A stretch of 64,000 nucleotides of DNA from Candidatus Latescibacterota bacterium. GTDB taxonomy: Bacteria > Latescibacterota > UBA2968 > GCA-2709665. Of the stretch, positions 1 to 64,000 are shown in pieces. The position numbers and the translations under genes are program-made. How positions within the stretch are numbered: position 1 is the stretch's first letter; each line of letters begins with the position of its first letter. The stretch is from NCBI GenBank assembly GCA_965219455.1, contig OZ244744.1:5568001-5632000 (forward strand). The letters are read 5' to 3'. Under the pieces are notes generated by a model. That model was not told the DNA's origin and made no database searches. It saw only the letters and a list, made by a program, of their open reading frames with translations.

Positions 1-42
1 GTTCGTCGATCAAGGGCACGCGCTCATGGGTCAATCGCACGT

Positions 43-168
43 ACGGGAGATTCTTCGACTCCGCTCAGAATGACATGCTTTGCAGTAACCATTGGCGAAT
101 CGTGTCGGTCACACGTTGACCAAGACTGTCATGCTGAGGAGGCCGTCAGGCCGACGAAGCATCTCCTG
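43..168. repeat. REP-like palindromic element (GAGATTCTTCGACTCCGCTCAGAATGACA ... GACGAAGCATCTCC), copy 1
   Basis: Similar ~125-bp unit at 6561-6688; the core motif recurs at ~19867-19894. Confidence 0.75.
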
Positions 169-178
169 CGGCGTCGGA

Positions 179-550
179 TCATGCATACGCGTCTGTTTCT
201 GGGATCTCCTTGACGCGCAGCACCGCCGCGACCACGGTCGACCCCATCCCCTTCATTGCGGGGTTTTCGCTCGTCGCGTCGACGAGGGCGTCATTGGCAG
301 CGTCGAGACAGACGCGCAGGCGATCCGGAATCGGTCCTTCCGTGCAGGGGTAGGTTTCCACGAAGGTCTTGACAACGATTCTGCTCGCCGTATCCCCGCT
401 GACGTGCCCCCCATCCCGTCGGCAAGCACCAGCACTTCGCCGCCGCCCACCTCGACATCACCGCCCTCGATCAGGCCGTAATCGTCCTCCTGGTTTTCCC
501 GCCCCCCGGGAATCTGCCGCGCGGCGAATCGTCCTTCCAAATTGGTTCAT
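179..550 (-). pseudogene. PP2C-family Ser/Thr protein phosphatase, frameshifted and truncated
   Basis: RENQED, VLADGMGG(H) and GMGSTVVAA motifs are spread over different frames. Frameshifts occur near 540 and in the G-run at ~408-413. Homology stops at ~205, next to the repeat. Confidence 0.8.
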
Positions 551-690
551 GGCGTTCCTCCAGTGCAACGCAAGACCGCAGCTTTTTCATGTATAGTGTC
601 GTCAATCACGGTACGTTGCGGTGTCCCTCGCCCACGGGCGCGGGGCAAGAGGGACACCACCCCCACCTCATCATGACCGTCCCAGGACGC

Positions 691-984
691 TCATTTAGGT
701 GTGTTTCCACGCTCCAAATTATTTATAAGGCGACTGATTCGATTTTCCATCCCTGCTAGGTTTGTCTCTGCGTTGTCCACCCGCGACTTTAAATTGTCCT
801 CTGCGTTGTCCACCCGCGACTTTAAATTGTCCTCTGTATGGCCAATTCGTTTCATCAGGCGACGTTCTACGTTGTCGATATGCTCGGCAAGTCGATCCTC
901 TGTACGGGCTTGCATGGTCCAGATGAAAACCATAATGGTAAGTCCTAAAGAAACCAGACTGGTAATTGTTCCGACCCGACCCAT
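691..984 (-). CDS. small membrane-anchored coiled-coil protein with 11-aa repeats
   Basis: N-terminal TM segment; DNLKSRVDNAE repeat; AAGGAAG upstream. Confidence 0.65.
   Translation of the reverse strand: MGRVGTITSLVSLGLTIMVFIWTMQARTEDRLAEHIDNVERRLMKRIGHTEDNLKSRVDNAEDNLKSRVDNAETNLAGMENRISRLINNLERGNTPK
766..836. repeat. 33-bp tandem repeat, 2 perfect copies plus a partial copy
   Basis: ctctgcgttgtccacccgcgactttaaattgtc at 766-798 and 799-831. Confidence 0.95.
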
Positions 985-1323
985 AGTGACTTCCTTTCAC
1001 TTAACGTGTGAGAACAAGCCGCGGAGGACGGTAACGCACGGCCGTTCGTTGAGTAATAGCGATCTTCAAACATTCGCAGAGAGATATTGTCGAACAATTC
1101 ACCGGACGTACTAAGGTTTGGGGCTGTCAGGATTTTTGTGTAAGTAGTGTTGGTGGATTAATGAAAAGGCACGCAATCTTCGTACACGATGGCGAAGCGA
1201 TTCAGTGCGACTTTCGAGCTGGTTATGGGTTTGGTCCATTGTTTGCCGACGTTGTGAAGGGCCAGAAACAGTAGCTCGATGGCGGTTCCATCGGACCTGG
1301 CTCCCTTACTTTTCCACATCGCT

Positions 1324-1944
1324 TCAGGCTTCGTTGTCGGTTTCCGTTACGCTGAACTTGATCTTATACCTTCCTTCTTTTTCCTCACCTGAGATACAGA
1401 GTTCCTCTTGGTCCGTATGTTTGAATTTGTGCGATCCTCTGAACAGGACTTTATCACTCCCTGCAATCTTTCTCAGGAGCAGAGCGTGCACATCGTCTGC
1501 AGCACCTCCCAAAGGTAGGGATAGGCCCGAATCACCTGGGATATGGCCCTTTATCTTTCCGATTACAGCTCCTACAAACCCCTTGGTGAGTTTCTCAAAC
1601 CTTTCCCAAGTACCTTTCCTGTCGACATCGAACACCGTGAACTGAATAGAGTGAAGACTTTTTCCATTAACCCTTTGGATATGCTGATCCCATTCGCCGA
1701 CCCTAACCATATCGAATTGAACGTATCTTTCCGTGTCATCACCACGAACATAGTTCGGCTCGCCGTATTTATCATTGGCGCACTCCCAAAACGCATGCAG
1801 GCTCGGCATAACCCGACTTTTTTCGTCGAGCTGGTTGTCTTCGTTGACGAACCTCAAGTCCACAACAAACCGAAAGTTGGCGGATTTGTCGGACAACTCT
1901 TTGGGAAATAGAAACTTTTTGAGAGTGAGTTCAAACGTTTTCAT
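1324..1944 (-). CDS. hypothetical protein (lower GC)
   Basis: Long ORF with an AGGAGG RBS before ATG at 1944. Confidence 0.7.
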   Translation of the reverse strand: MKTFELTLKKFLFPKELSDKSANFRFVVDLRFVNEDNQLDEKSRVMPSLHAFWECANDKYGEPNYVRGDDTERYVQFDMVRVGEWDQHIQRVNGKSLHSIQFTVFDVDRKGTWERFEKLTKGFVGAVIGKIKGHIPGDSGLSLPLGGAADDVHALLLRKIAGSDKVLFRGSHKFKHTDQEELCISGEEKEGRYKIKFSVTETDNEA

Positions 1945-2034
1945 GTGAGATCCCTCCTTAGACCGCGAAACGGCAGTGAATTTTGCGAACCGCGTCATTG
2001 ATGACCTGCGGCGGTGATCGATCCTACCACAGTC

Positions 2035-2268
2035 CTATTTCTCCGCGAATTTTTGTACTGCTTTAGGCGCAAAGGCAGCCACTAAGAAATACAGAACAAG
2101 CTCTGTCTTGCCTGCACTCGATCCCAATTCAAATATCTCCACTGCTGCCAATCCGCCTGCAATTAACAACGCCAACATGGACATTAGCCGCATAGACGAC
2201 GGGTTCCCGTCACCATCCGACAAATATCTTTTGCATTTGGTGGGATTGCTTGTCTGAATGTCGCACAT
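2035..2268 (-). CDS. small two-TM membrane protein, possibly holin-like
   Basis: GGAGG RBS; SSMRLMS-TM...TM-APKAVQKFAEK. Confidence 0.6.
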   Translation of the reverse strand: MCDIQTSNPTKCKRYLSDGDGNPSSMRLMSMLALLIAGGLAAVEIFELGSSAGKTELVLYFLVAAFAPKAVQKFAEK

Positions 2269-2769
2269 ATTGAATCCTCCTGACGATTTTAGAGACAACT
2301 CACCAAGTGAAGACACTTACGTTACTACCAAAGCATGCCGAATTTGAGGCACGTTTACGGTTACACTGAATTGCATTATTACGTCTAAATTGCACTCCTT
2401 TCCGAACTAGAGGCCAGAGGTCCGCCCGCCTTGAAATTGCCTCTTATTACCTGGAGCAGTAAATAGTTGACATCTATTGCGCCTGCTACGGTGGAGAGGA
2501 ACTTGCCCAAACGGGGACGCTGAGCTTGTCGAAGCGCCCGCGTTTCGGCACGTTTTTTCCTTCGCCGACCCTTCGACAAGCTCAGGGAGCGGCCCAGGGT
2601 GCCGGGTCAATGTTGTTGACAAAAGGTAAACTATCGGGTGCTCCCCGTGATATCTCACCTCCCGCTTCTCGTTTCGTCTGCACCGTCACACAGTTCATTG
2701 ATTTTCCGGTCTTGCTGTTCGCCTTTTGCTTCAAGCTGAATGCTGACGGCTGTACGCTGACGGCTTGTT

Positions 2770-5460
2770 TTACGGTGTAAGCGTCCGGGCAACTCGGAAG
2801 CCATTAATGATGATCCGCCACCGGTTAGGTTTCTCGAGGCCAAGCGCCCATTGGAACAGGTTTGAGCCCTCGAGCTTGCCACGAGCCGCCGAACGGAGAC
2901 CCCCGGGTCCGTGCAACCACGAACCGCCGCGAAACACGCGCCTTGAACAGTTACCGTGTTCCCACGCCGTTCCATCTGCAGGCGCTCCTGTATAACTGTC
3001 GTTCCAGCAGTCCTCCACCCACTCCGACACGTTCCCGTGAACGTCATATAGACCCCACGCATTGACGTTGAAACTACCTACAGATACCGTCTTTTCCCGA
3101 TACATGCCCTTGCGACCACCGCCATAGGTGTAGTCGCCATCGTAATTCGCTTGAGATGTCGAAATCGTCGTACCAAAATGAAACGGGGTCGTTGTTCCCG
3201 CACGCGCCACGTACTCCCATTCCGACTCACTCAACAGGCGGTACTGTTTACCCGTCCTTTGCGACAGCCATCGCACGTACGACTGCGCGTCGTTCCAACT
3301 CACGTTAATCACCGGCCGATTCCCGCGACCCCATCGCTTATCTTTCGGACGATGTCCTCCACAACCCCCGGCAGACACGCACGCATCCCATTCCGCAAAC
3401 GTCACCTCATACACACCCACCGAGAACCGATAGTCGATCCGCACACGATGCCGTGGACCCTCATCATCGTCACGCCCCGCCTCACTTCCGGGAGATCCCA
3501 TCATGAACGATCCCGATGGTACCACCACGATCTGGGGACATTCCGCACAGTCCCTGAATACCCTGCCTACTGCGTATTCACGCGCTTTTAATAATCGTCC
3601 CGTCAACTCCGACATCACTGACTCATCCATGTCAATTGCCCGCAGCGAATCCAAATACGCTCCCGCCTTATCCAATGCCTCTTCTTCCAGCGCTTCCTCA
3701 AACTTCCTCTTATATTCCGCAATTTTGTCCTGACGTAGACGTTCTGCCTCCTCTTCAGCCAGCCTTGCCATTTCCGCTTCCTGACGCCGCCGTTCGGCTT
3801 CCTGATGACGCTGTTCCGCCTCACGCGCCGCAGACAGGCGACCTGCCAACTCTGACAATAGGGGAGCAGATGCATTCACAGCACGTAGCGAATCCACGTA
3901 ACGACCAGCGGTATCGAAATCCTTCCGGCCCAGTGACTGATTATATTTTCCCTTGTATTCCGCCAATTTATCCTGGCGTAGACGTTCCGCCTTCTCGGCG
4001 GCCAACAGTGCGCGTTGCTTCTCCTGACGCCGTTGTTCCGCTACACGCGCCGCGGACAGGCGATCTTCCACGCCCGCCAATGCCGGCGCGTCGGCCCACA
4101 CACCCCATATCCGCGACACGTACTCATCCGCCTTATCGAAATCCTTCTCCCGCACCGACGCCTCGAACTTCGCCACGTAACGCCCGATCACGCTATCCAG
4201 ACCGGCGCTCGCTTGCTTGTGGCCGGGGTCCAATGCCAACACGGCCTGGTATTTCTCCCACGCATTGTTGCCCGCAGGACTCGTCAGACGATCCTGCACC
4301 AAGTCTTCAACAGCACCGGACATTAACGCGGATATCTTCGCATCCTGTTCCGCTTCTTGCGCCGGCCGACGCCGATCCGGACGATGGATGTTCTCATAGT
4401 AGTAATAGCCACCTCCGATCAGAAGCGCGAACACGCACAAGACCGCAGCGAACACCGCCCCGGTGCGTTTCCTTTTCCGCCTGACGGGTGGTATAACCGC
4501 CCGTCCGCTCCGCCTTGGTGCCACGGGGCGACCCTTAGCGGGCTCTGCGGCTGGACGCGGTTTCTTCGCGGTGCCCGGCGTCTTTCCGGAAAGCGCACTA
4601 CGCCACGCGCCCACGCTCTGCGGGCGGTCCCCCTCATCCACCTTCAACGCCCAATCTACCGCCGCCAGAAATCCTGCGCTCGCCTGACCCACGCCACACT
4701 CGGCCACGGGCGTCAATGGATCATTGCGCACCCGATCCGTCGCATCGTCCGGGACGCGACCCGTCAGCGCGTGGTAGCACACCGCGCCCAGCGCGTAAAC
4801 GTCCGTCCAGGGTCCCTGGTCGCCGCGACTGGAATACTGCTCGATCGGCGCGTAGCCCGGCGTGATAATCGACGTGACAGATCGGCTGCGCGAACCGATC
4901 GCCTGCCGCGCCGCGCCGAAGTCCAGCAGCACCGGCGACCTGTCTTCGTCACGGATGATGATATTACCGGGCTTGACGTCGCGGTGCAGAAAGTCAGCCC
5001 CGTGCACCAGCTCCAGGCCGTCCAGGATCGGATAGAGGATGGCCTTAAGATCCTCTTCGTTCAACGTCTTTCTGCTTCTCAGGACCTGGGAAAGCGTCTC
5101 CCCCTCGGCGTATTCCATCACGATATACGCCGTGCCGTGCGCCTCGAAAAACCGATACACGCCTATAATGTTGGGATGGTGGAAGCGGGCAAGGGTGCGC
5201 GCCTCGTCCAGGAATCGTTCCAGGCCCCACTCGAAGTCACCCCGGAACTGGCTCGCTTTCGGGACCACGCTGTTGTCGCCCGTGCGCGCGGCGATATCGT
5301 CCGGGAGATATTCCTTGACCGCAACCCCTTTGTCCAGGTTGTGGTCAAAACCCAGATACGTCATCCCGAAGCCGCCGAAACCGAGAACCCGCACGAGTTC
5401 GTATTCCTGCAGCCGATAGCCCTGGGGCAGGGCGTTAAGAGGATGTTGCGCGTCGTTCAT
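2770..5460 (-). CDS. Ser/Thr protein kinase - TM - helical stalk - FGE-sulfatase/CLec domain (K1)
   Basis: Kinase motifs GFGGFG, VAVKE, HRDVKPGN, DFG, GYAPIEQ; a TM helix; FGE motifs LLSESEWEYVARAG, GLYDVHGNVSEW, RGGSW, GFRVAR. Confidence 0.95.
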   Translation of the reverse strand: MNDAQHPLNALPQGYRLQEYELVRVLGFGGFGMTYLGFDHNLDKGVAVKEYLPDDIAARTGDNSVVPKASQFRGDFEWGLERFLDEARTLARFHHPNIIGVYRFFEAHGTAYIVMEYAEGETLSQVLRSRKTLNEEDLKAILYPILDGLELVHGADFLHRDVKPGNIIIRDEDRSPVLLDFGAARQAIGSRSRSVTSIITPGYAPIEQYSSRGDQGPWTDVYALGAVCYHALTGRVPDDATDRVRNDPLTPVAECGVGQASAGFLAAVDWALKVDEGDRPQSVGAWRSALSGKTPGTAKKPRPAAEPAKGRPVAPRRSGRAVIPPVRRKRKRTGAVFAAVLCVFALLIGGGYYYYENIHRPDRRRPAQEAEQDAKISALMSGAVEDLVQDRLTSPAGNNAWEKYQAVLALDPGHKQASAGLDSVIGRYVAKFEASVREKDFDKADEYVSRIWGVWADAPALAGVEDRLSAARVAEQRRQEKQRALLAAEKAERLRQDKLAEYKGKYNQSLGRKDFDTAGRYVDSLRAVNASAPLLSELAGRLSAAREAEQRHQEAERRRQEAEMARLAEEEAERLRQDKIAEYKRKFEEALEEEALDKAGAYLDSLRAIDMDESVMSELTGRLLKAREYAVGRVFRDCAECPQIVVVPSGSFMMGSPGSEAGRDDDEGPRHRVRIDYRFSVGVYEVTFAEWDACVSAGGCGGHRPKDKRWGRGNRPVINVSWNDAQSYVRWLSQRTGKQYRLLSESEWEYVARAGTTTPFHFGTTISTSQANYDGDYTYGGGRKGMYREKTVSVGSFNVNAWGLYDVHGNVSEWVEDCWNDSYTGAPADGTAWEHGNCSRRVFRGGSWLHGPGGLRSAARGKLEGSNLFQWALGLEKPNRWRIIINGFRVARTLTP

Positions 5461-5550
5461 GGTGGTAACCTCACGGTTTGTTCAATTGCGAAACCAATCC
5501 GGGGAGGGCAAGATGCCCTCGGTCCCGGGTAGAAGCGGTCAGCGATCAGC

Positions 5551-6307
<757 letters not shown>

Positions 6308-6560
6308 AGGAAGCAGACAGCTACAACCGGTTAACGATGCGGACATGCAAATTCGATCAGCGACGTCTGCGCCAACACGTGGGCAACCACAAGGGTTGCC
6401 CCTACAGCTTCAAAGACGGCGCTACGAGGGCAGGGATGCCCTCGATCCCGGGGGAACCTCGCGGGCAGAAACTCTCGCCCATATATCTCAGCGGCTACCG
6501 TCGATGCGTCCGCGCACAGGTTCGAATACTATGGTTTGTGGTAGAGGTACTATCGCGGAA

Positions 6561-6688
6561 ACGGGAGATTCTTCGACTTCGCTCAGAATGACATGTCTAT
6601 TAACAACCATCGGCCAGATGCATTGGCCATTCGTTGGCTCGGACTTCCATGCCTGAGGAAGCTTGCAGGCTGACGAAGCATCTCCTGA
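6561..6688. repeat. REP-like palindromic element, copy 2
   Basis: Matches 43-168. Confidence 0.75.
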
Positions 6689-6766
6689 TACATATCAACT
6701 ACAATCCCGCTGTGACAACGCTTTACCCGAAAGGCTGATTCGGGTATTATTATCCGTAAATTCGCT

Positions 6767-7180
6767 TTGAATTTGCTACGAATTGAAAGACATAATCGTG
6801 CCGGCAGACACCAATCCAACCACGCGATACAGAGGGATTCCGGGACAGGTCAACACACCCCTGGTATTCTTTCCCTGGCGCTTCTGGTCATTGAAGGTAT
6901 CATTGGATTTACTCTCGTCAATTCCAGACTCGACGCTGTACAACAATTCAACGTGATCTTGATCATGGCCGCCTTGTTTATGGCCGTTATCCTTGTTGTT
7001 GCGTATATTACGGTGAAATATCCGCTGAACTTAATGGATAAAGTGAACGAGAGCCTGGGACGCAATGAACTAATGGAAAAATACCTTGAAAGTGACGCGT
7101 TTAGAGACACTGTCGCAGATATCGTAGATGACATAGTCAAGAGGTCGCAGCCCGCGGAGGAGAAAAATGGATCTGAATGA
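6767..7180 (+). CDS. two-TM hypothetical membrane protein (start uncertain)
   Basis: Two hydrophobic helices; overlaps the start of the next gene. Confidence 0.55.
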   Translation: MNLLRIERHNRAGRHQSNHAIQRDSGTGQHTPGILSLALLVIEGIIGFTLVNSRLDAVQQFNVILIMAALFMAVILVVAYITVKYPLNLMDKVNESLGRNELMEKYLESDAFRDTVADIVDDIVKRSQPAEEKNGSE

Positions 7181-7436
7181 ACGGGAGACAATAAAGGATA
7201 TCGTCAGAGTCATCTATCACTCGAACGGTGACTGGCGCACACCCGGGGGTATAGCGCGAGACCTTGGAATCTCGTCTGAAACGGTGACCCACGTTGTCAA
7301 AAGCCATCCCGATTTCTTCATTATGGCGAGTGACGGACGGGTGAAATATGCGCTTCGACCCGCTGGTCTCGATCCGGTATCGCTTACTGAAAGCGCGCGA
7401 AGACAATATACCCAGGGGATGGCGCCGACTTCCTGA
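7167..7436 (+). CDS. small winged-helix/HTH-like protein, copy A
   Basis: WRTPGGIARDLGISSETVTHVV HTH-like segment; GGAGGAG RBS. Confidence 0.65.
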   Translation: MDLNERETIKDIVRVIYHSNGDWRTPGGIARDLGISSETVTHVVKSHPDFFIMASDGRVKYALRPAGLDPVSLTESARRQYTQGMAPTS

Positions 7437-7557
7437 CGATAGACGCTGAGGCCATCCTTCCCGTCTCGCGCGATCGGTCGCATCGACCATAAAGTGGCTG
7501 TAGACTTTCTGCTGATTGCTGATCTTGCGCGGACGACCCGTTCGAAACAGGTAGAAA

Positions 7558-7827
7558 ATGGATCCAGGTAAGCGAGAAGCCATAAAGGATATCGTCAGCG
7601 TTATCTTTCACTCGAACGGTGACTGGCGTACGCCCGGGGGCATTGCGAGAGATCTCGGAATCTCGTCTGAAACGGTGACCCACGTCGTCAAAAGCCATCC
7701 CGATTTCTTCATTCTGGCGAGCGACGGACGGGTGAAATATGCTATCCGTCTCGGCGGTTACGACGGCGTGTCGCTAACCGAGCGTGCGCCTGACCTGTAC
7801 CGCAGTGAGTTGACGCTGAGTTCCTGA
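7558..7827 (+). CDS. small winged-helix/HTH-like protein, copy B
   Basis: Near-identical to 7167-7436 over ~60 aa, with a divergent C-terminus. Confidence 0.65.
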   Translation: MDPGKREAIKDIVSVIFHSNGDWRTPGGIARDLGISSETVTHVVKSHPDFFILASDGRVKYAIRLGGYDGVSLTERAPDLYRSELTLSS

Positions 7828-7996
7828 CCCCTCGACGCTGATTCTCACCCACGTCCCGGTGTATACTTGCCGTTTCTCGCTTTTCGCGTCCACCATCTCG
7901 GTTATCGCTGTTTCTGCGCCGCCTGTGGGCCTGTTGATTTTCGGGTTTCGCTGTTCGCCTTATGCTTCAAGCTGAATGCTGAAGGCTGTACGCTGA

Positions 7997-10231
7997 CTAC
8001 TGCTTTTCGATCGTCCGGGCAACACGGAATCCGAGGTCTTTATAGCGGCTATTGGACCCCAACCTCAGGCGCTCCGCCGAGCGAAGGCTTCCTGGTTCGA
8101 CGTGACAAGAACCGCCACGAAAGACGCGCATCTCGCAGTTACCAGATTCCCACGCAGAACCGTCCGCAGGGGCGCCCGTATAGCTGTCGTTCCAGCAGTC
8201 TTGAACCCACTCCCATACGTTTCCGTACACGTCATACAGACCCCACGCATTGGCCGAAAAGGAACCCGCAGGCGCCGTCTTTTCATCGTCCCATCGACTG
8301 CCGCAGCCATCGCAATTCGCGCGGTTGTGCCCAATCTCATTCCCCCAGTTATACCTCGTCGTCGTTCCCGCACGCGCCACGTACTCCCACTCCGATTCGC
8401 TCAGCAAGCGATACCTTTCTCCCGTCCTCTGTGACAACCACCGTACGTACGACTGCACGTGCCCCCAATTCACGTGCATCACCGGGCGATTACCGCGGCC
8501 CCAGCCTTCATCATCCGGTCGATATTCCGCGCAACCACCGGCATTCGCGCATGCGTCCCACTCGGCAAACGTGACTTCATTTACACCCACTGCGAACCGA
8601 TAACCGAACACCACGCGATGCCGTGGACTCTCGTCATCGTCACGTCCCGACTCCCCATCCGGAGACCCCATCAAGAACGAGCCCGACGGTACCACCACCA
8701 TCTCCGGACATTCTGCGCAGTCCCTGAATTTCCTGCCGACTCGCCGCCGTTCCTTGCGCAGCCTCTCCGCCTCCTCCGCTGCCAGCCGCGTCTTGTCCGC
8801 TTTGCGCGCCTCCGACAGCCGATCTAACAAGCTCGATAACACCGGCGCATCGGCCCACACACCCCGGATCTGGTATACGTATTCATCAGCCTTATCAAAC
8901 TCCTTCTTCTTTAGCGATTTGGCAAACTTCGTCACATAGCGGCCAATTACGCTGTCCAGACCGGCACTCGCTTCTCGGTGACCCGGCGCCAGGGCCAATA
9001 CCGCATGGTATTTCTCCCAGGCATTGTTGCCTGCCGGACTCGTCAGCCGGTCCCGCGCCAGGTCTTCGCCCGCGCCTGACAATAGCTCGAAGACCCTCGC
9101 TTCACGTTCACGATCGGGTTCGTAGATGTATTTGTAATAGCTATAGGCGCCAGCCATTACAAGACAAGACAGGCACACAATCCCGACAATCTTCCTATGC
9201 ATTCCCTTCCGGCGAGCTTCCCGCTGCTTGCCGCCACCCTCACCCTCCGCAGGTTTACAAACCTCGTCTCCGATCCGGTCGCTTTGCCGGTGCTCCACAC
9301 CATTCCCGGTCTCCTCCGGCTCAACCGGCGATTTCCTCTCGCTGTCCGGCGTCTTTCCGGAAAGCGCGGCGCGCCAGGCGGCCACGCTCTGCGGGCGGTC
9401 CCCCTCATCCACCTTCAACGCCCAATCTATCGCCGCCAGAAATCCTGCGCTTGCCTGGCCCACGCATCGCTCGGCCACCGGCGTCAATGGATCGTTCCGC
9501 ACCCTGTCCGACGCATCGTCCGGGACGCGACCGGTCAACGCGTGGTAGCACACGGCGCCCAGCGCGTAAACGTCCGTCCAGGGTCCCTGGTCGCCGCGAC
9601 TGGAATACTGCTCGATGGGCGCGTAGCCCGGCGTGATGATCGACGTGACCGAGCGGCTGCGCGACCCGATCGCCTGACGCGCCGCGCCGAAGTCCAGCAG
9701 CACCGGCAACGTGTCTTCGGCACGGATGATGATATTTCCCGGTTTGACGTCACGGTGCAGAAAGTCAGCCCCGTGCACCAGCTCCAGACCGTCCAGGATC
9801 GGATACAGGATCGCCCTGAGTTCACCCTCCTTTAAAGTGTGTTTGCGTGCCAGGTACGCCGAAAGGGTCTCCCCCTCGGCGTATTCCATCACGATATACG
9901 CCGTGCCGTGCGCCTCGAAAAACCGATACACTTTAACAATGTTGCGATGGTCGAATCTGGCAACGACGCGCGCCTCATCCAGGAATCGTTCCAGGCCCCA
10001 CGCGAAGTCACCCCGAAACTGGCTCGCTTTCGGGACCACGCTGTTATCGCCCGTGCGCGCGGCGATATCGTCCGGGAGATATTCCTTGACCGCAACCCCT
10101 TTGTCCAGGTTGTGGTCAAAACCCAGATACGTCATCCCGAAACCGCCGAAACCGAGAACCCGCACCAGTTCGTATTCCTGCAGCCGATACCCCTGGGGCA
10201 GGGCGTTCAAGGGGTGTTGCGATTCGTTCAT
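7997..10231 (-). CDS. Ser/Thr kinase - TM - stalk - FGE-sulfatase/CLec domain (K2)
   Basis: Same kinase and FGE motifs as K1; RGGSW is changed to RGGSC. Confidence 0.95.
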   Translation of the reverse strand: MNESQHPLNALPQGYRLQEYELVRVLGFGGFGMTYLGFDHNLDKGVAVKEYLPDDIAARTGDNSVVPKASQFRGDFAWGLERFLDEARVVARFDHRNIVKVYRFFEAHGTAYIVMEYAEGETLSAYLARKHTLKEGELRAILYPILDGLELVHGADFLHRDVKPGNIIIRAEDTLPVLLDFGAARQAIGSRSRSVTSIITPGYAPIEQYSSRGDQGPWTDVYALGAVCYHALTGRVPDDASDRVRNDPLTPVAERCVGQASAGFLAAIDWALKVDEGDRPQSVAAWRAALSGKTPDSERKSPVEPEETGNGVEHRQSDRIGDEVCKPAEGEGGGKQREARRKGMHRKIVGIVCLSCLVMAGAYSYYKYIYEPDREREARVFELLSGAGEDLARDRLTSPAGNNAWEKYHAVLALAPGHREASAGLDSVIGRYVTKFAKSLKKKEFDKADEYVYQIRGVWADAPVLSSLLDRLSEARKADKTRLAAEEAERLRKERRRVGRKFRDCAECPEMVVVPSGSFLMGSPDGESGRDDDESPRHRVVFGYRFAVGVNEVTFAEWDACANAGGCAEYRPDDEGWGRGNRPVMHVNWGHVQSYVRWLSQRTGERYRLLSESEWEYVARAGTTTRYNWGNEIGHNRANCDGCGSRWDDEKTAPAGSFSANAWGLYDVYGNVWEWVQDCWNDSYTGAPADGSAWESGNCEMRVFRGGSCHVEPGSLRSAERLRLGSNSRYKDLGFRVARTIEKQ

Positions 10232-10445
10232 GGTGATATCCTCAAAGCGTCTCCAACTCCCTGATCAGCCCTACGCTGGCAATGACATCCGCCAACCGAC
10301 CGCACCTACGGAAATGCTAGCAGCTGTCCGCAAATCCAGAGTTTTATCGGGATTCCCCCGGTTTTACCTCGGACATTACGTCCGCGTGCGGGCGTATTTA
10401 ATGCTTCAAGCTTTTTGCTAAGCGCTTACAGCTTGTTTGCCAGTT

Positions 10446-13178
10446 TCAAGGTTTGAGAGTCCGCGCAACTCGAAAGCCCCTTACCTGGCTCCGGCTTTCG
10501 GCGGTAACCCAAACGCGATCTGCCGACCGCAGAGAAATCGGTTTAGTGTCCCACGCGCCACCTCTCAACACACGCTTAGTGCAGTCGCCACGTTCCGATG
10601 GCGAACCGTCAGAAGGTGAGCGAAAATAACTGTCTTTCCAACAGTCCCGCACCCACTCCCATACGTTGCCGTGTATGTCGTGAAGACCCCACGCGTTGGC
10701 AGAGAACGACCCCACTGGCGCCGTCTTTTTTTTGTCCCACCGACTGCCACATCCATGGCAATTTGCACGACTGTGGCCGACCGTGTTCCCCCAACTATAT
10801 GCGGTAACAGAACCCGCTCTTGCAACATACTCCCATTCCGACTCACTCAACAAACGATATGACTCGCCCGTCACGTCCGTCAACCACGCAACATAGGACT
10901 GTGCGTCATCCCAACTCACGTTTATCACTGGTCGATTCCCCCGCCCCCAACCCATATCACCCGGAGCATATCCCATACACCGTCCGGATACGGCGCACAC
11001 ATCCCACTCACGAAACGTGACCTCACTAATACCCACTGCAAATCTGTAATCTATCCTCACGCGATGCCGAGGGCCCTCATCGTCATCGCGACCAGCCTCA
11101 CTTCGCGGTGAACCCATACTAAACGAACCCGATGGCACGACGATCATTTTGGGACAATAGCCGCAATCCTTAAAAGTCCTTCCAATTTCCCTGTTACGGG
11201 CTACCGACAAACGACCCTTCAAATCGGACACCACTGCCGCGTCAACGTTAACCGAACCCAACGAATCCACGTACCCGCTCGCAGCGTCGAGATCCTCTGC
11301 TCGCAACGCCGACTCAAACTTCCTACTATACAACTCGATTTGAGCCAGACGAAGCCGCTCCGCTTCCTCAACAGCTTGTCGTCTCGCTCGTTCGGCGGCC
11401 AAATCCTTGCGACTCGTTTCGGCCTCACGGGCACGCCTGAGTCTGTCATTAAATCGTGACAACTCCTGAATATTCGCGCCGACCACTCGTAGCGAATCCA
11501 TATACCAACTTGCTACATCGAAATCCTTCTCATCCAACGCCGACTCAAACTTCCTACTATACGACTCGATTTGAGCCAGACGACGAATCTCAGCTTCCTT
11601 GGCGGCTTGCTGTCTCGCTCGTTCGGCGTACTGCTCCTTTCGACTCGCTTGCGCTTTGCGGGCCGCTATTATCCGACTTTCCAAACCCGTCAACACCGGT
11701 GCATCTGACCAGACTTCGCGAATTCGGGATACAAACCCATCCGCCGTTTGGAAGTCCTTCCGGCGCAAAGCAGACTCGAACATTGTCGTATAACGCCCGA
11801 TGATATTATCAACACCGGCAATCGCTAGTTTGTGGCCGGGCTCTATCTTCAATACTTGCTGATACTTCTGCCACGCATTCGCGTCGGGAGGGCTCGTCAG
11901 ACGGTTACTCGCCAAGTCCTCTTCAGCGGCCGACAACAACACGGATATTTTGTCCAATCGTTGACGCGCCACTTCCGCCTCAGCCAGTTGTCTTGTTCTA
12001 TCAGCGTCATGTGTGCCGCGACGCTGTTCCGGGAGATGGATGTACTCATAATAATAGTATCCGCCTCCCATCAGAAGAGCACACACGCACGCGAGGGCAG
12101 CGAACACCCTACCCTTGCGCCGTCTCGGACGTCGTAGTCGGATATCCGTGTCCTGATGCACTGCGGAAGCATGGACTTTATGGCCGTCCTGTTGTTGCGA
12201 TGGAGGAACGGTAGGTGTTCCCGTCGACTGGACAGTCACGCTTGTTCGTTCCTCTCGAGGCTTTGCGACCAGCGGCGAAACCGCCATGTTGTCTCGCGTT
12301 TCTCCAGATAATGCAGTGCGCCATCCGGCCACGCTTTGTGGGCGGTCCGCCTCATCCACCTTCAACGCCCAATCTATCGCCGCAAGAAAGCCGGCGTCTG
12401 CTTGCCCCGCACATCGCTCAGCCACGGGAATCAGTGGGTCATTGCGCACCCGGTCTGTCGCATCTTCCGGTACCAGACCAGTCAACGCATGGTAACATAC
12501 CCCTCCCAATGCGTAAATGTCCGTCCAGGGGCCCTGGTCGCCACGACTCGAATACTGCTCGATAGGGGCATAACCCGGTGTGATGATTGAGGTCACCGAT
12601 CGACTTCGTGCGCCAATCTCCTGGCGCGCCGCTCCGAAGTCAAGCAAGACAGGTGAATTGTCCTCGTCACGGATGATTATGTTGGCCGGCTTGATGTCCC
12701 GGTGCAGAAATTCAGCCCCATGGACCACCTCCAGGCCATCCAGAATCGGATATAGAATCGATTGCAGTTCCGCTTCTCTCAGCCTCCATTTACGTTTGAA
12801 ATACGCCGATAGAGTCTCCCCCTCCGCGTATTCCATTACGATATACGCCGTGCCATGTGCCTCAAAGAAGCGATACACTTTAATTACGTGCCGATGGTCG
12901 AAGCGGGCTAATATGCGCGCTTCATCCAGGAAACGATCGAGACCCCACTCGAAATCACCGCGAAACTGGCTAGCTTTTGCGGCAACGCTGTTATCGCCCG
13001 TGCGCGCGGCGATATCGTCGGGGAGAAATTCCTTGACCGCGACCCCCTTGTCCAGGTTGTGGTCAAAACCCAGATACGTCATCCCGAATCCTCCGAAGCC
13101 CAGTACTCTCACCAATTCGTATTCCTGCAGGCGATGCCCCTGTGGCAGGGCGTTTAGGGGGTGTTGCTCATCGTTCAT
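10446..13178 (-). CDS. Ser/Thr kinase - TM - stalk - FGE-sulfatase/CLec domain (K3)
   Basis: Start MNDEQHPLNAL set by homology to the paralogs; HRDIKPAN, DFG; FGE C-terminus. Confidence 0.93.
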   Translation of the reverse strand: MNDEQHPLNALPQGHRLQEYELVRVLGFGGFGMTYLGFDHNLDKGVAVKEFLPDDIAARTGDNSVAAKASQFRGDFEWGLDRFLDEARILARFDHRHVIKVYRFFEAHGTAYIVMEYAEGETLSAYFKRKWRLREAELQSILYPILDGLEVVHGAEFLHRDIKPANIIIRDEDNSPVLLDFGAARQEIGARSRSVTSIITPGYAPIEQYSSRGDQGPWTDIYALGGVCYHALTGLVPEDATDRVRNDPLIPVAERCAGQADAGFLAAIDWALKVDEADRPQSVAGWRTALSGETRDNMAVSPLVAKPREERTSVTVQSTGTPTVPPSQQQDGHKVHASAVHQDTDIRLRRPRRRKGRVFAALACVCALLMGGGYYYYEYIHLPEQRRGTHDADRTRQLAEAEVARQRLDKISVLLSAAEEDLASNRLTSPPDANAWQKYQQVLKIEPGHKLAIAGVDNIIGRYTTMFESALRRKDFQTADGFVSRIREVWSDAPVLTGLESRIIAARKAQASRKEQYAERARQQAAKEAEIRRLAQIESYSRKFESALDEKDFDVASWYMDSLRVVGANIQELSRFNDRLRRAREAETSRKDLAAERARRQAVEEAERLRLAQIELYSRKFESALRAEDLDAASGYVDSLGSVNVDAAVVSDLKGRLSVARNREIGRTFKDCGYCPKMIVVPSGSFSMGSPRSEAGRDDDEGPRHRVRIDYRFAVGISEVTFREWDVCAVSGRCMGYAPGDMGWGRGNRPVINVSWDDAQSYVAWLTDVTGESYRLLSESEWEYVARAGSVTAYSWGNTVGHSRANCHGCGSRWDKKKTAPVGSFSANAWGLHDIHGNVWEWVRDCWKDSYFRSPSDGSPSERGDCTKRVLRGGAWDTKPISLRSADRVWVTAESRSQVRGFRVARTLKP

Positions 13179-13293
13179 AGCGCTTTCCTCAGAATTTATC
13201 CTACTGTGTTTCCAACTATACGCGGACCGATACGTGCCTACCGGTTCTACACAGGCAGGCGTCCACGCAGCCAGTCTATCGTTGTGACAGGGA

Positions 13294-14034
13294 TTATTCT
13301 CTCGATCTCTCTTCCACGTCCTGCCAGTCGAACGCGTCGCCGCAGAGGGGCACGAAACGGAGAACCGTCGAACCAATATGAATGTGGCTATGCGCGGGTA
13401 GTTCAGTTGGAACCAGTACGGGCTGATCCCCCAGGTAGGTCAGGTTCTTGCCCCCGCCGTGCTGCACGAAAAACTTCCTGCCGCGGGGATCGTAGGTCAC
13501 AACGGCGTGACCGCCGCGGGAAATCTGATTATCGCCGAAGTCCAGGCTGACGCGGGCGGTTCTCCCGCGCCCGATCGGATTGGAACCATTACCCAGCTGA
13601 AGGGCCTTTCCTTTTCCCGGCCCCTCGACGATCGCCAGCCACCCCACAACCGGGTCATTCATGCCGTCGGCTTCCACGGCGGGCTCCCGCCTGTCACCCG
13701 GCCTGGGGCCCGCGCCCACGTTGATAACGGTGCGTTCCTCCTCTTTTCCCGATCCGGGCGACGCGACGCGCTCCTTCTTACGTCGTCCAACGGGGAAGTC
13801 GGTTGCCGATTCCGTTTGTCCCATCGGTTTTGTGGGCTCATCCAGACGACCCGCACCGGCGACGTCACCTCCCCGCTCCGGTACAGGTTGCCGCCCCGGC
13901 TTTGTGGGTTCATCCGAACCTCCCCCGGTTTGACGGCCACCCTGAGGCGCCGGCGGCAACGGTTTCTCTTTGAAGTCTGTCGGCTTGCTTTTTTCTTCGA
14001 TGATATTGCCATCGGCATCACGGTAAACGGGCAT
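13294..14034 (-). CDS. FHA domain protein with a disordered, Thr-containing N-terminus
   Basis: VVGWLAIVEGPGKG...IGRG...DNQISRGGHA; GGAGG RBS before MPVYRD. Confidence 0.88.
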   Translation of the reverse strand: MPVYRDADGNIIEEKSKPTDFKEKPLPPAPQGGRQTGGGSDEPTKPGRQPVPERGGDVAGAGRLDEPTKPMGQTESATDFPVGRRKKERVASPGSGKEEERTVINVGAGPRPGDRREPAVEADGMNDPVVGWLAIVEGPGKGKALQLGNGSNPIGRGRTARVSLDFGDNQISRGGHAVVTYDPRGRKFFVQHGGGKNLTYLGDQPVLVPTELPAHSHIHIGSTVLRFVPLCGDAFDWQDVEERSRE

Positions 14035-14237
14035 AACAAAGTCCTCCAAGAGCGGTGAGAGGTAAGAGGTGAGAAGTGAGATGGAGGTCCCGCATCTCTG
14101 GTCTCCCTTAGTCAGGGTCTCGTAATTCTCCTTCCGATACGCGGAGAGAGGCGGGAGTCTTGTGTTTTGTAGTAAGACCTTTAAGCAAAATACATTCGCC
14201 CAGACTCGTGCTGTTTCCTTCGGGTGAGGGGTTGGCA

Positions 14238-14372
14238 TCCCCCCACCGCATCAGCCGTCGCCGGTCCCTTCGACACGCTCAGGGCAGCGCCTTCGACAAT
14301 CCTTCGACAGGCTCAGGACAGGGCTCAGGGAACCGGCTCGGCTTCTGCGACTCCCCCTCAAGGGGGGAGTGA
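14238..14372. repeat. composite intergenic repeat (CCCCACCGCATCAGCC...CTTCGACAxGCTCAGG...CTCCCCCTCAAGGGGG)
   Basis: Second copy at ~19917-20031; CTTCGACAxGCTCAGG also at ~2570 and ~59584. Confidence 0.75.
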
Positions 14373-14526
14373 TGGCGAGTTCAGGACGCGATGCTCCGTG
14401 CGAAGAAAGAGCGATACAACGGAGTACGCGCGGGTCGTCTTGCCTCTCCCGTCCTGTGCCGTGGGTGAGAAGGTTTCGGCGAGGCGGCGGGGTGGTCCTC
14501 TCCCGTCTAACGTCTCCCCGATTCTG

Positions 14527-15300
14527 CTATTTTTCATACAGCCGGTTAATCAGATTATCCAGACAGTACTGCCCCGACCGGTTCAGTGCCATTTCCTCTT
14601 TCTGCTGCACGACATGCAGGGCAAACACGAGCAACGCCGATTGGACGAGGGCAAGAAGGGTCGTGTAGAACGCCACGCCCAGCCGCCCGGTGATCTCCGG
14701 CAGCAGATTCGGATCCTGTGGATTTTCATTGCTTCCGGCATAATCCAGCGCCAGGGCGATCCCCACAACCGTGCCGATAAAACCCAGCGTGGGGACCAGC
14801 CAGACGAGGTACCGCAGCATGTTGTATTTGAGTTCAAGCTCGTGTTGAAATAATTCAAGGGAAGAATTCATGAGGGAATTGGCCTGGTTGACGGACCCGC
14901 TGCCCTGAAACTGCAGGATGCAGCGCATGATCAGACGCTGCAGAAAGTACGTCGGCTCCCCTTCCGCCGGCCGCAACCGGTTATAGAGGGGGCCCAGGTC
15001 CTGTGATCGCAGCATGCTCGAATCGTCTTCCGGGAGATATCGCATCGTGAGTTGCGTCGTCTCCATGTTGGATTGGTTGAACCGCCGCCACAACTCCCCG
15101 CAACCGATGAAAAACATAATCCACATGGTATTCTGGATGGTAAACGGATAGGTATTCGCCTGGCGATCGAGCAGGAAATCGCCCGCCATAGAATCGCCGC
15201 TTGTGAAAAGGAAGCTCATTACCGCAATGAAAACAACGCCGATGACCACGCTCACGCCGAATGCGATCAGCCGTAGATTCGTCTCGGAATTCCGTTCCAT
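14527..15300 (-). CDS. MotA/TolQ/ExbB proton channel family protein
   Basis: VPTLGFIGTVVGI and LGVAFYTTLLAL motifs; ATG at 15300 lies 1 nt after the upstream stop. Confidence 0.9.
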   Translation of the reverse strand: MERNSETNLRLIAFGVSVVIGVVFIAVMSFLFTSGDSMAGDFLLDRQANTYPFTIQNTMWIMFFIGCGELWRRFNQSNMETTQLTMRYLPEDDSSMLRSQDLGPLYNRLRPAEGEPTYFLQRLIMRCILQFQGSGSVNQANSLMNSSLELFQHELELKYNMLRYLVWLVPTLGFIGTVVGIALALDYAGSNENPQDPNLLPEITGRLGVAFYTTLLALVQSALLVFALHVVQQKEEMALNRSGQYCLDNLINRLYEK

Positions 15301-15301
15301 A

Positions 15302-15688
15302 TCAGCCCTCGTCTGGAATGATTTCACCTGTGTCCGGATTGCGGCGAACGTTGCCCTCCGGAAGGGCGTCCGCCGGCTTTGGGCCTGCAGCCGGGCGCCC
15401 CGGGTCAGGATCGCCCCTCGATTCGAGTCCCTGCAGCAGTCCGAGCGCGCTTGTCTGGTGACGACCGAGGAGAATCGCATCCGCGGGGGAAACGAATTCC
15501 TGCCTGATGCGTATCCACTCGCCGTTCCGCGCCACGTAACTGCCGTTCCTGCTCGCACAATCGGTCAGATAGTACGACCCCTTCGCGGTCACGACCAACT
15601 CGGCGTGGACACGTGAGACCGTGGCGTCGTCTACTTGAATTTCCACGTCCGTACCGCGACCGATTCTATACGTCGAAAAGCCGGACAT
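15302..15688 (-). CDS. small FHA domain protein
   Basis: IGRG..D...DATVSRVHAEL...D..SRNGSYV. Confidence 0.92.
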   Translation of the reverse strand: MSGFSTYRIGRGTDVEIQVDDATVSRVHAELVVTAKGSYYLTDCASRNGSYVARNGEWIRIRQEFVSPADAILLGRHQTSALGLLQGLESRGDPDPGRPAAGPKPADALPEGNVRRNPDTGEIIPDEG

Positions 15689-15699
15689 TGCGGGATCCT

Positions 15700-16527
15700 C
15701 TACCGGTGTGTGACGCGCATATTGCCTTCGGCATCCACGGTGATCGTCGCAACCAGCACCTTGTCACCTACTCTTCTGAGCCGTATCTGCCGCAAAGGCG
15801 TCTGGCCGTCCGGCGTCAAAACACCACCCCGTACAAGCACACTTTCTTCGGTGGCGGAGTTGAAGTATTTGTAGTAGACCTGGTAGGTCCCTGCCTCTGC
15901 CAACGGATGCAGCCAGATTTCATTGCCTGGGCCCCTTGTATTGTCCTCTTCCAGGTTTGCCCGAGAACCGGAAAACGAACGGTTCCCGTAATAGAACTCC
16001 CGCCCAGCGGGATCGAGTACGTGCAGGTCGATATCGTCACCTGTATTCCAACTCATGATGATCAAGAGGAATTTCTTCCGCGCCTGCGCCTGACACGACG
16101 ACAGGTCCGCCTCGAGTTCCCGGTTACGGCTCTCGCAAGCCCCCAGGGCGTTACGCGGTACGGAGCCCTGCTGCTGCGCCTCACACGCCGCAAGCTGTCC
16201 TTCAAGCTGCCGGTTAAGTTCTTCGCAGGCGGCCAGGGCATCCGGGGATACCGACGCCTGCTGTTGTTCTTCACACGCTGCCAGGGCCGCCTGGACCTGC
16301 TGGTTGCGGCTTTCGCACGCGTTCAGTTCCCCTCTCGCTGCCTGTAACTCATTCTGGACGCTCTCAAGGCGCGCCATGACTTCCGCCACCCGCTCGGCTG
16401 CATCGCCGGTGTTCGGGAAGTACGGAAACAGGACGAAGGCAATGAGAATAAATGCTCCCATCGCCGAGGCGAACAGGTCAAGCGCCGACATACTGAAGAT
16501 ATTGAGTTCCCTGCTGCGGGATTTCAT
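15700..16527 (-). CDS. TM (Asp-containing) - Cys-rich coiled coil - YfaP/DUF2135-like domain protein
   Basis: SALDLFASAMGAFIL TM; repeated LxACE; SWNTGDDIDLHVLDP...EDNTRGPGNE. Confidence 0.75.
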   Translation of the reverse strand: MKSRSRELNIFSMSALDLFASAMGAFILIAFVLFPYFPNTGDAAERVAEVMARLESVQNELQAARGELNACESRNQQVQAALAACEEQQQASVSPDALAACEELNRQLEGQLAACEAQQQGSVPRNALGACESRNRELEADLSSCQAQARKKFLLIIMSWNTGDDIDLHVLDPAGREFYYGNRSFSGSRANLEEDNTRGPGNEIWLHPLAEAGTYQVYYKYFNSATEESVLVRGGVLTPDGQTPLRQIRLRRVGDKVLVATITVDAEGNMRVTHR

Positions 16528-16542
16528 GGCGCGGCACTCCTC

Positions 16543-18075
16543 TCAGGATTTGGAAACCATCAACTCCACGCCACCGGGCGCAACGGTGGCGCCATAATCC
16601 AGACGCTCCGGACGAAAGGGAGGCAGGCGACGGCGATTCAGAAACGTCCCGTTGCTCGAGTTCAGATCTTCGATACGAAATCCATTGTCAACAGCGCGGA
16701 TTCTCACGTGACGCCTGGATACATTGTCATCGTGGATGACTTCATCCACAAGATCCGGATGCCTGCCCAGCGAAAGTCCCAGCCGTTGTCCCTCTAATTT
16801 TTCGGGCGATAGCGCGATGCGAACGCGGTTGCCCCCGCCGTCGAACCCGGCCAGCACCAGACCGTGTCCCGTGCGCTGCCCTTCCGGTGTTCCTTCAACC
16901 GCCCCGTCGTGAGTTCTTCTCCTGATCGGCCGGCTCAACTGTTCCGCGACGTGGATGATCTGCTGCCGTGGTTTCTTCAGGCCAAGCAGCAGGGCCGCCA
17001 GGGTCAAGGCGCCAAGCAATGTCCCACCGATGAGAAACCGCCGGCTCGCCTCTTCCGCCTGGAGGCGCGTCGTTTCTATTTCCCGGCTTGCTTCTTCCGC
17101 CTGTCGCGCGGCCTCACCCGCCTGTTGTTTCGCTTCCTCCGCCTCCTGGCGCGTGCGTCCTGCTTCCCGGGTCGCTTCATCCGCGCGCCGCGTCGCTTCT
17201 TCGGCCTTACGCCGCGTCCTTGCTGTTTCCCGGGTTGCTTCTTCCGCCTTTCGCCGGGCCTCGCCCGCCTGTCGTTTCGCTTCTTCCGCCTCACGGCGGG
17301 CATTTTCCGCCTCCTCGGATCCTCCGGCTCCACCCGCCGGCAAACACGGACTGGTTTCCGGTGGTTGGAAAGAGATTCGGTGATCGCGCAGCAGCCTTGC
17401 CAATTCCTCAATGTGGGAAGACCAGTATATTCCCGCCGCGTGGGGCACACGGGTGACTCCCTCGGACCGGCTTTCGATCACAACCAGAGACGCCTGCGTA
17501 TTCACGCCGATGACCCTCCCGCAGTCATCCACGAGGGGACCGCCGCTGTTGCCGGGGTTCGTAGGCGCGTTGTGTTGAATGATCCTGAATCTCTGCGTGT
17601 GCCACGCCCCGGAGAATATCCTGCCGATAACGCCATCCTGCACAGTTGCATCATCGGCGAGACCCTCTCTGTCGGCGCCTCCCGGATAGCCGATTGCCCA
17701 TACTTTCTGTCCTGTCTTTAATTCCGCGAGCGAAAGCTGCATCGGTGGAAGATTGATCCCACGCGACTGAATGATTGCCAGATCGCGTTCAGAGGACACG
17801 GCAACCACCCTGGCGTCGTACAGGGTATTGGACTTTGCCGGTCGTACTCTGATCCGGCCGCCGCCGTCAATAACATGGACGTTTGTGGCGATGTAACCGC
17901 GTTCGTTGATCACAAATCCTGTACCGGTACTGGTCCCCCGACGCGTCTCGTTCAGAATCCGCACAACACTCTTCTTGAGTGCATCCAGGTCCGGACTGGC
18001 AACGGCATGATGCCCGTGAAAGAGCAACGCCAGAAGGAGATAGACAGGACTTATCGATCTGATCATGTTCTGCAT
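16543..18075 (-). CDS. trypsin-like serine protease - coiled coil - TM - FHA
   Basis: Signal peptide; intact triad TNVH, RDLA, GNSGGP; C-terminal LGR...VSRRH...DLNSSNGT. Confidence 0.93.
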   Translation of the reverse strand: MQNMIRSISPVYLLLALLFHGHHAVASPDLDALKKSVVRILNETRRGTSTGTGFVINERGYIATNVHVIDGGGRIRVRPAKSNTLYDARVVAVSSERDLAIIQSRGINLPPMQLSLAELKTGQKVWAIGYPGGADREGLADDATVQDGVIGRIFSGAWHTQRFRIIQHNAPTNPGNSGGPLVDDCGRVIGVNTQASLVVIESRSEGVTRVPHAAGIYWSSHIEELARLLRDHRISFQPPETSPCLPAGGAGGSEEAENARREAEEAKRQAGEARRKAEEATRETARTRRKAEEATRRADEATREAGRTRQEAEEAKQQAGEAARQAEEASREIETTRLQAEEASRRFLIGGTLLGALTLAALLLGLKKPRQQIIHVAEQLSRPIRRRTHDGAVEGTPEGQRTGHGLVLAGFDGGGNRVRIALSPEKLEGQRLGLSLGRHPDLVDEVIHDDNVSRRHVRIRAVDNGFRIEDLNSSNGTFLNRRRLPPFRPERLDYGATVAPGGVELMVSKS

Positions 18076-18078
18076 ATT

Positions 18079-19656
18079 TCACTCCGGCATCAGACGCACC
18101 CGAAAAACGACGGGGCCCATCCCGAGTTCATCATTGTTGTCCAGGACAACATGTTCACCGGGAGATATCAGACGCCCATTGATCGTCGTACCGTTCGTGG
18201 AGTTCAGATCCTCCGCGTAGAGGCGCCCGCCGGTATAGATGAGCCTGACGTGTTCGCGGGAGACGGCTTCGTGGTCGATTATGAATTCCGAGTTGGCGGG
18301 ACTTCTCCCCAGCGCGACTCCGGACGGCAGCGCCAGCGCCGGAATGCTCAACACAAACGGCCGCCCGGTGTCGTCCTGGCCCTCCAGTAAACACCTGAAC
18401 GGCGCGGGGTGAGGCGCGCGCGCCGCGGCCTGCCGCGCGGCTTCGGCCTCCCGTTCCGCCTCGCTGGCACGGGATGAACTGCTCTGCACCTGCGCCTTCT
18501 TCGAGCGGGCGAACAGGAACCAGCCCAGAAGCAACAGAATGACGAAGGCAGCCCCTGCAACTACGGTCCATCGAAACCGTTCGGACGCCTCTTCCTGGCC
18601 CTTCCTGTTGACCTCTGCCAGGCTATCCCGAGTTGCTTCGAGTCGATCTGCCGCCGCCCTTCTTATGGAATCCGCACGCGCGCGGGCCAGGGAATCCGCC
18701 CTTGCGTGCGCCCGTGTCAAACTGTCTTCCCGCGCATGTTTCAAGGAATCGCCCCGGGCCTGCGCGCGTTCGAGGCGTCCTCTTTCTGCCCTCAGGCGTT
18801 CCTCCGCCGCCGCCTTAATGGAGTCCTCCCGCGCCTGATTCAGGGAATCGGTCTTTGCCCGTTCCCGTCTCAGACTGTCTTCACGTGCCTGTGTCAGGGA
18901 ATCTGTTCGTGCCTGCGCCCGTCTCAAGCTGTCTTCCCTCGCTTCCGCCCGTTCAATGGCAGTCAGGCACGCGTCGTCAACCACGGTATGGGCGATTTCC
19001 CGTTCCCTGAGCGCGGCAATGACGTCGCCGCTGCGCAGGGCGAAGACGGTTCCCCTGGGATCCTTGACGTTCCGGAACGGCCAGCGCCCGCTATCCGGGT
19101 CCGGCAGGTTGATTCCGATTACCTTCCCACATTCATTAAACACGGGCATACCGAACGCCCTGGACTTCACGATGGCGTTGTGCTGCAGCAGATGTACGAG
19201 GGAATCGGCGGCGGTTCTGCCGAGTATGTCCTGGTGGGCGCCGATGGTACCGCGCGCAATCCGGACACTGTCACCAGCGGTGAATGTGAGGGTCTCCACC
19301 ACCCGTCCCACGTCCGACCCCTGCACAGACAGACTCAGGGGCGGGGATCCCAGGCCCTGCACGCGCAACAGAGCGAGGTTCATCTCGCGGCTGGCAAACA
19401 CCTCCTGCGCCACGATCTCCGCACCCGTCTTCAGGGACAATACCGTTACCCGGTCCGCATTCGCCAGGAGATGCGCGTTGGTCAGCACGTCCCCGTTTCC
19501 ATTCACGACAAAGCCGCTCCCTTCCGCCGCGACCTTGTTATATCTGTACGCACGCACCCGGACAACGCTCTCGGATACGACGTCGACGTCGGTCTGCCCG
19601 AACGCCGGGCCGGCCAGTGCGAACACAGCGATTTGCACAAGCAACGAGACACGCAT
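18079..19656 (-). CDS. catalytically inactive trypsin-like domain - repeat stalk - TM - FHA
   Basis: TNAH is present, but the Asp site reads MNLALL and the Ser site reads AFGMP; (R/E/A)DSL repeats; FHA VSREH...STNGT; AGGAG RBS. Confidence 0.85.
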   Translation of the reverse strand: MRVSLLVQIAVFALAGPAFGQTDVDVVSESVVRVRAYRYNKVAAEGSGFVVNGNGDVLTNAHLLANADRVTVLSLKTGAEIVAQEVFASREMNLALLRVQGLGSPPLSLSVQGSDVGRVVETLTFTAGDSVRIARGTIGAHQDILGRTAADSLVHLLQHNAIVKSRAFGMPVFNECGKVIGINLPDPDSGRWPFRNVKDPRGTVFALRSGDVIAALREREIAHTVVDDACLTAIERAEAREDSLRRAQARTDSLTQAREDSLRRERAKTDSLNQAREDSIKAAAEERLRAERGRLERAQARGDSLKHAREDSLTRAHARADSLARARADSIRRAAADRLEATRDSLAEVNRKGQEEASERFRWTVVAGAAFVILLLLGWFLFARSKKAQVQSSSSRASEAEREAEAARQAAARAPHPAPFRCLLEGQDDTGRPFVLSIPALALPSGVALGRSPANSEFIIDHEAVSREHVRLIYTGGRLYAEDLNSTNGTTINGRLISPGEHVVLDNNDELGMGPVVFRVRLMPE

Positions 19657-19916
19657 AAACAGACTCTCCTGAAGAAAGTGATAGGTATCACGTGTACGGA
19701 CGGGACGGACGATTTTGAGGTTTTGTCCTGTCCATATATCCCAATTTTGCGCATTCAAATCTTGCGGGCGAGGACGCCCGCGTTCCCAGGGGGTACCCTG
19801 AGGGCGAGTGCGTCCGCCCGAGTTTGTTGACGATAGCTTCAGCCCCAGTTGCAGCGGAAGCCGCGGAAGATTCTTCGACTCCGCTCAGAATGACAGGGCG
19901 ACGAATGACGTTGACG

Positions 19917-20031
19917 TCCCCCCACCGCATCAGCCTTTGCCTGCCCTTCGACAAGCTCAGGGGACCGGCTCGGCTTCTGCCTGCCTGTCCTGCGGACGCA
20001 GGCAGGCGACTCCCCCTCAAAGGGGGAGCGA
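19917..20031. repeat. composite intergenic repeat, copy 2
   Basis: Matches 14238-14372, with an inserted GCCTGCCTG...GCAGGCAGGC palindrome. Confidence 0.7.
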
Positions 20032-20161
20032 TGCGGTGTGAAGGCGCTTTCTCAATGGGTTCGCCAACAGCGCAATCGACGCGCGGGTTATTTGGTTATC
20101 GGGTTCCGTTGTTTACACCCGAGCGAGACACGCAGTCAGCCGGTCGATCCCGGAAAAATCG

Positions 20162-20212
20162 CCAGGGGGGCGCAGCCCCCCTGGACCCCCGTAAGGCGTA
20201 AAGAGGTAAAGA
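20162..20212 (-). promoter_or_regulatory. putative DGR target-recognition signal: TCTTTACCTCTTTAC tract plus 10-bp GC hairpin
   Basis: CCAGGGGGGC-TGC-GCCCCCCTGG (20162-20184), 29 nt after the K4 stop codon; could also act as a terminator. Confidence 0.7.
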
Positions 20213-20213
20213 C

Positions 20214-20345
20214 TTAAGGGTTAAGCGTCCGGGCAATACGGAAACCGTTGTCGTAGTACCGTTCGCCGGAGGAGTCCCTGTCGCGGTCCGCGGCGCGGAG
20301 GTACCTTGGGTTGCTGTCCCACGAGCCGCCGCGCAACACGCGACG
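20214..20345 (-). other. putative DGR variable repeat (VR)
   Basis: Between TCG TGG and GGT TTC CGT, 11 codons are AAC or one change from AAC, all with a third-position C. Confidence 0.78.
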
Positions 20346-22661
20346 CGCGCAATCACCGCGCTCCCACACCGATCCGTCAGAAGGGGCGCCCGTATAGCTG
20401 TTGTTCCTGCAATCTCCCACCCACTCCCATACGTTCCCGTGCACGTCGTACATTCCCCACGCGTTCGCCGAAAACGAACCCACAGGCGCCGTCTTCTCAT
20501 TGTCCCACCGACTACCGCACCCGTTGCAATTCGCTCTGTTGTGACCGATCTCATTCCCCCAGTTGTACCTCGTCGTCGTTCCCGCTCGCGCCACGTACTC
20601 CCACTCCGACTCGCTCAGCAGACGATACCTTCCTCCCGTCCTTTCCGACAACCACCGAACGTACAACTGCGCGTCATCCCAACTCACCCCCATCACCGGG
20701 CGGTTCCCACGGCCCCAGCCGCTGTCATTCGGACGATGTCCTCCACAACCCCCAGCAGATACGCACGCGTCCCACTGTGCAAACGTCACTTCATACACCC
20801 CAACCGCGAACCGATAGCCGATCCGCACGCGATGACGCGGACCCTCGTTCTCATAACGCCCCGTCTCCCCGCGCGGAGACCCCATCATGAACGATCCCGA
20901 CGGCACCACCACCATCTCCGGACATTCTGCACAGTCCCTGAATTTTCCGCCTACCGTCCTGCGCAGCCGCTGGGTTTCTCGCGCTGCCGACAGACGGCCT
21001 TCCTTCCCGGACAACACGCCCGCAGATGCATTGACAGAACGCAGCGATTCCACGTACCTGCCCGCGGCATCGAAATCATTCCGACCGAGCGATTCCTCGA
21101 ACTTCCGCTTATATTCCGCGATTTTAGCCTGACGAAGACGTTCTGCCTCCTGTGCGGCCAGCCGCGCCTTCTGCGCCCCCCGCGCCTCCGAAAGGCGACG
21201 CTCCAATCCCGGCAACACCGGCGCGTCGGCCCACACCCCGCGGATCCGCGAGACGTACCCTCCCGCCTTTTCGAAATTCCTGCCTCGCAACGCCGTCCCG
21301 AACTTCATCACGTAACGAGCTACAATGGTGTCCAGGCCCGCCGTCGCCTTTCGATGACCCGGCAACAGTTCCAACACCGCCTGATATTTCTCCCACGCAT
21401 TCGCGCCCGCGGGGCTTGTCAGTCGATCCCGCTCCAGGTCTTCGGCAGCGCCGCGCAACAATTCGGATATTTTTTCATCTCGCTGACGCTTCACCACATC
21501 CTCTGCCGCGGTTTGTCTCGCTATCACGGTTTCCTGCGCGCGGCGACGCTGGTCGGGGACATAGATATATTTATAGTAAGCGTAGCACCCTCCGATCAGA
21601 AGAGCCAACACGCACACGACCACGGCGGCGAACACCGGTCCTTTGCGCTTTTTGGGAGTCGCCGGACGGTCATCGGTGGCCCGATGGCCTGGCGCCGCGG
21701 CCGGCGCTCCCGCCCCTCTGACGCCCCCGCTCGACCGTTCCCCAGTACGTGCAGGCGCCGGCGAAGGCACGTCGTCCGACGTCGCTCCGGATAGCGCAGC
21801 ACGCCAGGCGGCCACGCTCTGCGGCCGGTCCGCCTTATCGACCTTGATCGCCCAATCGATCGCCGCAAGAAGGTCGGCGCCCGCCCGGCCCGCGCATCTC
21901 TCGGACACCGGAATCACCGCATCACCTATCACTCGTTCCGTGGCATCGGCCGGCGCCTCACCGGTCAACGCGCGATAGCACAGAGCGCCCAACGCGTACA
22001 GGTCCGTCCAGGGGCCCTGGTCGCCCTGGGTCGAATACTGCTCGATGGGCGCGTAGCCCGGCGTGATGATCGACGTGACCGATTTGCTCCGCGCGCCGAT
22101 CGCCTGCCGCGCCGCGCCGAAGTCCAGCAACACCGGCGAATTGTCCTCGTCACGGATGATGATATTGCCCGGTTTGATGTCGCGGTGCAGGAAGTCGGCC
22201 CCATGCACTACCTCGAGGCCGTCCAGGATCGGATTCAGGATGGCCTTGAGTTCTTCTTCTTTCAACGTCCATTTACGATCGAGATACGCCGAGAGGGTCT
22301 CCCCCTCGGCGTATTCCATCACGATATACGCCGTGCCGTGCGCCTCGAAGAAACGATGGACTTTGATGATGTGCCGATGGTCGAAGCGGGCCAGCGTGCG
22401 CGCCTCATCCAGGAATCTTTCCAGGCCCCACTCGAAGTCACCCCGGAACTGGCTCGCCTTCGGGGCCACGCTGTTATCGGCCGTGCGCGCAGCGATGTCG
22501 TCCGGGAGGTACTCCTTCACGGCCACGCCCTTGTCCAGGTTATGGTCAAAGCCCAAATACGTCATCCCGAAGCCGCCGAAACCCAGCACCCTCACCAGTT
22601 CGTACTCCTGGAGGCGGTGCCCCTGCGGCAGGGCGTTCAGAGGATGTTCCGCGTCGTTCAT
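20214..22661 (-). CDS. Ser/Thr kinase - TM - stalk - FGE-sulfatase/CLec domain (K4), putative DGR target
   Basis: Kinase motifs HRDIKPGN, DFG, GYAPIEQ; TM; FGE ending RVLRGGSWDSNPRYLRAADRDRDSSGERYYDNGFRIAR. Confidence 0.95.
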   Translation of the reverse strand: MNDAEHPLNALPQGHRLQEYELVRVLGFGGFGMTYLGFDHNLDKGVAVKEYLPDDIAARTADNSVAPKASQFRGDFEWGLERFLDEARTLARFDHRHIIKVHRFFEAHGTAYIVMEYAEGETLSAYLDRKWTLKEEELKAILNPILDGLEVVHGADFLHRDIKPGNIIIRDEDNSPVLLDFGAARQAIGARSKSVTSIITPGYAPIEQYSTQGDQGPWTDLYALGALCYRALTGEAPADATERVIGDAVIPVSERCAGRAGADLLAAIDWAIKVDKADRPQSVAAWRAALSGATSDDVPSPAPARTGERSSGGVRGAGAPAAAPGHRATDDRPATPKKRKGPVFAAVVVCVLALLIGGCYAYYKYIYVPDQRRRAQETVIARQTAAEDVVKRQRDEKISELLRGAAEDLERDRLTSPAGANAWEKYQAVLELLPGHRKATAGLDTIVARYVMKFGTALRGRNFEKAGGYVSRIRGVWADAPVLPGLERRLSEARGAQKARLAAQEAERLRQAKIAEYKRKFEESLGRNDFDAAGRYVESLRSVNASAGVLSGKEGRLSAARETQRLRRTVGGKFRDCAECPEMVVVPSGSFMMGSPRGETGRYENEGPRHRVRIGYRFAVGVYEVTFAQWDACVSAGGCGGHRPNDSGWGRGNRPVMGVSWDDAQLYVRWLSERTGGRYRLLSESEWEYVARAGTTTRYNWGNEIGHNRANCNGCGSRWDNEKTAPVGSFSANAWGMYDVHGNVWEWVGDCRNNSYTGAPSDGSVWERGDCARRVLRGGSWDSNPRYLRAADRDRDSSGERYYDNGFRIARTLNP

Positions 22662-22900
22662 GGTGTTTTCCTCACGTCGTTTTCAATTGCAAAACCCAAC
22701 GAGGGCAGGGATGCCCTCGGTCCCGGGGAGCAGCGGTCAGCGATCAGCAGGAAGCAGACAGCTACAACCGGTTAACGATACGGACATGCGATTTCGTTCA
22801 GCGACGTCTGCGCCAACACGTGGGCAACCACAAGGGTTGCCCCTACAACTACAGAAACGGCGCCACGAGGGCAAGATGCCCTCGGTCCCAGGGGAAACCC
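22662..22900. repeat. kinase leader duplicated upstream of K1, containing REP-like palindromes (GGGCAACCACAAGGGTTGCCCCTAC; GAGGGCAAGATGCCCTC)
   Basis: Matches 5461-5550 joined to 6308-6460. Confidence 0.88.
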
Positions 22901-23074
22901 ACGCGGTCCGGGAGATGTTGCAAAACGCAACAGATGGCGCAATTTGCGACAGTATGGCGCGCACGATGCCGACCATGCCCAACGTTGGCCGGTCAGGGAA
23001 CCGACGGTCTCTTTTTCCTGTCGCGTTTTGTCAGGATGACAACCATACGGCACACTCGCCAGCCTGAGAAGACA

Positions 23075-23170
23075 CGTGATTTGCAATATAAGTATTAATT
23101 TCCATTGATGCAACTATAAGATTTATACGTATTTATCTACTTTTTACGTTTTTATATACTGCCCGACAGG
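23075..23170 (-). promoter_or_regulatory. AT-rich putative promoter region of the kinase locus
   Basis: Sharp AT-rich patch upstream of K4; no specific boxes assigned. Confidence 0.35.
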
Positions 23171-23545
23171 TTTTCCCACGAGATTAGCCATCGTTGTGGC
23201 TGATTGATCTCATCGGCGTTGACTTCAGAGGCATTCAAATGTGTGCTGCGGATACCGGCTGGACGCTATCGTGGAACACAGTGAAAACAGGGTCAGAACG
23301 CAACAAGGGGCTATGTCAACGGACATAACCCCTTGCGTGCAGATATTCGCGGGCGCCCGGATTAGAACCGGTGCCCCGTTCCCGAAACCCCAACACAAAC
23401 TTACAGTTTGTGTTACGACCGTACTGCAATCTGACGGTTGTGTAGCGGCCCCTGTACCGTTTGTATAGCGGCCCCTGTTCTGGTTATGTAGCGGGAGCCG
23501 CTGCGGCAGCAGTGACGTTCCGGTTCCACGGCGGCTCAATCGACG

Positions 23546-25411
23546 CTATTCGAAAATCCACGTGCCGAAGTTCTCGAACTCGACGCCCCGGTTGTAGCGG
23601 GTCTCCGTCCACGTGCTGAACTCGAGCACACGGGTCGTGTTTCGCCGGTGGGTCCATCTGTGCAGGTTGCCCTTGAGCCGTTCGCCAGGTCCGGGCGAAG
23701 CAATCTCCAGCGTCTCCCACGGAATGGCGATTTCAGCCGACCAGGAATCGTCTCCCTTACGCGTAGCGGTCTGATATTCCCCTTTCCAGGTGGAATCCCG
23801 CCCGTAGATCTCCCTCCCGGTGGCGATATCGCTTCCATGTTCCCTCCGTCCCGTGTCGGTCCGCGAGTCCCAGCGCACATTCGCGATATCCAGACGGATA
23901 TGATAGTAGGCCGTTGTCCCCTCGTCGGCGGCGATGACGACCTCCACCTGATCCGCCCTGCCGCCCAGATCGGTAAACAGCGCGGGGTGGGTCTTTTCCA
24001 TCTCGGGTTCATCACAGCAGAATGCCATGTAAAGCGCCGTGTCATCGTAAGTTATAAGCGCCTCGGTAACCGTCTCCAGTTCTTTCACCCGTGCCGCGAC
24101 GTAGTTGACGAAGGGCCCCGACGACCGTGCCTCTTTCCACGCCTCGTCCGTCAGATCCCCATCGATGTCCGGCGGAGAGGTGCGAAGTCGCGAAATCTGC
24201 AACGTCTTTGGCTGAATCGGCCGCTTCTCGGCCCTGATCTTCCCCAGGTGGCCCTTCCTGGCAATCTCGTCCACGTTGAAACCCAGCGGCCTTCCCTGCG
24301 CGACCTTCTCCTTTGCAGACCTGAGGGCGCCTTCCAGATAGCCGGGCAGGTTCCGTCCGGTCCACCAGTCCATGCGCTCGCTGTAGAACCAGACGTACCG
24401 GTCGCTGCTCACGAGCGACCAGTAGGCATTGTGTTCCACCCACAGCGCCCGTTCCTCGGGCGTGACGTAGGTCGCTTCGGTGTGGTTGGCCATGGTGCCG
24501 CACAGATAGTCTGCGTAAACGGCGCGCCCGACCTGGACCTGCCGGCGGTACTTGCCGCGAAGCTCTTCGGGAATCAACGCCTGTCCCGTCTGGCGAATGC
24601 CGTGGTAGGTCCTGAAATAGTGTAGTTCGTTGTTGTAGTAATAGGAGTGCTCGTCCCCGTCCACAATAACGGTCCCGGGACCGGCGGCCTCGAGGATACC
24701 GTTCATAAACGCGGGCAGGAGGCCATAGTAGTCCGACTTGAGAATGGCTTCCCGCCGGATTGGGTCGGTCTCCAGCGCGGCCTCCTGGAACCGGGGCATC
24801 GACGTCCAGAAGAGGGTGAGAATGACCGGATTTGGAAATTCCTCCTCGATCCGGTCCATATACTGCGCGCCCCGTTTCCGCACGATCCGCTCGTACTCGG
24901 CAAAGCTCTTCTCCTCCCGGTGCTTCTGCCACTCATATTTCCACGCGCAATACGGCCGCCCCCAGTAGACGAATTCCGGATCGAAGGCGAGTCCCACGCA
25001 GCCGCCCACCCGCGCGGCCTTCGCGCACCAGCCGATATTGCGCAAAAAGGGGCTGTTCTCACCCCAAAGGGCATCGTCGAACCAGTCCACATTGTCGTCG
25101 CAGTGGAAGTAGATGAAGTTGTCCGTAAACTTCCGCCACTCGATCTTTCCCATCGCTTCGATTTCGGCTTCGGCGTCCGCTTCGGCGAGATCCGCCATGT
25201 AAAACGTATGGCCGAAAGTCGGACGGATCAGGATGCCGTCGAAAGGGCGTTTCTCCATCTCCCGGATATGCTCCGCCACGTAGCTCGGCGGCTTCAGATC
25301 CCACCCCAGCTTGACCAGTTTCTTGGGCACCGTCCGGCCGTATGCCTTTAGCGGCAGGCCGACCAGTACCAGGAACATCAGCGACCATCCGATGACCATC
25401 CACGGTATCAT
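23546..25411 (-). CDS. secreted hypothetical protein, possible glycoside hydrolase-like domain with C-terminal CBM9-like domain
   Basis: Signal peptide; PPDIDGDLTDEAW, YDDTALY, WSAEIAIPW motifs. Confidence 0.7.
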   Translation of the reverse strand: MIPWMVIGWSLMFLVLVGLPLKAYGRTVPKKLVKLGWDLKPPSYVAEHIREMEKRPFDGILIRPTFGHTFYMADLAEADAEAEIEAMGKIEWRKFTDNFIYFHCDDNVDWFDDALWGENSPFLRNIGWCAKAARVGGCVGLAFDPEFVYWGRPYCAWKYEWQKHREEKSFAEYERIVRKRGAQYMDRIEEEFPNPVILTLFWTSMPRFQEAALETDPIRREAILKSDYYGLLPAFMNGILEAAGPGTVIVDGDEHSYYYNNELHYFRTYHGIRQTGQALIPEELRGKYRRQVQVGRAVYADYLCGTMANHTEATYVTPEERALWVEHNAYWSLVSSDRYVWFYSERMDWWTGRNLPGYLEGALRSAKEKVAQGRPLGFNVDEIARKGHLGKIRAEKRPIQPKTLQISRLRTSPPDIDGDLTDEAWKEARSSGPFVNYVAARVKELETVTEALITYDDTALYMAFCCDEPEMEKTHPALFTDLGGRADQVEVVIAADEGTTAYYHIRLDIANVRWDSRTDTGRREHGSDIATGREIYGRDSTWKGEYQTATRKGDDSWSAEIAIPWETLEIASPGPGERLKGNLHRWTHRRNTTRVLEFSTWTETRYNRGVEFENFGTWIFE

Positions 25412-25549
25412 GTCTCGACCCCTTTTCAAAACGCCAACTGTCCGTATGGTGGCCCGGTATCACGCCGTTGCGGGAATCAAATCAAGATGTGGAAAGACAT
25501 TCACGCAACAAGGGTCTACGTCAAATCGACATAAACCCTTGTTTTTTAA

Positions 25550-25626
25550 TGGTCGGGGCGCCCGGATTCGAACCGGGGGCCTCCTGCTCCCGAAGCAGGC
25601 GCTCTACCGGACTGAGCCACGCCCCG
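25550..25626 (-). tRNA. tRNA-Pro(CGG)
   Basis: Cloverleaf; anticodon arm CCTGC-TTCGGGA-GCAGG; GGTTCGAATCC; CCA end. Confidence 0.97.
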
Positions 25627-25776
25627 AATTCGACACCTAAAATACAAGAAACCGTTCCGGTGGCAAGGAAAATCTCCGAAATGCTCAGGCAACGTGCAGC
25701 GAAAAAATCGACGACCGCGCCACCACGAGGGCAAACACGAGGGTTGCCTGTCTGCCGGACGGCAGGCCCCTGCAAT

Positions 25777-26736
25777 TCATCGGCGGCACGCCGATAGCCG
25801 GTTCAGCACGAACACCACCGCGAAACCCATCACGGCCAGTCCGACGGCAGCGGCCAGTTCGCCGTCAATCGTCCGGGGCAGGACGTTCAGCTGTACCAGT
25901 GGTGCGTCCACGGCGAGCGCCGAAATGTTGGCCTTCCAGGGCCAGATCTTCCGCAAAGAACCGGCCATGAACCCTGTCAACGTTGCAACGGTCAGATCGT
26001 GGTGCCGCCTGAAAATCCAGGCCAGAACCCGGGCGACACTCAGAATCCCGATGGCAGCGCCCGCCGTGAACAAGACAATAGGGAAAAGGTCCCGGTTGTT
26101 CAACGCCGTCAGGAGATACTCGTATTTGCCAAGCAGAACCAGAATGAACGAACCTGAGATACCGGGCAGAATCATCGCCGATATGGCAATGACGCCACAG
26201 AGCAGGAGAAACCACGGCGAATCCGGCGTCTTCACCGGCACGAGGCCGACAACAACGTAGAATAGCAATCCCGCCGCGAATACAGCGATCCAGGTCGATC
26301 CGCGCCACGCGACGACCCGTTTCCGTACCACGAAGACGGACGCTACAACCAGTCCGAAGAAGAATGCCCAGATCAGCTCCGGCCTATGGTGGAGCATCCA
26401 CTGAATACCTCGCGCCAGGCTTACGACAGCCAGCAGAATGCCGACAAGCACCGGGCCCAGAAACCGCCACGGAACCCTGTTCAGCGCCTCCCGGAGCCTG
26501 AGAGCAAGCAGCAGGCGGACGAAGCGGCGATCAACGGAACGGATCGAATAGATCAACTCCTCGTAAATACCCGTAACGAAGGCGATCGTCCCACCTGAAA
26601 CGCCCGGAACCACGTCCGCCGCGCCCATACAGACCCCGCGCAGTCCGAGGCCCAAGTAGTACTTCCAGCCCCGCCGCGCGAATGTCGGTTCTGTACCTCC
26701 CACGGTTTCCAGACCTCCTGAATTTACTGAGTTCAA
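25777..26736 (-). CDS. DUF368 family membrane protein
   Basis: MGAADVVPGVSGGTIA and AMILPGISGS motifs. Confidence 0.92.
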   Translation of the reverse strand: MNSVNSGGLETVGGTEPTFARRGWKYYLGLGLRGVCMGAADVVPGVSGGTIAFVTGIYEELIYSIRSVDRRFVRLLLALRLREALNRVPWRFLGPVLVGILLAVVSLARGIQWMLHHRPELIWAFFFGLVVASVFVVRKRVVAWRGSTWIAVFAAGLLFYVVVGLVPVKTPDSPWFLLLCGVIAISAMILPGISGSFILVLLGKYEYLLTALNNRDLFPIVLFTAGAAIGILSVARVLAWIFRRHHDLTVATLTGFMAGSLRKIWPWKANISALAVDAPLVQLNVLPRTIDGELAAAVGLAVMGFAVVFVLNRLSACRR

Positions 26737-26860
26737 CTTTTATTACGTCCGACGGCTTCGAAAACGGGGTGGCCGGTTGCCCTTCAACGCCGGGTGTGAC
26801 ACGACGACTGCCACCTGAAAAACAGGGACTCACGATCCACGTCGTAAGTCCCTGTCTGTA

Positions 26861-26937
26861 TGGTCGGAGCGACTGGATTTGAACCAGCGACCCCTATCAC
26901 CCCAAGATAGTGCGCTACCGGGCTGCGCCACGCTCCG
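26861..26937 (-). tRNA. tRNA-Pro(GGG)
   Basis: Anticodon arm CTATC-TTGGGGT-GATAG; GGTTCAAATCC; CCA end. Confidence 0.96.
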
Positions 26938-27085
26938 ATCTCAACTCGATTCCTGCCGGGGCGAAAATCTAAAGGGTCTTGCCATCGTCGTCAAGGGAAA
27001 TGTTGTACGTGAAGGCCGGGCGGTCCGATCCACCGTGCCGTCCGGATCACGACAAACCTGAAACGCAACGCCATACGAGCGCCTC

Positions 27086-28396
27086 TTATTCAGTCTTATA
27101 ATACAATGAACTATAGTATCGTTCGGCAATGACCTTGCACAGGATATTGACGACGGCCGCGGAGGGTATCGCGATGAGCATTCCGATGAATCCCCAGAAA
27201 TGGGCGCCGACAACCAGCGCAATCATCACCCAGACAGGATGCAGCCCGACGCGTTGCCCCACCACGCGAGGGGACAGGAAATTGCCTTCGATGCCCTGCA
27301 CAACGGCGAATATACCGATAACCTTTATCAGGTTGCCGCCGGGATCCGTGTCGAGTACTGCCACGAGACACGCCAGGCTGAACGCTACCGCCATTCCGAT
27401 GTAGGGAATCAGGTTGAAGAGCCCCGCCATGAGGCCCAGCAAGACGGCGTAGCGGATACCGAATACAAGAAGGCCGGCGGAGGTCAGCAGCGCGATAAAA
27501 CTGCTGACAAGCATCTGCCCGCGCAGGTATTGGCCCAGAACCTCGTCGACTTGCATCAGTAGTTCGCCGACGGGTGCGGCGTGCCGGCGGGGAAGAATCC
27601 GCGCGAGGATCTGTTTGATGCGCTCGTAGTCCTTAATCACATAAAACGTTACAAAAGGGATCATCAGAAAATTCAGAAGGGTGGCCAGTCCAGAACTCAA
27701 CCCATGGAGGGCCGCGGTGGTCTGCACGGCGAAAAGCTCGCCCAGCTTTGGCAATCGTTCCAGGAACAGCTGTTGGATCTCGCCCTTGCGAAGTGTTATC
27801 CCCAGCGACTGCAGCCACAAAAAGAACCGATCGTAGAGATCCTTGAGCGCGGCCGTATAGTTGGGAACCTGACGGCCGAAATCAAGGAGTTCATGGGTCA
27901 CCAACGGAATGACCACAATGCCGATGCCGGACAATGCCCCCAGTATGACGACCACCATCAGGGCGATGGCAATCGTGCGGGACATCCAGCGCTCCATAAG
28001 ACCAACAAGCGGAGACAGCAAGTAGGCCAGCACGAACGAGGTTACGAACGGCCAGAATAACCCTGCCATGTCGCCCATCAGCCAGGCGCCAAACAGCAGA
28101 ACCACCACCACCGCCACTCCCGCTTCAAACCTTACCCCCTTTCGCACCATTATCAGTATGGCGAGCAGCAGGAGACCGATCAGAAACGGAGAAAGATCCT
28201 GGTGAATGACGTAGAGGAAACCTACAAGAAACAAGAGTATCGCCATGCGAAAGAAAGGCCTGTCGCCAGACAAGAAGCCGGACGCGCGATCTTCCGATGC
28301 GGGAGACTGACTTTCCTCATTGCGGTTCAATTCGCCCTCTTTTGACCCCTGTTCGGCCTGTGATTCCGTTCGCATATCGTTGCCCGTAAAGGTCAC
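27086..28396 (-). CDS. AI-2E family transporter
   Basis: LIPYIG, QGIEGNFLSPRVVG..VGLHP motifs. Confidence 0.92.
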   Translation of the reverse strand: MTFTGNDMRTESQAEQGSKEGELNRNEESQSPASEDRASGFLSGDRPFFRMAILLFLVGFLYVIHQDLSPFLIGLLLLAILIMVRKGVRFEAGVAVVVVLLFGAWLMGDMAGLFWPFVTSFVLAYLLSPLVGLMERWMSRTIAIALMVVVILGALSGIGIVVIPLVTHELLDFGRQVPNYTAALKDLYDRFFLWLQSLGITLRKGEIQQLFLERLPKLGELFAVQTTAALHGLSSGLATLLNFLMIPFVTFYVIKDYERIKQILARILPRRHAAPVGELLMQVDEVLGQYLRGQMLVSSFIALLTSAGLLVFGIRYAVLLGLMAGLFNLIPYIGMAVAFSLACLVAVLDTDPGGNLIKVIGIFAVVQGIEGNFLSPRVVGQRVGLHPVWVMIALVVGAHFWGFIGMLIAIPSAAVVNILCKVIAERYYSSLYYKTE

Positions 28397-29244
28397 TATT
28401 CCGCTTCGATCTGCTTTTCATCCTTCGGCAGAACCAGAAACGTCTCTGACTGGCTGTCTACGTTGAATATGCGAAGGTAGCGGGTGTGGCGAAGTCCGTC
28501 CACTTCCCCGATCAACTCCAGGACACCATCGCCGTCTATATCCAGATAGCCCAGACGGTCTCCAAATCCGTCGGCAAAGTACCACTCCATGATCAATGTG
28601 TCGAGGTCCACGACCACACCCGTATTCAATACAACCTCCAGGCCGTAGTCGTCGTCGAAATCCGCGATCACCATGCTCTGGGCGTGAATCGATTCTTTCG
28701 GGATCGCGTCGCTGATACCCTGCTCGTACAGCTCCAGACAGTCGTAAACGTGGATGTACATCTCGCTATGGCCCAAACTCTTGACCAGATAGACGAGTTC
28801 CAGTTGAGGATCATCGTCCACATTCGCAATTTCGACCTGGGTGATATCCTCCTGGATCTGCCATATAAAACTGTAGTCTTCCGCACTGTATAGAACCACA
28901 TGCGTGAACGTGTAGGCGACAATCTCGAATTCTCCGTCCGCATCGACGTCTTTCACAAAAACCCCAAGGATTGCCGATCCCAACGGCTCGCTTTTCCACT
29001 CCTCGAATCCGCGTCCATCGACGTACCTTACAACATGCAGGCTACCCCGCTCGTCTCCGTACACGACCCGCAGGATTGCCTCGTCACCCGACGGCAGGAC
29101 ACGAACCTGAGGCATTTCATCTATACTTCCACCCCAGTGGAAATGCCGGTTGTCGCGTAAAGCGTACCAGTCCGTGTTCCCGGCCTGGGCCGGCATCTGT
29201 GCCGTCAACCAGAACAGCGCGGCTATCCAGAAGTGGCATTGCAT
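28396..29244 (-). CDS. secreted FG-GAP/VCBS-like repeat protein
   Basis: Signal peptide; repeated D-V-D-x-D-G..E-I-V motifs. Confidence 0.7.
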   Translation of the reverse strand: MQCHFWIAALFWLTAQMPAQAGNTDWYALRDNRHFHWGGSIDEMPQVRVLPSGDEAILRVVYGDERGSLHVVRYVDGRGFEEWKSEPLGSAILGVFVKDVDADGEFEIVAYTFTHVVLYSAEDYSFIWQIQEDITQVEIANVDDDPQLELVYLVKSLGHSEMYIHVYDCLELYEQGISDAIPKESIHAQSMVIADFDDDYGLEVVLNTGVVVDLDTLIMEWYFADGFGDRLGYLDIDGDGVLELIGEVDGLRHTRYLRIFNVDSQSETFLVLPKDEKQIEAE

Positions 29245-29246
29245 GC

Positions 29247-30434
29247 CTATCGGTCCTTTAACTCGGACAGAATCGAAAAGATCTCACTGTTCGCCCGGAT
29301 CGCTTGTTCTCCTTCCGGAACGGTACGCTGGTGACACACCAGGCACACCTCCCGGAGTTCCGGTTTATGACAGTTCGTACATTCGTTCACATTGCCGTAC
29401 GGCGCAAAAAACGGCGCCTCGCGTAGATGAAAGGCCTCCGCATCGATGCGTCCCCCCGGGTTCTGGTGAGCAACGGTGCTGGTTACACCTTCTCTTTCGT
29501 GGCAATCCTGGCAGAACGCCCTGAGTTTGTGGCAGGAAGCGCAGTCTGCAATTCTACCGGAGACATCCTCTCCGTGGTTTCCTCGAAAATCCGAGGTGAT
29601 CGAAATGACCTTAATGTATCGCTCGGGCCGTAAACTCTTGTATTCTCCTATCAGATCCGGCGTGCCGTCGTAATTCACGTCCATGTAACCCATGCGGTCG
29701 CATCCGCCGAAGTGCCATTCGAAGTTCAGGGATCTTGCATCGATCACGACGCCGGTATTGATGGCGATTTCGAGGTCAGCGTCTTCGTCCAGGTTCGCGA
29801 TGACCATGCTTTCGCCAATGAGAGTCTGTTCGCCCCTTCTCTCCTCCGCAAGATGTCTGCCGTCGTAGACGAACAATCGGGAGTCCCGCTCTCCGGAAGC
29901 GTCCCCCGCTTCTCCAAGGAAGACCAACTCCAGCTGCGGGTCGCCATCCAGATTTTCGATCGCCATCGTCGAGATCGTCGCATACTCGTCGTCTTTGCTG
30001 CGCCAGATCAACTCATACGTATCCGCATTATAAATCACGATGTCGCCCCAATGCGAATACGCGACAATCTCAAGGATACCGTCTGCATTGACGTCCGCTA
30101 CAAATACCTGTGCCACAGATGATTTGAGGGATTGGCTAACCCAAATCTCCCGGGATCTTCCCTCCGCGAACTCAAGCACGTGCAACAGGCCCTGGCGGTC
30201 TCCGTAGACCATACGCCTGGCGGTGTCGGCTGGATCGGGAATAATCCGAACGGTACGCATTTCAGAAAGGGCACCGCCGAAGGAAACATCCTTGCTCTTC
30301 GCCCATCGGAACCATTCCAGGTCTCCTGCGTGCGCCAGCGTCAGTCCGGCGAACAAACAGGCCAACACCCAGAAACCATTTCGAACGAACAAGCCCCTCA
30401 CGCCGAACCTCCGCTCAGAACAGACTGAGATCAA
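29247..30434 (-). CDS. FG-GAP-like repeat protein with a C-terminal tetraheme cytochrome c module
   Basis: Paralog of 28396-29244; CASCH, CQDCH, CTNCH, CLVCH. Confidence 0.75.
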   Translation of the reverse strand: MISVCSERRFGVRGLFVRNGFWVLACLFAGLTLAHAGDLEWFRWAKSKDVSFGGALSEMRTVRIIPDPADTARRMVYGDRQGLLHVLEFAEGRSREIWVSQSLKSSVAQVFVADVNADGILEIVAYSHWGDIVIYNADTYELIWRSKDDEYATISTMAIENLDGDPQLELVFLGEAGDASGERDSRLFVYDGRHLAEERRGEQTLIGESMVIANLDEDADLEIAINTGVVIDARSLNFEWHFGGCDRMGYMDVNYDGTPDLIGEYKSLRPERYIKVISITSDFRGNHGEDVSGRIADCASCHKLRAFCQDCHEREGVTSTVAHQNPGGRIDAEAFHLREAPFFAPYGNVNECTNCHKPELREVCLVCHQRTVPEGEQAIRANSEIFSILSELKDR

Positions 30435-31320
30435 CGTTGAGATAGCGTTTCGGGTCCTTTTTGATCCCTTCGATCAGGCTGTCCACCGAGGTCACGGTAC
30501 GCCGCAGATCCCGGTACAGCCGTTCGTCGTGAATCAGACGGCCCAGCGTCCCTTCACCTCGACGCAGTTTTCCGCTCACTTCGTTCAGATCGGACAGTGA
30601 GTTCCCGAGCGATTCCAATGCCGTCTCCATATTGCGCGCCACCCCATCCATCCTCTCGGTCGCACGACGAATATTCTCTACAACCTGGCGCACCTCGGGC
30701 CGGTTCTCGCCCAGCATGTTCCTTGCGTCGCGGGCGGCCACGGCCGCTGTATCCAGCACGGCGGCCAGGGTCTCGCGGTTCTCTGAAAGGGTCTGCTTCA
30801 GGTACGCGGCCGAACTATCCATATTCGCCAGCAAGGCCCCGACGTGGGTGAGATTCCTTTCTGCCAGCACCGCTTCCAGGCGCTCCGCCAGCGAACTGGC
30901 ATGGTCTGCCATCTCCTCAATGCCGCCTCCCGACGACCCCTGAAGCGTGTCGTGGTCGGCATAAACCCTTTCGGAGTCGGATCCCACCTGCACGTCGATC
31001 ATTTTGCCCCCCAATAATCCCTCGGACTGCAAAAAAACCCTAGAATACCGGGGAAGGTTTCGAAATTCCGCAAAGCCGATACTTACAAGGGGCAACCCTT
31101 GCGTCAGTTTGATTTCAAGAACCTTGCCAGCCCAAACACCCCGGATGAACACAGGGTCGCCGGGTTGCAACCCGGGTACGCTATCGAAAAAGACATGCAA
31201 CTGATAACCACCGGCCGCCCCTGCGTAATTCTCCGACAACCAGGCCGCTCCCAGGACCGCAATCGCAATCGCCAAAAAAATGACGGCACCCAGAACCATC
31301 TGTTTTTCTCGGCTGATCAT
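30415..31320 (-). CDS. mlaD: MCE/MlaD family protein
   Basis: GLQPGDPVFIRGV..G.V, EGLLGGK; GEGTLGRLI. Confidence 0.88.
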   Translation of the reverse strand: MISREKQMVLGAVIFLAIAIAVLGAAWLSENYAGAAGGYQLHVFFDSVPGLQPGDPVFIRGVWAGKVLEIKLTQGLPLVSIGFAEFRNLPRYSRVFLQSEGLLGGKMIDVQVGSDSERVYADHDTLQGSSGGGIEEMADHASSLAERLEAVLAERNLTHVGALLANMDSSAAYLKQTLSENRETLAAVLDTAAVAARDARNMLGENRPEVRQVVENIRRATERMDGVARNMETALESLGNSLSDLNEVSGKLRRGEGTLGRLIHDERLYRDLRRTVTSVDSLIEGIKKDPKRYLNVDLSLF

Positions 31321-31332
31321 TCGCCACCTACT

Positions 31333-32076
31333 TCAGATTTTACCCTGAACGAACAGGTCATAGATATCGTTTCCGCTCCTCTCAATTTCCTCGGGAGTCC
31401 CTTGAGTGGCTGTTTTTCCATTGTAGAGCAGGGCAATCCTGTCCGAAATCCTGCGGGCAAGCGGGAGATCGTGGGTAACCACGACCGAGGTTACGTCCAG
31501 CTCATCTTGAAGTTTCAATATATAGTCGCCCACCACATTGGCGGTAGCGGGGTCCAGGCCCGTAGTCGGCTCGTCATAAAGGATGAAATCAGGTGACATT
31601 GCAATCGCCCTCGCCAGCGCCGCACGCTTCCGCATACCGCCCGATAGTTCGACGGGCATCGTCTGCTCCGCACCGGAGAGCCGAACGGCTTCAAGGCATA
31701 CCCTGACCCGTTCTCCAATCTCCTGCTCCGACATTCTGGTATGCATACGCAGCCCGAATGCCACGTTCTCCTTTACATTCATTGAATCGAACAGCGCCGC
31801 GGATTGAAACAGCACGCCGATCCGCTTTCGAAGTTCCTTCAGATCCTTCTTCCGGATGGTATTCATATCGTGGCCGTCCACCGTCACCCGTCCGTGGTCT
31901 GCCTGTTCGATGCCGATAATATGTTTGAGCGTCACACTCTTGCCGCATCCGCTGGGGCCCAGAATGGTGGTGACTTCCCCCCAACGGACGTCCAGATCCA
32001 TCCCTGTCAGGACTTCCAATTCGTCGAATCGCTTATGCACAGCTTCGAATTGGACCGCAACGCCATTCTTTGCCAT
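31333..32076 (-). CDS. mlaF: Mla ABC transporter ATP-binding protein
   Basis: GPSGCGKS, ELSGGMRKRAALARA, YDEPTTGLDP. Confidence 0.92.
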   Translation of the reverse strand: MAKNGVAVQFEAVHKRFDELEVLTGMDLDVRWGEVTTILGPSGCGKSVTLKHIIGIEQADHGRVTVDGHDMNTIRKKDLKELRKRIGVLFQSAALFDSMNVKENVAFGLRMHTRMSEQEIGERVRVCLEAVRLSGAEQTMPVELSGGMRKRAALARAIAMSPDFILYDEPTTGLDPATANVVGDYILKLQDELDVTSVVVTHDLPLARRISDRIALLYNGKTATQGTPEEIERSGNDIYDLFVQGKI

Positions 32077-32143
32077 TATTCTACCTATTGAACGAAACCC
32101 AAGGACGGTAGGGCCCACAACCGAATTGGAGGATAAAACGATA

Positions 32144-32917
32144 TCAATAAAGCAATGTTTTGGTCAGGAAGTAGTCGAGAATCAATATTGAGGCCGCAGA
32201 AATCACCACCGCCGACGTCGCCGCACGGCCCACGCCCTGCGCCCCACCCGTTGCCGACAGTCCGGCGTAAGAACCGTAAAAGGTGATCAACCCCCCGTAA
32301 ACCACGGACTTGATCAGGCATACCACGAGATCGTATGAACTGAAGTCCAGCTTCATTCCTTTGACAAAATCCGCAACCGTTATATCCATTAGAAGAATAG
32401 ACATCACATAGCCTGCATAGATCGACGTGAAGGCAGAGAATACCACCAGCACGGGAATCATTACGATGCCGGCGAGCACCCGCGGCATGAGGAGGTAACC
32501 AACCGGGTCCACTGCAAGGGAAACCAGCGCATCCACCTGTTCGGAAACCTTCATTGTGCCCACTTCCGATGCAATGCCCGCACCCACCTGACCGGCCAGA
32601 ACCAGCCCCATGAGAATCGGCGCCAGTTCCAGGAGCACGGAGCGGACAACGATGCTGCCCACCATATAGTCCGGGACGTAGTCCTCCATCTGGTAGGCCA
32701 TCATTGTGGATACGGCCATTCCGCTGAACGCCGAAACAAGGATGACCAGAGACAACGAATTCACACCAACCGAGTAACACTGTTCGACGATTTGCCGCCT
32801 GTAGAAGTAAACGTTCGGCAGTTCGCCAAGAAGCCGGCGAAAATATTCGTACATCGAATGGGTCAGCAACAGAAAGCGGGCGGTCTTCAGGCCCAGGAAT
32901 TCCATCAATCGTTTCAC
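32144..32917 (-). CDS. mlaE: MlaE family ABC permease
   Basis: ELAP, E.GTMKVSEQVDAL, GGAQGVGRAAT. Confidence 0.92.
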   Translation of the reverse strand: MKRLMEFLGLKTARFLLLTHSMYEYFRRLLGELPNVYFYRRQIVEQCYSVGVNSLSLVILVSAFSGMAVSTMMAYQMEDYVPDYMVGSIVVRSVLLELAPILMGLVLAGQVGAGIASEVGTMKVSEQVDALVSLAVDPVGYLLMPRVLAGIVMIPVLVVFSAFTSIYAGYVMSILLMDITVADFVKGMKLDFSSYDLVVCLIKSVVYGGLITFYGSYAGLSATGGAQGVGRAATSAVVISAASILILDYFLTKTLLY

Positions 32918-33396
32918 GGGGTTATTCCGGCAAAAGATCGGCGACCTTTCGCAACCGCTCGCGGGCATTCCGAGGAGGCAGCGGCTCAAGAGGCCTGTGC
33001 GGTCGGATGGGCGCAACGACGAAGCGCGAATACCACGATGCGATTCCGCCCACAGACACACGGAGCGGAGGGTGTGAACAATCCGGTCCGGGATTTTCGT
33101 GGGCGAGCCATCCTGGAAACGATCAGGCCTCTCGAAAAATCGGCAACCGGTACCGTCTTCGAATCAGGCGGGCCCCGATGAGCTCCAAACCGGAACCGCT
33201 CTCAATTTAACCATTAAATTCAGTTGGATCAACGACTTTATGCTTCTCTTGCATTGCCGGCTCTACAGCTGAACCGACTCGCCGTTCAGGTCTTGGTACC
33301 AACAACAAAAATGCGGGTGAGGGAAAGCCCCCTACCCGCACGTGATAGCGCCGCTGCCGATGCCTGCCTGCCGCGCCCGCGGCGCAGGCATCGGCA

Positions 33397-34368
33397 TCAG
33401 ACCTGATCCTGCCAGGACTCTTCGGCGCGCACGCGTTGCTTGAAATATCTCCGCAGCTTGCCCAGGGCGCGATTTCGGATCTGGCGTACACGTTCCCGTG
33501 TGACACCCAGTTCTCTGCCAATCTCGCCGAGTGTCATTCGATCTCCGCCTTCCAGGCCGAAATAGGACCGGATGACTTTTGCCTCCCTGGTGTCGAGACT
33601 ACCCGCGAGGGAGGCGCTGATCAGTTCGGTGCGGTCTCTTTCCAGGACCTCCAGATCCGGGTGGGCTTCATCGCAGTCGAGCACCTGCAACAGGGTCTTT
33701 TCTCCTTCCGCGTCGATGGGAGATTCGAGGGAGAGGTCCGACCGTGCACACCGAAGCGCACGCTCCGCACGCTTCCGACTGATCTTCATATCACTTGCTA
33801 CCTCGTCCACCGTGGGCACCCGGCCCAACTCCTGGGTCATCTGTCCCCACCGCCGGGCCATGCGATCCATATCCTCCTGCCGGTTGGCCGGCATGGACAC
33901 CGCGGACGTACGTTTCAGCGCATTCAATATTGCCTGGCGTATCCACCAGACGGCATAGCTGATGAACTTATACCCCCGGGTTTCGTCAAACCGGTTCAGG
34001 GCCTCCATCAACCCCATGTTGCCTTCGGCGATCAGATCTGAGAGTGGCACCCCGCGGCCCTGGTACTCGAGGGCAACGCTCACGACAAAACGCAAGTTGG
34101 AGGTGACGAGCCGTTCGATCGCCCTTGGATCACCCTTACGGGCCCGAGTGAGGGTTTCCGTCTCCTCTTTGCGCGTCATGGGCGGATACCGGCGAAGTTC
34201 CTTCAGATATCGCTGTACAGAGGCGTCGTGAGGCAGACGCTTCTTTGTGGTTTCCTTGAAATCCACGGCGGATAACAACCCTTTTTCGGCACTGAAGCCG
34301 CCGCCCAATTTCACCGGCGTTTCCGGAAAGGATATGGAGCGACGTACGCTTGGAACGATTTGGGACAT
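33397..34368 (-). CDS. RNA polymerase sigma-70 factor (RpoD/RpoS-like)
   Basis: SNLRFVVS, DLIAEGN.GL, KFISYAVWWIRQ, TRERVRQI. Confidence 0.93.
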   Translation of the reverse strand: MSQIVPSVRRSISFPETPVKLGGGFSAEKGLLSAVDFKETTKKRLPHDASVQRYLKELRRYPPMTRKEETETLTRARKGDPRAIERLVTSNLRFVVSVALEYQGRGVPLSDLIAEGNMGLMEALNRFDETRGYKFISYAVWWIRQAILNALKRTSAVSMPANRQEDMDRMARRWGQMTQELGRVPTVDEVASDMKISRKRAERALRCARSDLSLESPIDAEGEKTLLQVLDCDEAHPDLEVLERDRTELISASLAGSLDTREAKVIRSYFGLEGGDRMTLGEIGRELGVTRERVRQIRNRALGKLRRYFKQRVRAEESWQDQV

Positions 34369-34473
34369 CGAAAGTTCCACTTTCCTCAGTTCCTCCAAGC
34401 GAGTCGAGTACCACGTCCTTACACCGGGACCGCGATCGGAGTGCGATACCCCGTATTCCCACGAGACGCCAAA

Positions 34474-34511
34474 AAAAGTCGAGCCGTCGAATATTCGACG
34501 GCTCGACTTTT
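34474..34511. terminator. perfect palindrome, terminator after tRNA-Arg
   Basis: aaaagtcgagccgtcgaatattcgacggctcgactttt. Confidence 0.8.
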
Positions 34512-34520
34512 CAACAGGAA

Positions 34521-34598
34521 TGGTGGGACATACAGGATTCGAACCTGTGACCTCTGGTTCCGGAGACCAGCGCTCTATCCAGGCTGAGCTAATGCCCC
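34521..34598 (-). tRNA. tRNA-Arg(CCG)
   Basis: Anticodon arm CTGGT-CTCCGGA-ACCAG; GGTTCGAATCC; CCA end. Confidence 0.96.
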
Positions 34599-34749
34599 CG
34601 TTGAATAAGCGGTCAGGCTTTCTTGTGGCGATCTCTTCTGCGACGTTTCTTGCGCTTGTGAGTCGCGATCTTGTGGCGCTTTCGTTTTCTTCCGCAGGGC
34701 AAGTAATACTCCTCCTTGTCAAACTATCGATGGCACGGGTACAGACCGC

Positions 34750-35028
34750 CTATTCACCTGTGAGGCCCACCCGCAATTCCCTGGAAGGTTTGAAAACCGG
34801 CGCAGGGCGTTCTGGAATTTTTACGACGTCGCCCGTTTTGGGATTTCGCCCTATCCGGGGTGCCCGGGTCACGACCTTGAACGTCCCAAACCCTCGAATT
34901 TCGATGTGCTCGCCATGCTGCAATGCCGCCACTACCGAGTCGAGGAAACCCTCCACGACAGCCGCCGTATCCGATTTCGGCAACCCCGTGGCCTCTGCAA
35001 TCTGATTGACGATATCGGCTTTGGTCAC
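34750..35028 (-). CDS. HU/IHF family DNA-binding protein
   Basis: TKADIV...IEIRGFGTF...GRNPKTG...FKPS. Confidence 0.95.
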   Translation of the reverse strand: MTKADIVNQIAEATGLPKSDTAAVVEGFLDSVVAALQHGEHIEIRGFGTFKVVTRAPRIGRNPKTGDVVKIPERPAPVFKPSRELRVGLTGE

Positions 35029-35140
35029 CGAATCCCCTTTCGAAACTGGCATGTAACACAACGAATAACCGACCGGGCGAATTGGTTCGGACAAGCGAAA
35101 AGGATATACAAATGGAGACGCTTTGTCAACAAAAAACAGC

Positions 35141-36925
35141 TTACCCGTGCACGCCGCCGATGTATTGTAGTTGGTGAAGCCGGTGATAGATGCCCCTTCG
35201 CGCCAACAAGGCTTCGTGTGTGCCCGCTTCTCGAATTTCGCCTTTATGAAGTACCAGAATCCGATGAGCGCTCCGGACGGTTGAAATTCGATGCGCGATT
35301 ACGATGGAAGTCCTCGACCGCATCAGTCTGCCCAACGCATCCTGAATCCAGGCCTCCGTTTCCGTGTCTACGCTGGACGTGGCTTCGTCCAGAACCAGAA
35401 TATCGGGTTCAAATGCGATCGCCCGGGCAAAGGCCAGCAGTTGGCGTTGTCCGCCGGACAGGGTACCGCCCCTTTCCGTGACGGCATGTCCGTATCCCGC
35501 GGATAATCGACTGATAAACCGGTCCGCGTTTACGTCCCGCGCGGCCTGTTCGACTTTGTGCTGTGCGATTTCGGCGTTTCTCAGGCGGATATTCGCGCCA
35601 ATGTCCCCTGAAAATATAAATACATCCTGTTGGACGACGCCAACGCGCCGCCTTAGAGCGTCGACGTCCCACTCCCGTATGTCGACCCCGTCAATTCGAA
35701 TCTGCCCACGTTGAACGTCATAGAACCTGCACAGCAGGTTGATAATGGTTGTCTTTCCGGAACCCGTCGCGCCGACAATGGCCAGCCGTTCCCCTGGTTT
35801 CACGAGGAACGAGACGTCTTTCAGTACCCATTCTTCGTCGTCGTAGGCAAACCAGACATTTGAAAATTCTATCTCGCCCCGGATCTTCTTCGGCCCTGCC
35901 TTTCCAGGGCTGGGCTCCGGCTCGGTATCCAGGAGTTCAAATATCCGCTCTGACGACGCCATTGCCGCCTGCAGGATCGCGTACCGTTCAGCGACGTCCA
36001 GAATGGGCCAGAAGAACCGCGGGATGTACTGCAGCATGGCGACCAGCGCGCCCCACTCGATCTGAGACCGGACCACATCGTTGCTACCCTGCCATATAAC
36101 GAGCGCCGTGGCCACGGAGCCAAGCAACTGCATGATTGGAAAATAGAGCGAATAATAAAACGTCGACTCCAGATTTGCGTTCAGATATCGGCCGTTGATT
36201 CCATCAAATCGATCTGCATGCCGGCCTTCACGACCAAAGAGCTGCACCACCGACATACCGGTGATGTTTTCCTGCAAATAAGCGTTCAAACGCGCCAATC
36301 GGCTGCGCGCAAAGCGAAATGCCCGTAACATGCGACCCTGAAACCAGAACGTCACGCCAAACATTACGGGCACCGTCGCGCAGACCAACAGGGCCAGTGA
36401 AGCGTCCATGTAGAACATATACGCCATAATCGCGATCAGCGTGAAGATATCGCTGAACACGGCCACAACCCCATCCGTAAACAACTCGTTGAGCGCGTCT
36501 ACGTCGTTGGTATTGCGGGTCATCAGGCGACCGATGGGCGTGCGATCGAAGAATCGAATGGGCAGCCGCTGAAGGTGCGCAAAGATCGCTTTACGTATAT
36601 CGTACATCACCCACTGTCCAACCGTCTGGGTGACCAGCCTCTGAGCCACGTCGGCCAGGAACTGAAACACAAGCAGCCCGACAAACACCAGCACGATCCG
36701 GTTCAGGCCCGCCAAATCTCCCGGAAGGATATGGTCGTCCACGGCGATCTTGCTCAAATAGGGACCGGCCTGCCTGGATGCCGACGTCAAGAGAATCAGG
36801 AAAAAGGCGACAATCACCCAGAGCGAATATGGCTTGAGATAACCCAGAAGGCGCCACATCAGCCGCGCATCGAACGGCTTCTGGGTTACCTCTTCTTCGT
36901 GCATATCACGGGTTGGTTCAGACAT
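35141..36925 (-). CDS. ABC exporter, permease plus ATPase
   Basis: GATGSGKT, LSGGQRQ, LDEATSSVD. Confidence 0.93.
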   Translation of the reverse strand: MSEPTRDMHEEEVTQKPFDARLMWRLLGYLKPYSLWVIVAFFLILLTSASRQAGPYLSKIAVDDHILPGDLAGLNRIVLVFVGLLVFQFLADVAQRLVTQTVGQWVMYDIRKAIFAHLQRLPIRFFDRTPIGRLMTRNTNDVDALNELFTDGVVAVFSDIFTLIAIMAYMFYMDASLALLVCATVPVMFGVTFWFQGRMLRAFRFARSRLARLNAYLQENITGMSVVQLFGREGRHADRFDGINGRYLNANLESTFYYSLYFPIMQLLGSVATALVIWQGSNDVVRSQIEWGALVAMLQYIPRFFWPILDVAERYAILQAAMASSERIFELLDTEPEPSPGKAGPKKIRGEIEFSNVWFAYDDEEWVLKDVSFLVKPGERLAIVGATGSGKTTIINLLCRFYDVQRGQIRIDGVDIREWDVDALRRRVGVVQQDVFIFSGDIGANIRLRNAEIAQHKVEQAARDVNADRFISRLSAGYGHAVTERGGTLSGGQRQLLAFARAIAFEPDILVLDEATSSVDTETEAWIQDALGRLMRSRTSIVIAHRISTVRSAHRILVLHKGEIREAGTHEALLARRGIYHRLHQLQYIGGVHG

Positions 36926-36965
36926 TCAGGGTTCACACTCCCGGGCAGCTGCGGATTCTGGGGGC

Positions 36966-38747
36966 TTAGATCTCCTCCAGCTCGCGGGTCAATTGCTGCC
37001 GCCGGTGCATGCCGGCATAAATGCCCCCATGGCTGATCAGCTCGTTGTGCGTGCCCAGTTCCACAATCACGCCTTCATCCAGCACCACGATCTGATCCGC
37101 GTCCTGCACGGTTGAAATCCGGTGCGCAATCAGAATGGTGGTTCTGGACGCCATCACCTTACGCAGACGATTCAATATCTTCTCTTCAGTCTGTGTATCG
37201 ACGCTGGCGAGCGCATCATCCAGGATCAGAATCGCCGGTCGACGGATCACCGCGCGCGCCAACGCCGTACGCTGCTTCTGCCCACCCGACAGCGTGACGC
37301 CACGCTCTCCGATCACCGTTTCGATTCCCTGCGGGAAATCCGATAGATCGCTCGAAAGACCGGCAACGTCGCTCGCCCACAGTACGTCGGCCTCCGTTGC
37401 CCGGTCACGACCCAGGCAGATATTCTCTCGAAGCGAGTCCGAGAAAAGGAACGTATCCTGCGGCACAAAACCGATGGACGCCCGGAGCGTAGCCAACGGG
37501 ATGTCATCCACCGGAATGCCATCGATCAGCACGGCACCCCTTGTCGCAAGGAGCAGGCGAGGGATCAGTCGAGCCAGGGTGGTCTTTCCCGAACCCACGC
37601 GTCCAACCAGCGCCAGACTGCTGCCCCTGGGAATATGCAGATCGATGTTTTTCAATACCTGCACACCATTGTAGGAAAAGGTCAGATTCCGGAACTCGAT
37701 CTCGCCGCCGAGCGCCCCGATTGCCCTCACGTGCGCCGAATCCTGAATTTCGGGTGTTATCGAGAGAATTTCTTCAATCCGCTTCATGGACGCCAGGCCC
37801 CGCTGATACCGGTCGATCATCCATCCCAATGTAATCATCGGAAAAATCAGCTTGGTCAAGTAGGCGTTGAATGCCACAAAATCACCCAGAGTCAGCCGCT
37901 CCTCGATCACATGCGCGCCCCCAACCCAGAGAATGACCGCCAGCGACGCGCCGCTGATCAGAAAGGTCAGCGGAAAAAGAAGGCTCTGAATGCGAATCAG
38001 CCTGTGGTTCTTGACCAGGTAGTCCCGGTTCAATTCGTCGAACGCATCCATCTCCGCCCTCCCCTGGGCGAATGCCTTTACCACCCGGATGCCGGACAGG
38101 TTTTCCTGAACGCGGGTACTGATTCGCGAGAACTGTTCCTGCACGGACCGAAACCCGTGGTGGACCCTGCCGGCCAGACGGTTCATAACCAGCGCCATCA
38201 CGGGCATCGGCAGCACTGCAAAAATTGCCAGTTCCCAGTCGATCCAGCACATCACCGCCATGCTCAGGGTAAGGCCCAACACCGCGCCAAACAGCATGCG
38301 TACGCCGAACCCGAGAAACATACGGACGGCGTTCAGGTCGTTGGTAGCCCGGGATATCAGATCCCCGGTTGGCGTCTGATGGAAGTAGCTCAGAGACAGT
38401 CTCAACAACACCTTGAAATAATCCCGTCGAATATCATACTCAACCAGCCGAGAAACGCTGATCAGGCACCAGCGCATGCCCATTTCCAGCGCCATCTGCA
38501 CCACTGCAAGCCCGAGAATCAACAATACCCAAGAAAGAACCTGCTCGCCGACGCTCCCCCCCGACAGCTCGACCCCGCCCTGCGCACCGTACAGCCGTTC
38601 CTTTACCAGATCGACCGACTCTCTTAACGCAAGCGGAATCGCGCTGGACGCCAGTTGCCCGATCGACAACAGCAGCAGACCCACCAGTATACGTCTGCTG
38701 TAGGGTTTCAGATACGTCCAGAAGGGTCTGAATGGATTAAGAGTCAT
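36966..38747 (-). CDS. ABC exporter, permease plus ATPase (heterodimer partner)
   Basis: GRVGSGKT, LSGGQKQR, degenerate LDDALASVD. Confidence 0.93.
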   Translation of the reverse strand: MTLNPFRPFWTYLKPYSRRILVGLLLLSIGQLASSAIPLALRESVDLVKERLYGAQGGVELSGGSVGEQVLSWVLLILGLAVVQMALEMGMRWCLISVSRLVEYDIRRDYFKVLLRLSLSYFHQTPTGDLISRATNDLNAVRMFLGFGVRMLFGAVLGLTLSMAVMCWIDWELAIFAVLPMPVMALVMNRLAGRVHHGFRSVQEQFSRISTRVQENLSGIRVVKAFAQGRAEMDAFDELNRDYLVKNHRLIRIQSLLFPLTFLISGASLAVILWVGGAHVIEERLTLGDFVAFNAYLTKLIFPMITLGWMIDRYQRGLASMKRIEEILSITPEIQDSAHVRAIGALGGEIEFRNLTFSYNGVQVLKNIDLHIPRGSSLALVGRVGSGKTTLARLIPRLLLATRGAVLIDGIPVDDIPLATLRASIGFVPQDTFLFSDSLRENICLGRDRATEADVLWASDVAGLSSDLSDFPQGIETVIGERGVTLSGGQKQRTALARAVIRRPAILILDDALASVDTQTEEKILNRLRKVMASRTTILIAHRISTVQDADQIVVLDEGVIVELGTHNELISHGGIYAGMHRRQQLTRELEEI

Positions 38748-38832
38748 TGGCGAATCCGATGGACATTTTGTTTCGTTGTACCAATGTGCCAATATTTGAT
38801 CAAGGATCCGTGTGGCACCGGGCGTGGGTCCC

Positions 38833-39225
38833 CTATACGTCTGCGTGCCACCGGTAGACGTCCAGATCGACTTTTCCCTTCACGAAGGTCACACCTTCGG
38901 CTTCCAGGAGCCTTTCCTGGACCAAATGCGCCTTCCTGGCTCCCACGCGAATCGACACGGCCCCCCGCGCGTTAATCACCCGATGCCACGGACATTTCGT
39001 GCCTACCGGCAATGCCTTAAGCGCCTGCCCCACCTGCCTGGGGCCCACGCCCGCGATCCCGGCAATCTGGCCGTAGGTGGCCACGGTACCTTCGGGAATC
39101 CGACCGACCACCCGATAGATCCTTCGAAATGTTCGCTCAAATTCCGGCATGCCCGGGACGACCCTTTCGAAGACGATTGATCCCTCCAGATCCGGCGCCC
39201 TGAGTTCGTGCTCTTTCCCGGACAT
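38833..39225 (-). CDS. MGMT family alkyltransferase-like protein
   Basis: IPEGTVATYGQIA, PWHRVIN; start uncertain. Confidence 0.88.
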   Translation of the reverse strand: MSGKEHELRAPDLEGSIVFERVVPGMPEFERTFRRIYRVVGRIPEGTVATYGQIAGIAGVGPRQVGQALKALPVGTKCPWHRVINARGAVSIRVGARKAHLVQERLLEAEGVTFVKGKVDLDVYRWHADV

Positions 39226-39229
39226 AACT

Positions 39230-40303
39230 CTAGGGACCGCCAGCCTGCCGCTTCCTTTCATCGATTTCCCGCAACCACGCCTCCAGATACCGTTCCGGGT
39301 CCGTTTGCGACGCACATTCCTTGAGGAGCCGGACGGCGGCCTTGATATCGTGACCGAGCGTCCGGTACACGCGATCGAAGATATCCGCTTTTTCGTGGTA
39401 CGTTCGATAGGCCATCATCACGGCGTTATTCAATCGCCGCCGCGGAAAACGAGAATACGCGTCGGACCTTAAATCCAAATTGGCAAACCGGTTTTTTGCC
39501 CGTTCAAATATGACCTCTCTCTCTTTTAGCTTCTCGTCATAGGAGAGTTCCGAGCCGTAGAGCGCTTTCAGTTCTTCCGCAACGGTGTGCATGAATCGAT
39601 TGAACGTCCTTTCGTCGGACCGCATGTCCAACAGGACCCTTACAACGGCGGCCTCTTTTCCGTGACGCTTCTGCATGAACAACAAGGCGCCGGCCTCCCC
39701 CACAAAGGTCGCCATGTTTTCATTGAAGGAGACCTGGCCCGGAATCCAGACCGTCGCATGGGCCAACTCGTGGATGACGAGTTCTGCCAGGTTCCCGTCT
39801 CGATACCGGAGCATCGTGCTCAGGATCGGATCCTCAAACCAGCCCAGCGTGCTGTAAGCGCCTACGGAGCGCAGAGAAGTATCGTAGTTTTGCGCCTCAA
39901 GTCGATCCCGATCCTTTTTCGCCCGGTCCAGGTCAAAATAACCCCGGTAGGGAAATCGTCCCACTACCGGGTACGTCCATTGAACCGGCTCGAGCCGGTC
40001 CTTCGGCGACGCGGTCAGTTGCCACGAAACCGGTCCTTCGCCGATATCGATATAGGAACTGTAATTCCGGGATCGGGCAAGCCCGATCCGTTTCTCCGCG
40101 AACCGTCGCACCTCCTGGATGAAATCGAGCCGTTCCCGAACGGTTGGATCCAGGTCCGGCCGCGCCAGTAAACTCGAGATTGGCTGCCGGTTCCAGAGCA
40201 ATTTCGCCTGGCCCCGGACAAGGTGCAAATAGTATCCAAGTTCCGGATTCAAGCTGCAAATCAGGGGCAAGAGAACGATCATGGCCGAGTGGGACCGGCT
40301 CAT
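39230..40303 (-). CDS. putative aminopeptidase (HExxH)
   Basis: PYRGYF, AYSTLGWFEDP, HELAH, FNE. Confidence 0.88.
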   Translation of the reverse strand: MSRSHSAMIVLLPLICSLNPELGYYLHLVRGQAKLLWNRQPISSLLARPDLDPTVRERLDFIQEVRRFAEKRIGLARSRNYSSYIDIGEGPVSWQLTASPKDRLEPVQWTYPVVGRFPYRGYFDLDRAKKDRDRLEAQNYDTSLRSVGAYSTLGWFEDPILSTMLRYRDGNLAELVIHELAHATVWIPGQVSFNENMATFVGEAGALLFMQKRHGKEAAVVRVLLDMRSDERTFNRFMHTVAEELKALYGSELSYDEKLKEREVIFERAKNRFANLDLRSDAYSRFPRRRLNNAVMMAYRTYHEKADIFDRVYRTLGHDIKAAVRLLKECASQTDPERYLEAWLREIDERKRQAGGP

Positions 40304-40887
40304 TGCAACCGTTCCACATCCATGAAATAGTAACAGATGATGTGCTGCAGAACCATATGCATGTCCTCAACTCTTCCCATGTGGTCCGACTCCACCACAA
40401 CACAATCATGCGCCAGATCTTTCAACTTTCCGCCACCGAACCCTGAAAAACCGACTGTATGACAGCCCATCCCGTTTGCAAAACGCACGGCACGGAGTAC
40501 GTTTTCGGAATTCCCGCTCCCGCTGATAGCCAGCAATACGTCCCCCGGTTCCGCGAAATTCCTCATCTGCTCCACAAACACGTCCTCGTAACTCAGGTCG
40601 TTGCTCAACGCCGTCATCCACTCCACGTTGTCGGTCAGTGGAATCACCTTGAAGCGGGTCTCGCGGCCGACCGATGCCCCCTTTCCCATATCGTTCACGA
40701 AGTGGGAGGCCGTACCGGCACTCCCTCCGTTCCCTATGGCAAAGATCCGCTTGCCGGAGTCCCTGGCCTCACGCATGAGCGCGATGACAGACGCGATATC
40801 CCTGGGATTCAACGATGCCAATAGTTTTTCGTTTTCCCGAATATATCTCGCGGCAAAGGATTCGACGGAATCCATGTGATTCTCCAA
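40300..40887 (-). CDS. SIS domain phosphoheptose isomerase-like protein (GmhA family)
   Basis: GNGGSA, SNDLSYEDVF, ISGSGNSENV. Confidence 0.88.
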   Translation of the reverse strand: MENHMDSVESFAARYIRENEKLLASLNPRDIASVIALMREARDSGKRIFAIGNGGSAGTASHFVNDMGKGASVGRETRFKVIPLTDNVEWMTALSNDLSYEDVFVEQMRNFAEPGDVLLAISGSGNSENVLRAVRFANGMGCHTVGFSGFGGGKLKDLAHDCVVVESDHMGRVEDMHMVLQHIICYYFMDVERLQ

Positions 40888-40944
40888 TGTATCGACTCAA
40901 TCTCTTTCGGGGCGTTGTTCAGGTATTCTCGCAGCACAGTCCGT

Positions 40945-41823
40945 TCAGCCACGTGAGTTCAGTCCCGCCGCCTGCCACGCGTCGTCCAGCCCTCGATGGG
41001 TCACGCGTACGGCTTCGGCCGCATCCAGCTCCCTCACCTTCCGGCTGAATGGCTCTGGTGTCACGGGCCCGGCGTACCCGATCTCATTCAACACTTTCAA
41101 GAAACCCACCAGGTCGATTACGCCGGTCTCGGACGGGCATGCGCGAACCTGATCCCTCTGTTCCTCCACGGCCACTCCGGCCGGCGCATCGTTCACGTGG
41201 ACGTGGATGACATCGTGCGGTGTGAGTCCCTTGAGGTCCGCAAGTATTCCCAGCGAGGTATACCAATGCCAGCAGTCCAGCAACAGACCCGCATTTCCGG
41301 TTCCCAGCGCCTCACAGAGTCCCAGCATCCCCCCAATCGAATAGATAAACCCGTACTTTCTCCCGAGACGACTGGTTCGCGGTCCGATGAACTCCAGGCC
41401 AAGGCTGCACCCGTGGTCCTTCAACACTTCACATATCGGCCGGAAGCGGCTCAGACACCAACGAAATTGCTCTCGAAAGGGCCGCTCATCGGAAGCGGGT
41501 GTAACCCACTGAGACACCCGGTACGCACCCACCGATGCACCGGAGGCGGCATACTTCGGTAATGCCCGCAGATCACGTTCGAAATCCTCCTGAGGACCGT
41601 CCCAGACGACCGGCAATCCCCACGCACCGATCTTCAGACCAGCATCGGAAAACAACCCTCTGACGTCGTCTGCACCGCTTTCATGTACGAGCCGCGCCAC
41701 CTCGCGGATGTTAACGTCCAGACCTTGAAATCCCCCGTTCTTTGCATACACCAGTCCTTCCACGAGCGTCGCGTTGACCCCGATGGCGCCCGGCGCCAGG
41801 CACTTGAACATGCGGTCCTCCAT
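40945..41823 (-). CDS. sugar phosphate isomerase/epimerase (TIM barrel)
   Basis: LEFIG, LLDCWHW, HVHVND, GYAGPVTPE. Confidence 0.85.
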   Translation of the reverse strand: MEDRMFKCLAPGAIGVNATLVEGLVYAKNGGFQGLDVNIREVARLVHESGADDVRGLFSDAGLKIGAWGLPVVWDGPQEDFERDLRALPKYAASGASVGAYRVSQWVTPASDERPFREQFRWCLSRFRPICEVLKDHGCSLGLEFIGPRTSRLGRKYGFIYSIGGMLGLCEALGTGNAGLLLDCWHWYTSLGILADLKGLTPHDVIHVHVNDAPAGVAVEEQRDQVRACPSETGVIDLVGFLKVLNEIGYAGPVTPEPFSRKVRELDAAEAVRVTHRGLDDAWQAAGLNSRG

Positions 41824-41983
41824 TGTCCGTTAAGTCCAGGGGAAACTGCGGTGCGCGGTCAGCCGGACCGGCGTCCGCATTTGATTTGCCGCCGCCGCCC
41901 AAAGCCTGGTACGGTAAACCGAATGGCCAATCCGGCGCGAACCGGCCGGGGCAGGACAATGTTCAGTATTCCGAATACCGCGA

Positions 41984-43081
41984 TCAATCCAACGCCACGC
42001 CGTGCGCTTCCAGCATTTCCGGGTTCAATTCCACGCCGAGGCCAGGACGTCGGCCAGGGCGGATGCGGCCATTGACGATTTCTTCCGAAGGGACGGTCAA
42101 TTCGCTTCGCCACGGTATCTCGCCCCAACCATATTCCAGAATCAAAAAACCGGGGTGCGTGGCCATTACCTGCATCCCGGCGCTTATGGCGACCGGTCCG
42201 AACGGACCGTGCGGCGCCGTGGGTACGCCAAACGCCTCCGCCATCTCCGCGATCGCTCTCAGTTCCGCGATACCCCCCACAACGGTCACGTCGGGCATGA
42301 CCACATCCATCGCTGCGTTTTCCAGAACCTCCCGGAATCCGCCGCGCAACATTCGCTGTTCGCCGCCGGCGGTCCGTAATCCACAACGCCTGTTCACCTC
42401 GACGACGGCATCCATTTTATCTTCTGACACGGACTGCTCAAACCAATAGATATCCAGATCACGCAGCGCGTCGGCGGTCTCCAGGGCACCCCTGACCGTA
42501 AAATGGCTATGGCAGTCAACCAGCAGATCCACGTCCGGTCCGACCGCCTGGCGTACAGCTTGTACGCGAGCGATGCCCAGCCCTGCTTCGGCGGCAGAGT
42601 CTATATTGTGCGACATCTCGTCAAACGGCGCCAACTTGACGGCATCGAAACCCTCGGCGGCTGCCCCGGCCGCGAGCGCCGCGAATTTCTCCGGGCTACG
42701 ATCCGGCGACGCCCTGTTGATGTTGGCGTAGAGACGGATTTCCTCTCGTACCGCGCCTCCCAGCAATGTGTAAACCGGTGCGTCGAGCACCTTGCCCAGA
42801 AGATCCCACAGCGCCTGCTCCAGTGCGCTAACCGCGCTGATCATATCTCTGTCAGACCCAATCCTCGCAAATCTGTGTGAAAAATCCCGAATCTGCCGGG
42901 GATCCCGGCCAAGCAGCCATTCGGCCAGATCCTTTGTGGCCCGTATGCGCCCGGCGTAGTTCCGGCCCGCGCGCAACTCTCCGAGGCCGCGAAGTCCCTC
43001 GTCGGTATTGATGTATACAAAGACCCAGTCCCCCAGGTGGTTCACTCTCACGGCTACAAGATCGACACCTGTAATCTTCAT
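41984..43081 (-). CDS. mandelate racemase/galactonate dehydratase family enolase
   Basis: ALWDLLGK, LLVDCH, APHGP. Confidence 0.88.
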   Translation of the reverse strand: MKITGVDLVAVRVNHLGDWVFVYINTDEGLRGLGELRAGRNYAGRIRATKDLAEWLLGRDPRQIRDFSHRFARIGSDRDMISAVSALEQALWDLLGKVLDAPVYTLLGGAVREEIRLYANINRASPDRSPEKFAALAAGAAAEGFDAVKLAPFDEMSHNIDSAAEAGLGIARVQAVRQAVGPDVDLLVDCHSHFTVRGALETADALRDLDIYWFEQSVSEDKMDAVVEVNRRCGLRTAGGEQRMLRGGFREVLENAAMDVVMPDVTVVGGIAELRAIAEMAEAFGVPTAPHGPFGPVAISAGMQVMATHPGFLILEYGWGEIPWRSELTVPSEEIVNGRIRPGRRPGLGVELNPEMLEAHGVALD

Positions 43082-43094
43082 TCGACCGACCCTA

Positions 43095-43214
43095 TCAGCC
43101 CGTTGGAAAAGTCCATCCGGGCTGCCTGCCTGTGCGTACGCACGCAGACAGGCGCCTTGTCTTCGGCCACAATGACTCGGCCTCGCAGGCAGAGCGACTT
43201 TTTCAACGGACTGC
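43095..43214. mobile_element. MITE with CAGCCCGTTG.AAAA / TTTTTCAACGGACTG ends, copy 1
   Basis: Terminal inverted repeats, TA on both sides, shared interior with copies 2 and 3. Confidence 0.78.
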
Positions 43215-44281
43215 TATGCCCGATAGACTTCGGCGACGCGCGATGCGATCCGTTGCCAGTCCAGTGATTTTGCGCGCGCAAACGCCGCGCAGCCCGCCCT
43301 ATCGAGGTCACATCGTCTGATGTCGAGTAGCGCCTTCGACAGTGCCCCGGTATCTTTAGGGTCGTATAATATGCCCATCGAGTCATCGACCAGCTCCGGC
43401 AGGCATCCCAGCGCCGGCACAATTACCGGTTTGCCGAAAGAAAGTGCAGCGATTACAGATCCGGACGTCAGCACCTGTGAAAACGGCAGCACGACAACGT
43501 CCGCGGCATTCAAGTAAATCTGAAAATCCTCATTTGGAAAAAAAGTGTGCGTAAAAACGTGAATGCGTTCATCCTCTTCCGCCCGGGTGATTACCCGATC
43601 GGCGTGACTTCCGTCGAAGGCCCTTCGGGTCATGATGGCAAGCCGTGTGTCGGCGGCCGCACATTCAAGATAGGCGTCGATCAGCTTTTCGATCCCCTTA
43701 TAGACCCTGGCATTTCCGAAAAACAGATATACAAAAGCGTCCCCCGGCAGCCGCAGGTGGCGCCGGGCCGCCTCCCGCGAGATCTTGTTGGGAAAAATGT
43801 CGATATAGTGGCCATGTGGAATGACGTGCAGGTGATCGGTACGATAAAACAGCTTGCGTGCAAGACGGGCGCCGTAGTGGCAATGCGCAATCATTCCGTC
43901 CGCCAACCGCCCTACGATCAGCCGTGCCAGATGATCCAGATCCGGAAACGGCCGCTCGTGCGGATACCGGTTGTGCAATGTCCAAACGACCCGGTACCCC
44001 AGATCCTTGGCGAAAGCTAAATTGTCTGTAAAACGGTTGAGCCGGGAAACCGATTGCTCCAGGGTGTCATCCCGGTAGAACCAGTGAAGCCAATTCAGAT
44101 GCAATACGGAGTAGTCGTTTCGCGCGTCTTTCAGCCAATCCCGGCCGAAAGCGTAATCGCCCAGTTCGAGGTGGATGTCCAGCTTTGCCAAATCGCGAGC
44201 AAGCAGCGGCCCATAGGGATTGCATTTGTCATGAAGTGCCAGACCGCCAGCCCTGGCTTCCCAGAAAAAGAAAGCCCGCAT
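43214..44281 (-). CDS. glycosyltransferase family 4
   Basis: NPY, VWTLHN, FFG...YKG, TSGSVIAALSFGKPV. Confidence 0.9.
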   Translation of the reverse strand: MRAFFFWEARAGGLALHDKCNPYGPLLARDLAKLDIHLELGDYAFGRDWLKDARNDYSVLHLNWLHWFYRDDTLEQSVSRLNRFTDNLAFAKDLGYRVVWTLHNRYPHERPFPDLDHLARLIVGRLADGMIAHCHYGARLARKLFYRTDHLHVIPHGHYIDIFPNKISREAARRHLRLPGDAFVYLFFGNARVYKGIEKLIDAYLECAAADTRLAIMTRRAFDGSHADRVITRAEEDERIHVFTHTFFPNEDFQIYLNAADVVVLPFSQVLTSGSVIAALSFGKPVIVPALGCLPELVDDSMGILYDPKDTGALSKALLDIRRCDLDRAGCAAFARAKSLDWQRIASRVAEVYRA

Positions 44282-44284
44282 CGT

Positions 44285-45229
44285 TCAATATCCCTTTTTT
44301 TTGTCTATAACGCTCAACAATGGCTGTCCGGCGTCCAAACGTTTCAGATTTTCACAAAACAGGTTCACAATGCGATCCTGTCTGTTGGGCGACCCGCCGG
44401 CGGTATGCGGGGTAATCAGCACGTTATCCAGTTTCCACAGCGGATGGTCCGGGGGGAGTGGTTCAACGGGCGCGACATCCAGTCCCGCCCCTGCGATCAA
44501 CCCTTGTGCCAGCGCACCGACCAGTGCACTTTCATCCATTATTCCCCCTCGCGTCACATTGATCAACAGCGCACTGGATTTCATGGAACGAAACGCGTCT
44601 TCGTCGAACATACCCCGGGTATCCGGCGTCAGGGGCGCGCAAACGGCCACGACGTCGGACAATGTCAGAAGGTGGTGGAACCGGTCCATTTTCCAGCAGG
44701 ACGCAACGCATTCGGGTACATCCACGTCTTCGGGGTCCACCGCCGCCACCCGCATTCCGAACGCGCTCGCTCTGATGGCAAGTTCACGCCCGGTTCCGCC
44801 CAGACCCACGATTCCCATCGTCCGGTCGACCAGTTCCCAACTCGCGTTCCGGATCGCCATGCGCTGGTCCCACCCGGGCCTCTGTACGGCCCAGGCGATA
44901 CCCCGCGTAAGCCCCAACAACAACGCCATGGCGTGTTCGGCCAGATGCACGCCAACCGTTCCTCGACCACTTGTCAATACAACATTGCTGTCCACAAACG
45001 CCTTGAATAACTGCCCGTCGACACCGGCGCCCCAGGTCTGCACCCACCGAAGTCGTTCCCCCCGCCGGAACATATCCGGACTCAGACTGCCAAAGACCAC
45101 CTCCGCCTGTGGCATGACCTTCAGCAGGTCGGCTTCGGATTCCGGCGTCACCAATTCCACACCTTCAACCGCCGACCGAATCTGTCCCCGGTGATGATCC
45201 GTCAACTCCACGCGCAACAGTATTTTCAT
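44285..45229 (-). CDS. D-2-hydroxyacid dehydrogenase
   Basis: GIVGLGGTG, INVTRG, LDV..EP, TPHTAG. Confidence 0.93.
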   Translation of the reverse strand: MKILLRVELTDHHRGQIRSAVEGVELVTPESEADLLKVMPQAEVVFGSLSPDMFRRGERLRWVQTWGAGVDGQLFKAFVDSNVVLTSGRGTVGVHLAEHAMALLLGLTRGIAWAVQRPGWDQRMAIRNASWELVDRTMGIVGLGGTGRELAIRASAFGMRVAAVDPEDVDVPECVASCWKMDRFHHLLTLSDVVAVCAPLTPDTRGMFDEDAFRSMKSSALLINVTRGGIMDESALVGALAQGLIAGAGLDVAPVEPLPPDHPLWKLDNVLITPHTAGGSPNRQDRIVNLFCENLKRLDAGQPLLSVIDKKKGY

Positions 45230-45274
45230 ATCGATGTCTCGGATCCGAAATGTGAGATTGCCCGTCGGTCTTGG

Positions 45275-46522
45275 TTAGAATACCTCTTCCGCGGAGGCGC
45301 GAACGGCGGCTGCCAGAGCATCGATTTTCTCTTCCGGAAACCAGGGATTGACGCTGGTCAGAAGGAGAACTCGCTGGAGCAGATCTTCCGTTCGGGGGCA
45401 CAGACCGGGGCCGTACGTAACCTCGCCGTCGTACACCGGCGACTTCCAGGGATTCGCGTGGGGTGACGCCGTGGCCTGGTTCCGGATGGGCGGCCCCATG
45501 TAGACCGGCTTCCCGCCGTAGCCCAAACCGGCTGAAAACCCCCGGGCACGCATCGCCTTCGCAAACCGCGCGCAGGTGTGTCGATCTTCAAAGACGAGAT
45601 CCCAGTGCACCCCGAGATGGCCGTCTTCGTCGTTTGTCGGCCTGATATTCACCCCGGGCACGCCGGCAACACCCTCCTGGAATCGCCGGAATTTACTACG
45701 CAGGGTCTCTACAACGTCTTCCATCTTCTTAAGCTGCGTAAGCGCAACCGCCCCGGACATCTCGGGCATTCTGAAATTCTCGCCCACGAACGGCTCCAGG
45801 GTTGGCTCGAATCCTGGAAATCGTGTCTTTTCTCGAAACAGCCCCTGGTCGTGGTAGCGCACGGCGCGTTCGTAGAGTTCCGCGCTGTCGGACAACACCA
45901 CACCACCCTCTCCCGAAGTGATAATCTTGCCAAATTGCAGGCTGAACGCGCCCAGATCGCCCCAGGTCCCTATGGCCTTACCTTTGTACGTCGCGCCCGC
46001 ACTCTGAGAGCAATCTTCGATCACCTTCAGGCCGTACCTTTCCGCAATGTCCACTATGCCATCCATCCTGCACGGTGTCCCCCACAGATGAACGGGCAGA
46101 ATCGCCTTCGTCCGGGGCGTGATTCTGGCTTCGATGGCGTCCGGATCGAGCGTCATTGACCGGTCAACTTCGGCAAAGATCGGCACACCCCCGAGGAGGA
46201 CAACTGCCCCCGGTGTGGCCACGAATGTGACCGCGGGCATAATCACCTCGTCACCCGGGCCGACGCCCGCGGCAACCAGGGCCACTTTGATCGCAGCGGT
46301 TCCGGATGTGACCCCCAGGGCGTATGCGGAATCCATTTTTCGGGCAAAGCCCTGTTCAAAACGCGCCACCATGTCGAGACGGTCGGGACCGTAGTCCCTT
46401 GAAAGTGATCGACTCTTTATGACTGCCAGAACTTCCTGCACCTCCTCGTCGTCGAGCACGGAAGCCCCTGCGTGGAGACTCCGTACCGGACTCTCCGGAG
46501 GTAACGACCGCTGTTTTGCCAT
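45275..46522 (-). CDS. DegT/DnrJ/EryC1/StrS aminotransferase
   Basis: VTSGTAA, IEDCSQS, SLQFGKIITSGEGG. Confidence 0.93.
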   Translation of the reverse strand: MAKQRSLPPESPVRSLHAGASVLDDEEVQEVLAVIKSRSLSRDYGPDRLDMVARFEQGFARKMDSAYALGVTSGTAAIKVALVAAGVGPGDEVIMPAVTFVATPGAVVLLGGVPIFAEVDRSMTLDPDAIEARITPRTKAILPVHLWGTPCRMDGIVDIAERYGLKVIEDCSQSAGATYKGKAIGTWGDLGAFSLQFGKIITSGEGGVVLSDSAELYERAVRYHDQGLFREKTRFPGFEPTLEPFVGENFRMPEMSGAVALTQLKKMEDVVETLRSKFRRFQEGVAGVPGVNIRPTNDEDGHLGVHWDLVFEDRHTCARFAKAMRARGFSAGLGYGGKPVYMGPPIRNQATASPHANPWKSPVYDGEVTYGPGLCPRTEDLLQRVLLLTSVNPWFPEEKIDALAAAVRASAEEVF

Positions 46523-46540
46523 CCCGATTTCTCCCTTGCG

Positions 46541-47953
46541 TCATGCCGGCCAGACAGGACTCAGAAAATCGCCGGTTTCATGCATCCAACCGGCGAGTTG
46601 CGTTCTCAGGTCGTCTCGCGCCGCCCTGTAATTCGGGTCTTGAGCGAGATTTCGCATCTCGTGCGAATCCGCTTTACGATCGAAGAGCTGATCCACGTCG
46701 CGATGGTGATAGATGTATTTATATGCGCCCGTCACCACGCCCCGGGTGTGGACCCCGCCGCGAACGTAACCGTTGAACTCTACAAACGCAGCGTTACCGG
46801 AATGCACACGGGCATCCGTCAGATCCGGCATCAGGCTCCTGCCTTGCACCCGGCACATCGGCGGCAGGTCCAGCAGATCCAGAATGGTCGGCGGCAGGTC
46901 CACGTGGGAACCGAAACCCCCTCGATTGCCGGGATCGATGCCGGGCGCGGATACCATAAATGGCAACTGGATGGATTCCGCGTAAAGCACACCCTTCTGA
47001 TAGAGGTTGTGCGCGCCGAGCATTTCGCCGTGGTCGCAGGTAAAGATCACAACTGTATTTTCCGCCCGCCCGGAAGCCTCCAGACCGTCCAGCACAGTGG
47101 CCACGCAGACGTCCAGGAATGCCACAAACCCCCAGTACGTCGCCGTTGCCAACGCCCAGCGTTCCCAGGGCCAGTCGCGCACGCACTGCGCCCCGGCTGC
47201 GTTCCGAACCGGACCCGGCAGGGCATCCATGTTCTCGCCGAAGCTTGTTGGAGGCACCATCTCTTCCGGCGAAAACATACTGTAATACGGTTCCGGAACC
47301 AGAATGGGGGGATGGGGACCACCCAGCGAACACCAGGCGGCAAACGGGCGGTCGGCCGGCGCCGAACGGATGAACTCGCTCACATTTCGCGCGATAGCCA
47401 TATCCGGGTGTGCGTCAGCCGGTTCCATCCAGCGTGCCGGCACCGGCGTACTGATGCCCCAATCGTGCATCGCCCCACTGTCCGTAGGCGTGGAGACAGG
47501 CGCCCTTTGATCACCGTCTTTCCCCCCTTGCGCAATCAGCATTCGCAAGTGGTCCTGGTAGGGGAAGCCGCGCGGCGCAAAGCGGGCGTATTCCCCGCAC
47601 CGGTCGTCCTCCGGCCGCCGGTTGACATGCCAGATTCCTTCGTATCCGACGTGATAGCCATAATCCATCAGGACGTCAGTCAGCAATTGCTCCCCGGCGT
47701 TGATTGTTTCGTATCCCGGTCCGAATGTCGTCGCGCCGTGCGCGTGCGGCCAGCGGCCGGTCATCATGGACGGGCGTGTAGGCACACACAGCGGGGTTGC
47801 GCAGTAAAACTCCTGAAATACTGCGCTTCGCTCGGCCAGCCGGTCGAGACGAGGCGTCGGAAGCCGACCACCGTAGGTACCCAACGTTTGACGTTGGAGT
47901 TGATCGCACAGAATCACGACCAGATTTTTGGATCCGCTCCCGGACATGTCCAA
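46541..47953 (-). CDS. sulfatase
   Basis: DQ, CVPTR (CxPxR), DHGEMLG. Confidence 0.92.
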   Translation of the reverse strand: MDMSGSGSKNLVVILCDQLQRQTLGTYGGRLPTPRLDRLAERSAVFQEFYCATPLCVPTRPSMMTGRWPHAHGATTFGPGYETINAGEQLLTDVLMDYGYHVGYEGIWHVNRRPEDDRCGEYARFAPRGFPYQDHLRMLIAQGGKDGDQRAPVSTPTDSGAMHDWGISTPVPARWMEPADAHPDMAIARNVSEFIRSAPADRPFAAWCSLGGPHPPILVPEPYYSMFSPEEMVPPTSFGENMDALPGPVRNAAGAQCVRDWPWERWALATATYWGFVAFLDVCVATVLDGLEASGRAENTVVIFTCDHGEMLGAHNLYQKGVLYAESIQLPFMVSAPGIDPGNRGGFGSHVDLPPTILDLLDLPPMCRVQGRSLMPDLTDARVHSGNAAFVEFNGYVRGGVHTRGVVTGAYKYIYHHRDVDQLFDRKADSHEMRNLAQDPNYRAARDDLRTQLAGWMHETGDFLSPVWPA

Positions 47954-48079
47954 CCTGCCACCGCTGCGTTTCTGAATCCGGATTGACGGGTTTCCCGTTC
48001 AGAATTCCCGGACTTTATTTCGTACGTTCACTTATTTGATTAATTTCGAATCCGATCCGATGATTCAGGTACAACGCGA

Positions 48080-48772
48080 CTACGTGTCGTCGGCGTTAGC
48101 CAGCACCAGAGAAACCGCAAGCCAACCCCCTACCGGAATGATATTCGAAACCAGGCGCGGATGTTCCGCCACACGTCTGTTGTATTCCTGGATCCCGCGC
48201 CTGCCGTCTCCAGCGTCCAGCGCTTCGTGCACATGGCCGTGGCCGTTGGCGTTGTCGGCCACGATCAGGCCCCCGACCCTTGTATTCTCCAATGCAAAGT
48301 CCAGATACACCGGATAGTTTTCTTTGTCCGCATCGATAAATACGAGATCGAACGGCCCGTCACACACCATGTTTCCCATCGATACGGCCCCTTTTCCGAC
48401 GCGTACTTCCGTCCGATCCGCCAGCCCTGCCGCGGCAAAATTCGCCCGGGATACGTCGGCGTGTTTCGGATCCACCTCGAGCGAAACAAAACGCCCATCG
48501 TCCGGCAGCGCCCGCGCCAGCCAGATCCCCGAGTAGCCGGCGAGAGAACCGAATTCCAGGATTTTTTTCGCACCGATTGCTTTCGCCAGCAGAAAAAGGG
48601 TTTTACCCGATTCCGGACTGATGGATATTCGCGGGAGCCCCTGCGTTACAGCATGGGGCATTACATCCTTCAACACCTCGTCTTCCCGCGCGAACATCTC
48701 TCGCCGATAGGTGTCAGGATCGGGATATGTCGATTCAGCCACGTCGACTACCTCAATTGAATACGCCCGCAA
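48080..48772 (-). CDS. O-methyltransferase
   Basis: LEFGSLAGYS, DLVFIDADK, VADN. Confidence 0.92.
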   Translation of the reverse strand: MRAYSIEVVDVAESTYPDPDTYRREMFAREDEVLKDVMPHAVTQGLPRISISPESGKTLFLLAKAIGAKKILEFGSLAGYSGIWLARALPDDGRFVSLEVDPKHADVSRANFAAAGLADRTEVRVGKGAVSMGNMVCDGPFDLVFIDADKENYPVYLDFALENTRVGGLIVADNANGHGHVHEALDAGDGRRGIQEYNRRVAEHPRLVSNIIPVGGWLAVSLVLANADDT

Positions 48773-49058
48773 TCACGGCATGCGATTTTCAGAAACTGTC
48801 TTAAGACCCCCGGCGGTCTTCTCGCGGCTACAAAAGCGTCGGTCGGCGTTGGTCAAACCCACCCAAGAGAGGCGAGGGGCGCGCAGCCTCGACACATTAG
48901 ATAGGGGCGGGTTCTCCCGCCTGGACCGACACCTTTTCGCTCGCGCTTGGGAACTCACCAGGAATTTTAAAACAACTTCTCAAATCGACCGCCCTGCGTG
49001 GTCGCAGGCGCCTGTGAGTGGTGTTGTTTTGCGCCAAACCTGCACTGGCATGGCGCCC

Positions 49059-50066
49059 TTACCGGGAATCGGCTCTTGCCTTCATCATATACGCGTGGAA
49101 ATCGATGACGCACCCATCGTTCGAAGCCACCCCGATTCCCTCCACCATTCCCACGGTCGCCAGATTTCGGTGTCCACTGAATTCCGGCTCCGAGCCTTCG
49201 GTGACATACCGGCGGAACCCGTCCAGCAGAACCTCTTCCGGCGGCCGGGCCAGATCCGGAGGAATGACTTCATCTTCGTCCGTACCCGGGGCACGCAGGA
49301 GCAATCCGTTGTCGGCTAACTCGAGGGCGCCGCCATCCAGTTCCACCCTCAAGGCCGACCCGCCCTTGTGGGCCGCGAACGTACAGAGATAACCGCAGGT
49401 CGCCCCACCCTCGAACTCGATCCACGCATGGACGCCGGCGCCACCTTTATATGGACTCCACGGCGGATTGAAACTGTGCCCCCACAAGCGGACGGGATCG
49501 GCGTTGAACAGGTAACGAAGGGTGTCGAGATCGTGTATACCTCGCTCCCAGAGGTAGGCGTGTTCGTCTTCCCCCGAATGGTGAACGCGGGGTCTCCACC
49601 CGAACTTGGTCATCAGCCCGAATACAGGCCGTCCGTATGTGCCCTCCCGCACGAGACGGTTGAGGGTGACATGCGCAGCGGCGTATCTGGCATTCTGGCA
49701 GACGGCCACTCTGACGCCCATGTCATCGGCCTCCCGGACCACCCGGCACGCGTCCGCCAGGCTTTTGGTGAACGGCTTTTCCACCAGAACGTGTTTGCCC
49801 GCCCTAACCGCCTGCAGACACTGTTCGGCGTGTAGCTGCGGGGGGGTAACGACAACAACGGCGTCCGCCTCGACGCTAGTGACAGCATCGATCAGAGACC
49901 GGTAACAAGCGGCTTCAGGCAACCCCGATTCGTCCCGGGCCCACCTCAGATTATCTTCGTTCACATCGACGAGCGCCACGCTCTCGAAGTCCGTCCGTTC
50001 CAGCACGCGGCGAACCGGCCACCTCCCCCTGCCTCCAACACCCAGGTGAATAAGACGAATTGCCAT
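49059..50066 (-). CDS. Gfo/Idh/MocA oxidoreductase
   Basis: GVGGRG, GKHVLVEKP, IHDLD. Confidence 0.92.
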   Translation of the reverse strand: MAIRLIHLGVGGRGRWPVRRVLERTDFESVALVDVNEDNLRWARDESGLPEAACYRSLIDAVTSVEADAVVVVTPPQLHAEQCLQAVRAGKHVLVEKPFTKSLADACRVVREADDMGVRVAVCQNARYAAAHVTLNRLVREGTYGRPVFGLMTKFGWRPRVHHSGEDEHAYLWERGIHDLDTLRYLFNADPVRLWGHSFNPPWSPYKGGAGVHAWIEFEGGATCGYLCTFAAHKGGSALRVELDGGALELADNGLLLRAPGTDEDEVIPPDLARPPEEVLLDGFRRYVTEGSEPEFSGHRNLATVGMVEGIGVASNDGCVIDFHAYMMKARADSR

Positions 50067-50187
50067 ACCGCCTCCTCGGAAATTTGATTCGGGGGCTAAT
50101 GCCAATGAATATCCGGGCCACGCACAATATAAGGAACTCGTCCGGATGCCGCACAATTTTCCTTTGCCCCGTCGTCACTCAGACATA

Positions 50188-50349
50188 ACAGCCCGTTGAA
50201 AAACTCCATCCGGGTTGCGTCCGGCCCTTGTGGCCGAATTACTGCGTTGCACTCCCTCCCCGAATCCCCCGATTCGACGCGGTCGCGCGCCTTGTCTTCG
50301 GCCACAATGACTCGGCCTCGCCTGCAGAGCGACTTTTTCAACGGACTGA
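50188..50349. mobile_element. MITE copy 2
   Basis: Same terminal inverted repeats, TA flanks. Confidence 0.78.
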
Positions 50350-50453
50350 TAACCGTTCTTTATCCGGTTGACATCGATGTCCGAATGCGCTAATAATGTT
50401 CCTGCATCGCGGACGTATCACATATTCTGACTCAGGCCGAGGAAGGAATCCGA

Positions 50454-51944
50454 ATGCTGGACACCGTCGATCTTGCACGAAAATTGACAAAATCCAAATA
50501 TAAAGAACTCATACCGGGTCTCGAACTGAAACTTGGAGATCTTCAGCGAAACGCCAGAAAGTGGAAGATCCCGATCGTCGTCGTTTTTGAGGGCCTGGAG
50601 GCTTCCGGTAAAGGAACCCACACCAACAAGCTGCTGCTGGCGCTGGACCCCAGGGGCTTCAGCGTACACCCAACCCATCCGGCCAATGAGGAAGAGCGCA
50701 GAATGCCCTTCCTGTGGCGTTTCTGGACCAAGATACCCGAAGCAGGGAGAATAGCGATCTTCGACCGATCCTGGTACGGACGCTTTATGGTCGAACGAAT
50801 GGACAAAACGATCGCCGAAGGGGAGTGGGTCCGGGCGTACGAGGAAATCAGATCTTTTGAGAAACAGCTTGTCGATGCAGGCACGGTTATTGTCAAGTTC
50901 TTCCTGCACATTTCCCGGGGGAAACAAAGGAAACGGTTCATGAAGCTTCAGAGCAGCCCGTCAACAGCCTGGCGCATAACCGATTACGACTGGCAGAACC
51001 ACGAGAAATACCACGAATGCCTGGCGGTGGCCACGGAGATGCTGAAAAAAACCCATTCGGAGTTTGCGCCATGGACGCCGGTCGGAGCTGAAGACTGGCG
51101 TTCTGCGAACATCGAGATTTTCGAAACCGTGATTGAAGCCGTTGAAGGAAGAATTCGTCAGCTGGAGAACCCCGACGCCTCCGCCCGACCAAATCCGCCG
51201 AAACTCGGAAAAGCCACCCCGGGCCTGCTGAAGAAAGTCGATCTTTCACGATCTATGAAGAAATCCGACTACCGCAAAGCCCTGAAAAAGTACCAGGCAC
51301 GCATCCAGAACCTGGAACACGAGGTTCACCGCCGCCGCATCCCGGTGGTGCTGGTCTACGAAGGCTGGGATGCCGCGGGCAAGGGCGGCAATATCAAACG
51401 CCTTGTGCAGAATATGGACCCGAGAGGATATGAAGTCATTCCTGTTGCGGCGCCCAACGACTTTGAGATGGACCACCACTATCTCTGGCGATTCTGGAAC
51501 CGAATGCCCAAGACAGGGCACGTGGCTATTTTTGACCGTTCCTGGTACGGAAGGGTCCTGGTTGAACGAATTGAGGGATTTTGTACGGAATCAGAGTGGA
51601 AACGCGCCTACAGGGAAATCAACGAAATGGAAGCACACCTGACCAACTTCGGCGCCGTTCTTCTCAAGTTCTGGATGCACGTGGACAAAAACGAACAGCT
51701 CAACCGGTTCAAGGATCGAAAAAAGAACCCCCACAAGCTGTGGAAGCTCGGTGACGAGGATTGGAGAAACCGTGAGAAGTGGGACGAGTACGAGGAAGCG
51801 GTGGAAGAGATGATCCACCGGACCGGCACACCCAACGCACCGTGGGTGGTTGTCGAATCGAATTCGAAATACTATGCCAGAATCAAGGTGTTGAAAACCG
51901 TTACTCGAAAACTGGAGGCGCGTCTCGGCATAACAGCCCGTTGA
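50454..51944 (+). CDS. pap: polyphosphate:AMP phosphotransferase (two-domain PPK2)
   Basis: Two PPK2 domains: EGLEASGKG/EGWDAAGKG and FDRSWYGR twice. Confidence 0.92.
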   Translation: MLDTVDLARKLTKSKYKELIPGLELKLGDLQRNARKWKIPIVVVFEGLEASGKGTHTNKLLLALDPRGFSVHPTHPANEEERRMPFLWRFWTKIPEAGRIAIFDRSWYGRFMVERMDKTIAEGEWVRAYEEIRSFEKQLVDAGTVIVKFFLHISRGKQRKRFMKLQSSPSTAWRITDYDWQNHEKYHECLAVATEMLKKTHSEFAPWTPVGAEDWRSANIEIFETVIEAVEGRIRQLENPDASARPNPPKLGKATPGLLKKVDLSRSMKKSDYRKALKKYQARIQNLEHEVHRRRIPVVLVYEGWDAAGKGGNIKRLVQNMDPRGYEVIPVAAPNDFEMDHHYLWRFWNRMPKTGHVAIFDRSWYGRVLVERIEGFCTESEWKRAYREINEMEAHLTNFGAVLLKFWMHVDKNEQLNRFKDRKKNPHKLWKLGDEDWRNREKWDEYEEAVEEMIHRTGTPNAPWVVVESNSKYYARIKVLKTVTRKLEARLGITAR

Positions 51945-52033
51945 AAAAGTCCATCCGGTCTTCGGCCGGCTCTTGTGACCGAATTACTGCGTTGCTCGGC
52001 CTCGCCTGCAGAGCAACTTTTTTAACGGACTGA
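51933..52033. mobile_element. MITE copy 3, supplies the stop codon of the PPK2 gene
   Basis: Same ends; the TGA at 51942-51944 lies inside the left inverted repeat. Confidence 0.75.
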
Positions 52034-52067
52034 TAAGGCACTGAACCTGTATCCGAGGAGAGTTTCG

Positions 52068-53324
52068 ATGCAAATTAAAGAGATTGATATCACGTTTCTG
52101 GACGTGCCGTTCGCGCGGCACAGCAACGAACATCTCAAGTACTGGCTACCTCAATGGCGCATCATCCAAATATGCAGGCTCACGATGGAGAACGGCGTTG
52201 AGGGTTGGGGCGAAACCGTTCACAACTATACCTGGGCCCAGGTACCCGAACAAATCGAAAGCCGCATACGGAACCGACCCGCGGCAGAGTTGATGTGGGA
52301 CGACAGTCTGGGCGCCGGCGTGCAAATGGCGTTGTTCGACGCGGTGGCCAAGAGTCTGGCCGTACCCGTCTACCGTTTGCTCGGCACGAAAGTCCGAGAC
52401 TGGTGCCCCATCTCCTGGTGGCACATGGACATGCCGCCCGAGGACTGGGCCGAAGAATGCCGACAGGCGGTGAACGCCGGATATATGAGCGCCAAATTGA
52501 AAGCCCGACCATGGTTCGATCTGCATGCGTCGGTTCGGGCCGTTCGGGAGGTGGTACCGGATGGGTTCCATCTGGACTTCGACTACAACGGTACGCTGGC
52601 AAATTCTGCAAATGCCGTACCTCATCTAAAGGAGTTGGAAGCTTATCCCGAAATTGCCATGGTAGAAACCCCGATTCCCCAGAGCGACGTGGCGGGCAAC
52701 CGCCAGATCCGCAGGCGTTTCAATCGGCCTCTTGCCATGCATTACGGCAGCCCTCCCGCAATCACCGCACTAAAGGAGGACGTGACGGACGGTTTTGTGC
52801 TGTGCGCGGGCGCGTCGCGGCTGTTGAGGCAGGCCGCCGTGTGCGACGAAGCCAACAAGCCCTTCTGGCTGCAGCTTGTCGGAACGGGCATCACAACGGC
52901 GTGGGCGGCGCACCTCGGCGCCGTTCTGCCGCAGGCCAAATGGCCGGCCATCACGTGCATGAACATCTGGGATCACGCGTTAATCGAAACGCCTCACGAC
53001 GTGCGCGGCGGATTCTATCGTGTGCCTGAGGCACCCGGTCTGGGTGTCAACGTCGACGCTGCGGCGTTAGCGCGATACCCAGTCTCTTACGCCTGGGTGG
53101 ACCCACCACGCCATCTCTACCGATACGCCCGTGCCAATGGGGAAATCACCTACTACGCCTGCAACCGACAGGACCTTCACCGGATCTACGTGGAAGACGC
53201 GCAGCCGATTTCGGAACCCGGCTCGATCCTGGAAATCGTATCCGACGACGGCAGCGAGGCATTTGATCGCCGGTATGAGGCCGCTTCCCGAACGCCGTTA
53301 CGGGAAAAAGCGATGCGTGAATGA
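52068..53324 (+). CDS. mandelate racemase/muconate lactonizing enzyme family protein
   Basis: ALFDAVAK, KLK, DYN, EAPGLGV. Confidence 0.88.
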   Translation: MQIKEIDITFLDVPFARHSNEHLKYWLPQWRIIQICRLTMENGVEGWGETVHNYTWAQVPEQIESRIRNRPAAELMWDDSLGAGVQMALFDAVAKSLAVPVYRLLGTKVRDWCPISWWHMDMPPEDWAEECRQAVNAGYMSAKLKARPWFDLHASVRAVREVVPDGFHLDFDYNGTLANSANAVPHLKELEAYPEIAMVETPIPQSDVAGNRQIRRRFNRPLAMHYGSPPAITALKEDVTDGFVLCAGASRLLRQAAVCDEANKPFWLQLVGTGITTAWAAHLGAVLPQAKWPAITCMNIWDHALIETPHDVRGGFYRVPEAPGLGVNVDAAALARYPVSYAWVDPPRHLYRYARANGEITYYACNRQDLHRIYVEDAQPISEPGSILEIVSDDGSEAFDRRYEAASRTPLREKAMRE

Positions 53325-53352
53325 AGCAAATCGTGTCTCCAGGTACAAATCC

Positions 53353-53386
53353 AAAGCGGGGCTTCCTTAAGGGAAGCCCCGCTTTT
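53353..53386. terminator. bidirectional intrinsic terminator
   Basis: aaagcggggcttcc-ttaag-ggaagccccgcttt between convergent genes. Confidence 0.85.
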
Positions 53387-53410
53387 TCCAGAGTAACGAG
53401 TACACTGGGA

Positions 53411-54718
53411 TCAGTTTACAAAAGCATCGTAAATGGCTCGCACAGCCCGCTTGTAGTCCGTCTCTTCCACACCTACAATGATGTTGATTTCGGAAGCGCC
53501 CTGATCAATCACACGGACGTTGACACGTGCGTCGGCAAGCGCACTGAACAAACGGGCAGCGATGCCGATCCGATGGGACATCCCTTCGCCGACCGTTGCG
53601 ATGAGGGCCAACCCCTGCAACAGCTCGACGCGGTCCGGCTGCAGGATCCGCTGAATATCGTCGACGAGCCGCTCGCCTTTTTCGCCGAGTTGGTCATCGC
53701 GCATGATAACCGACATCGTATCGATTCCGGACGGCGTATGTTCATAACTGATATCGTGCGATGCCACCGCCTCCAACACCTGCCGGCCAAAGCCCTTCTG
53801 CTGGTTCATCATTGCTTTTTCGATAAACAACATCGTAAAAGCCGGCTGTCCGGCCACACCTGCAATGAGATCGTCGGTCAATTCCCTGCGGGCCAGAATG
53901 CGGGTTCCGAAATCATTGGGCCGGTTCGTGTTTCGAATATGAATGGGGATTCCTGCGGCGCGAACCGGAAACATGGCCTCGTCGTGGAAAACCGATGCCC
54001 CCATATACGCCAGTTCCCGAACCTCACGATACGTAATTTCACGAACAGAGCGCGCATCGGGCACCAGGCGTGGATCCGCCATCAGAAGGCCCGATACGTC
54101 GGTCCAGTTCTCGTAGACATCGGCATCGACCGCCCGCGCCACAATGGCGCCCGTGATATCGGAACCGCCTCGTGAAAACGTCCTCACCTCACCGCCCGGA
54201 TCGGTGCCGTAGAATCCAGGTACGACGAACAACCCGCCGCCGCCGACCCGCTCTCCGAGCAGGCTGTAACTGGCGGGGTCCAGTTGGCCCCCAGGACGAA
54301 AATGGATGGCTTCTGCCGCGTCGACGAAGGTCGCGCCCAGAAAATCGGCCATCACCCGACCACACAGATACTCGCCCCTTGAAGCGACAAAATCCCGGGA
54401 TGCCCCTTTTTCAATACTTATCTTCAACCGGTCGAGCAACTGCACGATATCCAGGCGGATTCCCAGTTTTGCCGCCAATTCTTCATATCGGGCGCGTACC
54501 TTTGAGTATGGCCCGGAAAAATCCAGATTCTGCCTGGCCAGTTCGTGGCACAGGTAAAGCAGGTCCGTGATTTTCGTATCGGCATCGTTGCGCTTGCCGG
54601 GCGCCGACGGCACAATGAACCGCCTGCGCGCATCGGATTCGATAATTTCCCTGACCTGAACCACCTGCCGTTCGTCGGCCAGCGAACTCCCGCCGAATTT
54701 ACACACCACCGTTTCCAT
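53411..54718 (-). CDS. lysC: aspartate kinase
   Basis: KFGGSSLAD, SRGGSDITG, WTDVSG, ACT domains. Confidence 0.93.
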   Translation of the reverse strand: METVVCKFGGSSLADERQVVQVREIIESDARRRFIVPSAPGKRNDADTKITDLLYLCHELARQNLDFSGPYSKVRARYEELAAKLGIRLDIVQLLDRLKISIEKGASRDFVASRGEYLCGRVMADFLGATFVDAAEAIHFRPGGQLDPASYSLLGERVGGGGLFVVPGFYGTDPGGEVRTFSRGGSDITGAIVARAVDADVYENWTDVSGLLMADPRLVPDARSVREITYREVRELAYMGASVFHDEAMFPVRAAGIPIHIRNTNRPNDFGTRILARRELTDDLIAGVAGQPAFTMLFIEKAMMNQQKGFGRQVLEAVASHDISYEHTPSGIDTMSVIMRDDQLGEKGERLVDDIQRILQPDRVELLQGLALIATVGEGMSHRIGIAARLFSALADARVNVRVIDQGASEINIIVGVEETDYKRAVRAIYDAFVN

Positions 54719-54828
54719 ACCCCGGTTGGACCTCCGATCGGCGCCCGTTCCCTCACCGGGCCTGCGCGTTGCCGGTTCAGTGACGGGGCACACGCATTTT
54801 CTTCGTGATTTTTACGACACGCCTCCCG

Positions 54829-55749
54829 TCAGGCAGGATTCCGCTTCCGGTAAAGGCGAAGCTCCTTCAACAACTCCCTCACGGGCGTGAGTTCCGGATC
54901 GATCCTCAATGCCTCATTCAATGCGTCGATCGCCCTCTGCAAATCGGAGGACCCGCCGCCCCGCTCGGACAGCCGCCAGTAGCACAGACCCATGACATGA
55001 TGCGCTCTGGCTCTGTCGCCCTTTTCAAGGAACTCATAAGCCAACGCTTTCCTTGCAAGGTCGACGCCTTCCGCGTAGCGGGCGGCCCGGAACGTGTAAA
55101 AAGCCGCAAACACCCTCGCATGCGCGACAGCATCTTCTCCGACGCCGTATTCCAGACCCCGACTCACAACGCGGAGCGCTTCACCATAACGCCTGACGCC
55201 CTCCAGCATGCGCGCGACGTCGGTAGCCTGGCGACACAATTTGTCTCGCCAGGCTTTGTCCGCCTCTGTGGGACGAAACTCGTACTTCGACCAGAGACTG
55301 TCCTGCCGCCCCCAGATTTTAAGCACGGCCTGTATAATTGAGGGATAACCTGTCATGGCGCCGGATCGGGAGTGCAGATGCGTATTGTTGAAAAAATGCC
55401 GACCCAGCGCCCGGACGACCGGCGGGTATCCCGGCGCGACAGAATCCACGCGAGAGTAGACAGGCACCCACTGGCCGTCACCGAGAGAATCCGAACCCGC
55501 CAGCAAGGCCTGGGCCTTCACAAGCTGCTCATGCCGTTCTGCCGCTTTCTTACCGGACGGCGTATCTCCGTATTTTTCGGCGACCTCTGCATACTGCGCA
55601 ATCGTCTGAGGCAGGGTTTCCACCTGCTCTTCCAGGTCTCTGAATACAACATAATACAATCGCTCCGCCTTCTTCGCTCTCCGGGCCGCCTCGTTGTCGC
55701 AACCTGCACACAACGCCAGACACAGAAATACAAGAATCAATCTCGTCAT
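54829..55749 (-). CDS. TPR-repeat lipoprotein
   Basis: Lipobox CAGC; C-terminal TPR-like ALRIDP. Confidence 0.7.
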   Translation of the reverse strand: MTRLILVFLCLALCAGCDNEAARRAKKAERLYYVVFRDLEEQVETLPQTIAQYAEVAEKYGDTPSGKKAAERHEQLVKAQALLAGSDSLGDGQWVPVYSRVDSVAPGYPPVVRALGRHFFNNTHLHSRSGAMTGYPSIIQAVLKIWGRQDSLWSKYEFRPTEADKAWRDKLCRQATDVARMLEGVRRYGEALRVVSRGLEYGVGEDAVAHARVFAAFYTFRAARYAEGVDLARKALAYEFLEKGDRARAHHVMGLCYWRLSERGGGSSDLQRAIDALNEALRIDPELTPVRELLKELRLYRKRNPA

Positions 55750-55866
55750 TGCACATCGCTCCCCGATTGTGAATTCTCGCGCCCCAATATTGCGCGGCCT
55801 CACGGGCGTCATACCCGTTCGTGACGTTTCAGCGGCGGCCTATCGGATCTGAATGAACACAAAAAG

Positions 55867-56847
55867 CTACTCGATATCCGCGCGAATCGGCATCTCCGAC
55901 GCGCCCTTCCGGCTGATCTTGTCGATCAACCTCCGATTGAACTCGCGTGCCGTATGATAACCCTGAATCTTGAGTTGATAATTCAACGCAATGGCCTCCG
56001 AGATGACCGTGATGTTCTTGCCCGGATAGATCGGCACGGTCACCTGTGGAATCTCCACGTCGAGAATCGACACCCAATCCTCCTCCAGCCCTACCCGCTC
56101 GAAGGATTCAGTCTGGTCCCATTCCACAAGTTGAACAACGACCTCGACTCGTTTTTGAATCCGAAAAGCGCCGATACCAAACATGTGTCGGACGTTCAGA
56201 ATGCCAAGACCGCGGATTTCCATATGATCTCGAAGCGTATCGCCGCAGGTGCCAACCAGAATGCCCTGGAGCTTTCTGGAGACCAGCACGATGTCGTCGG
56301 CAACCAGCCTGTGTCCGCGCTCCACGAGGTCCAATGCAATTTCACTCTTCCCAATTCCGCTTCGACCGGTAAACAGCAAGCCGATTCCGTAAACATCGAC
56401 GAGAGACCCGTGGATGGCGGTCCGGGGCGCAAACACATCGTCCAGATAGTATGAAAAGAGATGGGAAAACTTCGTGGTCGAGAACGGAGTGACCATCAGC
56501 GGGATACGTCGCTGCCCGGCCAATTTCACCAGGGTTTGGGGCACCTCGTTTCCGTCAGTAACCACCACACACGGGATGTCGAACTGGAACACGGTTTCCA
56601 GTACCGTGCGGAGTTTGCGGGCAGAAAGGCCGTCGAGGTACAACATTTCGGAGTTGCCGAGTACCTGTGCGCGGTCGAACGTAAAAAGTCCCACAAAGCC
56701 CGCCAGGACGAGACCGGGGCGGTGCACATCGCTGGAGGTCAGCCTTTTTTCCGTGTTGTCTTTGCCGGCTATCAACTTCAGCGCCAGCTTTTCACCGAAG
56801 TGCTCCAGGACTTCCGCGATTGAGATTTCCTGCACACCACGCTCCAT
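55867..56847 (-). CDS. hprK: HPr kinase/phosphorylase
   Basis: HRPGL, GRSGIGKSE.ALDLVERGHRLVADD, EIRGLGI. Confidence 0.96.
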   Translation of the reverse strand: MERGVQEISIAEVLEHFGEKLALKLIAGKDNTEKRLTSSDVHRPGLVLAGFVGLFTFDRAQVLGNSEMLYLDGLSARKLRTVLETVFQFDIPCVVVTDGNEVPQTLVKLAGQRRIPLMVTPFSTTKFSHLFSYYLDDVFAPRTAIHGSLVDVYGIGLLFTGRSGIGKSEIALDLVERGHRLVADDIVLVSRKLQGILVGTCGDTLRDHMEIRGLGILNVRHMFGIGAFRIQKRVEVVVQLVEWDQTESFERVGLEEDWVSILDVEIPQVTVPIYPGKNITVISEAIALNYQLKIQGYHTAREFNRRLIDKISRKGASEMPIRADIE

Positions 56848-57110
56848 GGTCTGGCGTTGTTGCGAGCCTGAAAACGAGGATTGAATGACAGAATCCGAAC
56901 CCCGTTCGTCACCCCGTAGTCCAACGCACATAACCTTTAAATTTATAGGTTCTTGCAACAAGTTGAATATATGTCAAAAAACCGCGACTGTCAAGCAGTT
57001 GGATCTCAATGATCCAGGACTTCGGGCTTGACTTGGTACCGACTAGAGGCTATACTCCGTGCACGGTCCGACTGCTGCGATAATTGGATATCCGAGGACG
57101 GGTGGATTCG

Positions 57111-58328
57111 ATGCAACTGATCGCGAGCTTCTACCTCATCTACGCCATCTGCCTGATCTGCCGAAACCTGTTCGTAAGACGGAAGCTTGCCGCACCCCTG
57201 GACAGTCTACGAACAAGCCATCTGCATTTCGTTCCCATTGGGATGGCCGTGGGTTTCATCCTCTCCACGGAGAGCGACCTGGCAGGGATCGTTGAAGACA
57301 TACAAAAGGGACTGTTGGGCGTCGTACTGGTCTGGTTCGGTGTCGTCACGGGGCTCCGGTTTGATTTTCGCCGGCTGGGAAGACGCATGTCGCGCCACCT
57401 TACGCTTGAAGGTCTTCAGGTCCTTGGAACCGCCGCCATCGTTTTTTTTCTCGCCTTGCTGGGGAGACCGGTGTTGCGGTACCAAATGGGCATCACGGCC
57501 GAACCCTTCCTTATCGCGCTGCTGCTGGGCACGCTGGCAACCACGCTCCGTATACCGGATCGGATATTTTATGTCCGATCCACACTAGCCACGACCCCGG
57601 TCGAAAATTCGCCGGCAGGCCCGCTTATCACCAACGCCGCCGCAATGACGCTTCTTACGATTTTGTACCCGTATTGTTCGGGTGGCGCCGTTGTCGAACT
57701 GGGTCCCTTCACCCTGGTGGCCACCGGCAGTTTCTGGGCGTTATATGGGTGCGTGGGGATACTTCTTGGGCTGTTGCTTACCTTTGTCTTTGGCACCTTT
57801 CAGGACGATATCCTGTGCACAATTATCGCGACCGGTACCATCGCTACCGTCGGTGGACTCTGCATAGGAAAGGGGATTCCGGGGGTTGTCGTTGGTTTCA
57901 TCTCCGGCGTATGGTTCATCAATACGACCACACGTCGGCGGGATGCGCTTGAACTTCTGGAAAAAACCACGGGCATCCTGCAACCCGTCTTTTTCCTGGT
58001 TGTTGGCGGTCTGCTTGCAACACAGAACCTCACTGTGCTACGGTTGTCGGCTTTCGCCTTTTTGTTCCTGGTCGCCAGAAATCTGGCGAGGGGTATCAGC
58101 CTGACGGTTGCCGCCCGTCTGACCCGCTGTCACCTTTCACTGACTGAAATAATCGGCTCTGCGCTCAGGCCGCTCGGGACGCTGTCCGTGGCTCTGGCGG
58201 CCCAGCTTCTCCTATTGGATTCGGGGCCCAACCTTTACGCCCTCATCGCCGCGGTTCTGGTTGCAGCCGCGATTGGTCAGGTTATACCGTTGCCCAAACC
58301 TCGAGACGTTTCCGCCTCAAGCACTTAA
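57111..58328 (+). CDS. cation/H+ exchanger-like membrane protein
   Basis: Many TM helices; PVFFLVVG. Confidence 0.65.
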   Translation: MQLIASFYLIYAICLICRNLFVRRKLAAPLDSLRTSHLHFVPIGMAVGFILSTESDLAGIVEDIQKGLLGVVLVWFGVVTGLRFDFRRLGRRMSRHLTLEGLQVLGTAAIVFFLALLGRPVLRYQMGITAEPFLIALLLGTLATTLRIPDRIFYVRSTLATTPVENSPAGPLITNAAAMTLLTILYPYCSGGAVVELGPFTLVATGSFWALYGCVGILLGLLLTFVFGTFQDDILCTIIATGTIATVGGLCIGKGIPGVVVGFISGVWFINTTTRRRDALELLEKTTGILQPVFFLVVGGLLATQNLTVLRLSAFAFLFLVARNLARGISLTVAARLTRCHLSLTEIIGSALRPLGTLSVALAAQLLLLDSGPNLYALIAAVLVAAAIGQVIPLPKPRDVSASST

Positions 58329-58341
58329 CGGAAGGCGCCGT

Positions 58342-59544
58342 ATGAGGCGGTTTCTTATCTGCGTCATTGTATGTGCGGTTGTCTGGGGAGCCCAACGGGA
58401 TTTTCCGGATTCAATCCAACCGGTGGTATACGTCGGCCTTATGCTGATGGTACCCTTGATCCTGGCAAGCACGCTGGCAGGGTCAGGCTTTCCTGTCCAC
58501 GTGATACCCCTTGTACTGGGATTCATGGCCGGCGGTTTCGGATTACTGGACACGGGCGCATTCATTGCAACAGCGCCATTTGCCGAACTCGCACAGGTCT
58601 GGGTCGGCCTGTATCTGGGAGCAAGTTTTTCCTGTCACCGGTTCTTCAGCAAGAATCTTGGCGGAGCCGCGTTGCTCTCCGTTGGCGCGACATTGGTCCC
58701 GGCTTCGCTGGCGTTTGTGTTATTTCTGGATTTTTCGGCCGTCCAGGCGATTCGTCTGGGTCTGCTAGCTGCGATGTCCGGCCCGATGATCACGCTCATT
58801 TCTCAACCGGAAAGACGAGAGGCCCTGTCCTTTTCGCTCCTGGTAACGATGCTGGGGATTTCGTTGTGGTTCCTCGCCGACCTCATCCTGCGCACACCCG
58901 GCCTGTATCGGGCGGTGCCGTCCGCAATAATGTGGGCGGTGGGCGTTGAACTCATCGTCAGGTTAACGCACACGGTTAGAACCCGGCATGGCGGACAGGT
59001 TCTGTTCGGCGCGATTGTGGCGACGCTTTTCGTTTGTGCGCGAGTGATGGATTTATCCCCCCTCTTTCTGGCGCTCGTGACCGGTGTGGGCGTCTCCGCC
59101 CGGACAGGGAGATCCGGATATTCCCTGCGGGCGATGGAGCCCCTGTCGGTCCCTCTCTCTCATTTTATACTCACGTATTTTGTGGCCAACCTTGACCTCA
59201 CCGGCTTTTTGGAACTCTCCGTGCTTCATTGGAAGATTCTGATCGTCTACGTTGCCGCGATGCTTTTTGGCAAGACCGTCGGAGGTTTGGCCGCGAGGCG
59301 TTTTGCTTGTTTGTACATTCGAGACTGGTCGCAGATACTCCCCCAGGGATTTGTCGTATTCGTACTTCTGTCCGAAGTGTTCTCAACGGGAATGGAGCCG
59401 GCCCTTCGCGACGGGCTGAGCGCCAGCGTGGTTCTGCTGTGCGGCATTGTCCTGCCGTTGCTGACGGCTCCTGTACTCGTCCTGTACGAGCGCATGGATC
59501 GCCGGCGAATTCAGAGCTCCGCACGTGTTCTGTCTCGGAAATAG
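58342..59544 (+). CDS. cation/H+ exchanger-like membrane protein
   Basis: Many TM helices; GKTVGG, LPQG. Confidence 0.65.
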   Translation: MRRFLICVIVCAVVWGAQRDFPDSIQPVVYVGLMLMVPLILASTLAGSGFPVHVIPLVLGFMAGGFGLLDTGAFIATAPFAELAQVWVGLYLGASFSCHRFFSKNLGGAALLSVGATLVPASLAFVLFLDFSAVQAIRLGLLAAMSGPMITLISQPERREALSFSLLVTMLGISLWFLADLILRTPGLYRAVPSAIMWAVGVELIVRLTHTVRTRHGGQVLFGAIVATLFVCARVMDLSPLFLALVTGVGVSARTGRSGYSLRAMEPLSVPLSHFILTYFVANLDLTGFLELSVLHWKILIVYVAAMLFGKTVGGLAARRFACLYIRDWSQILPQGFVVFVLLSEVFSTGMEPALRDGLSASVVLLCGIVLPLLTAPVLVLYERMDRRRIQSSARVLSRK

Positions 59545-59830
59545 ATTGCCGAAATTCGGCCGTCGGGTCGCTCGGGTCGCATCCTTCGACAGGCTCAGGA
59601 ACCGGCACCTGCGACCTGCGGAAGGTTGGCCGAACGTAGCGAGACGGGATGAACCGGCCTGCCTGTACGTGCTGTCTCACGCACGCAGACAGGCGGAAAA
59701 ATGGTGACATATTTCCGGGAAGGGACACCTGATCGGCCGGTTCGGTGGAAGAAAAAAAGCCACCCACTGGTGCGATGGCCAATCTTCTTTAGAGCGCCGA
59801 ATCCATTCACGGTTGTTTATCGATCGCTAG

Positions 59831-61714
59831 TCCTTAAACAAGCGTGACCAGTGAAATTTTTCTGGTCCAAGAGACCGGAAAGGCCTACCGTTGTTGGAGA
59901 TAGATGGATTGTGCTAGAAATCATCACGCCAACGCAGGAGACCTTTCCGGTGAAAAGAATATCGGTTGATGACAGCCGCAGGAACCGTGCTCGTCGCAAA
60001 CGCAAAGTGGCCGCCCGCCACGGTCGAGCGGGGCATTGGCAGGCCCAGCGCCGGCCCATGTTCAGTCCTGGCAAAGTGCACTACGAGGTAGGCGCCTACA
60101 CCGACGCGATGAGTTACGGAGGCATCGGCGCCGTGCATCGCCTGGTCACCAAGCTGGGTCTGCCCAAGCGCATCGACGCGTCACTGTCCTTGTTGAAGGT
60201 GCATCTGCCCTATCATGAGTCGGACCACGTACTAAACATCACATACAACGTGTTATGCGGCGGCACGCGCTTGGAGGATATCGAGCGTTTGCGAAGTGAC
60301 GGGGCCTACATGAATGCCCTGGGCGCCAAGTTGATTCCCGATCCGACCACGGCGGGTGACTTTTGCCGACGCTTCTCGGAACGGGACATCGTCGAACTGA
60401 TGGCGTGCATCAACGCGGTGCGATCCTCCTTGTGGGCATCGCGTGGCCGCAAATTGCTTGGTGACATCACCTATATCGATGTGGACGGCACAAACGTGCC
60501 CACGTATGGCAAGCGCAAGAGGGGTATGGACATCTCTTACCAGGGCATCTGGGGCTACCATCCGCTGGTGATCTCACTTTCCAACACGAAGGAAGTGCTC
60601 TTCCTGGTCAACCGACCGGGGAATGTGCCCAGCCACACCGGTGCGGCACAGTGGATCGACGCGGCCATCGACCTGGTGCAGCCCCACGCCAAGCGCATCT
60701 GTGTGCGTGGCGACACCGACTTTTTCTTGACTCGACATCTTGATCGCTGGGCCAAAAGCGTCGACTTCATCTTCGGGATGGACGCCAACGCGGCGATGCG
60801 TTCCCGTGCCGAGGCCCTCGACGAGGCACAATGGCAGCCCCTGCAACGCAAACCCCGTTATCACACCGTGACCGACCAGAAGCGGAAGCGCAATCAGCCC
60901 CACGAGAAACAGCGCATCGTCCACAAGCGGGCCTACGCCAACCTGGTGCTGAACCACGAACACGTGGCCGAGTTCAACTACCAACCCACGCGCTGTAAAC
61001 GTGGGTATCGCGTCGTGGTCCTGCGCAAGAACATCAGCAAAATGAAGGGCGACCTTGTCCTGTTCGACGAATGCCGTTATTTCTTCTATATCACGACACG
61101 CACGGACGTGACCCCCCAAGAGATCGTCGCCTGCGCCAACCAACGCTGCGATCAGGAGAACGTCATCGAGCAACTCAAAAACGGCGTCAACGCCTTGCGC
61201 GTGCCCCTGTATGACCTGGTCAGCAACTGGGCCTATATGGTCATCGCCGCCCTGGCCTGGAACCTCAAATCCTGGTTTGCCATGATGATGCACAGACACC
61301 GTGATCGACAGCAGTACGTCTGCATGGAATTCCGGCGCTTCATCCACAGCATTATCTTGATTCCCTGCCACGTCATCCAACGCGCGCGCACCACCACGTT
61401 ACGGCTCATCGGCTATCAACCCACCCTCGATCGCCTCTTCAGCACCTGGCGTATCATTGAACGCACCGGATTTGGATAACACCAATGCAGCACCACCGAT
61501 GACACACAAACGCGGCGCCATCCCCACACCCCTCAACGGACCGGTGTGTCCACCACGCGTCTCAACGCCACTTCGGATACTCAATTTACCATAGCGACCA
61601 CGACAAACACGGCCCTAAAAACCATCCAAAACGCCAATTCCATATAAATCGACACCAACGCCTCAACACAAACACAAATCACTGTGGCGCACACGATACT
61701 CGCTTATTTTAGGG
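59831..61714 (+). mobile_element. IS1380 family insertion sequence
   Basis: Imperfect inverted repeats tccttaaacaagcg / cgcttattttaggg; CTAG duplication at 59827-59830 and 61715-61718. Confidence 0.88.
59851..61479 (+). CDS. IS1380 family DDE transposase (start may be 59950)
   Basis: IDVDGT, GYHPL, RGDTDF, RCDQENVIEQLK. Confidence 0.93.
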   Translation: MKFFWSKRPERPTVVGDRWIVLEIITPTQETFPVKRISVDDSRRNRARRKRKVAARHGRAGHWQAQRRPMFSPGKVHYEVGAYTDAMSYGGIGAVHRLVTKLGLPKRIDASLSLLKVHLPYHESDHVLNITYNVLCGGTRLEDIERLRSDGAYMNALGAKLIPDPTTAGDFCRRFSERDIVELMACINAVRSSLWASRGRKLLGDITYIDVDGTNVPTYGKRKRGMDISYQGIWGYHPLVISLSNTKEVLFLVNRPGNVPSHTGAAQWIDAAIDLVQPHAKRICVRGDTDFFLTRHLDRWAKSVDFIFGMDANAAMRSRAEALDEAQWQPLQRKPRYHTVTDQKRKRNQPHEKQRIVHKRAYANLVLNHEHVAEFNYQPTRCKRGYRVVVLRKNISKMKGDLVLFDECRYFFYITTRTDVTPQEIVACANQRCDQENVIEQLKNGVNALRVPLYDLVSNWAYMVIAALAWNLKSWFAMMMHRHRDRQQYVCMEFRRFIHSIILIPCHVIQRARTTTLRLIGYQPTLDRLFSTWRIIERTGFG

Positions 61715-62962
61715 CTAGTTCACCCAGCCAGACAAGGAGAACGTCTGCATGATGAAACGCTCCGAAGCCCCATGTCTGGCCACGTCACCTCGTCTGCCGA
61801 ACTCAATTACGTAACGGAAACTGCCCACGCCGCGGGTTTCGAAGGGCAGTGAAATACCGAGACTCACGCCAGTCTCGCCAATCTGCGAGTCTCCGGCAGT
61901 CTTGAAATAAAGCGACCGATAGTAAGCTCCTGCCGTCAATTCGATCCGTCTGCGCGTACTGCGGATATCCGGATCGCCCGTTCTGTATAGGATGCCGCCT
62001 GCCAGGTCGGTCGTATTGTAGCGGCCTGGTTCCGTTTTTTCCCAGAAAGCCCGTTCGAAATCGAGTGCCGCCAGCCAACGATATCCCGGCCGGTATGCCA
62101 GCCCAACGCCGATGCTGGCCGGCATTTTTACATCCAACTTCGAACGAGTCTCCTCTTCGAACCCTATTTCGGCGAAAAAATTGCGCAAAATGCGTGTCTG
62201 GGTGATGGTGGAGGCAGCCCGTAACGCGGCTCCGAAGAACCACTTCCCACCCCCGGAATATACGGCGCCAAGCGTGGGCTGCGCGCCGCTGTGGGTACGC
62301 ACGAGTCGATCCTCACTGTTTAGAAATTCGGGAATCTGCCGGTTATCGGCATCCGACAAAAAAGACCCCTCGGATCCCTCCGGCCCGCTCGAACCGAAAT
62401 CTTTCGTCCACGTCTCGGTAATGGTCCCGATTGAGATAACACTCAGGTTTCCGCCCAGCAGCCAGCTGCCCCATCTGTGTGCGAGCCCAAAAGTAAACGC
62501 CTGAATGCCGCCGGTTGCGTTGACCCGCAACGTGTAGGGAACCGCAGAGGTACTTTCGGCTCTGACAAGGTCGAAATCCAGGTCCGTTAACGGCTCCAGG
62601 CCCACGCCAAGGACCGTACCGTTCCGAATGGGCAACACGACCTGGAATGCGCCGATATCCCCGTCGGAGACCACGTGCCGGCTCCGCCCGTCATTAAGGG
62701 AACGGCGTTGCACAAAGAAGCGACTCTGCACGGCGGCGCGCGAAAATGCAGCCAGCAGCGCAGGATTTGCCGAACTGAAATTCTGGCTGTCGGCAAGCGC
62801 ACGCCCGGCGCCCCCCATGCCCCTCGCCCGCACGTCAACACGGCGTTCGGAATCTCCGACGCCATTGAAGGAGAAGATGGATTTCGCCAGGGGCGAATCC
62901 ACCCAGGCGCCGAGAACGAGAAAACAGATCAACTTAACTGAAACAATACCGAATGGGTTCAC
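61715..62962 (-). CDS. outer membrane beta-barrel protein (FadL/PorV-like)
   Basis: Signal peptide; ARGMGGAG, NPALL motifs; alternating beta pattern. Confidence 0.75.
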   Translation of the reverse strand: MNPFGIVSVKLICFLVLGAWVDSPLAKSIFSFNGVGDSERRVDVRARGMGGAGRALADSQNFSSANPALLAAFSRAAVQSRFFVQRRSLNDGRSRHVVSDGDIGAFQVVLPIRNGTVLGVGLEPLTDLDFDLVRAESTSAVPYTLRVNATGGIQAFTFGLAHRWGSWLLGGNLSVISIGTITETWTKDFGSSGPEGSEGSFLSDADNRQIPEFLNSEDRLVRTHSGAQPTLGAVYSGGGKWFFGAALRAASTITQTRILRNFFAEIGFEEETRSKLDVKMPASIGVGLAYRPGYRWLAALDFERAFWEKTEPGRYNTTDLAGGILYRTGDPDIRSTRRRIELTAGAYYRSLYFKTAGDSQIGETGVSLGISLPFETRGVGSFRYVIEFGRRGDVARHGASERFIMQTFSLSGWVN

Positions 62963-62986
62963 ACGCTTCCTCGAGAAGACACGTTG

Positions 62987-64000
62987 CTATGGATCGGGTG
63001 GGGTTGAATAGATCAACCTCAACATTGGATTGTGGAATACGACCCAGTTAACGTTCCAGTTTTGGATGTCGGTTACCGGCGTGGTCAGCGCGAGGCCGAG
63101 ATTACGCTTCGTCCCGGAGATCCAGCCCTGGACAAGGGTCTGGTCCAGGACGTAAGTCGCCACCTGCTCGTCGAACCGCCATGTGTTGACCTGGGAGAAC
63201 GTCGTGTCTCCCGTAGCCGCGTTGATGTTGATCCGTTCGACTGAAAACGTAAACTCACCAAACATCGATCGCGACCGATCATGGTTCAGCCGCAACTCCG
63301 AAGACGTAACCGTCGCCCCCGTTGGAATGCTATCGGGCAGATCGAAGCGAAACACGGGGCTTAGACGAACGGTTGTTGCGAGCACCAGCATCCCGGGATC
63401 GGGCCCGTCCCTCGCCGCCCAGTACGTATCTTCCGATACATCCGCGACATGCGTGTATGTGGTGCCGCCGAAGGAAGTTGTCAAAACCAATTTCGGCAGC
63501 TTGTTGACGTTTTCAGGCAGTGCGCCGTGCCGGGACACCAGACTCGAGAAAAACCGGGCGCCACCGGCAGGCTGCAACAGCACGTCGACCGTTGTGCTGT
63601 CAGGATTCTCCCGCACGGCCGACGATACGTACCCTGCCGGAAGATCGATCTGAATCAGGCTGTCGCCAAGGGACGTCGCGGTCGCCCCTTCGATTACGGA
63701 TGACGCAAAATCCACCGCGGTGTGTCTGAGTGTATCCACGAACTCATCCGCCTCATTCCACGCCTGTTCCGGACGGAGTACCTGCAGGTCTTCCGATCCA
63801 TTGGTGGACAAACGTTTCCAGATCCGTATTTGAGCGGAAAGATCGTCCATGTCGGCCCCTCCTGAGCCGCCTGCCGCCAACAAAAGGGAATCGACATCCA
63901 ACCGGAACCGCAATAGCGAGCGGAACACGAGACCGCTTACCCGACCGACCATCAGTTGTTCGTCTTCACCAAATCCCCGGCTGAAAGTACCCTCGAACCG
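62987..64000 (-). CDS. hypothetical exported protein, 5' end outside the window
   Basis: Open frame continuing to the window edge; beta-rich. Confidence 0.6.
   Translation of the reverse strand, partial: RFEGTFSRGFGEDEQLMVGRVSGLVFRSLLRFRLDVDSLLLAAGGSGGADMDDLSAQIRIWKRLSTNGSEDLQVLRPEQAWNEADEFVDTLRHTAVDFASSVIEGATATSLGDSLIQIDLPAGYVSSAVRENPDSTTVDVLLQPAGGARFFSSLVSRHGALPENVNKLPKLVLTTSFGGTTYTHVADVSEDTYWAARDGPDPGMLVLATTVRLSPVFRFDLPDSIPTGATVTSSELRLNHDRSRSMFGEFTFSVERININAATGDTTFSQVNTWRFDEQVATYVLDQTLVQGWISGTKRNLGLALTTPVTDIQNWNVNWVVFHNPMLRLIYSTPPDP

Follow-up and report, generated by a model that had tools for sequence, protein, structure and literature searches.

A membrane cassette occurs in two tandem copies in the Latescibacterota genome analyzed here; one of them lies in the 64-kb window and is ringed by an array of receptor Ser/Thr kinases. 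The core of the cassette combines a channel of the TolQ type with a membrane partner that bears an Asp, pairs an inactive trypsin-TM-FHA protein with an active one, and adds two FHA proteins, a PP2C phosphatase, and a kinase. Judging from adenine-biased mismatches, a neighboring diversity-generating retroelement (DGR) has diversified the periplasmic lectin-fold (FGE/CLec) domains of the kinase array, and it is this connection between DGR and cassette that is new. The explanation that we favor, somewhat better than evenly, is a ligand-sensing kinase/FHA/protease/motor envelope cassette with DGR-diversified sensors. The result is a conserved but unstudied membrane gene set among receptor kinases marked by hypermutation, and a first hint that such a cassette may sense variable molecules from outside the cell.

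Pfam searches and the ORF listing of the window place all 11 genes on the minus strand in the order first noted (Table 1), and the central five (14527-19656), described earlier as 1-15 nt apart, have measured gaps of 3, 15, 11, and 1 nt. The full locus extends over ~50 kb, only half of which lies in the window. The other half is found 8-28 kb before the window. There the cassette occurs a second time, with four further kinases, two PP2C genes that are intact, and a DGR complete with bAvd, reverse transcriptase, and template repeat. The two cassette copies have diverged from each other. Because three of the four kinase variable regions in the window are decayed and its PP2C gene is broken, the copy in the window may be partly degenerate.

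Table 1. Features of the cassette copy in the window, with positions counted from its first nucleotide
Feature	Position	Strand	Evidence
PP2C phosphatase remnant	218..540	-	tblastn with intact paralogue
K1, receptor kinase paralogue; C-terminal insertion, template match lost	2770..5460	-	Pfam
K2, receptor kinase paralogue; variable region out of register with template	7997..10231	-	Pfam
K3, receptor kinase paralogue; decayed variable region	10446..13181	-	Pfam
FHA246, adaptor, 246 aa from conserved start	13294..14034	-	Pfam FHA E 2.7e-6
TolQ/ExbB-like (MotA-like) proton-channel subunit, 257 aa, 3 TM helices	14527..15300	-	Pfam MotA_ExbB E 2e-10, above cut-off
FHA128, small soluble FHA protein, 128 aa, directly before the MotA-like gene	15302..15688	-	Pfam FHA E 1e-13
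P275, candidate second motor subunit, 275 aa	15700..16527	-	alignment, model, fold search
TrypB, exported HtrA-like (S1C) protease, coiled coil, TM helix (348-366), cytoplasmic FHA	16543..18075	-	Trypsin_2 E 1.5e-30, FHA E 1.6e-14
TrypA, exported dead trypsin-like domain, coiled coil, TM helix (365-383), cytoplasmic FHA	18079..19656	-	Trypsin_2 E 6e-16, FHA E 7e-16
GC hairpin, 10-bp stem, ~30 nt past K4 stop	20162..20184	-	pattern scan
K4, receptor Ser/Thr kinase, 815 aa	20214..22661	-	Pkinase E 1e-36, FGE-sulfatase E 3e-53 (Pfam)
K4 variable region, matching the DGR template repeat ~29 kb off, beyond the window	20230..20342	-	adenine-biased mismatches

A survey seeded by the MotA-like gene returned 80 loci, of which 62 are at least 18 kb ("long"); the counts include related genomes and hence are not independent. 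The earlier note had treated these genes as one candidate system, and the neighborhood search agrees, as the full core is present in 49 of the 62 long loci, which come from several phyla. Kinases are found in 61/62, a P275-like partner in 59/62, trypsin-FHA proteins in 57/62, and PP2C in 55/62. Gene order is shuffled between lineages, whereas membership is kept. All of these domains are common and promiscuous in bacteria, and one could imagine unrelated signaling and membrane genes lying side by side by chance without forming a system; such recurrence across phyla, together with the close packing of the central genes, makes this very improbable.

Going by record titles, Latescibacterota account for 32 of the 80 loci, and the other 48 belong to Gammaproteobacteria, Binatia, Alphaproteobacteria, Verrucomicrobiales, Vicinamibacterales, and others, including one locus in a cultured host, Corallincola platygyrae. 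Within the phylum, the MotA-like gene is present in 38 of 168 genomes and absent from 130, and it was found in none of the 14 other species of the host's genus. From this patchy distribution, the cassette looks accessory, mobile, and horizontally moved. That pattern fits poorly with a role in housekeeping envelope maintenance, in which the lectin domains would detect self glycans of the wall or outer membrane, with the DGR as a bystander, and the whole would work like Tol-Pal or the actinobacterial FhaA/FhaB-PstP-PknAB module. Such a role would suit the TolQ fold of the motor and the many cassettes whose kinases are without an FGE domain or a DGR: FGE is found in only 34/62 long loci, and only 2/62 have a DGR reverse transcriptase no more than 10 kb from the MotA-like gene. 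FHA/PP2C/kinase sets, moreover, regulate wall synthesis in actinobacteria. However, one genome carries two diverged copies, neither the window nor six further loci link wall-synthesis genes to the cassette, and there is little sense in hypermutating a sensor whose self ligand is constant. We consider housekeeping unlikely.

The two proteases form what alignment indicates is a live/dead pair. In TrypA, the catalytic Asp is replaced by Asn and GNSGGP by S[RK]AFGMP in 10/10 aligned A-type sequences, whereas His, Asp, and Ser are retained in 6/6 aligned B-type sequences, so the initial description of a pseudoprotease-TM-FHA next to a protease-TM-FHA holds. Both fall short of full membership of HtrA/DegP (S1C): in TrypB the triad is intact, but Pfam shows no PDZ domain, and TrypA is without the Asp and Ser. 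NCBIfam scores are all far below their cut-offs. Single-protease variants (for example, L063, L064, and L066) keep only the dead TrypA.

The model of the channel subunit has the fold of TolQ. Its best fold matches are TolQ chains with probability 1.0 and TM-scores of 0.46-0.65 across the TolQ matches listed (0.53-0.65 for the top five), and the protein is 65-86% identical across three families of Latescibacterota. Its candidate partner, P275, is modeled as an N-terminal TM helix, a ~110-residue coiled-coil stalk, and a TerD-like β-sandwich head, with an Asp in the membrane helix (Asp17) that is invariant in 17/17 and 15/15 aligned sequences. The head matches a TerD homologue (Z 10.4) and TerD (Z 9.3), with no other chain at Z 8 or above, and Foldseek gives E 1.5e-4 to a TerD-like fold. 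Pfam TerD is not matched at E up to 10, and the P275 profile returns only coiled-coil matches among PDB sequences. The label YfaP-like, under which this TM protein was first entered, finds no support: the DUF2135 match spans 17 residues at E 0.47, and its 11 bits fall short of the cut-off of 22.

The pairing of these two proteins is reminiscent of TolQ-TolR-TolA and ExbB-ExbD-TonB, in that the channel is a MotA_ExbB protein with the TolQ fold and the partner helix bears an Asp. Unlike in those systems, the partner is not a Pfam ExbD protein, there is no TolA/TonB-like transducer, and the motor is connected to kinase, phosphatase, FHA, and protease partners. By eye, the N-terminal motif of P275 resembles the genome's own ExbD proteins; the corresponding hhalign match is weak (probability 5.5%, E 0.007, 24 columns). 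Each of the genome's two canonical ExbB/TolQ genes adjoins Pfam ExbD genes, and neither cassette copy has any.

Motors of TolQ-like and trans-pore-helix-vWA proteins in a 5:2 arrangement were predicted in 2025 (Mol Biol Evol, msaf138, section 8; PMC12204202), and, as far as the available part of that paper goes, only this motor core of the cassette was already in print. The likeness is close, with a TolQ-like gene without tolR/exbD paired with a membrane-anchored Asp-helix protein, most P275 orthologues carrying exactly the vWA head (48/80 loci). In contrast to the motors described in that part of the paper, there is a single partner gene here rather than a heterologous pair, and a TerD-like head, seen in this locus and 15 others, is predicted to replace the vWA head of most relatives. 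In the portion of PMC12204202 available to us, "kinase" and "trypsin" do not appear, and the sole match to "FHA" is "FhaC". The same portion suggests a gliding-type role for vWA transducers, and the vWA heads could accordingly be read as part of an adhesion, gliding, or substrate-capture machine in which the motor moves a vWA or TerD-like head that grips surfaces or polymers under the control of the kinases, the Agl-Glt gliding motor serving as the analogy. FHA128 has a weak match to GltG (NCBIfam E 7.7e-6, far below cut-off), but the generic FHA domain alone accounts for this score. No outer-membrane or gliding partner is conserved beside the cassette in six loci, and gliding machines have no counterpart to the proteases and four FHA domains; we regard this possibility as quite doubtful.

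MotA-family channels also serve in defense: ZorAB is a MotAB-like defense motor, and removal of the MotB plug makes the stator leak protons. It can therefore be asked whether the cassette acts in abortive infection, with kinase-recruited TrypB cutting the P275 stalk just outside the membrane so that the TolQ-like channel is unplugged, protons leak, and the infected cell becomes depolarized or dormant. The tethering of an active protease beside a channel partner whose stalk is long and exposed, a patchy, apparently horizontal distribution, and hypervariable sensors are all consistent with this idea. On the other hand, the variants that keep only dead TrypA mean that cleavage cannot be essential to the core, and no conserved defense-island neighbors accompany the cassette in the window or six further loci. 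The cassette resembles Zorya as a patchy accessory locus with a MotA-family channel outside motility, but it is without ZorB, ZorC, ZorD, and the long ZorA tail; the match of the channel to PADLOC ZorA2 is weak (E 2e-6), and ZorA stands low in the fold list, TolQ being the better structural match. The gene set was initially described as not a recognized named system, and no system model in PADLOC-DB 2.0 fits: the only matches are generic kinase (PD-T4-6, mad6), protease-domain, and weak ZorA2 ones, with no meaningful match for P275, FHA128, or FHA246. An abortive-infection device is, on balance, improbable.

The FHA domains keep the GR...SR.H...NG residues in alignment. FHA128 is present in 65/80 related loci. 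In FHA246, a disordered linker joins a conserved N-terminal motif to a C-terminal FHA domain (15 sequences aligned, 14 full length), and two invariant Thr in the linker are candidate phospho-acceptors. The phosphatase had been recognized as a remnant, and it spans only residues 4-111 of the 343-aa intact paralogue, with a frameshift near 412; intact PP2C (NCBIfam Stp1 family, E 9e-41) is encoded only outside the window. A comparable circuit operates in type VI secretion, where the threonine-phosphorylation pathway of PpkA, PppA, and Fha1-TagH controls assembly. Both have a membrane Hanks kinase, a PP2C, an FHA reader, and an envelope machine, and NCBIfam gives weak matches to TagH. Here, however, FHA domains are fused to periplasmic proteases and the machine is a TolQ-like motor. 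Type VI genes were not found in the window or six other loci, and of 41 ORFs that flank the cassette in six diverse loci, none encodes a secretion-system component.

The Gly-loop, VAVK, HRD, and DFG motifs are kept in all four window kinases. K4 consists of a cytoplasmic Hanks kinase and a single TM helix (343-361), followed on the periplasmic side by a repeat region and, at the C-terminus, an FGE/CLec domain. The DGR is 8-9 kb away from the window; its reverse transcriptase is a 393-aa RVT_1 ORF (G000 5559045-5560226, E 1e-14) with IGNLTSQ and YVDD, and bAvd is directly upstream (E 4.9e-17). In the target proximal to the DGR, mismatches fall at 19/31 template adenines and 0/82 other bases, and two further kinase targets show 16/31 versus 2/82 and 14/31 versus 6/82. 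K4 has mismatches at 13/31 adenines versus 7/82 other bases (Fisher p 1e-4), whereas the degraded K3 region has 19/31 versus 21/82, and K1 and K2 have lost register with the template. Mismatches almost only at adenines are thus a property of the proximal target and K4, and not of K1-K3. The idea of variable receptors is correct in that a real DGR serves the kinases, but the DGR is outside the window and only K4 of its four kinases is still target-like. Near-identical copies of a sister kinase differ at one codon of the variable region (N841Y); the assembled contigs available for tracing diversification are too fragmentary to show whether it is ongoing.

Co-occurrence with DGRs, proposed earlier as a check, gives a divided answer. 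A gammaproteobacterial genome (G168), whose reverse transcriptase is 49% identical, repeats the DGR-cassette link independently: a single template there matches the ends of three cassette-flanking kinase-FGE genes with mismatches at 16/30 adenines versus 1/89 other bases, 19/30 versus 1/89, and 18/30 versus 0/89. In a gammaproteobacterium, a reverse transcriptase 71% identical adjoins a cassette, and among five genomes searched whole, two have a reverse transcriptase near it. Because so few long loci (2/62) have the enzyme nearby, hypervariation is an add-on rather than a defining part of the cassette.

DGR-diversified Ser/Thr kinase-CLec proteins have been described in cyanobacteria (BMC Genomics 2020, PMC7517822), as have DGR "antigen sensors" in multicellular bacteria (PNAS 2024, PMC10907252). 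The accessible parts of both papers share with our locus a Hanks kinase with a C-terminal CLec/FGE variable region and paralogous targets per template. In those parts "FHA" and "MotA" do not occur and downstream partners of the kinase targets are not named, whereas in our locus the kinases are arrayed around a cassette of defined content (FHA, PP2C, protease, and motor). The host genome, unlike the hosts in the accessible part of PMC10907252, is not from a known multicellular organism, and none of the present findings bears on multicellularity.

For the favored ligand-sensing cassette, we infer the following sequence from ligand to phosphorylation to recruitment. Ligand binding to the periplasmic CLec domain would turn on the cytoplasmic kinase domain, which would phosphorylate Thr residues, most likely the two in the FHA246 linker and others in the kinase's juxtamembrane segment. 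These marks would be read in the cytoplasm by four FHA domains (those of TrypA, TrypB, FHA128, and FHA246), which would gather the membrane-tethered protease pair and a putative TolQ-like5:P275(2)-type proton motor. The periplasmic output would be TrypB proteolysis together with motion of the P275 stalk and head powered by protons, and PP2C would reset the switch. A hypermutable sensor suggests a ligand that probably varies and comes from a foreign or environmental source (a phage, competitor, or polymer, for example), which would point to envelope surveillance and not housekeeping; an immune-like reading of the cassette is plausible. The kinase substrates and FHA partners named here are guesses.

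Among the four window kinases, only K4 retains a GC hairpin along with its template-matching variable region. A pattern scan of eight kinase-gene ends found the hairpin flank after none of K1, K2, and K3; hairpin and flank are common to K4 and the two DGR targets nearest the retroelement (3/8 ends), and the hairpin after K4 may also act as a terminator.

The locus is best filed as one form of a widespread proton-motor cassette, partly predicted in print, in which the motor partner carries a TerD-like head and the receptor kinases are fed by a diversity-generating retroelement (DGR). ORF listings and Pfam scans upheld the gene list and minus-strand order of the earlier note, and the tight spacing that it described is seen in the five central genes (TrypA to the MotA-like gene), whose intergenic gaps are 3, 15, 11, and 1 nt. 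The long ORF of the second FHA protein, FHA246, begins at 14238, and residue 69 is the start in 19 of 20 orthologues examined. The terminal PP2C fragment corresponds to residues 4–111 of an intact 343-residue paralogue, with a frameshift near 412. The 28 kb preceding the window continues the locus on the same strand except for a group II intron, whose reverse transcriptase has at least 12 copies in the genome. The whole locus of ~50 kb contains two cassettes, one DGR, and eight kinase-FGE genes, of which seven are whole and one is split. The split gene has an in-frame stop at 5561379–5561387, with a 649-aa sister kinase on one side and its 230-aa FGE domain on the other.

Features of the locus and mismatches of the kinase-FGE genes to the DGR template core. 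Window features, from ORF listings and Pfam, are in window positions; the others are in positions of contig OZ244744.1 (G000); "same" denotes the strand of the window genes.
Feature	Position	Strand	Adenines mismatched	Other bases mismatched	Remark
K4, receptor kinase	20214–22661	−	13/31	7/82	window; first in transcription order
TrypA, trypsin-TM-FHA protein	18079–19656	−			window
TrypB, second trypsin-TM-FHA protein	16543–18075	−			window
P275, 275-aa membrane/coiled-coil protein	15700–16527	−			window
FHA128, 128-aa FHA protein	15302–15688	−			window
MotA/ExbB-family protein	14527–15300	−			window
FHA246, second FHA protein	13294–14034	−			window
K3, receptor kinase	10446–13181	−	19/31	21/82	window
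K2, receptor kinase	7997–10231	−	23/31	57/82	window
K1, receptor kinase	2770–5460	−	21/31	41/82	window
PP2C fragment	218–540	−			window; last in transcription order
Kinase-FGE gene	5565132–5567777	same	14/31	6/82	outside window
Kinase split from FGE by in-frame stop	5561385–5563334 + 5560689–5561381	same	19/31	0/82	scores are for the proximal FGE gene
bAvd gene		same			before window; E 4.9e-17
DGR reverse transcriptase	5559045–5560226	same			
DGR template repeat, core	5559043–5558931	same			
Intact PP2C gene		same			before window
Second, diverged whole central cassette		same			before window; proteins 77–94% identical to window copy
Group II intron with own reverse transcriptase/maturase	5548288–5549658	+			in sister cassette
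Kinase-FGE gene	5544983	same	16/31	2/82	before window
Kinase-FGE gene	5542002	same			before window
Second intact PP2C gene		same			before window

Hanks motifs are kept in K1–K4, and the single membrane helix that follows the kinase domain in each places the repeat region and FGE/CLec domain on the outer side. By simple hydropathy, the method used for the topology of the cassette proteins, TrypA and TrypB have an N-terminal hydrophobic segment resembling a signal peptide, one later membrane helix, basic residues, and then the FHA domain, an arrangement that puts the protease domains in the periplasm and the FHA domains in the cytoplasm. TrypB keeps His, Asp, and Ser, as do all six aligned B-type sequences. 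In TrypA, Asn replaces Asp and S[RK]AFGMP replaces GNSGGP; the loss of the catalytic Asp and of GNSGGP in 10 of 10 aligned A-type sequences bears out the proposal that this protein is a pseudoprotease. Because single-protease variants of the cassette retain the dead protease, the pseudoprotease is probably a binding or scaffold module, with cleavage as an optional output.

Of 168 genomes in the phylum, 38, spread over 8 of 49 genera, have the MotA-like protein at E 1e-10 or better; the 14 further species in this organism's genus all lack it. Twenty 20-kb loci within the phylum have the same gene set, and a scan of species-representative genomes gave 80 loci (L073–L152) that include these twenty. 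By record title, 32 of the 80 are Latescibacterota or Latescibacteria; the other 48 come from Gammaproteobacteria of several orders, Binatia, Rhodospirillaceae, Hyphomonadaceae, Verrucomicrobiales, Vicinamibacterales, Gemmatimonadota, Parabeggiatoa, the cultured Corallincola platygyrae JCM 18796, and others, these taxon labels being bin labels that may be wrong in places. A record titled Nitrosopumilus sp. (L143) has a bacterial-type cassette (MotA-like, two vWA partners, FHA, kinase-FGE) on an archaeon-binned contig, probably through a binning error. Window proteins were mapped to the loci by tblastn and counted on the 62 loci that are 18 kb or longer. The MotA-like gene is present in all by construction, as all loci were found through it; a kinase is present in 61, a P275-like protein in 59, a trypsin-FHA gene in 57, PP2C in 55, FHA128 in 50, FHA246 in 41, and an FGE domain in 34. 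The full core is found in 49 of the 62, counts that are descriptive because related genomes are non-independent, and membership is kept while gene order varies among lineages, as befits the single co-occurring unit that had been proposed. That the cassette might be the accessory part of a secretion system finds no support in the flanks of six diverse loci, where 41 ORFs include no secretion-system genes and no neighbours in common. A search of 1.84 billion clustered proteins gives 146 representatives of the MotA-like subfamily (E 1e-30 or better). The family of P275 numbers at least 865 proteins (E 1e-5 or better), and there are no informative names among the best 120 of them.

The model of the MotA-like protein (pLDDT 69) has TolQ chains as its best fold matches (probability 1.0), with TM-scores of 0.46–0.65 over the TolQ rows listed and 0.53–0.65 for the top five; ExbB, MotA, and ZorA rank after TolQ. 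Of the genome's two canonical ExbB/TolQ genes, one has a single Pfam ExbD gene alongside and the other has two, and no ExbD lies beside the MotA-like gene of either cassette copy. P275 and all of its orthologues share the N-terminal motif ELNIFSMSALDLFASAxGAFILI, and Asp17, inside the membrane helix, is invariant (17/17 and 15/15 aligned sequences). By eye, this N terminus is like those of the genome's own ExbD proteins. For homology of P275 to ExbD, Pfam gives no match and profile comparison by hhalign is weak (probability 5.5%); against PDB sequences, the P275 profile returned only coiled-coil matches. A 2025 study predicts a TolQ-like pentamer together with a trans-pore helix that bears the Asp and carries a vWA head (PMC12204202). 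The design of TolQ-like protein plus Asp helix is common to that motor and to the cassette; in a term search of that paper, "kinase" and "trypsin" are absent, and the sole match to "FHA" is "FhaC."

Most orthologues of P275 have as their head a vWA domain bearing a DxSxS motif; a β-sandwich of ~120 residues takes its place in this genome and at 15 of the 80 loci. The P275 model has a pLDDT of ~90 over residues 153–275, and its head matches a TerD homologue (Z 10.4, rmsd 3.5 over 124 residues) and Klebsiella TerD (Z 9.3), the only 2 of 48,161 chains with Z of at least 8. Foldseek concurs (E 1.5e-4). The "YfaP-like" label once given to P275 has no Pfam support (E 0.47). Among the 80 loci, related genomes included, FGE-type kinases are found in 15 of 16 loci with a TerD-like head versus 14 of 48 with a vWA head. 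This co-occurrence suggests that the TerD-like head and the kinase sensor act jointly in the periplasm.

The DGR template repeat (translation RVLRGGSWNNKPRNLRSANRNRNTTGKRNNNNGFRIARTL) was compared with the 3′ ends of the eight kinase-FGE genes over a 113-nt core of 31 adenines and 82 other bases. The cleanest target is the free-standing FGE gene cut off by the in-frame stop. The values for K1 and K2 reflect loss of register with the template, and the kinase at 5542002 requires a gap in the alignment and hence has no clean score. K4, the proximal target, and the kinase at 5565132 have in common a 3′ flank with a 10-bp GC hairpin ~30 nt past the stop; the other five kinase-FGE genes have a different 3′ flank. 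GC hairpins of this kind aid DGR target recognition. The mismatch pattern and the hairpin flank together make K4 alone in the window a credible present-day variable receptor; K1–K3 are decayed as targets, and the DGR itself lies outside the window. Near-identical copies of the kinase at 5542002 in other assemblies show 2–3 differences each where they align cleanly (four copies) and 16 in a fifth copy, a 391-aa fragment. N841Y, which all five share, falls on an adenine-templated codon and hints weakly at recent DGR activity.

Five genomes with FGE-rich cassettes were searched with the DGR reverse transcriptase protein, and two have a homologue. In G168, a gammaproteobacterial genome, the enzyme is 49% identical, and a template just after its gene matches the 3′ ends of three kinase-FGE genes flanking the cassette (mismatches at adenines versus other bases of 16/30 versus 1/89, 19/30 versus 1/89, and 18/30 versus 0/89). 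In G171, the enzyme is 71% identical and is encoded ~4 kb beyond the cassette locus; its template matches three FGE genes (10/30 versus 1/92, 17/32 versus 1/94, and 20/32 versus 1/94). Two relatives inside the phylum have reverse transcriptase remnants only. Judged from these template alignments, the link between DGR and cassette recurs independently in an unrelated gammaproteobacterial locus. Co-occurrence with DGRs is seen in G168 and G171, and a DGR-type reverse transcriptase is present, within 10 kb of the MotA-like gene, in only 2 of the 62 long loci.

No known defence model in PADLOC fits the cassette, and neither PADLOC nor NCBIfam has a system-level name for it, in agreement with the initial impression that the gene combination matches no named system. 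The TerY-P triad consists of vWA, PP2C, and kinase. It was considered and set aside: in PADLOC, the one model matched by the PP2C is PDC-M21C, and no TerY model is among the matches listed. DGR-diversified kinase-CLec proteins have been published for cyanobacteria (PMC7517822) and DGR "antigen sensors" for multicellular bacteria (PMC10907252). Such receptor kinases are thus catalogued, and these two papers name no output pathway for them and, in a term search, lack "FHA" and "MotA." On the phylum label, the one point considered, we found no evidence for a link to multicellular bacteria here. In full-text literature, we did not find the kinase/PP2C/FHA/protease/TolQ-like cassette described, although the supplementary neighbourhood tables of PMC7159879, PMC10907252, and PMC12204202 may hold it. 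Nor did we find an account of function for a TolQ-like/trans-pore-helix cassette with FHA-tethered proteases, a cassette that is present in several phyla. The joining of DGR kinases and cassette, here and independently in the gammaproteobacterial locus, offers a first functional hint for each orphan: the variable kinases gain a concrete candidate effector, and the cassette would respond to variable ligands that are sensed beyond the cytoplasm. As C. platygyrae JCM 18796, which carries the vWA variant, is in culture, the idea is testable.

We propose that ligand binding by the periplasmic CLec domain would switch on the kinase, which would phosphorylate threonines, good candidates being two Thr that are invariant in the disordered FHA246 linker (motifs [LFY][DE]xxT and E[ED][RK]T[RV][LIV]). 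The four FHA domains could then dock on phospho-Thr and gather the dead/live protease pair and the motor beside the activated receptor. The periplasmic output would be proteolysis and proton-driven motion of the P275 stalk and head, and PP2C would reset the switch. We lean slightly toward this model of variable-ligand surveillance. A hypermutable sensor, a patchy distribution, and similarity across phyla favour an accessory role in conflict or surveillance. The interpretation in the earlier note is thus supported in part, by the shared gene set and the DGR marks; its immune-like role is one that we infer. It is also conceivable, if rather doubtful, that the locus is a repertoire-type receptor system, in which one DGR template randomises the binding sites of several paralogous receptor kinases that feed one shared effector machine (proton motor plus protease pair) via phospho-threonine/FHA docking. 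Such a system would parallel, at the level of the membrane, the scheme of "many variable receptors, one effector pathway," detecting unforeseen non-self envelope ligands, and would supply a function for the widespread orphan cassette.

The remaining observations concern the surroundings of these genes. A short intergenic repeat with ~20–50 genome copies (window ~14200–14380, ~19860–20000, ~22720–22900, 34–134, and 6307–6652) widens the gaps between K4 and TrypA (557 nt) and between the MotA-like gene and FHA246 (492 nt); contig depth over it is ~50-fold that of adjoining sequence. Between K1 and the PP2C remnant, three minus-strand ORFs (1324–1998, 2035–2316, and 691–984) in a stretch of lower G+C (52.5%) look like an insertion. 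The first, of 224 aa, has no significant family match in Pfam, PADLOC, or NCBIfam and is absent from 100 of 100 fetched related loci, so it is not a cassette member; the other two have no significant family match in Pfam. Between K1 and K2 is an ORF-less group II intron remnant (5551–6281, minus strand; Rfam group-II-D1D4-4, 106.6 bits; Intron_gpII, 46.4 bits). From K2 to this remnant, tandem 89-aa ORFs (7167–7436 and 7558–7827, plus strand) lie inside a 235-nt direct repeat of 82% identity, and one has a very weak MarR-type helix-turn-helix match (E 0.036). Beyond K4, on the higher-coordinate side, minus-strand genes for tRNA-Pro(CGG) (25550–25626), tRNA-Pro(GGG) (26861–26937), and tRNA-Arg(CCG) (34521–34598) are set among ordinary transport and envelope genes.

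Follow-up and report, generated by a model that had tools for sequence, protein, structure and literature searches.

Targets that join a kinase to an FGE-type C-type lectin domain have been described for DGRs, together with dispersed families of paralogues around one DGR (PMC7517822, published in 2020), and the combination of FGE-sulfatase and kinase has been listed as target class 'b12' (Wu et al., 2018, PMC5758913). As far as the accessible part of the latter survey goes, DGR-type FGE domains such as that of TvpA are regarded as binding modules and not as enzymes. For Thiohalocapsa PB-PSB1, the available text reports that a full match at the non-adenine positions was the test of which template repeat (TR) serves a variable repeat (VR), and that the DGR loci include incomplete or orphan ones (Dore et al., 2024, PMC10907252). 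Kinase-lectin DGR targets as well as remote targets are already published, and the gene array around the gene K4 adds a further case. The window, i.e., the whole stretch of DNA that was analyzed, comprises 64,000 nucleotides. We propose, with a probability of roughly 0.6, that the last ~110 bases of the K4 gene were written by a DGR that is located 29 kb away, and that the template version used was another than that of today.

The open reading frame and the translation of K4 (window 20214-22661, minus strand; 815 aa) describe a receptor-type Ser/Thr kinase that is also a DGR variable protein, with the layout kinase, membrane helix, and FGE/C-type-lectin domain. The protein kinase domain (residues 20-240, 21942..22604, minus strand; Pfam Pkinase, 1.1e-36) contains VAVKE (46-50), HRDIKPGN (159-166), and DFG (180-182), and the catalytic Lys, the HRD loop, and the DFG motif of Hanks-type Ser/Thr kinases are all present. 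A single hydrophobic segment, FAAVVVCVLALLIGGCYAYY (residues 344-363, 21573..21632, minus strand), which is preceded by a KKRK cluster, is predicted to span the membrane as a helix, with the N-terminus on the inner side; the kinase domain would be cytoplasmic and the FGE-sulfatase/C-type-lectin-fold domain (residues 579-811, 20229..20927, minus strand; Pfam, 3.3e-53) extracytoplasmic. The closest solved structures to the FGE domain in a sequence search are PvdO (5hha, 3.6e-55) and several formylglycine-generating enzymes, and the variable protein 2y3c of Treponema denticola matches it at 4.9e-15. The Pfam matches and these solved relatives bear out the target described in the first-pass annotation, namely a Ser/Thr kinase of the membrane that carries a lectin domain of the FGE type. 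The VR is situated inside the FGE domain, and the block of codons quoted in the first-pass annotation, from RGGSW (777-781) to GFRIARTL (806-813), stops 2 residues short of the stop codon TAA (20214-20216, minus strand).

A complete DGR cassette was found just outside the window, with the gene order Avd, RT, TR. The Avd ORF (G000 5560111-5560509) overlaps the start of the RT ORF and matches NF033474 with 100.8 bits (cut-off 80) and bAvd (PF22296) at 4.9e-17, while a sequence search of the PDB with Avd gave no match. The DGR-type RT (G000 5559045-5560226) matches RVT_1 with 55-57 bits (56.9 and 55.2). Its best solved relative is 8ub7, which we take to be the Bordetella phage bRT, at 4.9e-42; a group II intron RT reaches 5.2e-20. 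IGNLTSQ and YVDD are both within the aligned part, and I/LGxxxSQ is the signature of DGR RTs. NCBIfam does not have a DGR-RT model, and the best match there was a group II RT with 124.9 bits, under the cut-off of 300. The TR follows directly on the RT stop codon and runs from 5559045 downwards (G000 5558931-5559043 aligned to the VR), 29,179 bases upstream of K4. A DGR-type RT, an Avd adjoining it, and a TR/VR pair that differs exclusively at TR adenines, that of the paralogue Kc, are all present and characterize the locus as a DGR. The genome of 5.84 Mb contains a single RT of this kind, a single Avd, and a single TR; a blastn search of the whole genome with the TR (word size 7, E up to 10) revealed no other TR-like copy that could serve as a second template, and tblastn searches of the genome with Avd and RT revealed no further copy or remnant of a second cassette.

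These results agree with the first-pass annotation, which had seen neither an RT nor a template near K4 and had postulated a DGR elsewhere in the genome: none of the 16 RVT_1 matches of the genome lies within G000 5568001-5632000, and the TR lies beside the DGR-type RT and Avd. Its term 'remote' stands here for a distance of 29 kb, which places the target in the same gene array and not at a distant site of the chromosome. The template peptide had been predicted from the VR, and 25 of its 26 specified residues are found in the translation of the TR, W-N-N-K-P-R-N-L-R-S-A-N-R-N-R-N-T-T-G-K-R-N-N-N-N-G-F-R, the third predicted N being a K.

The K4 VR (20230..20342, minus strand) consists of 113 bases that are homologous to the TR at G000 5558931-5559043, and the TR matches K4 in the blastn search of the genome with 82.4% identity over 119 nt (E 5.6e-28). 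The adenine-derived variable codons are located within 20248-20318. The 29 codons that had been read earlier occupy window 20240-20326 on the minus strand exactly as quoted, including the 11 codons that are AAC or differ from it by one substitution, all with a C at the third position (GAC, AGC, AAC, TAC, GAC, GAC, GAC, TAC, TAC, GAC, AAC). Over the 113 aligned bases, mismatches are found at 13 of the 31 TR adenines and at 7 of the 82 other bases, a significant adenine bias (Fisher p = 1.1e-4). Eleven of the 13 changes at adenine sites affect codon position 1, one position 2, and one position 3; by comparison, the third codon position is affected by 6 of the 7 non-adenine changes. Window sites at which non-adenine bases of K4 depart from the present TR include 20298, 20294, 20292, 20274, 20244, and 20241, and the latter two adjoin the 3' boundary. 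The observation of the first-pass annotation was confirmed, and its interpretation was right with regard to the DGR and the target architecture; however, its expectation that mismatches stay at template adenines did not hold for K4. As there are seven non-adenine mismatches within the VR, two of them close to the 3' end, where homing from the present TR would replace them, the K4 VR of today most probably stems from another template than the present TR.

K4 is one of eight kinase-FGE paralogues (K4, Ka-Kg) within 49 kb, which are interleaved with genes for PP2C, FHA-trypsin, and MotA-like proteins, and repeated segmental duplication is visible in the array. At least four of the eight (K4, Kb, Kc, Kd) have VRs that match the TR: the blastn search of the genome with the TR gave four VR matches of 121, 117, 121, and 119 nt at 82-84%, and, apart from the TR itself and the array paralogues, all matches were 34 nt or less. 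Over the 113 nt, Kc, the target adjacent to the cassette, has mismatches at 19 of 31 adenines and at none of the 82 non-adenines, Kb at 16 of 31 and 2 of 82, and Kd at 14 of 31 and 6 of 82. The Kc ORF is broken by an in-frame TAG, so a perfect match to the TR is not equivalent to a working gene. Ka has a TR match of 124 nt at 72.6% (blastn) and a VR that was graded as decayed. Decayed VRs are also found in Kf (7997..10231, minus strand; 744 aa, kinase and FGE; 62-nt TR match at 76% with 2 gaps) and Kg (10446..13376, minus strand; 976 aa, kinase and FGE; 58-nt TR match at 74%), and Ke (2770..5460, minus strand; 896 aa, kinase and FGE) has no TR-matching VR, but a match of 25 nt only. The array offers a graded series for the gain and loss of targets, from the perfect Kc over Kb (2 mismatches) and Kd/K4 (6 to 7) to the decayed Ka, Kf, Kg, and Ke.

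A group of genes on the same strand follows downstream of K4 (13294..19758, minus strand). It encodes two proteins with trypsin-like peptidase and FHA domains (18079-19758 and 16543-18075), a 275-aa protein without an assigned family (15700-16527), a MotA/ExbB-like protein (14527-15558), and an FHA protein (13294-14238), all on the minus strand. The products might be readers of phospho-threonine and effectors of the K4 kinase. A comparable group of ORFs, whose N-terminal residues are identical or nearly so, is repeated at G000 5550920-5556316.

The comparison of K4 with Kd, which has the VR closest to that of K4, bears on the template. Six of the seven non-adenine mismatches of K4 are common to Kd, and 86 of 87 non-adenine VR positions are identical in the two genes. 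They differ at 16 positions, 15 of which are on TR adenines (binomial p = 4.5e-8). The six shared sites together with this distribution of the differences make a common template variant that is now absent, designated TR-prime, the most likely explanation. TR-prime would differ from the present TR at six mostly synonymous positions and would since have been lost; the VRs of K4 and Kd would both have been written from it, and Kc and Kb, unlike K4, would have been rewritten from the present TR since its origin. The TRs of two RT relatives (L035 and L097) carry precisely this signature of six sites, and that of L044 carries five of the six; their occurrence there indicates that the K4/Kd states are natural template states. 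The RT relatives are 47-78% identical, and 78 loci of such relatives contain 60 TR-like matches that are 73-94% identical to the TR of this genome, in MAGs titled as many different phyla. Seven hand-picked TRs were scored against K4 over the whole repeat. None of them surpasses the local TR as a source of the K4/Kd sequence; the best, that of L035, has 9 and 8 non-adenine mismatches. A template with the TR-prime sequence was found neither in the genome nor among the foreign TRs examined. We infer that TR-prime existed, and K4 is probably a genuine DGR variable protein with a VR from this lost template, dormant or rarely served at present.

Several other explanations have to be weighed against a VR written from TR-prime. 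K4 might be an ordinary non-adjacent target on which the present TR still acts, with mismatches that result from non-adenine errors of the RT or from rare homing. The cis features of K4 are intact and of the same kind as those of Kc, whose VR agrees with the TR at all 82 non-adenines, and DGRs have been reported to act in trans on distant targets (PMC10907252; PMC5758913, in the parts accessible). The portion of the survey by Wu et al. (2018, PMC5758913) that bears on this question describes differences other than A-to-N in 86 of 372 DGRs, with up to 11 per target, finds them to be commoner in non-phage DGR lineages, accepts such targets, and suggests RT infidelity in some lineages. By this standard, K4 might still be an active target of the usual kind. 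However, independent RT errors would not result in six of seven mismatches that are identical in Kd, and any homing event would overwrite both 20244 and 20241, which adjoin the 3' boundary. The seven VRs of the sister element in G026 each have no more than 3 non-adenine mismatches (1-3 of 82, next to 18-19 of 34 at adenines). The K4 VR was, in addition, unchanged in the contigs X1 and X4 of two studies, which is a weak argument because contigs drop rare variants. We regard continued service by the present TR as rather unlikely.

Alternatively, K4 might never have been written in place, but might have received its VR and the downstream flank as a copy from a diversified paralogue, after which only the other copy was diversified further. 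The repeated segmental duplication in the array is in line with this possibility, as is the gradient of similarity between K4 and Kd: the identity reaches 92% over the 100 nt that follow the VR (versus 74-80% to Kc) and 99% at the non-adenines of the VR, in contrast to 75% over the 300 nt that precede it and 72% for the whole proteins. The downstream identity implies that a duplicated or gene-converted 3' segment could account for part of the common backbone. Nevertheless, at least one copy must have been rewritten with adenine specificity from a template with the K4/Kd backbone, so TR-prime is not dispensed with, and the target module of K4 is complete, with nothing that would set it apart from a copy written in place. 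An origin of the K4 VR by copying is thus improbable. Lastly, the 3' end of K4 could be the normal conserved C-terminus of an FGE-sulfatase domain that underwent ordinary paralogue divergence, without any DGR. The RGGSW...GFR frame is general in the FGE-sulfatase family, and the Pfam match of K4 reaches the end of the profile. But among the 20 FGE-sulfatase matches of the genome long TR matches are confined to array paralogues (blastn), the mismatches to the TR and, even more so, the K4-Kd differences concentrate on TR adenines, and the changes are at codon positions 1 and 2, whereas ordinary divergence would favor position 3. The blastn results and the adenine and codon position counts contradict this explanation, and we consider it extremely improbable.

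The region downstream of the VR has features that are in agreement with K4 as a DGR target. The 3' boundary of information transfer is GCCCG|G (20224..20229, minus strand), followed by five further shared bases, ACGCT. Base 20229 is a G in all four local VRs and the corresponding base is a G in all seven G026 VRs, while both TRs have a C. A tandem TTTAC-type motif, TCTTTACCTCTTTAC (20198..20212, minus strand), begins 2 bases past the stop codon, and this TTTACCTC-like tandem is located between the end of the TR homology and the hairpin. In an alignment of 29 VR 3' flanks, the motif columns C30, T32, T37, and T40 are invariant, and T29, C38, T41, A42, C43, T45, and C46 are conserved to at least 90%. 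The claim of conservation is based on these columns; a simple regular expression for the tandem motif matched 12 of 35. A related motif is present after six of the seven VRs of G026.

The hairpin (20162..20184, minus strand) is perfect and G+C-rich, with 10 bp, of which 9 are G-C pairs, and a 3-nt loop, and it lies 39 bases past the TR homology. A T5 run at 20154-20158 follows, and the hairpin was flagged as terminator-like; it is a candidate for a DGR target-recognition hairpin or cruciform as well as for a terminator. Of 32 distinct VR flanks from RT relatives, 22 have a perfect hairpin of 8 to 11 bp in the corresponding position; such a hairpin accompanies three of the four VRs of this genome and none of the seven VRs of G026. 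Detection in the individual sequences indicated that the stem structure is retained although its bases differ from element to element. With the MAFFT alignment as input, RNAalifold found 5 pairs only and no compensatory change, a poor result that is explained by hairpins that are out of register in the alignment. The motif and the hairpin that had been noted after the stop codon are conserved together with VRs in this DGR lineage. As K4 keeps the whole conserved 3' module, it looks target-competent, and the module is a candidate target-recognition signal of this cellular DGR lineage.

According to established DGR biology, from which the mechanism is taken, the cassette (avd, RT, and the TR from the RT stop codon onwards) would produce a TR-containing RNA, and the RT-Avd complex would copy it to cDNA with misreading of template adenines. 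The cDNA would replace the VR as far as the fixed 3' boundary GCCCG|G. As a result, some 13 codons of the AAC type in the ligand-binding tip would be recoded, while the scaffold would remain untouched.

The population data comprised short, metagenome-like Logan contigs with 384-824 records per run, most of which were under 95% alike, and paralogues and foreign FGE genes map to the same stretch. Among the variant places listed from these paralogue-confounded contigs, five lie in the K4 VR, all at TR adenines, and four of the five have the letter of a paralogue or of the TR. Contigs that skip from 20236/20247 to 20312/20319 were not assignable to K4. The reference VR of K4 was found unchanged in contigs of two studies (X1, 19991-20345; X4, 20222-20372; 0 other letters each). 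An exact 32-nt pattern specific for K4 had no match in metagenome contigs and none in genome contigs. A protein-based scan for K4 alleles in metagenome contigs retrieved 80 loci, the best of which is 63% identical, in the lectin domain only, and a DNA search for K4 in 40 relatives yielded nothing above 76% outside this genome.

On a more speculative reading, templates turn over in the array: K4 and Kd would keep the imprint of the vanished TR-prime, and Kc and Kb would carry that of the present TR. It is conceivable, though at this stage doubtful, that the cassette moves horizontally and adopts and abandons arrays of kinase-lectin genes via a portable 3' label; the VRs of the genomes with RT relatives have the boundary, the tandem TTTACCTC-like motif, and the hairpin in common, which might represent such a label. 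If this were true, VRs like that of K4, which are orphaned and yet addressable, would be normal intermediates. A template that was predicted from a VR alone and was then found validates the signature for finding remote DGR targets. Furthermore, an array of membrane receptor kinases with hypervariable ligand-binding tips is added to the signaling proteins that are diversified by DGRs.

K4 resembles the system of PMC7517822 and class b12 in the combination of kinase and FGE lectin, in the placement of the VR at the very end of the gene, on the 3' side, and in dispersed paralogues, some of which are far from the cassette and yet homologous to the TR. The host of K4 is, to judge by the relatives of its RT and in contrast to that system, not a cyanobacterium. 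Further differences, as far as the accessible parts of both sources describe their targets, are the predicted membrane helix that separates the kinase from the lectin domain, the arrangement of eight paralogues in 49 kb amid PP2C, FHA-trypsin, and MotA-like genes, and the non-adenine signature that points to another template. TvpA of T. denticola (2y3c) has the FGE-type CLec fold like the K4 domain, with a similarity (4.9e-15) at the level of the fold only, and one RT/TR serves several non-adjacent targets there, namely seven (PMC5758913, in the part available), as is proposed here. However, TvpA is a lipoprotein without a kinase, and the nearest solved relative of K4 is PvdO (5hha, 3.6e-55). 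In Thiohalocapsa PB-PSB1 targets are diversified by a TR/RT that is encoded elsewhere, some VRs are without a perfect template in the genome, and targets contain Pkinase and FGE domains with trypsin-like peptidases nearby, as is seen or proposed for K4; but, according to the available text, that genome has several DGRs, compared to a single RT, Avd, and TR here, and its diversification was measured in natural populations (Dore et al., 2024, PMC10907252). Like K4, the Bordetella phage BPP-1 has a G+C-rich inverted repeat downstream of the VR and beyond the TR homology, with a stem whose structure, but not its sequence, is kept in both systems, and the part of the report consulted describes 4-nt GRNA loops and distances of 4-34 bp from the VR for phage hairpins of this type (Guo et al., 2011, PMC3240598). 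The loops of the lineage analyzed here have 3-4 nt without a GRNA consensus, the K4 hairpin is 39 bp out with the tandem TTTACCTC-like motif in between, and, again unlike BPP-1, a T run follows the K4 hairpin and the G026 VRs (0/7) do without such a hairpin.

The open reading frame of the receptor Ser/Thr kinase K4 (window 20214-22661, minus strand) encodes 815 residues and ends with a TAA stop codon at window 20214-20216. Pfam assigns residues 20-240 to a kinase domain (1.1e-36) and residues 579-811 to an FGE-sulfatase domain (3.3e-53), and the kinase motifs VAVKE, HRDIKPGN and DFG are all present. A single hydrophobic stretch is found at residues 344-363, just after a KKRK cluster, and we infer from the sequence that the kinase is cytoplasmic and the lectin-type domain outward-facing. 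In a sequence comparison with solved structures the lectin domain is nearest to PvdO (5hha, 3.6e-55), and it is also similar to formylglycine-generating enzymes and to the variable protein 2y3c of Treponema denticola (4.9e-15). The 29 codons that the first-pass annotation had quoted from the end of the gene (TCG TGG GAC AGC AAC ... GGT TTC CGT) are indeed located on the minus strand at window 20240-20326, and the eleven codons described as AAC or one step away from it all end in C. The elements reported after the stop codon are likewise present on this strand, namely the motif TCTTTACCTCTTTAC at window 20198-20212 and a perfect 10-bp hairpin with a 3-nt loop at window 20162-20184, which is followed by a T5 run.

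The annotation had proposed that a diversity-generating retroelement (DGR) elsewhere in the genome acts on K4, and such a cassette was found. The window corresponds to positions 5568001-5632000 of the 5.84-Mb genome (G000). Comparison of the K4 3' end with this whole genome retrieved seven related stretches, which share its strand and lie within 46 kb, among them one non-coding match of 119 nt at G000 5558925-5559043. This A-rich template repeat (TR) starts directly after the stop codon of a reverse transcriptase (RT) gene (G000 5559045-5560226, minus strand) and lies 29,179 bases from the variable repeat (VR) of K4. The array RT gives a weak RVT_1 match (56.9 bits, G000 5559279-5559917). Its best solved relative is 8ub7 (4.9e-42, versus 5.2e-20 for a group II intron RT), which we take to be the DGR RT of a Bordetella phage, and the alignment takes in IGNLTSQ and YVDD; the motif IGxxxSQ is a signature of DGR RTs. 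An Avd gene for a protein of 132 aa (G000 5560111-5560509, minus strand) is situated upstream of the RT gene and overlaps its start; its product matches the equivalog NF033474 at 100.8 bits (cut-off 80) as well as bAvd. On the minus strand, the target gene Kc with its VR is thus followed by avd, RT, TR and a gene for a PP2C phosphatase. In whole-genome searches with tblastn and blastn, Avd, the DGR-type RT and the TR were each found only once in G000. The TR encodes SWNNKPRNLRSANRNRNTTGKRNNNNGFR, and 25 of the 26 residues specified in the predicted template agree with this translation.

RVT_1 has 16 matches genome-wide, 13 of which represent copies or fragments of an open reading frame, with 89-129 bits and about 26% identity to the array RT (tblastn); these stronger matches are probably of the group II intron type. 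The respective open reading frames of 458-466 aa, plus two shorter pieces, are located at G000 5548288-5549658 (plus strand) and at about 12 other places; one lies inside the kinase array, between the K4 paralogue Kb and the duplicated FHA-protease module. In DGRs, cDNA synthesis is primed by a spacer RNA region, for which the stretch downstream of the TR at G000 5558860-5558925 (GTGCAACGGAGCGTCCAGGG.CGGTCATGATGAGGT) is a candidate; this stretch is preceded by a hairpin and is nearly identical in the relative's genome G026.

A blastn search with the TR yielded four matches of 117-121 nt and 82-84% identity, in Kc, Kb, Kd and K4, one gapped match in Ka (72.6%), and short matches in Kf (62 nt), Kg (58 nt) and Ke (25 nt). 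All eight genes are kinase-FGE paralogues with 64-84% protein identity. Mismatches to the TR were counted over 113 bases, from the start of homology in K4 to the 3' boundary; the boundary base itself, which is G in all four VRs (Kc, Kb, Kd, K4) and C in the TR, lies outside this span. Kc differs at 19 of 31 adenines and at none of the 82 other bases, Kb at 16 and two, Kd at 14 and six, and K4 at 13 and seven, respectively (p = 1.1e-4 for K4). A non-coding copy beside a DGR RT and Avd had been expected and is present, but its differences from K4 are not limited to adenines. Eleven of the 13 adenine-site changes in K4 are at codon position 1, one at position 2 and one at position 3, while six of the seven others are at position 3. 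The codon set (10 AAC, one AAT, two AAA, two ACC, two AGG) would allow, by hand arithmetic, roughly 10^17 different protein sequences. Kc, which adjoins the cassette (G000 5560689-5563334, minus strand), is split by an in-frame TAG (G000 5561382-5561384) into a 649-aa kinase/linker and a 230-aa FGE-domain reading frame, the FGE part being contained in locus L003 (1554-2246). The VR of Kc nonetheless agrees perfectly with the TR at non-adenines, and Kc is therefore either a split gene, a pseudogene that was rewritten recently or the product of an error in the assembly.

Six of the seven non-adenine mismatches of K4 recur in Kd (CTG>CTC, TCG>GCC, AAT>..C, GGG>GGT, TTT>TTC). Between the two VRs there are 16 differing sites, and TR adenines account for 15 of them (p = 4.5e-8); K4 and Kd are identical at 86/87 non-adenine and 17/32 adenine positions, at 75% of the 300 nt upstream and at 92% of the 100 nt downstream. 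These sequences are most simply read as two VRs that were each written, independently, from TR-prime, a former template with the K4/Kd backbone. The present TR would later have rewritten Kc and Kb, but neither Kd nor K4, and homing from it would replace the two mismatches of K4 that adjoin the boundary (window 20244 and 20241). Outside adenines, K4 departs from TR-prime by a single change of its own (CCG>CCA) and Kd by none. This does not exceed the two changes by which Kb departs from the present TR, so there is no need to place the loss or replacement of TR-prime far back in time. The high identity downstream of the VRs allows duplication or conversion of a 3' segment as part of the history of K4 and Kd. 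The six signature states are natural ones: the TRs of two RT relatives (L035 and L097) carry all of them, and that of a third (L044) carries five. Among the TRs of RT relatives compared, none fits K4 better overall than the local TR.

At E <= 1e-20 the array RT was found in none of 14 same-genus genomes and none of seven other genomes of the family. In a second family of the order, three of 19 genomes contain it, full-length in G026 (77% identity) and as fragments in two. The sister DGR of G026 (L033 and L034, C1 4205000-4234000) has the same layout, with the TR directly after the RT gene and seven kinase-FGE VRs within about 18 kb, on both sides of the RT gene. Its TR and the local one share 87% identity, and each VR differs from the former at 18-19 of 34 adenines and 1-3 of 82 other bases. 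Active-looking targets of this lineage thus match their template almost perfectly, and K4 and Kd stand out. Further RT relatives (L035-L112) are titled Acidobacteriota, Alphaproteobacteria, Dehalococcoidia, Spirochaetia, Nitrospirales and others, and their loci contain 60 TR-like matches with 73-94% identity to the local TR, in many phyla by MAG title. Locus L111 retains only the last 28 RT residues (96% identical) and a TR-like copy.

Past the boundary, the stop codon, TCTTTACCTCTTTAC, a G run and the hairpin are common to K4, Kd and Kc; the flank of Kb differs. VR-like matches were gathered beside RT relatives at 78 loci in genome_contigs (full-length RT identity 47-78%). A perfect G+C-rich hairpin (stem 8-11, loop 3-4) is present in 23 of 32 distinct VR 3' flanks, in 22 of these placed as in K4. 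Of these flanks, 26 were aligned with K4, Kd and Kc (29 sequences, 25 with the hairpin); the six left out (two each from L047 and L086, one each from L105 and L065) comprise five that lack a hairpin and one that has it elsewhere. The alignment columns of the motif show either no variation or conservation of at least 90%. The stem sequences vary (CCAGGGGGC, CCAAGGGGGC, CCGGGGGC, CTGGGGGGC, CAAGGGGC), with two or three pair types at each of the pairs 6-8 counted from the loop, and pairing stays perfect. The K4 hairpin also scores as terminator-like, but many aligned hairpins have no T run behind them, which argues for an association of the element with the VR rather than with termination of transcription. 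The seven VRs of G026 include none with such a hairpin and six with the tandem motif, which counts against an essential role of the hairpin. The RT relatives and TR-like matches in MAGs titled as many phyla suggest that the cassette spread horizontally together with the conserved VR 3' module.

The K4 stretch was found in six sequencing runs from three studies, in every case as contigs, and four runs were compared. The reference VR is unchanged in contigs of X1 (19991-20345) and X4 (20222-20372), with no other letters in either. Among the variant places listed, five are inside the K4 VR, all at TR adenines, and four of the five letters are those of a paralogue or of the TR; the same stretch also drew contigs of paralogues and of other organisms' genes. 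No K4 allele was found in metagenome_contigs, genome_contigs or 40 relatives. A dispersed intergenic repeat of about 125 nt lies downstream of the K4 hairpin (window about 19907-20032), with copies of 78-96% identity at G000 953442-953566 and, in large number, in same-genus genomes. In each of the four runs compared, contig depth increases by a factor of 20 to 80 over 19834-20034.

Downstream of K4 (window 13294-19758), two genes for trypsin-like peptidases with FHA domains are followed by genes for a further protein, a MotA/ExbB-like protein and an FHA protein. A four-gene module (two trypsin-FHA proteins, a 254-275-aa protein and a 343-aa protein) recurs in the array, at window 13294-19758 and at G000 5550920-5556316, the second copy having been compared by open reading frames alone; the 343-aa protein is MotA/ExbB-like in the window copy. 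PP2C phosphatase genes follow the TR and Ka (G000 5557705-5558736 and 5540350-5541381, the domain assignment covering the first copy). FHA domains read phospho-threonine, and it is therefore a reasonable inference that a hypervariable sensor kinase may feed FHA-protease effectors.

Among the papers listed by a focused literature search, with supplements outside its scope, none linked DGRs to sponge, Latescibacter or threonine kinase; we do not claim that the 3' module motif or the DGR lineage is unpublished. For phage DGRs, hairpins with stems of 7-10 bp and 4-nt GRNA loops have been described at a distance of 4-34 bp from the VR (Guo et al., 2011; PMC3240598); the K4-type hairpin differs from these in its loop, its distance (39 bp) and the intervening motif. 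The K4 system as a whole is of a known kind, because kinase-FGE targets, remote paralogues and action in trans have all been published. Kinase-FGE targets form class b12 of Wu et al. (2018; PMC5758913), who report non-adjacent targets for 45 of 372 DGRs and up to 11 non-A-to-N differences per target. In cyanobacterial DGRs, Ser/Thr kinases are described as the commonest domain of variable proteins, with "remote" paralogues (Vallota-Eastman, 2020; PMC7517822). For Thiohalocapsa, DGRs that act in trans and VRs lacking a perfect template have been reported (Dore et al., 2024; PMC10907252), and the proposed path from kinase to FHA-protease would be in the spirit of the conflict-system reading put forward in that study.
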